Shown: positions 1 to 61,715, numbered from the whole stretch's first letter. The stretch: DNA of 61,715 nucleotides, filler included, from Diploschistes diacapsis (GCA_023645945.1; 5 parts of 5 records of this genome joined end to end with filler, not necessarily neighbours in it); one strand, 5' to 3'. Program-made: numbers and translations. Notes: a model not told the origin generated them from the letters alone.

Positions 1-28
1 GGGAGAGGGAGAGGGAGAGGGAGAGGGA
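1..28 (+). repeat. (GGGAGA)n hexanucleotide microsatellite, truncated by window start
   Basis: gggagagggagagggagagggagaggga read directly. Confidence 0.85.
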
Positions 29-437
29 AGGCTTTGCGATGGCTGTTGTGGAGAGGCTTGATGGTCTGAATTGGAAGGGACGGATCAGAGCGACAGGTCA
101 ATTCAATGATTATGAGAATATAATCCATGGATCGGGAACTATCAATTTGCTAGACACTTGCTGATATACACGTAGCCCCAGAACACGTGGATATTACTTG
201 AATTACTCGATTAGCTACAATTACACAACGCATCTTCGCCCTGAACGCTTTTGCAAATGCTTCCCAACTGACAAGATAGCCCTCCTAATATTGAACAAGA
301 ACTAGAGTGGAGTTCGCTGCTCATCCTCCAAATCCGCCAAGCTTTGCCCCCCCTCTTCCCAGTCCACGTCGGGTATTCGATTTACAGATGTGATGACATC
401 GCGTGACAGGCTTAAAGGTGAAAAGTTTGTAGTGAGC

Positions 438-2367
<1,930 letters not shown>

Positions 2368-2467
2368 GATGAAAGGATACTGGAAAAAGAAGCTTTGACA
2401 GAAGGAGAGTAACGGTAGAGAGTTGTTGTCTGGGGGATACACAAGTTTTGGACTTCAGTGAGAGAGA

Positions 2468-2531
2468 GAAGCTTCAAGGTTCTCTGCAAAAATTTCTGGA
2501 GCAGCGATTAACCAAATGGAGCTTTCCAGAA
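2468..2531. promoter_or_regulatory. Heat-shock-element-like nGAAn inverted pairs upstream of hsp60
   Basis: GAAgcTTC (2468-2475), TTCtgGAG (2494-2501) and TTCcaGAA (2524-2531), 100-165 nt upstream of the ATG. TGCACGTGCA palindrome at 2577-2586. Only two-unit HSEs, so function is inferred. Confidence 0.5.
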
Positions 2532-3357
2532 TGCCAAGCCGGTGATAGGCGATAAGGGATCAGTACTGGATGTCTTTGCACGTGCATCTTGAGAGAACTT
2601 ACCTAGATACTATACACAGATGCTCGGTCACTCTAGGACTGTCGCTCTGTCACTTTTGCTCGGTCAGTTTGCCCCGTTTGGTGATTTCTCAACAGGAGTC
2701 TGTGAGCATTCCGGCCCAAAGGGAGCGGCATAGGAATTGTATCTAGCGCCTAAAGAGGAAGTTTTGAATCTCCGAGATGATGAACTCCTGAGATTTCTAG
2801 AACTACCTAATCGCCTGAGTGACTGTGCCTGGAGACCTGCAGTAGTCTTGAATCCCAGCCTTGCTTGCTCTAATTATTCCAAGAAAAACCCAAGTCAGCT
2901 CGACTCCGCCTGTTGTGGCCCTCTCTTTGTTCGTGAGCTCGCTTGCTGTATCGCTCAGGGTTAGTGGTTAGCCAGCAGCGTAAAGGAGAACGGATATGAT
3001 ATGATGTTCGAACTGAAACTGGCAGTCATGGGTGAATCAATCAGGTAAGTTTGCTCATGCTCACGCTCATGCCTCGAATATTGTCCCATTATCCTAAAGA
3101 TGTAACTAACCGATGTATGCTTCTTAGTATGCTGCTCAACTTGTTCCTCAATGCCTGCTGAGAACTGCTTCGCCGGACCTTCAGGTATACCTTACTTTCT
3201 GCCTCAACTCAGTATGAGCCATCGACGGAAGAGTGTCTTCCTCGAGGTTACTTGCAGCAACTTCCGGATAGTCAGTAATCCATTCCCTTATAAGCTTGGT
3301 TGTCAAAATCACTAAGCTTCTCATCTAGAACCCCTTCTCGAAGTTCTGTTCCTTCGA

Positions 3358-5146
3358 TCAAATCGCCCAGTCCTCTCCCCAGTCCTCGCCTTCAGCATCT
3401 TCATTCAGAGAGGTGTCGATGGCTTCTTCTGGTACGTTATTTCCCATTCCGAGAGCTCCTTCACTTCGAGCACTTTGTACTCCTATTAGTGCCGCATTAC
3501 CTCCATGGAATGCATTTACTCTATTAACACTAGTTGCTTGAGCATTCGGAATAAAGTGACCCATTTGGTTGAAGCTTGTGGACGTGCCCTGAGCTCCACC
3601 ATGGTTACTTGCCTGCCAGGCACCTTGCTGATTCGTCCTCAGAACCTCGGATCCGCTGGGAACCGGATTACCAGCCTGGTAATTAATTCCAACATCAAGT
3701 GGCATCATTGTGGGCACCTGATTCGCAACTGGACCAGCGAAACAGTTGCTAATGTTGATATCGGTGGCCATCTGGCTACTAGTGGCAGCCGGGATCGAAA
3801 AGTTCATCAGGTCGGTCATCTCCCAGTTGGTTGGCAGTGAGGTTGACGCAGTATTAGGAATGAGGTTACCCAGATAGCTTGTCATGCCATAGCCAGAGGT
3901 CATCGCAGGAAGCGTGGCGGCACCGAACACATCACTGGACTCACCGGCTGTGCCATAATTGACGTTTGTTGGAATGAAGCTTGTCATATCCATTATCTGA
4001 GAGCTTTGGCCTTGGTTGGTGTATGAAGGGTACAAGTGGGCTTGCTGCATGAACGGATTCAACTCTGTTGTGTACATTTCCCTCCCTTCATACGTGGCTA
4101 TAGATAAGTTAGACTCTATTTGAGTCATCATGGAGCTGGTTGGGTACAGACCTTGACCATTGGTCCTATACGAGGGCCGAGTGTTCGTGCCCTCGTATTG
4201 AGCACCCGGGTCGCCGTTGTACGACCAATTGGCGGCTGCGCCAACGAGCCCGTCTCCCGGAAAGCCAAAGCTGTTGTTGGCCAGGGTTTGGTTGTCGGCC
4301 AGGGTTTGGTTGTCGGCGTTCGTTGTCGCGAACCCGACAATCTCCTGGAGACGGTTACTCGAGTCCTCAGAAAAGCGGAGGGTCACAACCTTTGAGTCGG
4401 CATGGTCTTCTTCGCCGGCTGTCTCCTCCTCGTCGCCTTCAAGCTGATCGACCTTGCTTACCAAAGCGGTGCCGCCGGCGACGTACTCCTCATCGTCGTC
4501 GTCGGTATCCGACTCGCTCTCGTCCATCCACCATGCCCCACGTTTCTTGCCGATTTCAACACCGAGCGCCTGGCTCTCCTCCAACTTCACCTTCTTGTTC
4601 TTTGCGCGCTTGCTGGTGCGAGCTGGCAGAATTTTTTCTTTCCCTTTGCCAGTCTTACGCCTTGTTCGTCGCTTGCCTGGTACGAGCTCGGTTGCTTCTG
4701 TCTTTGGGACATATGATTCGTTTGAAGAGTCATACGTCCCTTTAAACCTTTTGGTCTTGTTCCCTTGGTTGGGATTATCGTCGTCGTTCTCGTTATAGTT
4801 CAACAGATTGCCTTCTATCTTCTTCCGCAGCTTCGCCAGGTGCTGGATAATTGCGTTTCCCGTTACGGAAGGCGCAACTTCGGGACCACATTTGTCCCAC
4901 GGTATTTTGATGCCGTCTTCCTTGCAGATCTTGTCGACTGCAAGGAGGAGCAGTATGTTTTGCTTCTCTGTGGAAATTGCAACTTTAGCTCATTTTATTT
5001 AGTCTTGACGACTGCGGAAGAGTATTGGATACGGAGTGGAAAGGGGTGGGGGACTTACCACTCCAACGGATGATTGAACGGGTTTTCGGGCGCTTTGGCT
5101 TGGCTACCCCAGTGGTCGCCATGTTCCGAGTTGGGAGTTTACCCAT
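3358..5146 (-). CDS. Cluster member A: N-terminal Myb/SANT-like domain protein with long basic/acidic then Q/N/M/S-rich tail; exons 5146(or 5122)-5059, 4967-3358
   Basis: Phase-1 intron GTAAGT(5058)...GCTAAA...CAG(4968) gives SIIRWSEKQNILLLLAVDKICKEDGIKIPWDKCGPEVAPSVTGNAIIQHLAKLRKK, which continues in frame into the 481-aa ORF. The W...LLL...W...A...HL.KL pattern fits a single Myb/SANT-like HTH (pattern recognition, no HMM run). Confidence 0.85.
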
Positions 5147-5270
5147 TTTGGTCGTTGGTTCGTTCAGTCTTGTCGCCTAGAGGGAGAACATGATATCAGC
5201 GGATGTGGTCTTCATGTCAGTGACCTTGGGCTTTGGAAGAGAATTCTTACTGATCGAATTCTCTTGTGCA

Positions 5271-5466
5271 GTGTTGCTTGCAGATGTTTCAAAGGTCTCT
5301 CGGTATTTCATGAGAGCTCTGGATCAACCAGCGTAAGGGACGAGACAAGCTGGCTTGGTCGTGGTTACGACAATGTGTCAGTTACGTCTACTTTCCTTCG
5401 TGCTCTCGCTGATGTTGCTCGCAGATGTATTCAAGGTCTCTTGAAGTCTCGTAAGAGCTCCTGAGC
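5271..5466. repeat. Diverged direct duplication (~141-nt spacing) inside the predicted 5'-UTR intron of member A
   Basis: gtgttgcttgcagatgtttcaaaggtctctc...gagagctctgga (5271) vs atgttgctcgcagatgtattcaaggtctctt...aagagctcctga (5412). Confidence 0.7.
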
Positions 5467-6170
5467 ACTGGCCAAAAGGAGAAGAAGAACTTGATCCGGT
5501 TATGATAGTGATAGTAGGTCAGCTATCTCAAGTTACTCTCTTGCTGTGAAAGCTAAATCTGGGAGAGCTCTACTCAACCCATGCACTCGCTAGGAACGAT
5601 GAGGTTGAATGGTGTATGTGGGATGTTGTGCGAAACGCTTCGGTGCATAGGGGGTGAAAAGGAGGACGAGGTACTTACCTAGTGAATTCCAGGTCGTCCT
5701 TACGTAACACCCTGATACTCGGGACTGGTATTGCCTAATACGGAAAGTAACGATCTCGAAGGAAGTGCTCTGCAAGTTTGAAAATAAGGTGTCTTACTGC
5801 CGAATGTGAGGTTGATCGTGAAGATGAACGGCACACGGAGGCAAAGGATGCTGACAACAATTTCTCGATTAGGCGAGCGGTAACGGACTGTGACCGCTTC
5901 TGACTTGTTCCCGTTAGAGGACTAGCTATGAGTTAGGTTGAGCTGCAAAGTGAGGCCATTAACTTCTCTTTGAATGGTAAGGATTTATCATGTGCAGCAC
6001 GATCTCAAGTCCACCTGGACGAATTAGTTGAAGACTTAACCCTAGAACAAGTGGTATTTCAATGCGTTTGCGAAATAGCACTGGCTGAGATCATGCAGTT
6101 GACGTACAGCCTTCGAATACAGACCAGGACACTGTCTCACCCTAGAAGATTATTCTGAGAATATTCACTG

Positions 6171-6972
6171 GAGAGCAAAGAGTGCTTCGGCGCCTTTACG
6201 AAGCTCCACGGTGTCGACCCACAAGAGGCCAGCGAGTGCTTCAATGGTTTTATGTAAGTCTACGGTGTAGATCCACGAGAGATTAGAGCGCTTCGGTGCT
6301 GCTACATAATTCTAAAATGTCGATAGGAGAGTAACGAGCGTTTTGACGTCTCTCTATAGCTTCACGGTATTGATTCGCAAAAGAGCAAAGAGTGCTTCGA
6401 TACCCCTATGTTACTCTGCTATTTCGAATCCACGCAAGAACAAAGACCGCTTCAACCTTTCTGGGTAATTTTATGCTGTTGACCCACGAGAGAGCCAAAA
6501 GCTGCTGCAAGGCCTTTCAAAGTTCTGCACAAGGTTTAAGAGTGGAACAACAAGGGGAGCTTTACCATCTTTGACGAACTTGTACGGAGTCACTCTATCA
6601 AAGCGCAAGGTGAGTATTAAAACTTCTACAACCTCTACAAATCGATTCATAAGAGAGCAAATATGATCGCATCGCCACTACGTATTTCTATGAAATTGGT
6701 CTACAAGTGAGCAAAGGGAGATTCAACGCTCCTACAGGCTCGCACGGGGTCAATCAGCAAAAGAGAAAGCGCAGCTTCAGGGTTCCTCTCAAGTTCCGGG
6801 GATTGACTGATAACAGAACAAAGGTAGCGTTAACGTCCCCACGAAAAATTACGGGGTCAATATACTGAAGAGTGATGGTAGGTTCAATTTTTCTACGGTC
6901 TTTAATGGAATCGATCCATCAGAGAGCAAAGACAGCTTCGACTTATATACGAACTCTCCGCGCTGTTGTTCC
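6171..6972 (+). repeat. Highly degenerate tandem array, ~15 units of ~54 bp
   Basis: Unit starts include 6171, 6225, 6279, 6381, 6653, 6707, 6761, 6814, 6868 and 6922. Approximate consensus GAGAGCAAAGANNGCTTC-N8-TAC/TAT-N6-TACGGNGTCGATCCACNA. Confidence 0.85.
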
Positions 6973-8922
6973 CAGCGAAAGGTTCCGGCATGCAAAAGCA
7001 GGCTACGATAGCACTCTTACTCTGAGTAACCGCCTCAAGAACTTGATAGACGAGCAAATACTTCGATGGGTTCACCCAGCCTCGCAGTCCCAAACCGAAT
7101 AGTAGAGCTCAAGCCTCTATTCGCTGACCACAACAGCAGACTCCGCTCTATACAGTGTGGATTACAGAGAGCCGCTGTGTCTAATAGCTAGGACTTGACT
7201 GGGTGAACAAATAAAATATTAGCGTCCTCCCGAGCTGTTGCCAGCTTCCAGATACAAACAGGAAGGACACCCTAAAAAGAGCTGAAATCAAGCATTGTAG
7301 GGTCACGGCATGCCTCATATAGCAATACCACAATCAGAAAAGCAACTTCTAGAGCTTGAAGAGGAAAGGAAGTGCTCCGACGTTCCTCTGGGATCACAAA
7401 GCGCACGGTTACAGGATACTATCTATAACTGATCATAAGTATTTAGAAGGGGTATCCGAAACTTCTAACTGGCCAGACTTTGAATTTGATGCCACTCAAG
7501 CAGAAAGGGGCGAAATCCGGGTTGATGGTTGGCCGGTGTCTTCGAACCACACTTTTGCATACTGCAATACCTGCCACATGTCAGAGGTACTGAATAGAAG
7601 AGCTAAGAGTACTTCAACATGCTTACCATCTGTGACAGGCTACATTCGCGCAGGGCCTTGAGATTTTCATAGAAAATGCCAGAGTGGCTGGCTCCAAGAA
7701 GATGGTTACTGAGAATAAACCGTTGACCGTTACAGACCTTCTAAAGTAAATAATCATCCAACTTCCTACACAGCTTGAACCCTTGCTCCAAGTTCTCAGG
7801 ATACTACAAGATAGTAGAAAACTCTTTGACATGCTTGTTAATTGCGGAGTGGATGCGGCGTTTTCCTTCAGCGACTACAAGATGCCTTAGAACATATGGT
7901 TGGCCCTGCGTAAGGACTACTGGTGTCGCTAATATTGTACAGCAAGTTACGCCCTGAACAAAGTTTCAACCTCCAGAAACATGCTAAGATAGCATTCTTA
8001 ACTCGGACAACAAAGTTGTAGGCAGCAAATCTAAGGTACCTGTAGGCTCTGAGCGCTCCGACAGAACCATTTGGGATATTCATCCTTTACATCTCCTTCT
8101 AAGAGACGTGCCTGTTTCTTCCGAAAACACAGAAAACACAGAAAAGAAGTCTACGACGCGCGAGGCAAAATTCCATGTTATGGAGTTTAGGGTCCGTAGA
8201 GTAGACTAGTAATCCATTCCAAAGAGGCGGCAGAAAGATATCCTCAAATCAATACTGTCATATTGCTCGCCCTGCGTTTCCACCTGAGAGTGCTGGGAAA
8301 GGGTATGATAAGAATTCGCCAGCTTAGGGACAGAGTGCTGTGCTGTGGAACCCATTCTGTCGATATAGCCAATATTTCTTGTATTTTGGGGGTAGTAACA
8401 CTTAAATATCAAGTCAAAGCCTTCACTAACCTATTCAATGTTCAAAAGCAGTTGTTTGAAGGTGCAGAAAGGTAGGTATCCCTCCGTGTCTAGCAGGCAA
8501 TTCTACCATAACAAGAGGTAAGCAGTACGCCCCAATGAAATTATTGAGCATATTAGACTCGGTAGGACACCTTAAGCATAGCTTCACTCGAGATGGCCGT
8601 CTCTAATACTTCTAATTACACTTGTGTAGCTCAAGAGCATGGCGAAGGAAAATAGGAGAACAAAGGGGTTCATGTTAAGCAACTCTCTTTCAACGCTTTC
8701 TGCAGCTCCCTGTGTCTTATAGCTACTGATATGTCCGCAGATTCTCTGAAAAGAATAAGTTCGGTCGAAATCATGGAATTTCAATCCACAACAAGTAGTA
8801 TCTTTGCTTAGCGAGTCCAAAAGCAATTAGTACACGCTTCTAGATTATCAAGTCAGTGGAGAGCGGACTTCATATCTTGAGAAGCGATATTAGTGTACAT
8901 ACTTTGCTGCAGCGAGTAGATC

Positions 8923-9605
8923 TCAATCGTCCTCTTCAAACTTGCGCTTTAGGGCTTGTCTCATTTCATACCCTTCGCCCGGCGCCGCCGACTCCTTGAT
9001 GTCCTCCTTACTAACCTCTCCGGCAACCTCTTCACCGATCTCAGTCTTGACCTTGGTGACCTTGCCTTTTCTCTTCGTAGGGCTCGAGTGCTCTATCTCC
9101 GGCGTTACGGCTAATGATCCCTTCTTCGAAGCCCCCTTCGCCTTCATTTTCAAAGGACTTCCATCGTCAAGTTCATCGCCAATGTCACTCGCGGCGTCCG
9201 CACCCCCTTTGCCTTTATGGCTGGGCTTGGAGCTAGGACCCCTAACTTTCTTCCGCAGGATCGCGTAGTGCTGCTTGATAGCGTCGGCGCTGCCGCCCAT
9301 CTCCTGGGCAATGGCTTCGGCATTGAGAACCAGGGTAAAGGGTTCCCGGTCTCTCGTGGATGAAGTCTTCAGAATAGCAAGTAAAAGTTGCTCATGAGTA
9401 GTGGCTGCAGCGAGAAAGTCAGTAGTGTGGTCGCGGACACAGGCAATATGACAAGTTGTAGGAAGATACTATGCCGCTCACTCTAGTATCGGAAACCCAG
9501 CTTGGGCCGGACACCAAAGGATACTGAAGAGCCCGTTCGAGCTATTCCATCGCTAAAGTACGTACAATTCCACTGGATTCCCTTTCCTATCTTTGGTTTC
9601 GCCAT
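8923..9605 (-). CDS. Cluster member B: small Myb/SANT-like protein with K/E-rich tail; exons 9605-9566, 9404-8923
   Basis: GTACGT(9565)...ACTGAC...CAG(9405), phase 1, gives MAKPKIGKGIQWNSTTHEQLLLAILKTSSTRDREPFTLVLNAEAIAQEMGGSADAIKQHYAILRKK...SPTKRKGKVTKVKTE...KRKFEEDD*. Confidence 0.85.
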
Positions 9606-10558
9606 ATTTGCAGGTTCTCCACAAGTCAACAAGTAATGTCCCTATCAGGTAAAGAGATTTGAGACCGTTGGAACAAGCTAGACCATGGTGTTAGCATAAT
9701 CTTTGGATATGATGGAACACTGACCGGTTTTTAGATTTTGTCGCTTAGGGGCAATGATATTTTAGAGGAAGCTGAATACTAAGGGTTGGTGAGATAGATA
9801 AAGAGAGCGTCACTAGATGTCCTACACTGTGCAGCTCCCGTGCCTTCGCCATCGAAGTGTGAAATGTAAGAGACCGAATATACTCAGGCTATTCTGCTAA
9901 CCCTTTGTGAACTATTTGGGAACTCCCTTGAATGTCAGAGGAGCTCGGGTCGTAGGGTGGTCCGATATGCCGCCATGGCGACGTGATTTCGGTTCTTATA
10001 TCTGGTGTTCATCAAGCCCATTTGATTCAGTCCACGCATATTCTTGATTACCTTTTTAAAGCGTCCTTTGAGTATCATGGCCCTTGAAACTATTCCATTT
10101 CACTCGCAGCTTCGAAGCCTTGTAATGCAACATTGCCATAAGCGAACAAAGTTGATTCGACCCCAGAGACACGATGACCCGAGTTCAGAGCTTCAGGACA
10201 TAATCTAAATAGCGTACGGTAGGTTATCATTCTATCATAGCATTAATTATTAACTAACATATCAAACAGCACGCAGAAATGGGTCATCTGCACTTGAGTT
10301 CGATCTGGAAAACATAATCTGACCTATAAGCATGAGGTATTCTATGTACGAGAGCAAGATTTCCATTGTTTAACATCGATTCGGCAGCAATATGTTAAGA
10401 GCCGGATAGAAGAATAAAATAATATTCTTAGGCAACTACTAATAGCACAGTTCGTTTCCAGACATCGCAATCGCCAACACTGAATGTGCACAACCGAGGA
10501 TCCCCATTATACTGGCATCACATTATTCCTTATGTTCTACGGATCCATGTCGTTTGAT

Positions 10559-11538
10559 TTAGTCGCCTTCTGCAAGGGAGCTTTCTTCCATCTTGTACCA
10601 TGTTCCGTCGAAGTCTGCGAATGCTTCAGTGGTAGGGTAAGGCAGGTTCCCTCTATGGCCCTGCTCAAGGGTTGAAGGATCGACCGTGCCCGGAACTGTG
10701 TAGTTCACGTTTCCCGCGTATCCGTCTTCAATAGCTTGCGAATGGCCGGGACCTGAAGCCAAGAATCCCATATGCTTGCCGTGTCCGTGTGAAAGATTTG
10801 GGAAGTCGGCCGTACCATCAGTGGAATACTTGAGCTTTCTGCCGTGTAATCCAAGCTCTGGCGTGTTTGCCTTGATATAGTCATTGAAGGCATGAATTGA
10901 ATGACCACTAGGTTCCCGTAGATCCATTCCGGTTGTCATTGGCAGTGGCATTAGCTGCGATCCGGTAAGACATTGGTCCGTTTCCCAAGGTTGAAGCTGG
11001 AATGTGTATTCGCCTGGGTACACGTCTGCTGAGGCTTCTTCCTTTACAGTTACATCTTCATGCTTGAGTCCGTGCCTGAATTCGTCCTTCACCGCGCGTT
11101 CTCCTTTCTTGCCTTTTTTGTTAGCGAACGCGAGCTTGGGTCTTTCTTTCTCCTCCTCGTCATCGTCACTGCTGACTTTGCGCTTCTTGGGTTTAGTGGT
11201 ATTGGCGTCCTTTTTGGATTGGCTGTCTGGACTATCTTTGCTGTTATATGGAGGCTCTGGGCCAATGGCATGAGCCTTCATCATACGCTCATAACGCTTC
11301 GCTCTGGATGGAAGGTAAATAATCAGCCGGACATAGTCCACCAGCACTCGGAGCGCTTTGCTTACGCTGCACCTTTGCTGCAGATGCCACACTCCTTGGC
11401 AACCTCCATGAAGTCGATCTATCATCGTGAGCAGCGGTAACATCTCAGCAAGGTAGACGCTCTTACACGGCCATTATTGGACCAGCGGATGCATGATATG
11501 AGGAATTTGAACTGATCATCGCTATTGAAGCGTACCAT
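10559..11538 (-). CDS. Cluster member C: fungal Myb-like DNA-binding domain protein; exons 11538-11467, 11418-11366, 11303-10559
   Basis: Two GT-AG introns give MVRFNSDDQFKFLISCIRWSNNGRIDFMEVAKECGICSKGAAAKRYERMMKAH. I recognise this as a widespread Pezizomycotina Myb-like motif (FL..CI.....G.+DF..VA....I....AA..RY.R). NLS-like PKKRKV follows. Confidence 0.9.
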
Positions 11539-12700
11539 CTTTATGGAGCCCACACAAAGTCTTGCTAATGTCTTGTGAATGAGAAGACTGTCGCGAGAAG
11601 GTATATGGTTAAGCAAGGACAAGATATTTAATTCGAAAGAATTAGGAAACAGTATGTGTTCACGGTCTTCTCTAACTTGTCAGGGCGGAGATAAGAGGAA
11701 ATAAAGCTATCGGAAACTTCAAGCTCGGTGCTGTCAGGAAGATTGACTGTGACAACAAGATACGTTGAGGAATGTCTGTCATTTAAAGAACACCTGTATG
11801 CCACAGTATACAAGCTCTGGAAAGAGATAGCCCATTAGATTTTCTACCCTATTGATCTTTGATGCGATATTGAAAGTTGATGACAGCGATATTTTTTAGC
11901 ATCTGTACGGGCCTGAAAGCAGCTAGCTGCAAGGCATAAAGCCATGGTGATTGCTGGCTGCATGATGTTCGGAGGCTCCGCAACTAACGAAGCTTTCTTT
12001 CATGCACTAAACATCTACAAGACCCTTAAGCGCAGACGGTGGAAAGACATAGAGCAGCGAATAGTGGCATTGTTTGTCCTGCATCTTCGTAGCTGCAAGG
12101 CGGTGAGATGTAAAGAACTTGGAAGCTCTTCATGCGCGATTCCGATGCAGCTAGCCGATTATGGAAAGAATTCGAGTTCTCAGTGCCAAGAAATTCAGGG
12201 GTTCTTGATATTAAGAATAACTTGCAGACCAACCACCTTTTCCGCCAGCTTAGGTGTGCACAAGAGCTGGAGGAATGCTTCAGATCATTTATAGGACAAG
12301 TTTGTAAGTTCTGGAGAGAGCTGCAAGTAGCTCGGGCCTATTTTGTGCTTGATCTTAAGTGTCCCCTGGGGCTCTTAAATGGGCATAAAGTGATGGAACA
12401 AGGTGTCTGGTTTCCAAATTATTCTTGATATCGCCTGTCGTGGTAGCACTGCGACTTAAAGGACAGAGTCTCATCTTTTATCCAAGGGATCCAATGCTTA
12501 TTTGGGTTGTGGTCTCTGCGACTAACGGGTTTAGTTACGCTCATTAAGATGTCTAAGAGTGTGCTCGGTCAGGTGAAGAGGTTGCTTCAGTGGAACTAGG
12601 CAAATAACTTTCAGAAGAAAGTGGGCAGACATCTAATCATTTGATCTGCTTTACACGTGGCGCACTCGCTCAGAGATTATCTTGAGGATCTGAGGTTACT

Positions 12701-12860
12701 CCTTCCTTCTTTTCTTTATCGCTGAGGCCCAACAACTTGACGCACTCGCCCAGAAATCAAAACTGACAATACCGAAGTTACCTTTTCCCCCGTCTTTCCA
12801 CCGCTGAGGCTTGACAACTTCACCTACACTATCACCTAACTAAGGAACTTCACTCTACGC
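12701..12860 (+). repeat. Short diverged direct repeats in the leader of member D
   Basis: cgctgaggcccaacaacttgacgcac (~12720) vs cgctgaggcttgacaacttcacctacac (~12802), with a partial third copy aacttcactctacgc (~12846). Confidence 0.55.
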
Positions 12861-12936
12861 TATCAGAACCTGGTGAGCAATCTTCCTACGCATCATAATT
12901 GTAATCGAAAGTAACGCATGAATCTCACCAGCTACA

Positions 12937-13519
12937 ATGTCCAGCGGAGCGGAAACTCAACCCAAGCGTGGTTCCAAGGCAGCAGGGTCCGGCCTTGACT
13001 ACCTCGGGATCGCCGTTGAAATCTGTCGCTATACAGACCGTAGTTCAACGGTAAGTACTATGCTCATACCACTCACGTTCGCAACTGTTTCTAACATTTT
13101 GGACAGATTGACTGGCAAGAAATAGCCAAGAGGGCCGGCTCAGCCTCTGTCGAATCAGTGCGTACCAATTGGAATAAGTTCAAGAAGAACTACGAGATGG
13201 TGCCGATGAACTCAGGCACCCGCCCTGCGAAGGCAACGAAGTCACAGGCTAAGGATGACGCCGTTCTCAAGCCTAAGTATGGTTTTCCACCTTATGCCAA
13301 CGGTCATTCAACTAAGTCTACTGCGTCAGAGCTACTAAGGTTACCAAGAGGAAGAAAGCCAGTCTCAAGCAGAAAGCAAAGGGGAAAGCCGAGCAAGAAG
13401 CAGCCGATATCACTAATGATATGAAGGAGCAAATCGATGCAATTTTTGACGAGAAGAACTCCGAGGCCGACTTAGTTGTGAAGGAAGAGGTTGCTCTCGA
13501 TGGTCCGGATGACGAGTAG
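12937..13519 (+). CDS. Cluster member D: small Myb-like protein with K-rich then acidic tail; exons 12937-13050, 13107-13276, 13330-13519
   Basis: GTAAGT...CTAAC...CAG and GTATGG...CTAAG...CAG introns give ...GLDYLGIAVEICRYTDRSST|IDWQEIAKRAGSASVESVRTNWNKFKKNY...LKPK|ATKVTKRKK...VVKEEVALDGPDDE*. Confidence 0.85.
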
Positions 13520-13891
13520 GAGAAAAGCTACACGAACGTGCGTGATGTGAGCTTGTCTCGTCGTGGAACGCATGACTTCCGGTCTTCCAGCTAGAAATCA
13601 GGCTGAAAGTATTTGACTGAAACACGATCACCTAGTAGTTCCTCATATAACTGTGCTCATGGTGTCCCAATCACTTATTTTTATCCACCAGAAGCTTTCA
13701 TCATACTCTACGAACACAACACAAGCTTGAGTTTGCAATTCATGCACAACCCTCTTTAAAGTCTTCCCTCCTCGTCTCCCTAATCTCTCAAAAGTCAAGT
13801 AATCCTTGTCAGATTCCTACCAATCTTTCTTTCCTTAATACTATTGATTCGCCTTACACGAGCCAACAACACTTTCCTGGATTCTTTCACT

Positions 13892-14496
13892 GTGCCTGGC
13901 AGGATTGATATCTTCGCTCTGGCCATGGAGATTGTCCTAGTGCTAGAGCAAAATGAAAAAGTGAGTTGAGGCTACCGTCTACTTTTTTACCAGCCAACTC
14001 GATTCTATCACTGCAACTGATGTTGATGCAATGCCTTTTTAAGTCGACTGGAATGTTCTTGCGCAGAAGCTGGGCTCCGCTTCCGGCCACGCGCTGTCTG
14101 TGTGCTGGTGTACCACCAAGAAGAACTACAAGAAGAACGGGTCTCCCGCAGCTTTTAACGCTCGCTAATCAATCGGTTTTTAGAGTCTAATGTATTTAGC
14201 TTTGCTGACCTCGACCCTATAGCTCTCCTGAAAAGCCAAAGGGAGTGGCTGCCAAGGACTCCCCCAGTGGAAAGGGGAAGGTTGGCAAAACGGCCCCTGC
14301 CAGGAAAAGGGGCAAAAGAACTATCGACCAAATCGTGACAGAGGCTCTGAACGACGATGAAGCTAACAAAGAGTCCCCTGTTTCAGTCAAGAAGATCAAG
14401 ATGGATGATGGTGTCAAGGATGAAGCGCATGAGGTTGCCACTGATGCGCAGGTTGCGGAGTGGGCTGAGGATACTCTTTCTTCCACTTGGGCCTGA
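13892..14496 (+). pseudogene. Cluster member E: apparently decayed paralog of D and F
   Basis: Exon-like segments GRIDIFALAMEIVLVLEQNEK|VDWNVLAQKLGSASGHALSVCWCTTKKNYKK...|SPEKPKG...VKKIKMDDGVKDE...WA*. The expected start is GTG (13892), the intron-1 acceptor reads TAA|GTCGAC (14040-14042) instead of TAG, and the intron-2 donor position reads CTAATC (14165) with an in-frame TAA. Confidence 0.7.
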
Positions 14497-15038
14497 TGGT
14501 GCTCGTTAACTCCGTGGGTGTCTGCTTGACGAGAAGCCAGCTTGAAGATGATCGTGCAGTTTTTACATGGCTATGATGATTCGATAGCTGCACTATGAAG
14601 CACATGGAATTGTTTTATCGGGTTAATAGCTACTTCTGCAGAGAAACACTCGAATTGAGATCTGATCTGCCACACTTATGAATACTTGCAGCTTACTGCA
14701 ACTACCTGAGTATTGATGACTCTCGTCGGCCTGCTTCGTTAGGAGAAAAGATCAGGACCTATACGCCTAGCGGCTATATAAGAGAGCTGTTGATATAAGG
14801 CGTGAGTTCATTGAAGGCTACATTTACACAACATGACTTAGCTGTAGCTTTTTAAGATCGGCTGCATGATCTGTCAAACAGGTAGAGAATCGTGAGGGCT
14901 CTAAACGGGATGCTCAAAGAGCGTTCGAACAGCACTTGACATTCCTGGAAGCATGGGGGGCACGTATCGTTTCCTTTCCACGATCGTATTCAGCGAGTTA
15001 GTGAATGCAACCGCAGAGACCGCTTCACCTCGTTCCTC

Positions 15039-15046
15039 TATAAATA
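15039..15046 (+). promoter_or_regulatory. TATA box of member F
   Basis: TATAAATA followed by a CT-rich leader, then a 5'-UTR intron (15164-15209) and the ATG at 15228. Confidence 0.55.
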
Positions 15047-15227
15047 CCTTCACAAGAATTTTCTTTTCACTTCAACTCTTCCTTCTTACATCTATCCATC
15101 TCCCATCTCGCTCTACGCTCTCGATTCCGCATCGAAACTTCGCTTGCATACCGCTTGTTATAGGTAAGTCATAGGAAGAGATTACGCTCATGAAGCTGAT
15201 CATCCAAAGCACATTTCAAGTTCCAAC

Positions 15228-15895
15228 ATGTCTGACAGCATTGCTGAGACCACACCCAAAAAGGGCGGTAAGCTCGACCATTACGCCCTTGCCTACGAAG
15301 TAGCTATGGCCTATGAGTCCGGTGAGGGAAAGGTAAGAGTCTAGATTCTACGGCTTACCAGTAGCACTTGAGAATTTTTGCTTACCGCTCTCACAGCCAA
15401 ACTGGAGCAACATCGCAGAGATTGTCGGCTCTGCTTCTGGGCAAGCGGCCCTGAAGTGCTGGCAGGGCATGAAAAAAAAGCGCGAGGCCGAAAGGAAAGA
15501 TGGACCCAAGGTCGATGGTACTAAGAGCAACGGCGGAGACGATGCCTTGAAAGCCAAGTATGTTGCTCACCCTCAGTCCCTAATTCGAGCCTCTGACGTA
15601 GATCTACAGAGCTACTAAGGTTGAGAAAAAACCCACCACGCCCAAGAAAAAGGCCTCTAAAGCTACCGCCGCTGCCACTGCCGAGCCTGAGACTTTTGTC
15701 GCAAAGACCCCTTCGCCCAAGTCCCCCAAGGCCAAAAAGGGTGGTAAAGCTGCCAAGCAGAGCGTTAAGGTACAGGAGAGCCCTGAGGAGACGAAAGTGA
15801 TCGAGGAGATTGGCGCTATCGAGGCTGATGGTAGCGCTGAAGTAAAGTCGCAAGGGAATGAAGTCATCAACGACCAGCAGGATGTCGAAGAGTGA
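15228..15895 (+). CDS. Cluster member F: small Myb-like protein with histone-H1-like K/A/P tail; exons 15228-15332, 15397-15557, 15610-15895 (absent from the ORF track on this strand)
   Basis: Splicing gives MSDSIAETTPKKGGKLDHYALAYEVAMAYESGEGK|PNWSNIAEIVGSASGQAALKCWQGMKKKR...LKAK|ATKVEKKPTTPKKKASKA...KTPSPKSPKAKKGGK...QQDVEE*. Same two intron positions as D. Confidence 0.85.
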
Positions 15896-16192
15896 TTCTT
15901 ACGTTGGCGACATACGCTGGCTTTATGATCTATAGCGTCTCTTGATAGTTCCGAGTCGAATTGAAGGGCGGATCACTTACCTAGTAGGTGAAGCAGATAC
16001 GTGAACGAATCAAACCAAAGGGTGATTCTAATCATTAGCGTTTGATTCTCGTCGTGCTAGCTGCCTTGGCCACAACCCTTGACTATTATTCGGATGCAAA
16101 TAACATTTATTCTTGCTAAAGCAGACACATACAAACTCCTCGCTGCAGAATTCCCACCTAAAGCCTGACGCATCGATGAAGCTACTGCGTAT

Positions 16193-16781
16193 CTAATGCT
16201 CCTCCATTTTAATAGCAGTGTCTGTGTCACCGGATACCACTTCATCGCTGTCTCTCTCCTTCTTAACGATCTTCCCCACATTTTCTTCAGCGTCGTTCTC
16301 GGTCTTCACCGCAGTCCAAACTTCTGTAGAGAAGGTATTTGCAGAGACAAGAGCTGGATCGACGTTGGTGGCGAAGGCGGTATCGGAGCTACAAGCCGCG
16401 CCACCGGTATCCGTCTCCTCTTCTTCTTCCTCCTGGGTATCCTCCCCCCCTTCGCTCTTCTTCCGAGCAGCACGAACCCTCCGCTTCCTTTGCTTGCGCT
16501 CTTCCGGATCCGTCGCGCGGGTCCTGCGGCTGGGCTTCTCACCCTCCATATTCTGTTTGAAGCGATGGTACCGCATCCTTGCCGCGTGTCCCTTGCCGAT
16601 GCCCATGTCGTCGGCTACCTTTTGCCAGTTCACCTGTTATACGTCAGAGCACATCCGGACATGATCTAGCCGCTGTTGGTCACTTTACGTTCTTCAGCTC
16701 CATTTGTTTGAGGATGACGTAGAGGAACTTGGCGCAGTCTTTGTCGTTCGCTGGCGGCGCTTTACGCAGAGAGGAGGCCAT
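16193..16781 (-). CDS. Cluster member G: fungal Myb-like DNA-binding domain protein; exons 16781-16689, 16633-16193
   Basis: GTAAAG...CTGAC...CAG phase-0 intron gives KDCAKFLYVILKQMELKN|VNWQKVADDMGIGKGHAARMRYHRFKQNMEG, a recognisable conserved Pezizomycotina motif (KFLY.ILKQ.....+W..VA....I..GHAARMRY.RF). Confidence 0.9.
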
Positions 16782-17703
16782 AACTAAGCGCTGGAATTGT
16801 AGAGACTATTGGAATGAATTGATGGGCTTGAGAATGACGAGAACTCACGCTAGCATAAGCGAAGTGGAATGAAGTGAGGTCTGGAGTGAAGAACACGAAA
16901 CAGGAAAGGGGATTTAATAGTTCGACGCGGGCCGCTCATTTAATAAGCTTCTGCTTCTGCCATTTTACCAATCAATATGTCCGTTGATCACCATCCATGT
17001 CCCGTTGAGAAAATATCAAAGGACATTCATGGCTGAAAGAAGCTTTTGTTGCAGCTTTTTACCCTCTCCAAAAGCACCTGCGGCAGCATGCATGCTAGCC
17101 CCTGAGTTTTGTCGCTGTCGGAAACTACGCTTTTTGGCCTAGTGTCGGGTAAAGACCTTCGCTTAGTGCCCGATGCACGTGCCTGCCTGTCTGTGCACGG
17201 ATCTTAGGGAACCTCCGCAGAACATGCAGCTTCGCGATAAGAAGCTTTGCATCTTGGTATGTCCTCATGCAACGTAGGAGGTAATCGATACCTTAAGCTG
17301 TTCTCATGCTGAGTACAAGCGCTGCAGCGCATTGTCAGGTTCATAGGCTCTAGGAAAGCTACTTATGAATTTTAAAGTAGTCTTGACACTAACCTTGTAT
17401 CTTCAAGTTTCTTCCATCTTATCGACAACGAGATCAATTTGATACCTTGTAAAAACCAGCAAAAAGATAAGAACAGAACGTTGCTTTGATCTCGATATAT
17501 GGTTTGTAGTAAACTCTCTCTAACGCTGGTGGCTATGCTGAGTTGACTTGCACAGACAGCTTATAATTAAAGCGCGACGTTCTTTGGAGACTTCAAATAG
17601 ATCACAAACTTCGCTTCCTACCTTGAACCTAATTGGATTCTGAAATTGCTCTCCCCGCTCGTTTCTATCTCACACACAGAAAGGCCAGGACAGGGCAACT
17701 ACC

Positions 17704-19086
17704 ATGCGCATAATCATTGTCGGAGCGGGCCTCGGCGGCTTAGCAGCCGCATATTGCTTTGCGCACAAAGGACACGAGGTCAAGCTCCTCGAACGGCGGC
17801 ATGAATTGTCGAAGAAAGGTGGCAGCATATCCATTCGGCCCGGCGCAACGCGGGTTCTGATATCCTGGGGACTAAAAGAGCAGTTCGAAGCCATAAGCGA
17901 CAACTTTGCTACCACACTCTTTCGTGATCTCTATACTGGAGAGATCATCAATAGCAGCATTGCGGTCGAAGTGTCAGACTATCCTGACTGGGGTACCGAG
18001 AGAGGAGTCACCCAGGAGGTTCTGTACAATAACGTTGTCAAAGCTGGCGCCGAGATCAGGATAAACTGCCAAGTCGACGATGTTTGCGAAAACGCTTCCG
18101 GCGCAGTAGTTGTACTTGGAGATGGAAGCACGATCATGGGGGACATTGTTCTAGTTGCTGACGGTATCCGATCACACTTACGGGGCAAGATTCTTGAGGA
18201 TGCCTCTGCCTCGGTAGATCCATTGGCGAGCAATGTTACACTCTATGGGATGAAACTTGGGTTAGAGGAAGCCCGCAGTGATCCCGACCTAGCGAAGGTA
18301 TGCGAAGACACGAGCTTGAATGTTTCGTTTGGAAACGGGACGTTCGTTGTGTTTCGAGTGAATGAGAAATTGCAGCAGTTTGGGGTTCTTTTTGGCGTGA
18401 AGGGGTTGACAGACCAGAAAGGCCTATGGGATGAGGTAAGCTCTGACGGAAACTCTCTGAAGGCGCTCGCTCAAATGCCATCTCAGGATGGGAATGTAGA
18501 TCACGTGCGAAAAGTATTTTCGAATGCGAACCCAGCTCTAGTTGCTGCATTGAAGCTAGCCACTTCGTGCGACCGCTGGAGGCTCGCTGAATTGCCAGAC
18601 CTGCCTCGCTGGTGTAGCAAGGGCGGCCGAATCCTTCTACTGGGTGATTCGGCTCATGCGATGTATCCGAGCGCCGCGCAGGGCTTCTCCCAAATAATCG
18701 AGGATATTGGAGCTCTAGAGTACCTGCTCTCCCTTCCAAAGCCTATCCGTTCTCTTTCTGCGTTATGGGAAAGCGTTCGCAAGCCTAGGGTGGAGAGAAT
18801 CAAGGAGTACTCTAATGCGAACACTCAAATGTTCCTTGGAAACACCCCACGTCCCCCCAAAATGGCTTCGTCCTCCCCAAAAAACCCCCAGTCAAAGGTT
18901 AGATCCTTGAAGTATGTTACGCCAGACTCGTCGGCCCCATTTAATACTGCTGGCTTCTACAAATGGGCATATGACCATGATGTGATTCAAGAGGTTTGTT
19001 GATCTATTTCGAACTAAGCTATTTGGATTGTTTACATCTTACAGGTGCGGGACCGTTTGAACGCCGAGATATTGCCAAAACTATGA
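17704..19086 (+). CDS. FAD-dependent monooxygenase (salicylate hydroxylase-like, group A); introns 18436-18486 (in frame) and 18994-19044
   Basis: GAGLGG Rossmann motif, DG motif (VLVADGIRS) and GD motif (LLGDSAHAMYP..AQG). The last exon ends ...EILPKL*, a possible weak PTS1 variant. Confidence 0.92.
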
Positions 19087-19209
19087 ATTACACATTTGAT
19101 GCGGAAGTCGTCCTAATGAAGACGGTGCCCAAGCCCAAGTACATCCAAATATGAGGTACTCCACGTGTCAAACAACTTTTCTAATCCTACACTCACGGTG
19201 CACTCGACT

Positions 19210-20110
19210 TCACCAAGTCGTTTTGGTGCCCTCTGCCAATGGTTTCAATGCCTTCACTACCACTCAATCGAGCAGTCCAGCCGGCGTCACCCAGAAGGCC
19301 GTCTGCTGCACCCAATGCGGCTAATAATCCGCCACGCTAACCGCCTCGCTTCCCATCCTTTCCAGGCTCGTCCTTGCTATTTCCCGCGAGCTCGGGACCA
19401 GCCACGACGTTGTTTCTCTGCGATCCTGGTTGCTCTGCACGCTCCTAACCACGACTTCGAGGATTTCGACTCCCTCCCCTGCAGCACGTTATTCGGCAGC
19501 GATAGCACACGTCCAGGCGTGGATGGTGCCTCTTGTGGCTTAATAGACGGACAGAGGGATTTCCTTGTATGCTTGGAGACTTATATTCATAAGCAAGGAA
19601 CGAGATTGGCGCTGGAGGATGGTAATAAGAGATAACGTCAGGTGCATGGTGAAGGTGATGTTCAGCGATATGAGCGCGCGCTGATCTCCGCCTCGCTGTG
19701 GCTGGAAAAGGGCTTGAAGTCCTGATCAGCGGGCCGCTGCCGCCGACGTTGTTTATGAGAATGGTGAGGGGGATGGTCGAGACGGCTTCGGCTATGGATC
19801 GAATATCTGCGGCCGTAAAGTCGAAGGCATTGGCGATGACGTTACGGAATTGAGTATTGGGATGGGAGGGCCGGAACTCTTCGCGCACGCGCTCAAGCTT
19901 CTGTGCGTTTCGGCCTTGCAGAACCATGTTGAAGCCGTGATCGCTAAGCTCCTGCGCGAAGCCGCGGCCTATGGTGTCGCTGGCGCCGGCAACAAGGGGC
20001 CCAGTTAGTTTCTTCGCCATCATGGTGGGTGAAATAGTGCTTGATAGAGGAGGGTTGGAGGTAGAGGAAGGGTGCCGGAGTCGTGGTGGGTTGTGATTAA
20101 TGCTTTCATG
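19210..20110 (-). pseudogene. Short-chain dehydrogenase/reductase (17beta-HSD / 3-ketoacyl-CoA reductase-like) pseudogene
   Basis: YLQPSSIKHY...NWA/frameshift/LVAGASDTIGRGFAQEL...LQGRN...LINNVGG. Further frameshifts follow, the catalytic YxxxK reads VY*ATR, and there are additional in-frame stops (AAE*, DY*PH, LD*). Confidence 0.88.
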
Positions 20111-22156
20111 GTCTGGGTTCGTACAGCTACTGTAACTCGGCGCGGGTTTCGTGGCTCGTTTTATCTATCCGATTTGGAGAAGACTATCTACCCGGTTGTG
20201 CCGGTCGCGATGCAATTGGCTCGCTTGATGCTCAGGCTCCGAATCCGGCCCGTTCACCCGCGGACTAGATTTTGGTGCGAAAGAACGGCTGTTGGAAACG
20301 TGAACCAAGAGGTCATTGATGCAATGATATGGTCAGGCCAGTTAAGAGTAGAAAGGGGAAGTATTCGGCGCCGACCTAGAGCATCGCCAAACCTTCAAGT
20401 CGAGCATTGCGCTTACTAAGTATTATAGATGTTGAAAAGACGTCTCGTGCTGGGATATCCCCACCAAACATCCTTTCTTGAACACAGTGGGTAGGAAATT
20501 GATTTACCTTCCCTAAGAACACTCTGCCTGGATCTCAAGTGGCAGTTCATAAAAGACTTGAAGCCAGCGAGCGCTGCTGGCTCACGCCTCCATTGGCGCA
20601 CGAGCGATTATCCCCGATCCATGACCAACGTCTAGTTCAGCGCGTAGAATAAGGTATGGGTATAGAGAGCCGGACAGCCAACTGCCGTGTTCCTGAGACT
20701 TGATGGGGCAAGACGCTAGTTGCTAGGGTGGTTATGAGGATTTCCAAGTTCTTTTCCGGGCCACAAAGGCCCTCAGTCACAGGTCGCGCGGGGAGAAGCG
20801 CAGTGCGCAAGGAGAGATGGTTGCTGTGGCAGCTCACAACACTTTTGGGGCTGCTGAACTTGGCAGCGTATTGAGGTGAGGCGAGCAGGAGTGCCAAGGG
20901 GAAAGTCCCATCAAAACGAAAGAGCAGATAAGTCGAAACCTGGGATGGGGCAGGGTACTTTTATGGAACAAATTTTTGTGTACCTTCATGGTGTATCGAC
21001 TTCGGAGACAGCAAATTCAGCTTCAGCTCAAGGCCATGCCTTCCAAGGTCTCTATCGCAAGACATGGGGATGTTGATCGTTGTCTACCACGATGGTCCGC
21101 CGTTGAGAGTCGGTGTTAACGAGTACTATTCCTCCTAGAAGCTTCTTCCTTGGTGCGTCACTACCATACATCATCCCGAACGGGTTTCTAAGACCACGTC
21201 CTTGCTCGCAGCCTGACCTAGCAGCTAGCCGGAGTGCGACGCGGACACAGAGTCCAAAGAGGGAGAGGCGGCGAGCGTCGCCCGAGATACGCTGGAAGCT
21301 CAGATCCGCTAGAGCAATGGTCGTTGTCCTTTCAAACCCCATGTCCATCTCAAGCTTCCTTCCATTATTCTTGGATATCCTCACTACTCTGAACTTGCCG
21401 TATATCGTCGGGCACGTTCGTTATCCGACTGACCTCTGAACCCTAGCCCTGTGTCTGCCTCGGGCTTTGGCTTCCCTTTCTAAATATGCGATGGCTCTCG
21501 AGGCCGGCACCACGGAGCGGTGAGAAACGGTACAAAGTCCCGCCGGGGATGCGTCGGCATTCCACACGCATGCGCCGTGTTCATGGGGCCGGATATGGGG
21601 TTTGGATTGCAGCACGCGAGGATGCCCTTTGATTGCTCTGGATGCTGGGCTTCTCTCCCTTCATGATGCTTGTCAGAGAAATCTGTTGCCGCTTCGTTTC
21701 TCTCATGGGCGGTTGGGTTAGGGCATCGGTAGCTGGATTGGTGCCGCTTTTATGATTTTGAGCGAAAATTCGTTAACGTTTTCTCGCCCCGTATGTGGAG
21801 GGTAGGGAATGCTTGCTAGGAATTGACGGTCTATGGTTTGTTCCAGTGCAAAGTTCATCGAAATTTATCAAGTACGGCTAACTTGCAACGTGTACGAGGG
21901 TCTTTCTACTTTGGAAGACGGTACAATGGACTGGAACGTGTACTGGATAAGATTACAGTGATGTGATGGTATTCGTATTAGGCTGTGCTAAACTGATGTC
22001 ACTGTTTAGCTTGTGCTTCGTTGTAAGATACATGTCCTCCTTTAACAAAGCCTAATGACGTTAAGATTCACCCCGGAACACCCAGGCGCATAACGCTTGA
22101 AGAAAGCAAGAGAGTAATGATCAAGCTTCAGCGGACTTCGAAGTTTGTTTAAAAGC

Positions 22157-22945
22157 TTAGACCAAGTCTCCGAAGATGTCACTAGCCTCGGCTTTAAGAT
22201 CGCTGATAATGTCAAGCTCGTTCTCTTCATCTTCGTACTCCTGCTGTTGGGCCTGGACGTGATTCTGCGTGATCTTGGCTTTTTTGCCTGGCATTGGCTT
22301 TTGGACATCTTCATCAAGATCGACAAATACGCCATTACTAGTGGCCGGGTGGTACGGGTAAACGGGTGCCTGTTGATTGTGATTCCCGTTGCCCTTCATA
22401 GATGTCTTCTGCTTCTTTGCATCGCTTGCACCCGCATCAGAGCTACCTTTCTTCTTTACGCCGTTGGGCTCTGTGGTTGCGAGGATATCTTCGTCATCGG
22501 ACTCGGCCTTGATCTTGCGCTTGCCGGGAGTCGATAGCTTGCTTGGGGTTCCTTTCTTCGGGGTGTTGTTGGTGCCATCGGTAGCACTTTCTCGCTTGTT
22601 CTTACGGAGACGGAAAAGGCGCTCCTTAATGGCACGAGCGGTGGGCTTCACCTCGCCTTCTGCTGCCTGACGTGTTAGAACAGGATGGGATAGGGAGGGG
22701 AGTACTTACGCCAAGCGTCGGCAACTGCTTGTGCGTTGGGTGAGATATCGGAGGTTTCAATGATCTTGAGGAGAAGCTGTGAAGGTAAGACAAGCACAAA
22801 TCAGATGTGACAGAAGGAAGGCTTTCTCTAATGGGCTGAACAAGGAGGATACTGGAAGCTTCAATGAAGCTTCCGGAGGTGAGGGTGGGAGGTATGGCAG
22901 ACGGCTCACCAGCTGGTCATTTTCCGCGGTCCATTTGATTGGCAT
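22157..22945 (-). CDS. Cluster member H: small Myb/SANT-like protein with TPKK/TP.K-rich tail; exons 22945-22910, 22776-22710, 22662-22157
   Basis: Splicing gives MPIKWTAENDQL|LLLKIIETSDISPNAQAVADAW|PEGEVKPTARAIKERLFRLRK...TPKKGTPSKLSTPGKRKIKAE, a recognisable conserved fungal hypothetical family (MP+KW..E.D..LLL.I+ET...WP...KPT.RAI.ERL). Confidence 0.9.
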
Positions 22946-24552
22946 CTTGGCGTGTCTGCGAGTGATGCAGGGTAAAGCTGAGAAACAAATGAGAAGTAAT
23001 GGTCTACTTCTGGAATGGAAGAAGCGAGCTCCGGATTGATAGAGAGGATTTCTGAGAAGTGGAGAAGAAAGGAGAGCAGGAGGGAAGGTAAAGAAGATCG
23101 AAGGAGCTCCAAGGATGAGCTGAGTGAAGGTGAGTAAAGAAATGTTCCAATATCACGGAATGAAGTAGCTTGTCAGAGTGTGGTTAGCTTTGAGTTATGG
23201 ATTTGTGCTTTTAAGTTGGCTGGCGCTGTAACATGTAATTCATGGAGCGATAAGCAGCTAGAGAGCGAGTCTTCCATTTTAATCGGGTCAAGTCCTTGGG
23301 AGTGCATTGAAATGCCATGCTCCGAGCGGACCAACTCTGCCGCAGCAAGTAGCTTGGAGACATGTAGATTGAAGCACATCGTGGACAGCAGGAGACAGGA
23401 CGGCATGTTGTTACATGTTACCCGAACAGGCCATTCATTCTACGCTAAACCCAAAATATCTGCACGGTCTTGGCGTTGAATTTGTTTGAATTTCACTGCA
23501 AATCTTCACAACCTCCTCGTTAGTCGAACTCGAAAAGTAAAAGCATCTGCATCCACCGCTCTGCCCCCGCGCGTCATCAAGCCACCAGCCAACCTCGAGT
23601 CTGTACCGCTAATGCTGCTGAACTGCACGGTACATGACAACCAGCAGGGTTCCTAGTATGAACATGTTCTCAACCGGCAAAAAAGAACTACATACCCCTG
23701 CCGATTCTTCTGTGAGATTTCTGACGAGGCGGTCTCCCCAGACAATAATATGTCTTCTGCAAGCAAGCATCCCTTTGCGCATTATAGCCTGTGGTTTTTG
23801 ACGCATTGCAAGATCATACGCGGTAACGGCAAGATACCCCGATGCGTCAGGCTATTGACCAGATACCCTAAAGACCACAGTCTCTCCCGTGCCAGGCTGG
23901 TGTTCTTAACATGTACCACCTGGTAGGTATATTGTCAAAGTACCTGAACATGTCTTCTTCCCGTTTCTATATCGTGCTTCGGCAAAATAATGGCAAGGCT
24001 TAATCTAGTTCAGTTATGCTTCGCTTTTCTAAAAGGAGATCCAATCAGCTTTGGGCTAAAGAACCATTAAAAGATGACTTCTAACTAAAGACTGGCCCTG
24101 CGTTTGGAAAGGTTTCCAGTATTCATGACCGGATATGATGCCAAGTTCATTCAGTTACACTCAAACGGTATTGAATATACATGAACCTCTCCTCGCCTCT
24201 TTACATTGCTCTTCACACCTCAAAACTTCTTCTAGACCTTCCACCTTGACTTGGCATATCGACATATTGTCTTCGCTGCACTTCATCTCATTCACTTTCT
24301 TCTCCCTTAAGACGCAAGTATTGTAGGACCTTCAACAGCTCACTATCGACTATCCATCTGATTCTCTGACAAGGTAAGCTCATTCCAATCTCACAAAAAC
24401 CACCGCACTGTATGTCTTGAACCCAAACCCTTGTTCAGGCGGCTTTCTTAATTTCTCCGTTATCTTCTGTTCTGGGAATCTCCTTAATTCATCTTCGTGC
24501 AACCATTTCCATACTTCACCATCTACCGATTTGACTCTGCTCGGCCTTCTAG

Positions 24553-25309
24553 ATGCCCGGTCAAAAGACGGTCAACTGGACAGAAGCCAACCGCGCAAAG
24601 GTCCTTGATGCAATGCTAGCATTGGAACGCATTAAGGTCGCTCGGGAAACTAGCGAACAGGTATCTTCCACCCGCAGATCTTTTGAGGTACAGTTTCATT
24701 GACCTATACTAAGATTGCAGCTTATGTTGGTCAGTACTTGCTGGGTATTGTGTATAGCACTTCTGACCGTTTCCTGCTATAGGCGACGGATGTACGGCCA
24801 AAGCTGTCAACACCCTTCTGGGAACAATCGGTCCTCGCAAGCGCAGCACGGTTCTCGCGGCCGTGTCGGGAACTGGCGCTGGTTTATCTGCCTCTAAGGC
24901 CAACAATTCTGCTCCTCTGGGTAAATCCAAAGCCGATCCGCTCTCACGTGTCATCAAGGGAAAGGTCACGAAGCCTAGGCCATCTGCTGCGAAGACCAAG
25001 AACGAGGACAACATTTTGAAAGGATTCCAGGCCGAAGTCGATGCCGGCGAACTCCCTGAGACGCCACCAATGAGCGGCGAAGAGTTTGACAATCCCGTGA
25101 TCAAGCGTGAACCTGCTATCCCGGGGAGTCGTCGCGTCTCGCCGCGCAAGAACAAGAGCACCGTTGACTATAAAACCTTGTCTGGTCGTGAAAGCGACGA
25201 AGAGACCATAATAGCGTCGGAAGGGGTTTCTGAACCCACGGATGGAGAGTTCGACGCCATCAAGGAGGAAGTTGCCATCGGTGACCACGAGGAGGAGGCT
25301 GTGTTTTGA
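24553..25309 (+). CDS. Cluster member I: Myb/SANT-like protein; exons 24553-24660, 16-nt micro-exon 24714-24729, 24783-25309
   Basis: Gives MPGQKTVNWTEANRAKVLDAMLALERIKVARETSEQ|IAAYVG|DGCTAKAVNTLLGTI..., which joins the 148-aa ORF (IKRE, SRRVSPRKNK.VDYK.L, IKEE). The ATG directly follows the acceptor of a 5'-UTR intron (24373-24552). Intron 1 needs an AAG acceptor. Confidence 0.78.
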
Positions 25310-25865
25310 TGCCTGTCCGTGTATTGGTGACGTATGCTTCTGGGGATTCTCAGCCACACTCTCGGGGATTACATGGCAGGACCCAACTCAAGATATTTGA
25401 AGAACTGATGGGAGCGTCTGAAGTTCGGCGCAGGGGCATTAATAGTATTCTTCTTGAAGGGGGTATGGAGGTATTCATGGACACAGCCATCAGCATATCG
25501 TGATACTAGCATCAGCTATATCTCGGTCCTAGATGATAGCTACTTGGCCTCTGCCTTAAGGCCCCGACATTAGAAACCATCAGATCAATACTCGATTAGT
25601 CGGATTCTGTACCATGGCACCGCATCCCCTCCCTACACAAATAGATATAAAACTCCACTCCGTGAACCCAATCCCCTCTGTTGAACTGCAAAGTATCGCA
25701 TCTAACCTTTGCACCTGTCTCCCAACTTCTCCTATCCCAAGAACCATTACCGCGAGATGTACACGGTGTATCATGGAGGTATTAACGAAAATGGGACTTT
25801 GAAAATCATAATACATAAGTGGTGAGCCCTTCCCCCATCTTCGCCCCCCCCCCCCAATCTCTCCC

Positions 25866-25965
25866 NNNNNNNNNNNNNNNNNNNNNNNNNNNNNNNNNNN
25901 NNNNNNNNNTTAATTAATTAANNNNNNNNNNNNNNNNNNNNNNNNNNNNNNNNNNNNNNNNNNNN
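25866..25965. other. Assembly spacer (44 N + TTAATTAATTAA + 44 N)
   Basis: An identical 100-nt construct occurs four times; the linker has stops in all six frames. Confidence 0.97.
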
Positions 25966-28900
25966 GAAAAATAAGGACATGTTTAAAAAAAAAGGGAGGA
26001 AATAATAAGAGATTTTAAGAATATAATTCTAGGCGCGTAAATCAATCATACGCCCGTTATTAATAATTTATATCGGCCCTCTGTTCCTAACGCGCCTTAT
26101 TTAGCATCTGTTAGGCCCTATTAATTTTAAATAACTCGTCCTTTTTTAACTTAACTTAATTAGAATAGATAACTTTAAAATGCTATATTTAATCGTGTAA
26201 AGGGTGGAAGACGACAATGTGGCAAGATGGCTGTACGCAGGGCATATTCATGCTAGGACTAATTACTAAAGAAGAGGAGAGAGTAAGAAGGGCAAAATCC
26301 CCCTTCAAGTACCCGCAAGCTAAGATTCTGAGTGCCGCTTGTCCAATTATTGATATGTTTTTTGCTTGGTTTTATAATTATTTCTTCCTTTCTTGTTCTG
26401 GTCCCTTAAAGTTATTTTTATGGTCCTTTCTTTGCTTAATTACTTGCTTTTCTCTTAAATATTTAGAAGACGAGTTCTTTATTATTTTTGTTTAGTTCTG
26501 TTAATAGGCTTATAGGAAAGTATATTACCGACATAGATGGAATTATATTGGTGTTTTAGATATATTAAGCATATTATTTCCGAATTGTTGGTAGTTTGTG
26601 TTAAGGTTAGAGTTACGAAGTGTCGGCGCTGCGTATCGCATCCTTGTGTGGATGTTAGTATTCCTTTTTTTTAGGAGTTATTATTAATAGGATTTTATTT
26701 AAATTCTTTTTATCTTTTGATTACACGTTCGCATGCTATGTTAGCAGCGCGATGTACTTATTATAGTAGGTGTTATGCGTGGCGATCCGCTTTCTTTATT
26801 ATATGTAGATAATGAATCCACATATATTAAGTAAGTAGAGAGGTATACGAATAGATAGAAACGGGAATTAAAGTCGAAGTCGAATTCCTTATATGTTTTT
26901 TACTTATATTTTGTTATACTGGTATTCCCGCGATTGTTATTTCCATATATTAATGTATATATAGGAGGCCCGTTATTCCCGTAGAAATAACAAATTCTCT
27001 TATTGTTATTAATAAGGATGTTGCTAATGGTATTTTTTCTCGTATGGAGTATACGATACTCGAATTGATCGATACAGTTACGTTAAGGCTGGCGGAGATA
27101 TAGAAGTAAGGATAGGCCATGCTTAAAGCTTAGAGAAACATAGCCGACAGTTTATATTTTATTGTTATATTAATGTAGAACCGGGAGCGTTCTTTTGAGC
27201 GTTTTGTCGCTTTACGATGTTTTGAGACGCCTATTGTTTTTACGATACGTGCGTCCTCGTTTTTTATTAATAAGCTCGTTTATTCGTAGGGTTATACTTT
27301 TCGCGTATTTAGAAAAGGGTAGGAAGGTAGGTCTGGTAAAAGAGTAAGGTTTATTATATATGCTAGAGATAGGACTTAGGATATTAATGTTTCTTTTTAT
27401 TAATTTAAAGCGTATATGCCTGTTAATAATCAAGCTCGCATTAGGATTTTATTAATAATAATATAATATTACTTAATGTAGTTTTAGCCTTCTTTTAAAT
27501 TATGGATGAACTGCTTTATAAATTTCGAATATATTCGTGGCATTCTTAAGTCAGTCTATTGGTATTTAGTTATTATATTCTGGCGGTCAGCCCTTCCATT
27601 GTATTTTGTATTATAGGACCCCAGCTTTTAGTCTTTTGTTCAATATTTTTTTTACCTTTCATTCTTCTTCATCGTCTATAAGATCTAGAGGTAGGAGATA
27701 TTCGTTATTATTAAGCTTATTTCTTGCAATATAAGGCTCTAGGAGCGATATATTAAATATAAGATGTATTTTGTTATATTTAATTAATAATGTTAATTTA
27801 TATATCTGCGATCTCGTTGTTCTTATAATGCGAAATGGCCTAATATATCGATGCGATAATTTCTTGTTCGGTTTTCTTTGGTTCAGATTCTTTATAGATA
27901 GCATTACTAAATCTTCAATTTTATAACTTTTGGGTTTATATTTTAGGTTAAAATATCTCTTTTGCTATTGTTAAGCTTATATTAGGTTTTATTTAAGCTG
28001 TTGTCTTGTTATTAACATGCTTTAAACTCGTTTTGCGGCAGTTGGTACTTCTCTTTCAATAATTTCGTCCTCGAAATTAAAAAAATTCAGTTCTTTTCTA
28101 TAAACTACTTTAAAGGGACTTATTTCTATACTCGAATGCTTGTTAGAATTATATGCAAATTCTGTAGCTGATAATAGTTCAGGTCAATTATCCTGCTGCT
28201 TTATGTAGTATACTTGCAGGTAATGTTTAAGCGTTTGATTCTGTCGTTCGGTCTGATTATTAGTCTAAGAATAAAAAGTAGTACTTAGTTTCTGCTTGAT
28301 TTTCATTTGGTAGTAGATTTCGTTTTAATACGCGTTTGTGAATAGCGATCCTTTATCTAACACGATATTTTTAAATATATTATATTTGTACACGATTTCT
28401 TGTATGAATAATATTATTAGTTTAACTGCTGTTAATGTTTTTGATATATTAAAATATTTTATTATTTTAGAGTATTTATTTACGATTATTATGATCGCGT
28501 CGATAGCTTTCTCGTTGTAACGATCCGGCGGAATACCGGTAATAAAATCTATAGTTAATTCCTTTCAGATGTCTTTTAGGACGGGTAGAGAATTGAGATT
28601 ATTATAAATTTTATGTCGATAAATTTTGATTTTTTGATATATATTATAACTGGCAATATATTTTTCGATTATTTATCGTATATCTTTTTAATAAAAGTTC
28701 TTTTTTAAGAGATTAAAGGTTCGTTTTACTTTAAAATGTCCTAACGTTTTATTATTATAATATAATTTAAGGAGTTTTTGTTTTATAAACGCTTTTTTTA
28801 AAACATAGATTTTTTTATTAAATTTTAGGAGATTATTTTTATTAATTGATTATTCTTGTTTGCCGACTGGTTTCTTATTATTGTTATATTTTAACGTTGT

Positions 28901-29193
28901 TTTTTTCGTTTCGACGAATTCGTCGTCTTTTTAAAGTATATTTATTGCGTCTCGCAGGCTTTTATTAAGAAATTTATATACCGTTTTATATATTATAAGT
29001 TTATTTATATAGGCACGTGGGACGAGCTGTTTGTAATTAATAGTCTTATCGATAAGGTATAATTATTCTATTGTGTCGCGTGTATCTCGAGCTTGCCGAT
29101 TAAGGTCAAGTCTTTTTAAGATTTTATTTTTAGGTTAAAATTTTTTAAGCTTTTAAAACATTACGTCTGCCTTATTACGGGTATGTTTTATTA
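25966..29193 (-). mobile_element. RIP-degraded Ty3/gypsy (chromovirus-type) LTR retrotransposon, 3' part: integrase, GPY/F module and chromodomain
   Basis: Minus-strand relic motifs ELTIDFITGIP, IVLDKGSLFT, TNNQTERQNQTLKHYL, TEFAYNS, KKLSHRYIRPFRI...IHLIFNISLLEPY, and chromodomain-like EEE*KVKKILTKR...YKIQWKG*P. Very AT-rich with many TAA/TAG stops. The extent toward 25966 is uncertain. Confidence 0.9.
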
Positions 29194-29293
29194 NNNNNNN
29201 NNNNNNNNNNNNNNNNNNNNNNNNNNNNNNNNNNNNNTTAATTAATTAANNNNNNNNNNNNNNNNNNNNNNNNNNNNNNNNNNNNNNNNNNNN
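29194..29293. other. Assembly spacer
   Basis: N44-TTAATTAATTAA-N44. Confidence 0.97.
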
Positions 29294-29295
29294 GG

Positions 29296-31007
29296 AACGG
29301 GGTCAGTCATGGGTATTGGAAAGATCTGCTAGATATCCTGGTGTTGGCTGTGAATGACGAGTTGGAGGCGAAGGGGAAAATCAACAAGGTGCTGCATGGC
29401 AACAATGAGCAGACGAAGAAGCATGGACGAAAGAGGAAGAGGGGCGCTTGTGAAGATTCCGAAGACGAGGTGGAGCAGAAGACTTCACCCCGCGAGCGCG
29501 TACTAGATCAGCGCCAAACGGCAAAGATGATGAAGCACCATCTGGAGAAGTCACGGCACGACAATGCTCTGGGCATATGGGATGATGAGCCATTCTATCG
29601 GTACCTGCATCTGTCCGTTGCCAGGCTTTTCGCTGCGCAACTCAAGCTCGACAGGGAGCGCTTGGACTCCGGAGACAGTGTCGGCAGGTCGAAGATCTCC
29701 TTGGCCGCGAAGTGGGCTCCTAGCTTGGAGGGCTTCCATGACAAGCACACCTTCATCGCCTCTTCGATAGCCGAGATTCTGTACCCTCGCGATCGCTTCC
29801 CACCGGAAGAGTCAAGAGAGATGTACCTGAAGCGTGCACGCGAGGCGTATCGGGCAAATTACCTCTCTCCCCTCAGACGGCATCTGGATGTGGTGGAGCG
29901 CAAGATCACCGAGCAGGCCTTTGCCAAGATCAACTATGCCAAAGTGCCCTCCCTTGCGATGGACGCCTACAAGGATCTCTTCGTGAGGAAGGACTTCGCG
30001 CACTACGAACGGTACATTGAGAAGGTCGCAGCCGGCAAGGCGAGCATCAGCGGCGCCATCCTTACTCCGGGCTCGCTGGTCAAGCAAGCCCGTGTGGGGC
30101 TTGGCGTTGCGAACCTCGCTGGCGCAAAGGGTCTTATGGCGCAGAAGATTGCCGCGGTCATGGGGAAGACGCTTGACGGGCAATGGAACTCGCTCGTCCA
30201 GCGCATGAAGCACAACGGCTCCCTCTCCGGCACGATGGCCGTGTGCGATGTCTCGGGTTCAATGACGCACCCGACGTTCTCCGATCGAACGTGCCCGCTC
30301 GACCATTCCATAGGCCTGTCCCTGCTCATCGCTGAAATCACAGAAGAGCCGTTTGGGGGGTGCTTCATCTCTTTTAGCACCGTTCCAAAGGTTCACAGCG
30401 TAGGCGGTCCCTCGGACAAATCTGCTCTGAGCGAGAAAGTGAAGAAGATCGCGGAGAGCAATTGGTCGATGAACACGAACTTTGTAGCTGTCTTTGAGGA
30501 TCTTATCCTCCCGCTTGCCAAGGAGAACCGCATCAAGCAGGAGGATATGGTGAAACAGGTCATTGTTTTCAGCGACATGGAGTTCGACGACGCGCAGGGC
30601 AACGACTCATGGGCTGATTTTCGTGCCGCGACGGCTGATTTTCGTGTCGCGACGTGGGAGTCCTCGTATGAGCGGATCAAGCGCAAGTACAAGGAGGCTG
30701 GATATAAGATGCCACGCCTCGGTTTTTGGGATCTTGCGGGGAGCCATGGCTACGACGCTGTTGCTGCGAAGCCTGTGACGAAAGAGGAGGGAACTGTTTG
30801 ATGGTTAGCGGATACAGTCAGGCTATGCTGAAGATGTTCCTGGATAACGGTTCTTTCGAAGAGGAGCTCGAGGAGGAGATAGAGGTTACAAAGGATGAAA
30901 ACGGGGAGCTGTTGGTGAGAGAAGCTAAGAAGAAGGTAAATCTGATGTCCGGGCTGTGGAAGGCTATTGGCCACAAGGCATATGATATGTTGAGGGTGGT
31001 TGACTGA
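29296..31007 (+). CDS. DUF2828-like protein with C-terminal VWA (MIDAS) domain; 5'-truncated by the gap, frameshift near 30790-30801
   Basis: HGYWKDLL, ISLAAKWAPS, YLSPLRRHL.VVE, Y.KVPS.AM, MIDAS-like VCDVSGSM, VFSDMEFD, MP.L.FW.L. The expected tail VSGYSQAMLKMFL...KA+..KAYDML.VVD* lies in another frame (ORF 30726-31007). Confidence 0.8.
30612..30653 (+). repeat. In-frame 21-bp tandem duplication (ADFRAAT/ADFRVAT)
   Basis: ggctgattttcgtgccgcgac ggctgattttcgtgtcgcgac. Confidence 0.9.
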
Positions 31008-31824
31008 CTTGCGAGGTCTGTATCCATTTACATACCATTGCATTCTTGCAGAGCTCCTGCTTAGCGCTGGCGTCCGAGGGTGTAGGGTTTGATATCTTCC
31101 TGGTGGTGTTATGTGCTAAGTCTGCTTGATAAAAAGTGATCTCGTTCCACCGAGCCGCTGATGTATTCGATACTGGTTTCAGTCATCTAGCATCTTAACT
31201 CCTGTTAATAATGAACCACTTTGCTCCCGTATCCATCCAACCGGCATGCGCTGCTGCAACGGTACGAGAAATCAAGGTTGTAGGGACTGCAGCTGCGATA
31301 ACGTAAGACCTAAGATCTTGTTTTCCTTCGATCAAACCAAGCCTTCCTTCGCTCTTGCTATTAGCCTCTCGTATTGTGAGTAGAAAGGTGTGAGCACCGA
31401 GCCACATTATCAATTATATACAGCCAGAGCGCCCCCAACATATCCACCATCCCATTCAGCTTCGTTCTCTCGCGACCCAGGATACTTCTAAAGCACTCTC
31501 CAGCTCCTCAAACTCTAGCTCGGCCTATTGTATTGTCAATATGCTTATAGCAGCGTTCCCAAATCGATCGACAGAGAAGACTGGTAGAGGCTTGCGTAGA
31601 TGCGTGCTGTGATTTGGCGACGCACATCTAGAGAAGTTGATTAAGATGCAAGACACGACAACACGACAGGATAATTCTAGCCACCGAGAGTCTCGAAAAG
31701 GTACTATGCATCTCTCTGGTCGCCTGTATGGAGCTGAGACGAGAAGCAAGTTCTGTGGAAGCTATACGACGAGGAAGCTGAAGAGATGATGAGGTTGGAT
31801 GAGATGAAGGAGAAGGAAAAGAAA

Positions 31825-31941
31825 AGAAGAAGAAGAAGAAGAAGAAGAAGAAGAAGGAGACGAAGAAGAAGAAGAAGGAGACGAAGAAGAAGAAGAAGGA
31901 GACGAAGAAGAAGAAGAAGGAGACGAAGAAGAAGAAGAAGA
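31825..31941 (+). repeat. (GAA)n microsatellite with nested 21-bp unit GAAGAAGAAGAAGAAGGAGAC x4
   Basis: Directly visible purine-rich run. Confidence 0.92.
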
Positions 31942-32358
31942 CGGCGAAAGGTTGCAAAAAGGGAGCTAGAGATGGAGGAGGCAGTACCCCAAACACCAGA
32001 AGAATGGAGAATATGAAGAAAAGGACCGGCAGGAAGGTTGGGGAGGACAGTGTGGAAACGGGGAGGAAGAGGACAATGATCGGTGAAGACGACGAATAGA
32101 GATATCGGGGACACAGACCGATTTTTAGTATCAACAAGATAGGTCGAGCGTATAATATCGGATCAATAGTCTGTAAATTGCTGGAGAGTGTAGAAGATCA
32201 TGGGTTGGATGATAGAAGATACAGAGCTACTACCCCAAAAAGCTAACGACAACACTCTGACCGGGGACAAGAATGCGGTGCATTTAGCAAATGATTTTGA
32301 TCGCTATCTACACGCCAAACTGGCAAGTACTTTTACATAGTATTCCAACAATCCCATC

Positions 32359-32399
32359 CTCACTTCACTTCACTTCACTACACTTCACTTCACTTCACG
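32359..32399 (+). repeat. (CTTCA)n pentanucleotide microsatellite
   Basis: ctcacttcacttcacttcactacacttcacttcacttcac. Confidence 0.85.
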
Positions 32400-32496
32400 C
32401 CTTTCCGTCCGCTTCCTCACCCACAACCCATCTCCACCGCCTCCTCCGACATTTCAACTCCCCGCCTCCCGCTCCCCCCCACGCACCATCATGTAT

Positions 32497-32596
32497 NNNN
32501 NNNNNNNNNNNNNNNNNNNNNNNNNNNNNNNNNNNNNNNNTTAATTAATTAANNNNNNNNNNNNNNNNNNNNNNNNNNNNNNNNNNNNNNNNNNNN
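32497..32596. other. Assembly spacer
   Basis: N44-TTAATTAATTAA-N44. Confidence 0.97.
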
Positions 32597-32989
32597 ACAT
32601 ATAATGTAATCAAAAAAAGGCCGAAGAACGGGGTAGTGTAGTTGAGAACAGATTTAGCTTCGTACAAATATGGAAGCGCTCGATCTAGCGCAATTACATT
32701 ATAATGTAGTGTTCCGCTTCGTGGGGTGTTCCGTTTCATGGGGAAACACGTTAATCTAATGATACAATTATTTACCAAGTTCCCTTCGAATGACGAATTA
32801 AATCTGTTTTCCGATTGTTGGTTTTTAATAATATGATGCTTATATTTATCAGCTGAAGCTAAAATATTCTAATACTTTTTTATAGACTTTCAAAACTACC
32901 TCTCTGGATGAAATCAGCTTACACACAAGTATTAATCCCAAATCAAACTTTAAATATTACGACATGGTGTCCTTATATAACATAAAATC

Positions 32990-33105
32990 CCAGTAATATT
33001 ACCCCGTATATCTCATTATTCCGCATACCTGGCGACCTATTAACCTAAATAAAAACCCTTGCCGATATCGAGTGCCGATAGTTGCGCCGAAAATAGCTAG
33101 CCGCT
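32990..33105 (+). repeat. Dispersed repeat copy 1 within AT-rich, probably RIP'd DNA (32597-34020)
   Basis: cagtaatattaccccgtatatctca...cgagtgccgatagttgcgccgaaaatagctagc aligns by eye to 41863-41966. Confidence 0.65.
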
Positions 33106-34347
33106 TTAGAATTAGGCCAGGTTGTTAAACTTAGAATAAAAGAATTTTTTTTAGAATGGTGGCAGGTTTCTTCTTAAAGCCCAGGGAAGTTTTACGGCAA
33201 ACAATTGTATACAAAGTCATTAAGGTAATTCAATTTCAGCTGACAACTGTTACGATCTAAGATATCCACCTTGGCACGTCTTAATTATTTATTGTATTTA
33301 AATACATTTTGCTATGGAACATCCTGAACGTTTGTGGGTTCAAGGGTTGAACCCCGTAGGGCTGGGCTGACCTGGGGAAGTATTTGTACCTCGCTAATTC
33401 CCACCTAGTTAGTTCCTTCTTCACCTTTTCGAATCTGAACCATTCAGCCTACAGATGCCCAGTTACACGTAATCCTTCCGGATCAGGCTCAGCCACCGGT
33501 AGTGTAGCACCTATTCCTGTAGGGGCGTTCTACGCTAGTAGGTAAACAGCATTATGTGATTTATTTATTGCTCGCGTTTATTTTTATAAACGGCGAACGT
33601 ATATCGTTATTTATTCGACGTTTACATTTACGTTAATAAACGGCAAACGTTATAATTATTAATTCAAGGATTTTATTTTAAATAATAAACCGTGAGCGGC
33701 TAATAATAAGAACTGTTATATACTTTCACGTTTCGGTGCTTTTTTGAGTTCGATATAAAATATTTTAAATTATTTTAATAATAAATTAATAATATTAATA
33801 TCTTTTATTATTCTTTTTAATATTTCTTTTATATAACGAGATCAAACCTTTGATCGATACCTCGTGTCTACTTAATTGCAAATAGAGATCATCACAACAA
33901 CGGGATTCATAGCTAGCACAATAAATCATTATCATTATTTATAAAAAAATATTCGCAACATTTGCTGTATAAGTTTACGTTATTACTTAGGGCGGAGATA
34001 AAAAGTTGCGTTAGAAGCTATTGCATATATTTCAAGTGATATTGCTAGCCTTGCCTAGCCCATTACATTGTCTCAGATGCAGTTACACAATCAAACTCTC
34101 TTCTACAACTCCGACTGACAGGGGAATCGAAAGGGACCATGGCCTCCAATGGGCAGCCTCAATTCCTTTTATTTCTAAATATATTCTCTCCGGTTTTCCT
34201 TGCTGTCAGATCGTCCGAGAGCTCGTCCAGCATCAGGGTTTCCATTCAAGCTTCTTTCTACACGTACCATCAGTGTCTATCTACTTCCAGTGGAAGTCTA
34301 TCTGGTTTTCTTTCATACTATTGAATTCGATCTTGCAAATCTTGTGG

Positions 34348-36297
34348 ATGGAAATGGCTCAACCCGCCCTCATGCTCCAGCATTTAGAAAGTCACGATGG
34401 CAAGCCTTCAGCCGCCGCCATGGAGAATTCCTCAGCTGGAACCAGCATGGACAGCGATGACCTTACCTTGGCAAGGTTGGGCAAAAAGCCCGTTCTTAAG
34501 GTATAGCAATTCCTCTACATTAAGTTACTACACCAGCTGACTGCAGTTCGTTTTTTTGCCAGCGCAACTTCGGGCTCGTTAGCATGATCGGTTTCTCATG
34601 TGGCCTAATGTGCACTTGGGAGGGAGTTTTGACGTGCGTAACTGACTTCTTATTGAAGGCCCAGCTAAGAAACGCAACAGGAATTTCTTCCTAGGATATC
34701 AGAAGTACGTCACGGCTTTAATCCGAGAGTACCGTCGAATGGGCAAATACTCGATACTGATACCTGGGGCCTTAGTGGAGGCCCTGGAGGCCTGATTATT
34801 GGGTTCCTTTTTAACTGGGTTGGCGTGACGTCCACTTTCCTCGCTATAGGGGAACTCTCCTCCATGTATCCTACAGCTGGCGGGCAGTATCATTGGGTTG
34901 GAATCTTGGCTCCACCGTCACACCGGAATTTTTTAAGCTACATCACGGGTGCGTTAGCCCCCAAGCTTCTGGCCATGATAACTAAACTGAAAAGGCTGGC
35001 TCGCGGCATCCGGCTGGATAGCCACATACGCCGTAACGGGGTATGTTGTAAGTGATTTGATCTTGAGTACTATATCGCTCATCCATCCGGACTTTGAAGC
35101 CACTGGATGGCAAGGCACACTATCATTCTGGGCAGTCCTTCTATTAGCGACGGTCCTTAACACTGTTTTCAGCAATGCACTTCCTTACTTGGAAGTCTTT
35201 ATATTGATATTCCACGTGCTTGGTTTTGTGGCCTTTATGATACCCTTGGTTTACCTTTCAGAGCACAATACTTCCGAACAAGTCTTTTCTCTATTTGTGA
35301 ACGGTGGTGGTTGGTATACCTCGGCATTCGCCGTTTTGATTGGGTTGAATGGAAATGCTGGCGCGTTTGTTGGTGAGTGCGACCTGTTGTAAGCAGGTCT
35401 GAAAGAGAGAGGCTCATGAATTAACGTGATTACAGGTACAGATGGGCCTGTCCATGTAAATCTTTGGCGGCCCCCAATCAATCGCGAGTCAGCTAACGGG
35501 TATAGATGTCGGAAGAAGTCCAAAACGCTGAGAAGAGTGTAGCTCGCTCGATGGTTGTGAGCCTGGTTCTGAATGGAGTTCTTGCATTCGCGGTCCTATT
35601 GGCGGTGCTTTACACCAAAGTCGACTACGATTCGGTCGCCGCTGCTCAGTATCCCTTCGTGTTGATTGTTGCTCAGGGCACCCAGTCCCTTGGTACGGGT
35701 GTGACCATGGCGGTAGTGATTGCTATATTACAATTCGCAGCCTGTGTTGGCGCTCTCGCTTCGTCATCCCGAATAGTGTGGTCGATGGCGCGGGATAGAG
35801 CGCTTCCCGAATGGCAATATCTTCGCAGAATCAATCCCGCAACGACGATACCCCTTACAGCCATACTTACCATTGTAGTCATCACAATGGCCCTTGGCTT
35901 AATCAACATTGGCAGTACCACCATCTTCGATGCCTTCATATCTCTGCTGTTAGAGGCGCTTTACTTGTCGTATCTTATTGCGCTAGTGTTGCTGTTGAAG
36001 GGAAGAATCTCTGGGCGCATAGGACCCAATGGCGCTTTCAAGTGGGGACCCTGGCGCCTCCCAGGACTGATCGGAACACTGAATAACATATTTGCCTGTT
36101 TCTACTTGGTCCTTATCTGCTTCTTTGCTTTTTGGCCAAGTTCGTTGCCGGTGACGCCGGAAAATATGAATTTCAGCGTCGTTGTCACAGGCGCTGTTGT
36201 GCTCTTTAGCTCGATTTTTTATTTCGTCTCGGCCCGTAAGGTCTACGGTGGCCCTCTGAAGGAAGTCGACGTGGACGAGAGCAATTACGCTGCTTGA
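34348..36297 (+). CDS. APC-family amino-acid/choline/GABA permease (Hnm1-like), multi-exon; start codon uncertain (34348, 34354 or later)
   Basis: LARLGKKPVLK|RNFGLVSMIGFS...TWEG, NGGPGGL, ELSSMYPTAGGQYHWV, G|TDGPVH|MSEEV.NA, SSRIVWSMARD.ALP, F.FWP...PVT...MN. Six GT-AG introns restore one frame; many TM segments. Confidence 0.92.
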
Positions 36298-37730
36298 CAT
36301 CAGGGCCTTGGTATCGTGCAGTTACTCGGAATTAGGAAATACGGGAACAGATAAAGTTACGCCAGTAGTTGATTTAAACGTGCTACTTGAGATGGATCAT
36401 GACGTTATCGAAAGCACATTTTTCTTTGAATAGTGTACGATATCGTCTCGTTATCAGCGTTGTTGTCCGATCGCCACTATTGACACCTACTTCGGAAGGG
36501 AATTCTCATCCAGGAGCTACCATAGATGGATCTCTGAACTCAAAAACTCAAGCTACTGTAATGATAGCCAAGACCAGGCATTGTCACTACAACTTTGCAC
36601 GGTGCGACCGCAACAGTCAGTCCATATCCCCTGGCAGCCACGAAAGGTTTCGACAAAGTATAATAGCAGCATGAAAGTGTGAATAGGTGCAGAGCTCAGG
36701 CAATACATCGAAGCAGGAGAGCGGGGCAAGGCAAGAACAGGGGAAACATTCGCTGGTTTTTTGCTTGGGGCTGTGTGGAATGGCTGCATGCTGCAATGAC
36801 TTGCTGAAGATGGAATGTATTGCTGAGGCTGTCAGGTCGAACTCGTGAAGACACTGCTAGCTAGTACTAATACTAATACTAGCGATCCAGAACAAGCTTT
36901 TTTTACCATGGTTTTTTCGATGGCGCAACATCTGCGTGCGGGCACTATGCTTGTTAGCTCCGGTGCTAGAGAGAAGGGAAGAACAACTAGGGGTTAGAAT
37001 GAGTGAAAGGCCCAAGTTTGATACTACCTTCATTTGTAACCATCGTCAACGAGCGCCCATCGGGAGCACCAACGCGCTGCTGCTCTTGAAGCCTAGCTAA
37101 GCCTCTGTATGAATCTAGAGTAAGTTAGTTAGTTGCGTCGGGGCTGAATTGTTAGCAAGATAACCGTGCCGACGCCACGCATGCGTCTAGGAAAACAAAG
37201 TTATCTGCCATTACGTGGCAATGTTCCCCATCCGGCGAACCTGAGGGTTTTTTTTAATGCATATTTGATCACCTGCATCGCAGCTGAAACCAGGCTGCAA
37301 CCACACAGAAATATCTATCCAAAAATCTCCATGTCAGAACTTTGTTGAGTAGGTTTAGAGACGTCTTAGAAGTTGAAGGGGCGGCGGCTACAAGCGGAGC
37401 GCCTTGCCTGCACATGGACGCCATATACACTCACATGTCGCCCTGGCCAGCATTAAAATATACTAATCTCTATACTTTCGCTCATTCGAGACGCGAGATA
37501 ATGGCGCGGAAATATTCCACCGGATAGCGAGGCCAGTTTTCAATCCTTGTAACATTTGCGGCAGATTGCCTCTCTAGCGCTCTAATTTACGAAACTTAGA
37601 TTCTTCGCAGGTACTCTCTCTTCACTTCACTGGCCGCGGTGGGAAGAATGAATTCTGACCGAATCGCAAAAGGTGCCAGAAGCCGGTCGCTGCTGCTCCT
37701 GCTGATCCAGCACTGCCCAGCTTGCCGCAT

Positions 37731-38891
37731 ATGGAAGTGATGAGGTCGAGTGACAGGGCATTTGTTCTTGATAAGGCAAAGCCGGCTTGCTCGGAAAGTC
37801 TTGCAGACGCACTCCTCAGAATCGCAGCCTACTGTCGCAAGGATCTCGATCGTGCCGCTATCTGGTTCCCACCAGACGAGCACACCGGTATCCCATCGTC
37901 CATGTCCAGATCTTTCCCCCGCGAGCCTCATCCTGGTCTTGATTTCCTCGGAGTACTCCCCCTCGAGCTTCTTCACTATATCCTGCTCTACCTCGACCTT
38001 CTGTCGCTGTTTCGATTTCGTCAGACGAGCCTTCTGGCCCGCCAGGCCGTCTCCTCTCTACCTTACTACCAGCTTTTGGCATCCCACGGCCTGCCTTGCT
38101 TCCGCGCCCTGCTGTTGACCCGACTTGCAGGCCACATCTCGTTGCCGGCCTTCTACCGTCTATTCTGCAGCTGGGAATGCTCCCGCTGTCGTAACTTTGG
38201 CTTTTACGCCTTTCTTCCCACCTGGACTCGCGTTTGCTACGCCTGCATCACATCCGGGCCTGAATTCATTGTCCGTACCCCATCCATTGCCCGCAAGCAG
38301 CTGCGTATGTATATAGGTACCAGTGATGACGAACACAGCAGTGGAAGGCAGGGAGGAAGAGACAAAACAAAAAAAAGCGAAAAGGAAAGAGGGAGAAGAG
38401 CGAGCGAGGACACGTTGAGCCGGCCTGGCGTACGCCAGCATTTCTTCCGCATCATCCCCGGTACATACGGTGCGGGCGAGTTCAAGCAGCACGTACGGCC
38501 TGAGGGCGCCGCCGTGGCGGATCGCCACGTGCTTGGGGCCGGCTGGCATGCCTTGGGCTACCCCATTGCTGACGATGGACGCAAGCGCGCCCTCACCTTT
38601 GCAGCCTGCTGCGCGCTGCCGCTATACGATCCCCAGACCCGGACGGTCGACAGCGGCGTTTCCTGCGCCGGCTGCCGGCTTAAGCTCCAAAGGGCCGTGA
38701 GGGAGACCAAAGAGTATTTCTGGGCGGCCGAGGACGTTGAAGTAGTGCACCTGCGAAAGTATTTTTCAAGCCATGCGGAGTCTTGCCAGCATGCGCAGCG
38801 CCTGTGGAAGGCAAGCCAAGAGGGGGCCGTGGAGCCGCTGGAGCTGGCGGAGCTAAGGAGGTCAGGGGAGCTTGTTGGAGAGGAAGAGTAG
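37731..38891 (+). CDS. F-box domain protein with Cys-rich C-terminal region
   Basis: F-box-like LGVLPLELLHYILLYLDLLSLFRFRQTSLLARQAV, followed by CSRC, CYAC, CAGC and H..SC.HA motifs. Single exon. Confidence 0.82.
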   Translation: MEVMRSSDRAFVLDKAKPACSESLADALLRIAAYCRKDLDRAAIWFPPDEHTGIPSSMSRSFPREPHPGLDFLGVLPLELLHYILLYLDLLSLFRFRQTSLLARQAVSSLPYYQLLASHGLPCFRALLLTRLAGHISLPAFYRLFCSWECSRCRNFGFYAFLPTWTRVCYACITSGPEFIVRTPSIARKQLRMYIGTSDDEHSSGRQGGRDKTKKSEKERGRRASEDTLSRPGVRQHFFRIIPGTYGAGEFKQHVRPEGAAVADRHVLGAGWHALGYPIADDGRKRALTFAACCALPLYDPQTRTVDSGVSCAGCRLKLQRAVRETKEYFWAAEDVEVVHLRKYFSSHAESCQHAQRLWKASQEGAVEPLELAELRRSGELVGEEE

Positions 38892-39463
38892 CGAAGGGAG
38901 CGGAAGAGGGTACGTCGCGCATGCTAATTTTCAGAAGAGAGATTCCCTCCCTCGGCGCATATTAAACTCGAACGTAGATGGGCCAGTAAAACAAAGAAAA
39001 CATGCCACGGATAAGAGGGGTTATGATGGGTAGATGGAATGAACGTTTCATAGAAGTTTTACTGAAGTCAGATACTGAGATCAGGTGATATCTGACCAAG
39101 CAATTAATGTCCAGCCTGGATATCATGCATGGACAGCTGATGACAACCCACTTTATGTGTACACCGCATATCTGGTCTGGTAAATCCCTTTTGTTTCTCA
39201 ACGTACACAGCCTTACGTTCAAGATGGGATATTTAGTGCGCCCACCACCTTCTTCTTGTTGTGCAATGGTTGTCTACGCTTTTCTCGACTCGCCACTTAG
39301 CATTCGGATCTGAAAGGTATTGTAGGCTGCACCTCACCAAGCGAGTTTCCCTTGACTCAAAATAGTACTTACATTTTGGTCGACTCCAGGATCTGACGAG
39401 GCCTCAACTTATCACTCGACAACATCAAAAACTTCACACCAGAGAGAGATAAACAACCCGACA

Positions 39464-41535
39464 ATGCCTGACGTTGGCGAACCTATTCCAGCCCTTGATC
39501 ATGTAAAGACTTTATCTCATGAAGACCTGGGGGTCCTATATTGATAGGTAAATTAGGCTGTTAGCGTCTCATTGCCCTCTTGGGAAGCCACTGTTGGATA
39601 TGAGCAAGGTGCAGAGTGGGTTCTGAGTAAGATGAGAAATGGATATCCGAGGTAAGACACTCTGACGCTGTTGAGATACGTATTGATGATCGCTTGACTT
39701 CGCTTAGATTTTTCATCAACCTCGAAATCCGTGATTTTGCAGACTCAATCGTCACTCAATATGGTTTCCCAGGCCAGAAGGCCATGCTGTTCCCCTCTGT
39801 GCCTATTGCAAGGCAATGCATCGACTTCATTGAAAGGAACAGCGGTACGACATATCATGGCACGATCAGGGTGAGGGCCGAGAAGAACGCAGCGCCATGT
39901 ATTTTAGACTTGGTCTTGCACGATGAGGTTGGTGAGGAGACCAATCCTGAAACGGCAATTTCTGCCGCCCTGTTTCCCGAGGACAGGCTCCATGTAGCTT
40001 TGAAATTTTGGCAGCATACCGGAGAGGGCATTTCAAGCCGAAGAGCCCGGGTTTTTCACAAAGCTTTCATCGACGGCTGCCTTGGGATTCGCTCAGAGTT
40101 TGTCATAGCACAGAACCCCAAACCGTGCGAAGCGAAAGACATGACAGAATCCGAGCACACACATTGCTCCGAAAGCCACGACCGCAAGTCGACAGCGAGA
40201 ATTGCAAAATTAGCAATCAGAAGGCGCCTCACAGGCAATTTCGACACCCCGAATGACCTTCAAGAGGCTAACAGCAAGCATTCCGAGCAAGATGCGGGTG
40301 AAAAAAGGGTTTCCGCGGATGATGCTTTTCTCTATCCATCGGGAATGAGCTCTATCTATAACGTGCATAGAGTCTTACTGAAGGCAAGGGGAGCTCTTCC
40401 AAGCATAATGTTCGGGTATGTCATCATGGCTTTGCCTGATGTAGTGCTTGGTTTGACACGATTAGGTTTCCATATACTGACACGTTGAAAGTCCTCGAGA
40501 ATTTCGGCCCTGGTTGTGTCTTTTATGGCCACTGTTCCTCCAGTGAACTCGATAACCTGCAAGAGCGATGCGAGAACGGAGAAAAGTTTCTTGCTCTTTT
40601 TTGCGAATTCCCAGGAAATCCATTGCTCAAGACCCCTGATCTGCGGAAGATAAACGAGCTTGCGAGCAGATTCGGGTTTGCCATTGTCGTCGATGAAACC
40701 ATCGGTAATTTCCTTAATGTCAACGTGCTACCATCGGCGGATGTGGTAATGAACAGCCTTACAAAAGCATTCAGTGGTACCGGTAACGTGATGGGCGGAA
40801 GGTTAGTACTAACCTGGCCGCGTGAGCAATGTCTGATCGAACCAGCTGTGTTTTGAATCCACGAGGACGGTATTACGACATCCTCCACAAGACTATCAGT
40901 CAAGACTACCAAGACAATTACTGGCCCGATGATGCTATTGTTATGGAACAGAATAGTCGAGACTTTGTCTCTCGGAACAGCAGAATGAACGAAAGCGCAG
41001 AAAGGCTGTGTCAGAGATTAAAGGAGAGCTCAATCAGTAAGTGTCTTGCGATCTTTTAAGTACCAACGGGCTACCTAGTTCTGACTGCAGAAGTCAAAAA
41101 AGTCTACTATCCAAAATTTTGCTCGACTAGATGGTGCTTTGATGCATACCGCACCCCATGTGGTGGATATGGTGCCCTCTTTTCCTTAACATTTCATAAC
41201 GACTCAGAAGCTAGGTGTTTCTTCAATGCGTTGGAAACGGCAAAGGGCCCCAGTCTGGGAACGAATTTCACTCTAAGGTGAGTTAGATTCACATTCGACG
41301 AGCAGAATGGGTTGACCAGCATAGCTCGCCGTTCGTTATCCTAGCGCACTACCATGAACTCGACTGGGTACGTACCTCGGGTACCTCGAGCCTATCGAGC
41401 TAACGTTATTAGGCTGCACGATATGGTGTCGAAGCGAATCTGATCAGAGTGAGCGTTGGACTGGAAGAGTTCTCCGAATTGCTCTGCATCTTCGAAAGAG
41501 CTTTGCGGGCTGTAGAAAATCTCAATCTCTGTTGA
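39464..41535 (+). CDS. Cystathionine gamma-synthase-like PLP enzyme (Str2/Met-7 family), multi-exon
   Basis: [16 protein letters not shown]...GYE...[50 protein letters not shown]-lysine motif [28 protein letters not shown]. Confidence 0.9.
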
Positions 41536-41862
41536 AGACGGATATTCGGAATCGCATCGAGGTATAAAAAGCGCCAATAGAAATCAATGAGAGGTTGGGG
41601 TATTTTGAGTTCCCATCAAGAAGCAGCCTGCCGATTTTGACCCATCATTAATTAGGACCTGCAACAGACATCAGACATGGTAGTTCTACGTGTAGAAAGC
41701 AGGCGTAAAGTTTCGTAGATGAATCGGATGAAAGGCCGGGGGGCGCTCGGAACCGGCGAAACTAACAAAACCTGATTTAATGACCTTTGTACACAATTAT
41801 TGGCTGTAAAACTCGCAACTCCGGGAAAAAACCCAGCCCATACAGAAATATTATTAAAAGTT

Positions 41863-41966
41863 TCGGTAGTATTACCTTGCATATTTCAACATGCTAATAA
41901 TCTAACTAAATCGAATATGTTAGTAATACCGAGTGCCGACCGTTGCGTCGAAAGTAGCTAGCTAGC
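41863..41966 (+). repeat. Dispersed repeat copy 2
   Basis: cggtagtattaccttgcatatttca...cgagtgccgaccgttgcgtcgaaagtagctagc; differences from copy 1 are mostly transitions. Confidence 0.65.
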
Positions 41967-42043
41967 CTGTGATAGCTACTAGCTGGCTACAGACGATTAT
42001 AAGTAATAATAACAACTTAATTAGTTTAATCTATTATAAGGCT

Positions 42044-42119
42044 GAAGACGATGGCTGGATGACCTTTTCTTCTTTCGTAGAAAGATGAGAGGTCGTGGGT
42101 TCGATGCCCATTGCTGCCA
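42044..42119 (+). pseudogene. Degenerate tRNA-like sequence (pseudo-tRNA or SINE head)
   Basis: 76 nt long. T-arm GTGGG-TTCGATG-CCCAT containing a B-box, anticodon-like hairpin TCTT-TCGTAGA-AAGA; acceptor and D arms are mismatched. Confidence 0.4.
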
Positions 42120-43022
42120 CCTCCCGAATATTCTTTACTCTAGGTTTTGTAACCTGGCCTAATCTTAAGCGACTAAATCCCGTTCCAACACCTTTAACTC
42201 GGCGCGTTCAACGGACGAAATAAAAAATATTCGGTCGAAAATTACAGATAATACAAAGCCACGATTACAACAATAGCTACTTACATTGACCCCGTGTAAT
42301 GGACTGCTATTTACGAATATCTTGTTTAACTCGGCTTATGATTCGATTAAATATATAAGATTTAGATATAAGCTACACTATATGTGGGATAGGGTAGGAA
42401 GCCGGTGGCGTTCCTAAATCATTCGGGGGTTTATTGAAACCCCTGCGGCCTCCCTAAATACTCTTACTCTCTCTATTCTGTCCATCTTATTTTTCGACAA
42501 GGACAACGAAAATCTCATAACTAGATTCAGCCATCTACGAGGAAAATTGCAAAGTCTTACGTCCGAAGATATACAGACCTTGTCCATTCGGTCAGGGACG
42601 GCCAGTGATGAATATCGGGAATGCCAAATACTCAGGAATCCCGACGGCTTAAAAATAAGGGACTTATTCCACCTTCTAAGACATTTCATGTGAGCAGAAG
42701 CGTATGAGAGAGTTTCCCTTGAGCTTGGATACCATTTCGCGAGCTAGACTGCGTTGCATTACGGTCTTGAGCGTTCAACGTTTGGCACCTAATTGGCGGG
42801 GCATTACATACCTATTGTCCGTACTTCGCCGCCTCGGTCTCCGCCGAACACTGCACAGCTGATGCATCCTGGATTTTCTGTTTGATACGAAATAGTAAAA
42901 TATTTCTGCAAATGCTCATCTCTCGCGATTTATCTTTCTTCAAGAATACTCGAATAATTCACATCACAGCCTTGACCCCATCTTGATCGGCGTCGGGGAA
43001 TCCCGCACCACCCAAATGCAAC

Positions 43023-43760
43023 ATGGCTGACAACGAAAAGCCGCGGGTATTGATGCTTCATGGAGGAGGAACATCAGCAACCATTTTCACCATTCAAACA
43101 CGCAAAGTTCTCTGGGCTCTGAGAAAATACTTTGACTTTCAGTTTCTGGACGCACCGTGGACGAGCCCACCTGGTCCGGGAGTACTCCCTGTATTTGCAG
43201 AAGCTGGTCCATATTACCGATGGGCCAGATGGTACGAGAACGAGGACGGCAACTTGCTCAGGGAACGCGTGAAGAGCAAGCTTAACGAACCGGGGGGACC
43301 GTGGGTGGGAGTCTTGGGTTTCTCGCAGGGGGGGAGGTTGGCGGCGGGGCTACTGTGGGAGCAAGAAAGGGGAAAGCTCGACGACCTCCTTCCAGGCCTC
43401 GAATTCAAGTTCGGCGTCTTCGTCGGCGCCAGCTATCCTGTTCTTCATCTGTCACACGGACCAAAGGGCTCGTTCAACGAGCGAGACCGAAGGGACTGGG
43501 ATCCAAAGTACCTCCACTCCATACACGTACCGAGCGTCCACTGCCAAGGCCGGAGCGATCCGGTGCTGCCGCTGGCAAAACTGATGGAGCAGTGCTTCGA
43601 CCCGAAGATGGCAAAGGTATTGACACCCGACATCCCGCATCAGATGCCCTTGGACGAGGAGGAGAACCAAGAGCTTTGCGATGCTATCATCGAGGCCTAT
43701 CGAGAAGGAGGCGGCATCCTCTGGGTCGAACCTGATGATGTCCAGGCTCCTCCGCCATAA
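43023..43760 (+). CDS. FSH1/LovG-type serine hydrolase
   Basis: LMLHGGGTSA..F..QT, nucleophile elbow GVLGFSQGG, HCQGRSDP (Asp) and PHQMP (His). Single exon. Confidence 0.92.
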   Translation: MADNEKPRVLMLHGGGTSATIFTIQTRKVLWALRKYFDFQFLDAPWTSPPGPGVLPVFAEAGPYYRWARWYENEDGNLLRERVKSKLNEPGGPWVGVLGFSQGGRLAAGLLWEQERGKLDDLLPGLEFKFGVFVGASYPVLHLSHGPKGSFNERDRRDWDPKYLHSIHVPSVHCQGRSDPVLPLAKLMEQCFDPKMAKVLTPDIPHQMPLDEEENQELCDAIIEAYREGGGILWVEPDDVQAPPP

Positions 43761-44115
43761 CCCAGCCGGTCACACGAGGCGGATATGGATCTGTTCAAAC
43801 ATACTTTCCATTTGCATGCATGGCTTAATAGATTTGAATTGCGGTATCGAGCTTGGTCTCGATAGGGTTCTGCTTGTCCCGAAGATTCTCTCTGTAGCGC
43901 TGATAGAGCGGAATATGGATTTTTAAATACTTGGCGTACTAGATACCTCCTACATCAAAGACAGCACCGGGTACTGGAGTCACTGTGCGGTCACACCATC
44001 CTGAACAGAATCATCTACGGCGTGGCCAAAGTTCTTCAAATATTGTATTGTGGCACTGCATACCACCTCCTTCCTTTTGCGTCCCCGGCTCTAGATGCCC
44101 CTACCCCAGCCACCA

Positions 44116-44649
44116 TCACTGCTTCTTCGCCGGGCTGACCAGTCCTAGTTTCGCAAACGCGTCCTGAACATGCTCGCCACTGCTCTTCCCCTGACCGCTA
44201 GAGCCCGTGATCGGTTGGGCCTTCTTGACGAACGGGCTGGGCTGCTGGTTCTGGCGCAGAATCTGCGCCGTCTTCGAGTCCTTGTATTCGTCGTACTTGT
44301 TCTTGACACCGAGCAAACCCTCGACGACGGAGCCGGGGCCATGGCCGCTGCCACTCTTAGCGCGAGCGTATAGGTAGTTCAGGTAATCGTCTTCCTCGGC
44401 ATCGCGGGCGTAGAGATCGAAGTCGTCGTCATAGGCCCCGCGAGCGTAGAGATCGAAGTCGTCGTAGTCCGCGTCACGGGCGTAGAGATCGAAATCGTCG
44501 TGATCGGCCCAGCGAGCGTGGAGACCGAGGTTGTCGTCGTAGGCGCCGCGAGCATAGATGGCGCTGGAGTAGCCGTAGCCGGGATGTTGAGCGGCGACCA
44601 GCGCGCTCGAAGAAAGAAAGACGGCGGCGAGGGAGGTTGTGAAGTGCAT
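44116..44649 (-). CDS. Secreted precursor: signal peptide + six acidic repeats ending (L/I)(Y/H)AR + basic C-terminal domain
   Basis: MHFTTSLAAVFLSSSALVAA signal, then IYAR, LHAR and LYAR x4 (36-bp DNA repeats), then an ~80-aa K/Q/G-rich tail. The ORF-track start at 44808 is probably not used. Confidence 0.85.
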   Translation of the reverse strand: MHFTTSLAAVFLSSSALVAAQHPGYGYSSAIYARGAYDDNLGLHARWADHDDFDLYARDADYDDFDLYARGAYDDDFDLYARDAEEDDYLNYLYARAKSGSGHGPGSVVEGLLGVKNKYDEYKDSKTAQILRQNQQPSPFVKKAQPITGSSGQGKSSGEHVQDAFAKLGLVSPAKKQ

Positions 44650-44810
44650 GGTGGAAATAGGGGGCACAGATTTTTGAGATATGATACGGATTTTTGAATG
44701 GAATCGAGGAGAATTAATATAAAGCGTGAAAGTAGAGAATAAAGAATAAAGAATAAAGTCGTAGATAGGTAACTGACATGGAGATTGAAACGAGACTGGG
44801 TACTTCACCC

Positions 44811-44817
44811 TTATATA
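44811..44817 (-). promoter_or_regulatory. TATA box of the secreted repeat gene
   Basis: TATATAA on the minus strand ~160 nt upstream of ATG 44649. Confidence 0.55.
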
Positions 44818-45348
44818 CCAAGCCCTCCTCCACCCTTCCAGACTGATCCTGCACCTCCTTACAGCTAGCTATCGAAGTTTTTCAGGAGACGACGAGATTT
44901 TCCTCGTGGCTCTGTTGGAAGGAACATCACAATAGTTGTTGATACGACGATACACTGTGACTCTCATGTGACTCTCATGAGGTTGGTGGCCTCGGGTGCT
45001 GGCCTCTTGGTGTGCACAAGAAGGTTACATGGTAATCCTTCTCTTGTCTTAGGTGGCAGCGTCAGGAACACTGCCTGCTCCGCTCATTCTTAATTTAGCT
45101 CATATCTGGTTCCCATAGTGCATTACATATACACGCCACAGCTGGCACTTGTCGCAAAAAAATATTTTATAATAAAAATGTATTACATAATCTGAATCTC
45201 ATTTTTTCTTTTATACACTCTGCCGTCGTCTTTTGGCCCCCCCTGTCTGTTGGGTGTTGTTGTTGCGCAACTATAATACAAGATACGACTAAAGCCCCCC
45301 CATCTAAGTATTTTTATGCGGGAATCTGTTGGGACCAATGGTCCCGAT

Positions 45349-45432
45349 GTATATAATTATGCTATACATAATTATATTTATGTACAATTATATGCTGTGC
45401 ATAATTATATATGCTGTACAATTATATGCTGA
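45349..45432. repeat. AT-rich minisatellite (~17-20-bp unit like ATAATTATATGCTGTAC), preceded by palindrome GGGACCA-A-TGGTCCC (45331-45345)
   Basis: Directly visible. Confidence 0.65.
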
Positions 45433-46717
45433 ATAGTTGTTTGCTCGGATACCTCCAACATTTGGGGTTTTACTAGATATACACTCGTCAGTGGGGTCTT
45501 AAAATAATCTACTAGTACTCGATCGAATCAGTCTGAAAGAAGCATGATGGGCTTCTGTATCGCTGCCTCACTTTGTTGGTCTTCCCTCTAGGCCAGCTAT
45601 TGGTGTAGTCGGGGCTCAGCTGGGCATTATAACCCGAGCACTTTCTATACCGGCGGGCCTGAATAGCATATCCCCCCCAGTCAGTCATTGTTCCTGCTAG
45701 CGAATTTCTTCCTACTAGACAAATTCATTCACCTTCATGGCTTATGAGTTATCATCTAGATTAGAGACCCAAATCCACCAGGGACTCTGCTGGCGTATCG
45801 ATGCAAGCCGAAGATACCACTCTTTTGCCTAACCGCCAGACATCTAGCAGCGTCAACAGCTCGGCATATTTCAATACAGCAGCCAATGGCTCCCTTTAGC
45901 TTCCCTTGTCCGTTCTCCTGTTGAAGCAGAGCTATTCTTCGAGAGAGCACCCTTTAGAGCAGAGGCTTGTTGGCTTTCTACTCGGCACTGCATTCGCTCT
46001 GCTCGTTTTTCTTCAAATCTTCTTGCGGCAATACATGTAACAGTTTGTTAATATCATCCGATTCTCTAGCCAGAGCCAATTATTTCATTAATGTCTGGCT
46101 ATTATGTAATCAAGTCCTTATTCCGAGCCGTCCTTCGAATCAATGCTCTATTTCTCAAAAGCCCGTTGGGGCAGACAAATTTGCGGTGAGAGTTCAGACT
46201 GAGTCGTTGGTTGATGCCCAAAGTGGTTTGAAGGGGCCGAGGGCACGTTGGCCGTTGGCCGCCGTTATTACCGACCCATAACGAGCGAACGAGCGCGCAG
46301 ATACGTGGCACTCGGTCCTTGCTGCACTGTTCACCGTCGGTGCGGGTAGATTAGGGCTCATTAGTTCCGTCCGCATCCGTCTTTCAAGCTGTTATTGGTA
46401 AAGCTGTCACCTTGATTGAAGTCTCGCCCACGCATCGTGCATCCAGCGCTGATCCTATGGGCTGCCCTGCTCTTCGAGACAGAATCTGGGGAAGAAGGCC
46501 GATGGCAACTGGAAGCCCATCCTGGATGAATCGTCCGGGCTATAAGAAGAGGCTCTGCTTCTCGGACTCGTGATCTCGAGGGTAGGCGTGAATCTACTTG
46601 TTTCCTGTTTCTCGACCTCTGCATAGAGACTATCATACACCGCTGTCGCTTACTGAGCAAAAGTGCGGAGTTGGGATTCGGGATTCTTGGACCTTGCGTC
46701 ATTTACTACGCTGTGAA

Positions 46718-48500
46718 ATGCCTGTATCGCATCTAAGTCTTACTGTTTCTCATCTGCCCACTTCTTGCTCGTTCTACTTAGCTGCTCTACAGCCGCTTGG
46801 ATATCGCTACGTTGGCCAGCACAACAACCACATTGGTTTCGGCGTTGACGAAGCCGATTTCTTCATCTGCCAGGACTCTCCAGGGTACGTCCGCTCCCAG
46901 AATATTCCTTTGGACGCTAAGCTGTGTCAGCGTCAAGCCAGGAGCTGCTCATATAGCATTCAACGCGCCTTCCCGTGCCGCCGTTGACGCTTTCTTCACG
47001 GCTGCTTTGAAGGCCGGTGGAAGCATCCACGACGGGCCTGCGCTGCGAGACCCTGCAACTGGGTACTACAGCGCGGCTATCGTTGATTTCGACGGAAATG
47101 CTGTGGAAGTAGTTCATCGAGACACTGGGGATCAAACGAGTGTCGTCCCTGCTCCACAGAAGAGAGCAGTCGAGCCAGTCGACGAAGCTCCGCACAGTGT
47201 AGCGAATGAGACGTCCCATCGTTCACCACTCCGAACAATAGTGAATAACATCGTCGCTACCACAACAACCTTCACCATGGCCTCAAACGACAGCAACAAA
47301 TCGAGCAAGGCCTCTTCGGCTCTGGTCGGCACCCTGCTCGGTGCCGCAGCCGGAGCGGCCTTCGCCTACGCTATGGTGATATCCGAGCACCCTGCTCCGC
47401 CAAAGGAGCCCGAAGTCAAACGCTCTCAGACCGTCTACCAGACCATCGAAGCGCCGCCAACGCCTCGCTCCGTCGCCTCCGTCTCCTCCAACCGCTCCCG
47501 TCGCCATAGTCCCTCCTATTCCAACACATCAAGCCACCGCATTCGTATGATCGAAGCTCCGCCAAGCCCCGTCTCCGACGTGTCCTCGCCCAGCACCGTT
47601 CGCCCAAGATCCATCCGCGCCATCGAGGCTCCACCACCAGCCCCTTTCCCACCTAGCATCCACAGCTCCTCACGCGTCATGTCGGAAGCCTTTTCTCCTA
47701 CCATGCCGCCTCCACCATCTGCAGAGACGTACTATACCATCGACGTCGACTCTGAAGAGCACACACCCAGCCACATCTCTCGCTCCTCCCGGCGCACAAC
47801 TACCACTGCTCGCTCGCACCGCTCCCGGCGTGCCTCACTGACCTCGCCATCCTCGTCTCATCGTTCTCGTCCCCGCCCAATCGTTACGGCTACATCGAGC
47901 ATCGCTTCAGCCCTCAATAAAGCACCTGCAGACTTTCCGCTCCCCGCATCAGCCTTCTCCATGCCCTTCACCCGCGCTCCCTCTTCGGCGCACAAATCCC
48001 GCGCCAACACCCATGCATCGGAATCGGCAAGAACAGCAGACATCCCTCTCCCCGTTTCAGCCAAAACCTCGGCCTACGTCTCGGTCTCGCGTCCCTCATC
48101 GAGCGCCTCGCCCAGGACGGCAGACATTTCGCTTCCCGCCTCCACCAAGACTTCCTACGTGACGACACACACCACAGCACCAAGCCCCTCGAACCCTTAC
48201 TCCCAGCGCTCTTCCCGTTCCCGCCGCGACGGGGATAAGGACAAGGACACCCTCGCAGCGCCAGAATCAATTCCCCTCCCGCCCTCGGCCAAAACGAGTT
48301 TCATCTCCCGCGCCCCGACTCCGCCCCGGAGCAGGGCCTCGCGCGCATCGCAAGCGACTGTCAAGCCTTCGCTGCTCACGAAGGCTAATCTGGCAAGCAG
48401 GGGTGTGCGCAAGGCGGCGACGGATATCGACGACGGGGACTCGGTGGCGCCGAGCGATAGCATTAGCCAGGTTAGCGAGAAGGAGAGGCGCGTGAGGTGA
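46718..48500 (+). CDS. VOC/glyoxalase-like domain protein with a hydrophobic segment and long S/P/R-rich disordered tail; intron 46885-46930
   Basis: MPVSHLSLTVSHLPTSCSFYLAALQPLGYRY...IGFG...DFFI|..AHIAFNAPSRAAVDAFFTAALKAGG..HDGPALR....YYSAAIVDFDGNAVEVV; later GTLLGAAAGAAFAYAM and DSVAPSDSISQV. The 3' end could include a further exon. Confidence 0.85.
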
Positions 48501-49518
48501 GAGTTTGCGGAGATGGAGAAACGGGAGATCATCATTACCGACAGTTTGGATGCGGACACAGACCGTTATTACAAGCAACTGTACAGGGGGGTGTGGGCGT
48601 TTTTTCTTTGATAGGAAAATTAAGGAAGCATAGAACCACTCATCGCTCCTATCCCCCACTTTCCAACCCCGGATAAACAATGCTAACAGCATATCACTTT
48701 GACCTGTCGCCGTGATAAGAATCTCCATCTCAACCCGAGGCCGAAGCCAAAGACCAACTTCGCCGGGGGGGGTACAGAAATGGGAAAAGGGGGTCAAGAC
48801 GCCAACGACGACATCTTGGAGAAGGTGGGGGGGGGGGGGTTTTATCGACCCAACAAGAGCCTAGATGACGGTTTTTCAAGCAGGCGTGCGTGCACATTCC
48901 CAGCATCTGCAACCTCGTATGCACCTGTTACTGCGTGCCATCCATGCCGCTTTCCAGCTTCGATTACGGGGCTCGTTCATACATGGGACGGTCTGCACGG
49001 TGACTGTCATATCGCATCCCTTGCATGCTCGTATCGCATCGTGTACTTCTTCCCCCTCGAGGTGGTAGACTTGTGCCCGGCGGCGGTTCGACTGGCGGTG
49101 GCGCGGGAGAATTCACGGTTTGGGTGGCAGGCTCGCCCACTGCAAAATGTCCCTCGCAGCGTCCCGATCCGCTCGATCATCATGGTCCCGTCAGAATACT
49201 GCAAATGAAAGAAGCAAAGAGCATGCCGGCCAGATACTCTCGGCCCACCTTTTTCTTTTTTTTCATTCCCATCTTCTAACGCAGCAACAACGCCTTTTCC
49301 TTTCGCAGTGCTCGCTCGCTAAGTACATGCATGTATTGGTGGTTTTTTTTTAAAACATCATAGTCTTCATATTCCACTGCCCCATTCCCCCCCGTTCATC
49401 CCCATTGCATCACCTGAACCCCGTCCTAACCTTTCCCCACGCACGGCTGTGATCCGAGGCGGTTTCTCTTCACGGCACACACGCCCACCATCAGAGCTTG
49501 GCGGCCGCCCGAACCTGA

Positions 49519-50870
49519 CTAGGCGAAGAACTTCTTGAAGGCCTTCTTCTCCTTCGCATCCGCCTCCCGCTGCTTCCTCTTGGCGTCCTCCAGCTCCTTG
49601 GCGATGCCGCCGTCGCCCGGCATCAGCTTCTGCGCCTCCTCCAAGTCCTTGATGGCGTCGTCCTCGTCCTTCAGCCCCCTCTTCGCAACGGCCCGCCTGA
49701 AGTACGCCTTTGCCCGCTCCGCGTCCCCGATGTTGTCGCTGCCCTTGTTCGGCTTCCACCCCTTCTCCCCCGCTATCACGGCGAGTGCTTTGTCGCCGCT
49801 GCTCTTCGCGTCCTCGTACTGGCCGAGCTTGTTCTGGAGCAGTGCGCTGTTCGAATGGCATGTGAATCGCAGGCTCGCGAGCTGGACGTCCAGTTCCTTC
49901 GCCTTTTCTTCGCCGTCGTCGCCCTGGCTGTCGGCGGCTGTGGAAGAAGGGTACTCGTTGAGATAGCGGAGGGCTTTTTGGTACTTGTCGAGGCCTAGGG
50001 AGAGATCGGAGGACTTGAAAGCTTTGTTGCCGTACTCTTTCACCTCAGAAGCAATTTTGATGATTTGCGGGCCAGTCCACGAGGCATGGTCTGGCTGATC
50101 TTCGGGGTAGTCTTCGTAAGGATCACCAGTGGGGTCGGTCTTGGGAGTGGCAGCTAGGGCGGCATCGCCGGATAGCTGGCCGCAGTCTGGAGAGGCGAGC
50201 GTCAGCGGCCTTACAAAAGAAAGCTTCGCGGAGCTGACGACTCACTGGCAATCGTTGCTGGGGTTTGCGGCTTCTCTTTCACAGTCTTCAGGTTCTCGAT
50301 CTTGCGCACGATACTCTTACCGCTGATAACCTCGCCGAACACGACGTGCTTGCCGTCTAGGTGTCCGGCAGGGGCCGTCGTAACAAAGAATTGGCTGCCG
50401 TTTGTACCAGGTCCGGCATTGGCCATCGACAGAAGGAATGGCCTTTCGTGCTTGAGTTCAAAGTTCTCGTCGTCGAACTTCTCGCCATAGATGGACTCTC
50501 CACCGGTGCCATTGCCCGCTGTAAAGTCTCCACCCTGGATCATGAAGCCTTTGATCACACGGTGGAAGCCCGAACCCTTATAGCTCAGAGGTTTGCCAGA
50601 CTTGCCCGTCCCCTTCTCGCCTGTACAGAGGGCACGAAAGTTTTCGGTTGTTTTGGGAACAACATCGTCATACTATAAAGAGTAGGTAGGTTAGCTGTTC
50701 GAAAGACTAAAAGGAGTACGGGGAGTTAGGCTCACTAGCTCAAATGTGACACGGCCCTCCTTCCTGCTGCCAATCTCAATGTCAAAGTAGACGCGGCTGC
50801 GAGCTGTGAGCATGGTTAATATCTCTTCTCAGCATGTTCTCAGGCATTGAGACTTACTATCGGACGCCAT
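49519..50870 (-). CDS. cpr6: Cyclophilin-40 / peptidyl-prolyl isomerase D (PPIase + TPR)
   Basis: [67 protein letters not shown], then TPRs ([17 protein letters not shown]) ending KKAFKKFFA*. Three introns. Confidence 0.95.
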
Positions 50871-51527
50871 GTTGCCCAGGAGCCTTTGCTTTCGGTGACT
50901 ATTAAAGGAATTGCTGTGAAAAAATTCTTTGGACAACGGAGATCTAGAAGTTAAAGAGTCTATTTGAGGTATAGCTTCCTAATGATTGTTTTTTTGTGCC
51001 TGACTTACCGAATGTTCTAGCACCTGCAGCATAGGGAGTAGAGCTACCTACGGTTATTGGCGGGGTTGAGGCCTTGCGGCTCCCGCTCCAGCTCCATTCC
51101 ATCGTTGAATGATATACCGGCCTTTGTTAGTAGGGTACAACGCTGGCAGATGAAAAAATTAGGTGGCACTAAGGCTGCTGACACTTCCAATTCCATCTTA
51201 TTCATAGAAGTCCTGGTATCTAAGCTATATACAAGATGTGAAACGGATTGTTTGCATACAGTGAGCGCGTCATCAATTCGCATCTCCAGAACTTGCTAGC
51301 ATTGGCAGAGAACTAGGATGGTCGGGCAGCGCAAATGCTTTCATCGCTATCTCAGGTCGAAGCGAGGCTCTAATGCTCGTCACTAGATCCATTGCCCTGC
51401 GCTTTATCCTGTCGTAAGGCCCGAGGACAGCCCCCACTGTAGGAAGAAACGACTTGTGACAAAGGGGCCGAGCGTGTGAAATGCGTACTGGGTAAGGAGA
51501 TAGACGAGCTCACCCCTTACCTGTTTA

Positions 51528-54053
51528 CTACCTTTTGAAAGTAGCGCTCTTTCCAGCGACCTCCTTTCTCACCCGACCCAGCCCTTTGGGTGCATTCATT
51601 GCCTTTTTATATGGGTCAAAGACTGGGGCTTTGGCTCTCGCTGCCACACTGAGCTTCGCATGCAACACCGAAGGGGCCGCAGTATAATCGAATGGGGCTT
51701 CAGGCTCAGCGTCCGGCTCAAGCCCACTTTCCTTGCCAGTTGCATGCTCCAAATCTGCTTCCTTTCTTGCTAGCTTATTTGCTTTTGTTCTGCGGCGCTT
51801 TTCGTTGCGCCTTTGATATTTCAAGGCCTTGGGAGTAAGTTTTATTTCATTTCCTTCAGCCACGGCTCCTGTTACTTTTGGATCCACCGTACCCTGATCA
51901 TAGTCGGATGCTTTGCGTTTTCGGAGCCCTCCCTTTTCCCTTATAGTAAATACTTCCTCCTCTGACGGGACTTCTGGCTCAGGCAGTCCTCTCTCCTTGA
52001 CGTATGGGTGTTCCGGTGGCGCTGCAAGCTTGGTGCCTGCAAATTGCTCGTCGCCGTTTTGAGCGAACACTTCTGCGGTCAGATTAGGCATGGGTAACTG
52101 AAATGAGTAAGCCTGGATCTGCATGCCGTCAGGCGTTTCTAGCTTTCGACGCTTCTGTCCATTGACAGTGGCTCCCCAGAAGCTAGAGGCCTCTGCTTTC
52201 AACTGGTCACCTGAGATGTCCATATTTTCTCTCTTGGCAATCTCAGCTAGTGTCGGCTGCGGTACTGGTTGTACTTCCCTATGCCTTCTAGTTTTGTGTG
52301 CTTCGTACTCTATCGTAGCCGGATGTTCCCGAAGAGCGTTTCTCATGTCCAGGCCATTGGCACCGCTAGACTTGGCTTTCGCAATGACGTTCAAAAGTTC
52401 AGAGGCCCTCTTGCGTACGGGGTCAGAAACACGGGAGAGGCAGCCGTAAAGCTGAGGAATCTCGGAAGGCATTTCGCGGGCGACGGTATAAAGAGAGTTG
52501 TTCTGCATCACATGTTGAACGCTCTCGTCTTCCTTTCGTGCCACTTCATCCCGCCACCGATGAACGGCCTTGAAAACGGAAAACTGCTCCTTGGTGTATA
52601 CTGAAGATTGTCTGCTGAGCATTTGGTACCAACCGTTGGGACCCATCCCAAGTTCACCGTCATAGAAACATCGCTCATATCGCTGCAGGGCAACGTTCTT
52701 GGACTCTTCCATAACAGTAATTACGAGGTTTTCAGCTTCGGTGGACTTCCTGAGAAGCTCGTTTCGTAGATTATCGAACACGTACAGTAAAAAATGCGTA
52801 TCAGATCTCGCATACTCAAACATCTCTTTCGTCAATGGCCTACGAAATGTGTCAGAAACGCGAAGAGATTTTAGGTCAAGAATTACCTAATGCGCCAATC
52901 TGCGAGCTGATATTGTTTCTGAGCATTAAAATCAACAAATTTGTGGAGGAGAAAGGCAAGACTGCGCTTGGGGTATCCTAGGCAACATGAGGCATGGTAG
53001 GTATCGAAAAGGCCAACAACGTATAGACCAAGGTCACGTTGAAGCCACAAGATATCCATGGCAGCGCCGTGGAAGACTTTAACAATCTTCGGATCCGCAA
53101 AGACTTCGTTCAGAACCTGAAGATCTTCTCTCCATGGCTTAAGTGTATCAATGATCCAATCCCGTTCCCTGGTGCTGATCTGCATTAGGCATACGATGCC
53201 AACGTATGACCGCATGTCATGATGCTCTAAATCGATCGCTATCTCTTGCGCTCCCTTGAGCTCTGTCAGCATCGCATGGACACCATCAATGGTATCTACG
53301 TATGTTGCAGTAGTGCTTTCAAAAGGGCGCGGATATGTAGGTTCAGTCTGAGCATAGACGGAGGCTGGATAAGTAGACTGAATAATCTCAACTTCGTAGG
53401 GATGTGGGTACCTAAGATTTGTGTCAACCCAAGTCCTTTAGAGGGCCCACAAGTTCACGATAGAGCGACAGATAAGATTATATTTCATACTTCTGAACGC
53501 CGTTATCGGGGACAGCTGCGCACACGGTCTCTTCTAGGGGCTGGATAGCATGTGGCTTAGAACGTAATATTGGCTTGAAAACGGTTGTTTCGTTATTGTT
53601 TGGTGCGTTCCTGAAGAACAGCTGGGGTTTTGCGAGGTTGCGTTGTTGATTTGGCAATTGAGAGATCTTGGATGTTTTCTTTGCATCGACCGCATTATGT
53701 TCAGAGGCGCTCTCTTTCTTAATGACCCCAGTGTACTCATCAAGGCAGATATCCGCCTTTTCAAGGAGATTGTCAACGACGTCGACTATGCGTTGCCACT
53801 CGTCATCTACAGCGTCAGCATTGGAAAGATCAGGAGGGAGCAGATCTGTGCCATCGCTTGCGCTTCGGATCAAGCCTCTTGCCAGACCCAACAGTCGAGA
53901 GTTTTGCTTGTCTAAAGCTCTTGCAAGCTTAGGATTGGAGGTCCGGAGAAAGGCAAGGTCTTCATTGGCAATCTGGCCTGCAGTTCGTGCAGTGTTTACC
54001 AAGGCTGCGGTCAAGTCGTCGTACAGCTCCTTGAAGGAGGTTTCCGGAGTCAT
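51528..54053 (-). CDS. rrp6: Nuclear exosome 3'-5' exonuclease Rrp6 (PMC2NT, DEDD-Y, HRDC); introns 53412-53490, 52840-52886
   Basis: IVDVVDNLLEKAD..LDE, KPHA..PL, YPHPYE.EI, IAIDLEHH..RSY.G.VCLMQISTR, WLQRDLGLYVV.LFDT, YQLADWRIRPL, YARSDTHFLLY, and HRDC motif WRD..AR.EDES. Confidence 0.96.
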
Positions 54054-54287
54054 GCTTGACAGAGTTAATAGTAGAATGCGATAGCTGTTGCCATGGTATG
54101 TGATGCAGGATCAGAATCAGTATTATGCATTCGCAGAAAAGTTGTTTGCCACTGATTCTGCCAACTGCGGGAACAGGCGGTGAGTTGTCGGCATTTTCGG
54201 AATTTCATTCATCCCGCATCACGTGCGACCTGTTTGATCCCTTCATGTGGAAGGATGATACAAGACGCAGATGAGCATTTCTCTATC

Positions 54288-54738
54288 ATGTCGTCGTCTC
54301 TTGAGCCAGGTTGCAATGAGGTCAAGGAGTCAGTGAAGAGTGGTTTTTGTGCATACACTGTGCTGATTGTTTCTAGACGCTACGACTCCTGCTTCTTGAA
54401 ATGGTACACTGGTGGTAAGCCTTCTATTACATTTTCCACTTCGGTAATACTGAGCGTGCGCTCAGAGTACCTTCGTGGACAGTCGAAAATGGATAAATGC
54501 GAGGGCCTGTTCAAGGAATACCAAGCTTGTTTGACCGCAAGTTCAAGCCCCAATAGCGACCCCAGGCTTGGCTAAGTCTTCTCCTAGAAAGCGTTGAAGG
54601 AGCGCGGAATCGACAGTATGCTGGAGGAAGCACGAGAAAGCAGTAGGGAAAACGATACGAAGTATCTGGCGGGCAAAAAACGTATGATATATTCTCGGCC
54701 CTCCAGTTATACCAGGGCTAACAGTGCTTCAAGCATGA
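54288..54738 (+). CDS. mdm35: Mdm35/TRIAP1 twin CX9C mitochondrial intermembrane-space protein, 5 exons including a GC-AG intron (54537-54587)
   Basis: Spliced: MSSSLEPGCNEVKERYDSCFLKWYTGEYLRGQSKMDKCEGLFKEYQACLTKALKERGIDSMLEEARE...; CX9C pairs present. Confidence 0.93.
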
Positions 54739-55280
54739 CTTTGCCTGATCAACGGATATTAAGACTCCACTCATTCTACCTTCATTACAGCACTTGCTTG
54801 CTTTAGGAGTGAAGCAAACTAGGAACAATGCTCTTTGCTCTGGCCTTAAATCCAGGACCGAGTCCGACGCGGCAAAAAGGATCCCATATAGCAGCATCTG
54901 TGCTGGCTATATTTCCATATTGTAGTCCTTTGTTGTAGAGAAAAGCGTACCACCACAACTTCTGCCGGAACCACATCCGGAAAAGTAAAGTTGCCGTTAA
55001 AGCTCGGCGTAACCGTTTCTGCGGACCGAGAGCTCGAGAATTGTCAAAGGCTCAAAGAGGAGCTGTTGAATGAGGCCAATAACTTTATCACAGGCTATTG
55101 CGCCTTCTTTAATATCTGCCCATGTCGAATGTTGAATGTCTAAGCACACGATGTTGGCAACATAGGATGCTTGACCTGTGAAGCTCTCCCGCATTACCGG
55201 AGTGTTCTCCTGGACCTTTCGACATCAACGGATAACGATCAACTGCCCACCTATAACCAAGCTCTCGTCAGATTTGGTTC

Positions 55281-55682
55281 ATGCACCCTTTCTCTATACT
55301 GACTTTAGGCATATTTATTGCTGGATATATCACTGCGCGTTGGGATCTCGTTACACGGTTGTACGAGCTTGCCATTTTTGCTTGGGATCACGGGGTCGTC
55401 GTACGTACTCCGAGGCGAATATCCAGACCTCGAAGCCAAACACTGCCTCCTATACCTTGCTAATTCTAGCACAGATAAGAACGGCGAAAGGTGCAGCAAT
55501 CCTGACCGTTTTCTTCATCCTCCTAATTATCCCTGCCGAACGCATCGCTGCTCAGGAAGCTCTTCAGGTACGAAATGTCTCGGCCAAGACCCAACCATAT
55601 GCTCACATGTTGTTAGCATCCGAGAGCGAAAGAGACCGGCATCTCAGCACGCGAACAGTTGAGGCGCCGAGGATCTTTCTAG
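55281..55682 (+). CDS. Small (92 aa) membrane protein of unknown function immediately upstream of gpi1; exons 55281-55400, 55475-55567, 55617-55682
   Basis: Two phase-0 GT-AG introns with branch sites give MHPFSILTLGIFIAGYITARWDLVTRLYELAIFAWDHGVV|IRTAKGAAILTVFFILLIIPAERIAAQEALQ|HPRAKETGISAREQLRRRGSF*. Confidence 0.82.
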
Positions 55683-55701
55683 CCACAAGAACCATGATAC
55701 T

Positions 55702-58011
55702 ATGGTAGAAGGACATGGAGTACTAAGGATATTTTGGCCCCTAGATACCCAAAGGACGAAGCAGCAGGGCGTCATCGTTGGCTGGAGAAACTCGGACTCT
55801 GATCTATTTGTTGTCACGGTCCTACAAGATGTTGAAGTAATATCATTCCCTTCTTCTGCGTGGGTGACCTTAGATTGACCCTTTCACAGGCGCGTAAGGT
55901 CGACAACGCGCTGCGTGTCGAACACCTTTTTCGCAACAGCGCCCATCCGATGACGAGAATGTTCGAGCTCTGTGGACACAACTCCATGGCAGTGTTAGGT
56001 ACCGTCAATGGCCCGCCATCGACCTCCTTTGATCGATGGAATCTTTCAGTATACTTGGATCCGAAAGTCCAATTTCCAACATTATCATGTCCACCCAATA
56101 CGGAGGTTTGCGTGCAAATGATACTGTACCAGAAACCTTCCCCCACCAAGATGCAGTACATGTCACTAAGTCCCATCGCACTGGCTCTGGGCGACAAAGA
56201 TCAGGAGGATTCCTTCGACGAGGAAAATGCTCGTCTCCTACAGAAGCTGAAACTTCACACGGTGATAAAGTATGCGCCATCACCAAAGGAACTTGTCATC
56301 CCGAAGGTGATTGGCCAAATTAATTGTTCTGTCGAATTGACTACCCTAATGCTAAAGAACGTTCACCTTATTAATATTAGACAAAAGCGCAAATTGAGTG
56401 TCAGCGAGAGGGTAGTTGAATCTGCGAGTACTGCTTGGGATTTCGTATTGACTTGGCTGTGGACGATTTGGACGGTCTGGATTTATCCCATTATCACGAG
56501 AGTTTTCAAGACTGGACTTATCTGCCATCGTTTCGTTGCTGAAATCGTGCTGATGGTCCTGGATTTCCGCCTGCGGCCAGACTCGGCAGCACTCAAAGAT
56601 GTATCTGCGACGGCGCAACAAGTCGATATCCGGCTACAGCAATTCTGCTACTGGCCTATCCAATACACTACTCTGCAACGAAAGAAGAACGATTGGGATA
56701 GCGTGACAGACAGTCACCCCGATTACATCCGCTTTTACAACAGTCTCTGGCTTGTTGCGAATGATGTGATCATAGGCATCGCTCTCGGTTCCTATATCAT
56801 TGACAATGCAGACTGGACAGCTTCTTTCCTTAACAGCATATTATCGGAGTATACCATTACTGGTCTCAGGGGCATCATCGAATGGTTGACGGACTGGCCT
56901 GCCGGGTTGAAGTTGAATAACGAGCTTGCAAGCTTCTTGGCGGACCTTGTTATATGGGTTATTGAGTATTGGTCTGGTCAGTTTTGCCTTTAAAAGACCG
57001 CCTGTCCCTGCTGAATGTATCTAGTTTGTCTGGATGGCGTCCGGCCGCTTCTGCCTCACGTCATTTATTTCGTCGGCTTTTCGAGTTTCGCGGGTGCCAC
57101 GCTACCAATTGCTCTGTTCTCGGATCTGGCATCCTTGCTGACCGTTCACATATATGCTTTTTATATGGCATCCGCCAGGATCTACCGTTGGCAGCTCGAG
57201 ACCATTACCTCGCTCTTTCACCTTTTCCGTGGGAAAAAGCACAACGTGCTACGAAATCGTATAGACTCATGTGATTATGATCTTGACCAGCTTCTTCTCG
57301 GAACTATACTCTTCACCCTATTGGTATTTCTTCTACCAACGGTAGTGGTTTTCTACCTTACGTTCGCAACATCCAGGATGGCCATCATCTCTCTCAAGGC
57401 CGTGCTGGATACTTGGCTCGCTTGCTTGAACCACTTTCCCCTGTTTGCATTAATGTTGAGAGTCAAAGATTCGAGGCGTCTACCTGGTTAGCCTAACGCA
57501 ACGATAGTTATGGTCTTTGCTAACTTAAGATGGAGGTGGCATTTGTTTCGAATTACAGGACACCCAAATGATTAAGTCCAATAAATCTAGTGACCGGGCT
57601 ATTCCTCCCACCTCTTTCGTAGTACTGAAAGTCAGCGCCAAGCTCCCATGAAACAGTCAACCGCTAATCATACAGCAGTCCGTTCCCCTTCCCCTCCGAG
57701 AGATGTTTGACCAGTACTTCCAGCTCGGCGCCCGGTTACGCAGGCACTATCTATCGCCAAGAGTCCTGCTATGCCTGGTAACCGGCCGTTTCGTGCCACC
57801 GATCCATCGCAAGAACCTCTACTCCCTGCAATACAGCATGCTGCCCGCTCGCCGCGCGAGCATCCGAGAAGTCTGGAAGCGGCTTAACGAGGCGAACCCT
57901 GCCAACGGCAAAGCACGTGCCAATGGAGCCGTCAAAATACCAAACGGGGCGCACTTGCACGGTAGACGTGGGAACAGGCGGTATGACAGGACTCTGAGCA
58001 CACTTTCTTGA
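55702..58011 (+). CDS. gpi1: GPI-GlcNAc transferase subunit Gpi1 (PIG-Q), multi-exon
   Basis: LRIFWP...GVIVGW.NS..D.FVV, SATAQQVDIRLQQFCYWP.QY, YIRFYNSLWLVANDVIIG, WPAGLKLN.EL, SLFHLFRGKK.NVLRNRIDSCDYDLDQLLLGTILFT, NHFPLFALMLRVKD..RLPG|GI.F. Confidence 0.95.
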
Positions 58012-58419
58012 CGTTTGTTCGTCCGCTGCGGGACAGCGCTGGTGGCTACACAGAAGGAATAAATGTTGATATGAAGCTAGAGATAATGCAGGTGGTGCAA
58101 TGGGGTACTTCCAAGCACATACCTTAAAGGTTTGGGCGTACTACTAAAGCTGTATTATATGATGGATAAATTTGGAACATTAAAAGCAGATGGAAGCCGC
58201 TTGACATACACATTTTGCTACCATTAGATCCTTTACCTCCCAGCGCCATGCGACCGCTCAAACGCTTGGCGCACACCTACCATACGCCTGCAACTCTCTT
58301 AATGCTTTGCAAAAAACCAACTGCTTGATGCTAACCCCGTCCTTTCCGCAGCTGGCCATTTCCATCCTGTCCAACGCCAGACTAAATACATACTGATATA
58401 TATGTACATACCTCCCCAC

Positions 58420-58519
58420 NNNNNNNNNNNNNNNNNNNNNNNNNNNNNNNNNNNNNNNNNNNNTTAATTAATTAANNNNNNNNNNNNNNNNNNNNNNNNN
58501 NNNNNNNNNNNNNNNNNNN
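58420..58519. other. Assembly spacer
   Basis: N44-TTAATTAATTAA-N44. Confidence 0.97.
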
Positions 58520-59668
58520 CATACGCATATACCTTAAAAATAAAAAGATAGACTACGTCCTTAATAATCAACCACCAATATCGCCTATTGCAGACACCCT
58601 AGACAACTCAATATCATCTACCCCTACCGATTCAGATTCAGTTTTGAACAAAACACCTAAATAATAAAAGAAAGATCAATCTAAAGCAAACTACTAGATT
58701 ATAATCTATACGGGGGAGATTAATCAAGAACGTTTTCGTGATTTACTTACTACGAAAACTAAATAAGATTCTTTAAAGACAAAATACCAAGCGATAACTG
58801 AACCTAAACTTCGGTAATTAAACCTTACATTCGCCAATTATAAACTCAAGAAAGACACGACCATTCAGGAAACATAAATACATCTAATAAAACTTTCAAA
58901 AAAGCTATCGTATAAACGAAAAGAATACGTATTAAAAATTCCCTTTCAACAACTACTTATAGCATTACCGCCTAACTACGGAATCATTATCGACGCTATT
59001 AACACTTAAATCGATAATGTCTTATCCGCCAATATCGATTTCGATAAATAACTCAACAAGCTCACCGACAAGCAAGATAAACTAATAAAAGAAATTATAA
59101 CATATTTCCTGCGTCATAAAAGATCACAATACCCTAAAGGCTTCCGCTCTCGCTCTCAAGAACGATCCGACGAAAAACGACGCCGCCATTTTAGCCTAAA
59201 AAAAGAATATCTACTTTATAATAGCGATAATCATCGCGCGATACGATGCAAGCTCGCCAAAGAATTTAAAAAAATAGTCATCGTAACAAAAAACAAGAAA
59301 CGAAAGAAAAAGAAAGGATCCCGAGACATCCGCGACAAGAAAAGTAAGAATAAGCGCGCTTATAATGCAGAAGGTTTAGACGATAAAAGTTCAAAAAGTT
59401 TAGAATCTGAATTTAAACCTAAACCTTAATTATATAATGATAAAATTAATAATACAATTAAAAACGTTATTATTAAAAATAAAATTATTTCTATTAAGTA
59501 GATCGATGATACCGGCGCCTTATCACATATAATTAACTAATTACATTTGTTTAGAAACCTGACTCTTATTTAAAGACGATAAATCAAAATCGGAAAAAGA
59601 ATGTTCTATTTAGATTATATTAGGAAGGTTAAATTGAAGCAAGGTAATGGCGTTTTATATTTAAGATA
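58520..59668 (+). mobile_element. RIP-degraded Ty1/copia retrotransposon gag-protease fragment
   Basis: QQLLIALPPNYGIIIDAI (copia gag-like), RIP'd zinc knuckle EYLLYNSDNHRAIRC (Cys->Tyr), and protease motif *IDDTGALSHI...LF. AT-rich and stop-riddled. Confidence 0.78.
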
Positions 59669-61715
59669 TGTGATATTATAAACACAAGGCGCGCTGTCTA
59701 GGGAGACTTCCCTTGCTGTAGTAGGTAGGTAGTCGTAGGTGGTGTAGTAGGTGAATGTAGTGTGATCTCGTAGTCAACAGCATACCCAGATAGGACATTT
59801 ATGAGGTATAGGATGCATTTCCTGTCTAGAACTACCTAGCAGGCCTCTTTAAATGGAGCTGCTTTGTAAAGATTACTCTTATTAAGTCTACCGCTTACTT
59901 TTATGTTTATATACGACCTCCCTTTTAATAGTTCGCTGTCTTATAGCGAACTTTATACAAATCTTTTTAGTAGGAAATTTCTATCCCGCTATCTATATTT
60001 TAATATAATCCTATATCTTCCAGGTAATCGAAATACCGAATAGCTTATTATTTTTAATATTTCCTTCTCGACATAATTATACTTCTGGACCTATTTCTTT
60101 GCATTTTATTTTCTCGAACACGGTAGGACAGAAAGGCGGTGATTATTTAAAAACATCCTTAACTTCCACCGTATCTATATCATCCGTAAATATTCTTTTA
60201 AAAACATTCTTATCTTTTATAATGTTTATACCATCCGTCATTATTCCGTCAGGCAGGTATAACCAGTAGCACGTCCTCCCCGTTCTTTATTTCTATTTCC
60301 TTCCTCGCCACATCTCTCGAGCAAGTAACAGTAAATAAATAAGTAGGTAAGCAGATCAACACACAAACCATAAATAAGTAAGAAAGCATTAAGTAGAAAG
60401 ATTAATTATATAAAAAAACTATTAGTAAGATAGCATCAAGCAAGTAGATAAATGAGTATATATATTATAAAGCTAGTAGATAAGTAAATAATCACGTAAG
60501 TAAATAAATAAATAGTATTCTATCTTATTATAAGCCCTTAGGGCCCTATAATACTGACGCCTGTGCCCGATTTTTAATTATATAGTTCTTAACCGGAACC
60601 GCTTCGTTCTTTCTTAAGCTATTAATTTTCTTTTTTAGAAAGGTAATATCGCTAATATCCGTAAACCTTTCCTTTTATTTATCCTTCTTTATTCGTAGTG
60701 TTCCCATTTTTTCTACACTTAAATCCAAATTATTCGTAAAATCATTTTTATCGTTATCGTCCTCGTTCTCATCTTTTTTTTTATTCTCGTTAAGAGGAGG
60801 CGCAAACCTCTTTACCTTCCAGTAACTTATTCCTTCGTTCCTCATTGTTCTAAAGAAGCTCTTTCTAATAGGATTATATAGGCTGTATTTTATTAACCTA
60901 ATAGCGAGAAAATGTTATTTCAATACCAAAATTATCTTTATAATCCATTCCCGAAAATAAATATTCTTAGTCTTCGATCGAAAAATCTTTATTTATTCTT
61001 CCATAATTAGAAGATCCGTCCATCTTCTCCTTCCTACCAGCGCGTTAGAGATAATTTTAAATCCAATAACCTGAATCACTGCCCTAAAGGAATACGACAC
61101 GCTTCTATATATGTTGTGAAGATCTGATGATGACGAAAATCTAGGTACAAAATCCCTATACGTAACCGATAACTGTTCCCACGTATCGGCACCGGCAATG
61201 TCCAAGACTTGATAGTCTGCTTAAATACCCACGTATCAAAATAACATTATTCTACGGATATGTTTAGTAAACATAGTTTCGTAAAATAGTTCGGGCTTCG
61301 ATATTCGGACGTTTCTTTTTAAACAAGGTTACGTAATAAACTTTAAACCGCTTTACTTCTTATTATACGAAATTTATATCTTTTTATTAATTATATATAT
61401 TAATCCGTCTTTTAATATCAATCCTTCTTTTTATCGAGATTACAATATCTTTTATTATTTATAGATCTTTTTTTATTTCCTTAAAAGTAATTCCGTGTAA
61501 TCGTCTTTAATTTTATTATTAAGGCTAACAGACCTTTAGATAATGTTATGTCTAACATTACTTTTAACATACCGACGTAGGTTAATATTAATATAACGAA
61601 AACTAGTTTTATCGTTAAGAGATTCAGTTTTTATATAATACGGGTAGTTTATTAATTATAAGTTATAATCGGGACGTAAGGCGACGTATAGTAAGTAATA
61701 GAATAAATACTGTCG
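59669..61715. mobile_element. Unidentified RIP'd repetitive DNA, possibly a nested element starting with TG at ~59669; carries a stop-interrupted minus-strand reading frame (~60530-61715)
   Basis: Copia pol-like coding stops abruptly. The sequence is AT-rich and TpA-rich, with a long mostly open minus frame that includes ORF 60993-61205. Family not recognised. Confidence 0.45.

Follow-up and report, generated by a model that had tools for sequence, protein, structure and literature searches.

A clustered array of apparently old paralogues related to the PF22980 family beside hsp60 in Diploschistes diacapsis

Several described protein families bear on a group of small fungal genes with a short N-terminal head. 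Among the closest is PF22980 (Myb_DNA-bind_8, 'Myb-like DNA-binding domain'), a Pfam model of 50 positions with a curated cut-off of 27 bits. No paper using its Pfam or InterPro names was found in a narrow full-text check by family names, in agreement with an earlier note on this DNA, which knew of no functional description. Also among the closest are the repeats of the classical Myb family PF00249 (c-Myb R2, CDC5L/Cef1 and the Ada2 SANT domain) and the plant trihelix factor GT-1. In typical SANT domains, the face that corresponds to the basic third helix considered below is acidic. Finally, a family of MYB/SANT genes is reported to have a structural association with Starships throughout the Pezizomycotina (PMC12256816).

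The locus described here lies in a Diploschistes diacapsis MAG, within a window of 61.7 kb (the whole stretch of DNA that was analysed). Our verdict is that it holds a real array of old paralogues belonging to a known but uncharacterised family.

The contig and its gene models

Window bases 1-25865 form a single gap-free contig without any N, the first N run starting at 25866. The hsp60 gene sits at its left end, and so the gap-free stretch beside hsp60 that the earlier note described is confirmed. Loci A-H span contig positions 3358-22945 (about 20 kb) and occupy both strands, as that note had said (Table 1).

Table 1. Features of the hsp60-proximal contig (window coordinates)
Feature	Position	Strand	Details
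hsp60 (Cpn60), main exon	441..1964	-	PF00118 E 1e-56; left contig end
Locus A, 565 aa	3358..5146	-	exons 5146-5059, 4967-3358; 91-nt phase-1 intron
Locus B, 173 aa	8923..9605	-	exons 9605-9566, 9404-8923; 161-nt phase-1 intron placed as in A
Locus C, 289 aa	10559..11538	-	exons 11538-11467, 11418-11366, 11303-10559
Locus D, 157 aa	12937..13519	+	exons 12937-13050, 13107-13276, 13330-13519
Locus E, D/F-like copy	13892..14496	+	GTG at 13892; first in-frame ATG 13925
Locus F, 183 aa	15228..15895	+	exons 15228-15332, 15397-15557, 15610-15895
Locus G, 177 aa	16193..16781	-	exons 16781-16689, 16633-16193
FAD-dependent monooxygenase gene	17644-18999	+	PF01494 E 1.6e-14; within array, unrelated
Short-chain dehydrogenase ORF	19448-20164	-	PF00106 E 6.4e-8; within array, unrelated
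Locus H, 202 aa	22157..22945	-	exons 22945-22910, 22776-22710, 22662-22157; B-like
Locus I, doubtful ninth member	24553..25309	+	ATG exon with W-T-E-A-N...L pattern

Nine gene models had been proposed, and those of A, B, C, D, F, G and H give open frames from ATG to stop. Their introns are canonical and short (47-161 nt); the donors are GTAAGT-like and the acceptors YAG. An ATG start is found at eight of the nine loci and a stop at the tabulated end of all nine. Independent annotation matches only the G model among the nine, letter for letter (NCBI LQ340_002173, 177 aa, D. diacapsis, for which PF22980 is precomputed); for locus B, one open gene model was found and no alternative. Intron positions are subgroup-specific and conserved inside each subgroup. 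Loci C, D, E, F and G have a common intron just before helix 2, while A and B have a common phase-1 intron one codon past the first Trp. In locus A the three-helix domain, at about residues 23-84 and followed by a long tail, lies almost wholly in one exon.

The remaining two models fared less well. At its homologous start, locus E lacks an ATG, and the first in-frame ATG falls inside helix 1; its model also requires the weak donors GTTGAG and GTCTCC. Because of the missing ATG and the weak splice donors, locus E is probably decaying or a pseudogene. In locus I, the ATG exon reaches the 180-aa tail ORF only by way of a micro-exon of 16 or 31 nt. Profiles place this locus at leave-one-out rank 132 (E 73), and hhalign fails with both of its gene models (probability 1-4%). 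Its database relatives are only near-identical tail fragments, at 99% and 84% identity (two matches in a word-limited search). The membership of locus I is doubtful.

Between the loci, none of the 183 ORFs of at least 38 aa at 5147-25865 matches PF22980 at E<=0.1 (a count that leaves out 26 ORFs at 1909-3391), and searching all 61.7 kb of the window with a profile built from the nine loci recovers no additional copy (best E 1.8). The strength of the clustering is gauged solely against the remaining 35 kb of the window. The contig contains no unaccounted ORF of at least 240 aa, the size of a captain or transposase, within its 25.9 kb, and no Pfam transposase family among the contig ORFs scanned. 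The neighbouring contigs in the window are AT-rich, suggesting repeat-rich DNA in the D. diacapsis genome.

Kinship and age of the loci

A single architecture had been ascribed to all nine loci, and for A-H this is upheld, with locus I falling away. When each locus in turn was omitted from the HMM and ranked against 1657 background ORFs of the window, A-H (8/9 loci) each outranked the entire background (E: A 0.027, B 1.6e-7, C 2.6e-4, D 1.1e-4, E 0.078, F 0.011, G 5.4e-9, H 6e-4). With D, E and F omitted jointly, these three take ranks 1-3. The leave-one-out values of A, E and F are marginal. Alignment of the {A,B,H} profile to that of {C-G} by hhalign gave a probability of 92% (P 5.4e-7) with 51 columns in register; the score of 34.5 was reached by none of 100 column shuffles (maximum 13.0) and compares with 10.0 for the reversed control. 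When the A-family profile was aligned to {C-G}, the probability was just 29% (P 6e-4). Pairwise blastp connects E-F (1.1e-10), D-F (1.3e-9), D-E (3.6e-8), B-H (2.5e-6), D-G (1.7e-4) and A-B (0.02), and also E-G and C-D. Only profile methods join A, B and H to C-G. Judged by these comparisons, the N-terminal pattern common to A-H is more than chance.

The earlier note had excepted D, E and F, implying that they resemble one another in DNA. This was not borne out: contig self-blastn (word 11, E<=1e-3) yields zero non-self matches, with neither repeats nor inverted duplications, and the D, E and F proteins (29-41% identity) are related at the protein level only. Since no two copies, even among D, E and F, are similar in DNA, the array is old. 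The suggestion of old, distinct subfamilies is likewise sustained by a protein identity among copies of at most 41%, by the subgroup-specific introns and by the large family to which A belongs.

That family fits the earlier assignment of locus A to a separate conserved group. It comprises 470 representative clusters at E<=1e-3, of which 125 remain at E<=1e-10, has no Pfam model, and is a subfamily apart, much better conserved than B-H, with a conserved head carrying a ...QHLAKLR motif in proteins mostly of 300-800 aa. Against locus B, its profile scores 14 bits, in register. Among 150 A-family database models, 46 begin at most seven residues from the LLL motif, just past the intron site, and the first intron appears to be common to members of the family. 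Thelotrema lepadinum MMC10_000008 is 52% identical to locus A over the N-terminal 110 aa; the window's own locus A was absent among the matches of the search that yielded it. Locus G gave three matches in a word-limited database search, and its relatives include P0003 at 42% identity and P0002, a fragment at 90% identity. Scanning metagenomes yielded two contigs, one 1.1 kb and the other 1.6 kb long.

Domain identity and predicted fold

The earlier label of Myb/SANT-type holds in part. For locus G, exon 2 by itself passes PF22980 with 43.4 bits (E 2.1e-11). Introns split the domain in B, C, D and F, and their scores, which are those of single exons, lie below the cut-off of 27 bits: C exon 1, 19.1 bits, E 8.3e-4, profile 1-20; C exon 3, 11.2 bits, E 0.23, profile 38-49; D exon 2, 19.1 bits, E 8.3e-4; F exon 2, 15.8 bits, E 8.9e-3; and B, a weak near-full-length match of 12.4 bits, E 0.1, profile 4-47 of 50. 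PF22980 is nonetheless the best or only Myb-type match of these single exons. The label gains nothing from A, E, H and I, which have no PF22980 match at E<=1 on any exon and no Pfam match (for E, exons 1 and 2), or from classical Myb PF00249, whose cut-off of 24.4 bits is missed throughout (best a D exon, 14.3 bits, E 0.044). Among A-family representatives, 5/102 match PF22980 at E<=1 and 3/102 at E<=0.01, more than any other family; 2/102 match PF00249 (best E 0.052). The kinship of A, E and H to the PF22980 family is drawn from the profiles built in this analysis, which do not extend to locus I.

Structure prediction, proposed earlier as a check, gave a mixed answer: two AF2 models show three helices, and Foldseek returned no match at E<=0.001. 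In the G head, the helices are at 13-27, 34-41 and 46-60 (pLDDT 65), and in an A-type head (the Thelotrema orthologue, 150 aligned sequences) at 15-31, 38-45 and 51-67 (pLDDT 85). Both models have the same layout, which fits a three-helix bundle of about 50 residues. For the G-type model (pLDDT 65), Lrp/AsnC, LexA and sigma-4 HTH domains tie with Myb repeats, and neither profile has a PDB sequence relative at E<=0.001. The sole PDB row below E 0.01, DEK (E 0.0097), aligns to low-complexity tail columns. A Myb/SANT fold of the heads is not established.

The basic and acidic tails noticed earlier are present at all nine loci, running in every case from a basic patch to an acidic end; that of locus F is rich in Lys, Ala and Pro, with TPKK and SPKAK motifs. 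The helix-3 segment has a net charge of +2 to +8 in 8/9 loci and of 0 in E.

Origin, function and closest known systems

The explanation that we favour, and regard as reasonably probable, is that A-H are an array of eight old paralogues of one fungal superfamily, the recognised core of which would be PF22980, and that the proteins act singly as nuclear DNA- or chromatin-binding factors. Repeated local duplication long ago would have produced the array, which now appears to consist of at least two subgroups, {A,B,H} and {C,D,E,F,G}. Each protein is predicted to have a head of about 50 aa (long helix 1, short helix 2, basic helix 3) and then a disordered tail in which a Lys/Arg patch precedes an acidic end. 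The basic helix 3 of a helix-turn-helix head may contact DNA, the basic patch beside the head could be a nuclear-localisation signal or minor-groove anchor, and activation, histone binding or auto-inhibition might be the role of the acidic end. The genes would then be clustered because of their shared origin, rather than as one machine.

The heads might instead be SANT-like protein-interaction modules that bind histone tails or partners rather than DNA, making the proteins chromatin cofactors or chaperone-like adaptors. This is unlikely: helix 3 and the head as a whole are net basic in 8/9 loci, and Pfam labels PF22980 as DNA-binding, albeit by name, no experimental paper having been found for that name.

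Quite unlikely, too, is a conserved functional module in which co-regulated members form one DNA- or nucleosome-binding complex or a stage-specific regulon, with linkage selected across fungi. It would explain why eight related genes, drawn from two or more old subgroups, still lie within 20 kb though their DNA similarity is gone, and why the remaining 35 kb of the window has no copy; the oppositely charged tails could in principle pair. Set against this, no 6-8-mer is common to the nine upstream regions beyond chance (89, 243 and 165 of 300 random 500-bp sets reach the observed k-mer maximum), and the complex or regulon suggested in the earlier note is left without support. The array is moreover interrupted by the two enzyme genes, and locus E looks degenerate. 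The very few relatives detectable for G (three) and I (two), in word-limited searches, suggest rapid turnover, as opposed to a conserved machine.

That the array is largely non-functional, made up of decayed relics or of over-read ORFs joined by hand-picked splice sites, we consider very unlikely. The start codon and donors of E, the micro-exon needed for I, the independent confirmation of G alone and the absence of the window's own A from the matches that gave the Thelotrema relative would all fit such an account. It is countered by the intact frames, intron lengths and good splice sites of A, B, C, D, F, G and H, by the identity of A to the Thelotrema protein, by the two relatives of G, and by the conservation of intron positions within subgroups.

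A transposon origin, with Myb-like genes of the Starship-edge MYB/SANT or Harbinger-partner kind marking mobile-element insertions, could draw on the Starship association and on the AT-rich neighbouring contigs but is highly improbable given the contig's lack of a captain- or transposase-sized ORF, of Pfam transposase matches in the ORFs scanned and of blastn repeats or inverted duplications, the position of the genes between hsp60 and ordinary enzyme genes, and the failure of the loci to reach classical Myb PF00249, whereas the Starship genes are defined by IPR001005.

Returning to the favoured array of old paralogues, its resemblance to the Starship MYB/SANT and Harbinger partner genes is that these too are single Myb/SANT-type Pezizomycotina genes with no other domain (PMC12256816). 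There, the Starship genes are placed one per element edge, opposite a DUF3435 captain; here, by contrast, eight copies lie among housekeeping genes on a contig with neither a captain-sized ORF nor repeats. Locus A scores 85.5 bits against the A-type family's profile of 150 representatives and apparently shares its first intron, but that family is separate from B-H, better conserved and made up of long proteins. PF22980, finally, misses A, E, H and I and touches few A-family representatives, but G lies above its cut-off, it is the best Myb-type match of C, D, F and B, in register, and its domain length agrees with that of the heads, as does the predicted three-helix layout.

Gene models and a shared N-terminal domain

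Loci A to H form an old tandem array of small genes on the first contig of the window, and this array is a new instance of an already known, uncharacterised family, PF22980 (Pfam Myb_DNA-bind_8). The gene models are predicted, with splice sites read by hand from the sequence; automated intron enumeration was overly permissive at D, E and F and returned no model for G or for I, a doubtful ninth locus. The hand-read models of A, B, C, D, F, G and H are ATG-to-stop frames with one or two introns each, and these introns (47-161 nt) begin at GTAAGT-like donors and end at YAG acceptors. Used as a query, the G exon retrieved a 177-aa NCBI protein at 100% identity ('MAG: hypothetical protein LQ340_002173 [Diploschistes diacapsis]'), and the predicted G protein matches it residue for residue. 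Locus E lacks an ATG at the site corresponding to the starts of D and F, with homologous residues still readable 5' of its first Met, and requires the weak donors GTTGAG and GTCTCC; the missing start and these donors suggest that E is probably decaying. Locus I is joined to a 180-aa tail ORF solely via a micro-exon, either of 31 nt with a 38-nt intron or of 16 nt between two 53-nt introns.

The earlier note had assigned one Myb/SANT-like N-terminal domain of about 50 aa (the head) to all nine loci, and a shared head is confirmed for eight of them, A to H. The G exon alone clears the PF22980 cut-off (43.4 bits vs 27), and the profile scores 19.1 bits on C exon 1, 19.1 on the D exon, 15.8 on the F exon, 12.4 on the B exon (profile positions 4-47 of 50) and 11.2 on C exon 3; the exons of A, E, H and I have no match to PF22980 or any other Pfam model at E<=1. 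For leave-one-out searches, the nine spliced heads were aligned and a profile built without the tested locus (D, E and F were all removed when any one of them was tested) was run against 1657 background ORFs of the window together with the models. Eight loci were top-ranked, at E-values between 5.4e-9 for G and 0.078 for locus E, and I came in at rank 132. Pairwise blastp links the heads into two groups, one through D-F, E-F, D-E, D-G, E-G, C-D and C-G and the other through B-H, A-B and A-H. These groups are in turn joined by hhalign, which aligns {A,B,H} with {C-G} at a probability of 92% (P 5.4e-7) with 51 columns in register; none of 100 column shuffles came close (maximum 13.0 vs 34.5), and the reversed control reached 10.0. 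Locus I fails this comparison under both of its gene models (probability 1% and 4%), and its membership is doubtful.

Intron positions fit these two groups. A and B have a common phase-1 intron one codon past the first Trp, and C, D, F and G a common phase-0 intron one residue ahead of the (D/N)(W/F) with which helix 2 begins. The intron of E lies at this latter site, displaced by one base, and a second intron, ahead of 'ATKV', is common to D and F.

Age, extent and surroundings of the array

The duplications are old, because blastn of the first contig against itself yields no non-self match, D, E and F included. The DNA similarity among these three that the earlier note had allowed for is thus absent; they resemble one another at the protein level, with 29-41% identity. 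Its view of an old cluster of distinct subfamilies is supported by the same results, together with the group-specific introns.

No additional copies were found between the loci: 0 of 183 ORFs (at least 38 aa, 5147-25865) match PF22980 at E<=0.1, in a scan that left out 26 ORFs at 1909-3391, and the nine-head profile has no further match in the whole window (best E 1.8). Two candidates were rejected. The segment 36434-36679 is a weak match to the A profile with no pattern on inspection and no Pfam match. The C-D intergenic ORF 11917-12291(+) matches Myb_DNA-bind_5 (PF13873) at E 0.099 and 13 bits, no better than noise for a set of 149 queries, and is undetected by the nine-locus profile.

Array loci and neighbouring features on the first contig
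Feature	Position	Strand	Location
Cpn60/hsp60 exon	441-1964	-	first contig
Locus A	3358-5146		array
Locus B	8923-9605		array
Locus C	10559-11538		array
Locus D	12937-13519		array
Locus E	13892-14496		array
Locus F	15228-15895		array
Locus G	16193-16781		array
FAD monooxygenase	17644-18999		within array
Short-chain dehydrogenase ORF	19448-20164	-	within array
Locus H	22157-22945		array
Locus I (doubtful)	24553-25309		array

Diploschistes diacapsis is a lichen-forming fungus (Lecanoromycetes). The first contig of the window, 1-25865, contains no N and holds the whole array. The 61.7-kb window consists of five MAG contigs placed end to end and separated by four synthetic spacers (each 44 N, TTAATTAATTAA, 44 N), which occupy 25866-25965, 29194-29293, 32497-32596 and 58420-58519, so that genes to the right of 25865 have no physical linkage to the array. 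The profile match of the short-chain dehydrogenase ORF covers positions 4-88 of 195 only, and the gene is either intron-split or truncated. The 3.8-kb gap between A and B (5147-8922) has no ORF longer than 102 aa and no meaningful Pfam match, and is unusually gene-poor relative to the rest of the contig. On the short neighbouring contigs, the blocks 26001-30000, 32001-34000 and 58001-60000 have a GC content of 0.32-0.36 vs about 0.48 elsewhere; these strongly AT-rich blocks may be RIP-degraded repeats. On the contig at 32597-58419 the genes are ordinary housekeeping ones, for an amino-acid permease, an F-box protein, a serine hydrolase (FSH1), a cyclophilin, Gpi1 and an HRDC-domain exonuclease resembling Rrp6, and the Myb-like head is absent from all of them. 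Rfam found no RNA families in the window.

The A-type family and the fold of the head

A word-based search with locus A found four relatives, among them MMC10_000008 of Thelotrema lepadinum, which is 52% identical in the N-terminal 110 aa. Exhaustive searching with HMMER, starting from five aligned heads, extended this A-type family to 470 representative clusters at E<=1e-3, 125 of them at E<=1e-10; when metagenomes were scanned with the A-domain alignment, only two contigs, of 1.1 and 1.6 kb, came back. Conservation of the head is strong (...LLL..Q..CN..G.KIPWD.VG...G..ITGGAV.QHLAKLR). The family is without a Pfam model, and none of 102 members scanned reaches any Pfam cut-off. The commonest weak match among these is PF22980 (three at E<=0.01, five at E<=1), and classical Myb, PF00249, matches two. 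In the database models, 46 of 150 start no more than 7 residues from the LLL motif, just past the conserved first intron, and the upstream [RK]W is present in only 16 of 150. This suggests that a Trp-bearing first mini-exon is often missed, which, judging from these sequences, is probably a systematic annotation error in many public A-type models. Conserved A-family tail motifs were rejected: simple regular expressions for them matched just 13-66 of the 120 long family members and did not match locus A.

AlphaFold2 modelled the A-type head, represented by the Thelotrema orthologue in an alignment of 150 rows, at pLDDT 85 with helices at 15-31, 38-45 and 51-67, and the G head, from an alignment of only five rows, at pLDDT 65 with the same layout (13-27, 34-41, 46-60). 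Foldseek had no match to the A-type model at E<=0.001; the weak rows for this model come from HTH domains (sigma region 4, ARR10/ARR1 GARP, StbA, homeodomain), and those for G are nearly all HTH DNA-binding domains. Together, helix layouts and weak rows indicate that the heads are three-helix, HTH-like domains, as predicted by these models. PDB sequence searches with A-type and G-type profiles gave no meaningful match; the rows for DEK, NOP53 and HMG-D were discarded because the matched columns are low-complexity tail. The label 'Myb-like', which the earlier note had applied throughout, comes from the Pfam model and its name; it is supported for C to G at the Pfam level and for A, B and H by remote homology, and the structures are compatible with it without proving it, so that the label stays unproven in the case of the A-type head.

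Possible function and comparison with known systems

In all nine loci, residues that promote disorder (S, T, P, G, A, N or Q) make up 40-54% of the tail, and the tail runs from a net-basic stretch to a net-acidic end; that of F contains the motifs TPKK and SPKAK. The segment around helix 3 has a net charge of 0 in E and of +2 to +8 in the other eight loci. Tail composition and charge, with the helix-3 charge, suggest a nuclear role in DNA or chromatin binding, and the array proteins would be putative factors of this kind, each acting alone. A more far-reaching proposal appears unlikely to us: that selection has maintained the array as an ancient locus in which A-type, B/H-type and C-G-type PF22980 subfamilies have been linked beside hsp60 since the early Lecanoromycetes or earlier, their products (basic heads, oppositely charged tails) co-assembling on chromatin as a fungal system, not recognised before, for chromatin architecture or developmental switching. 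Conserved linkage, a complex or a regulon is currently unsupported, and the nine upstream regions have no common k-mers beyond the level of random sets.

Small single-Myb-like proteins of the Pezizomycotina are a large family without a tested function, the A-type alone accounting for 470 representative clusters. Eight diverged members at one locus tie the subfamilies to one origin, and make the array an economical target, since one deletion would take out the entire set. If the linkage is kept in relatives, this would argue for joint function; if not, the array would be an ordinary relic of tandem duplication.

A full-text literature search found no papers naming PF22980 by its Pfam or InterPro name. 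A broader search on Myb-like, SANT and Pezizomycotina gene clusters listed only papers on two-repeat Myb factors and on biosynthetic clusters, none of them related to the array, and this narrow literature check turned up no description of an array like A to H. The Starship-associated MYB/SANT genes (PMC12256816) differ from the array in both context and defining signature.
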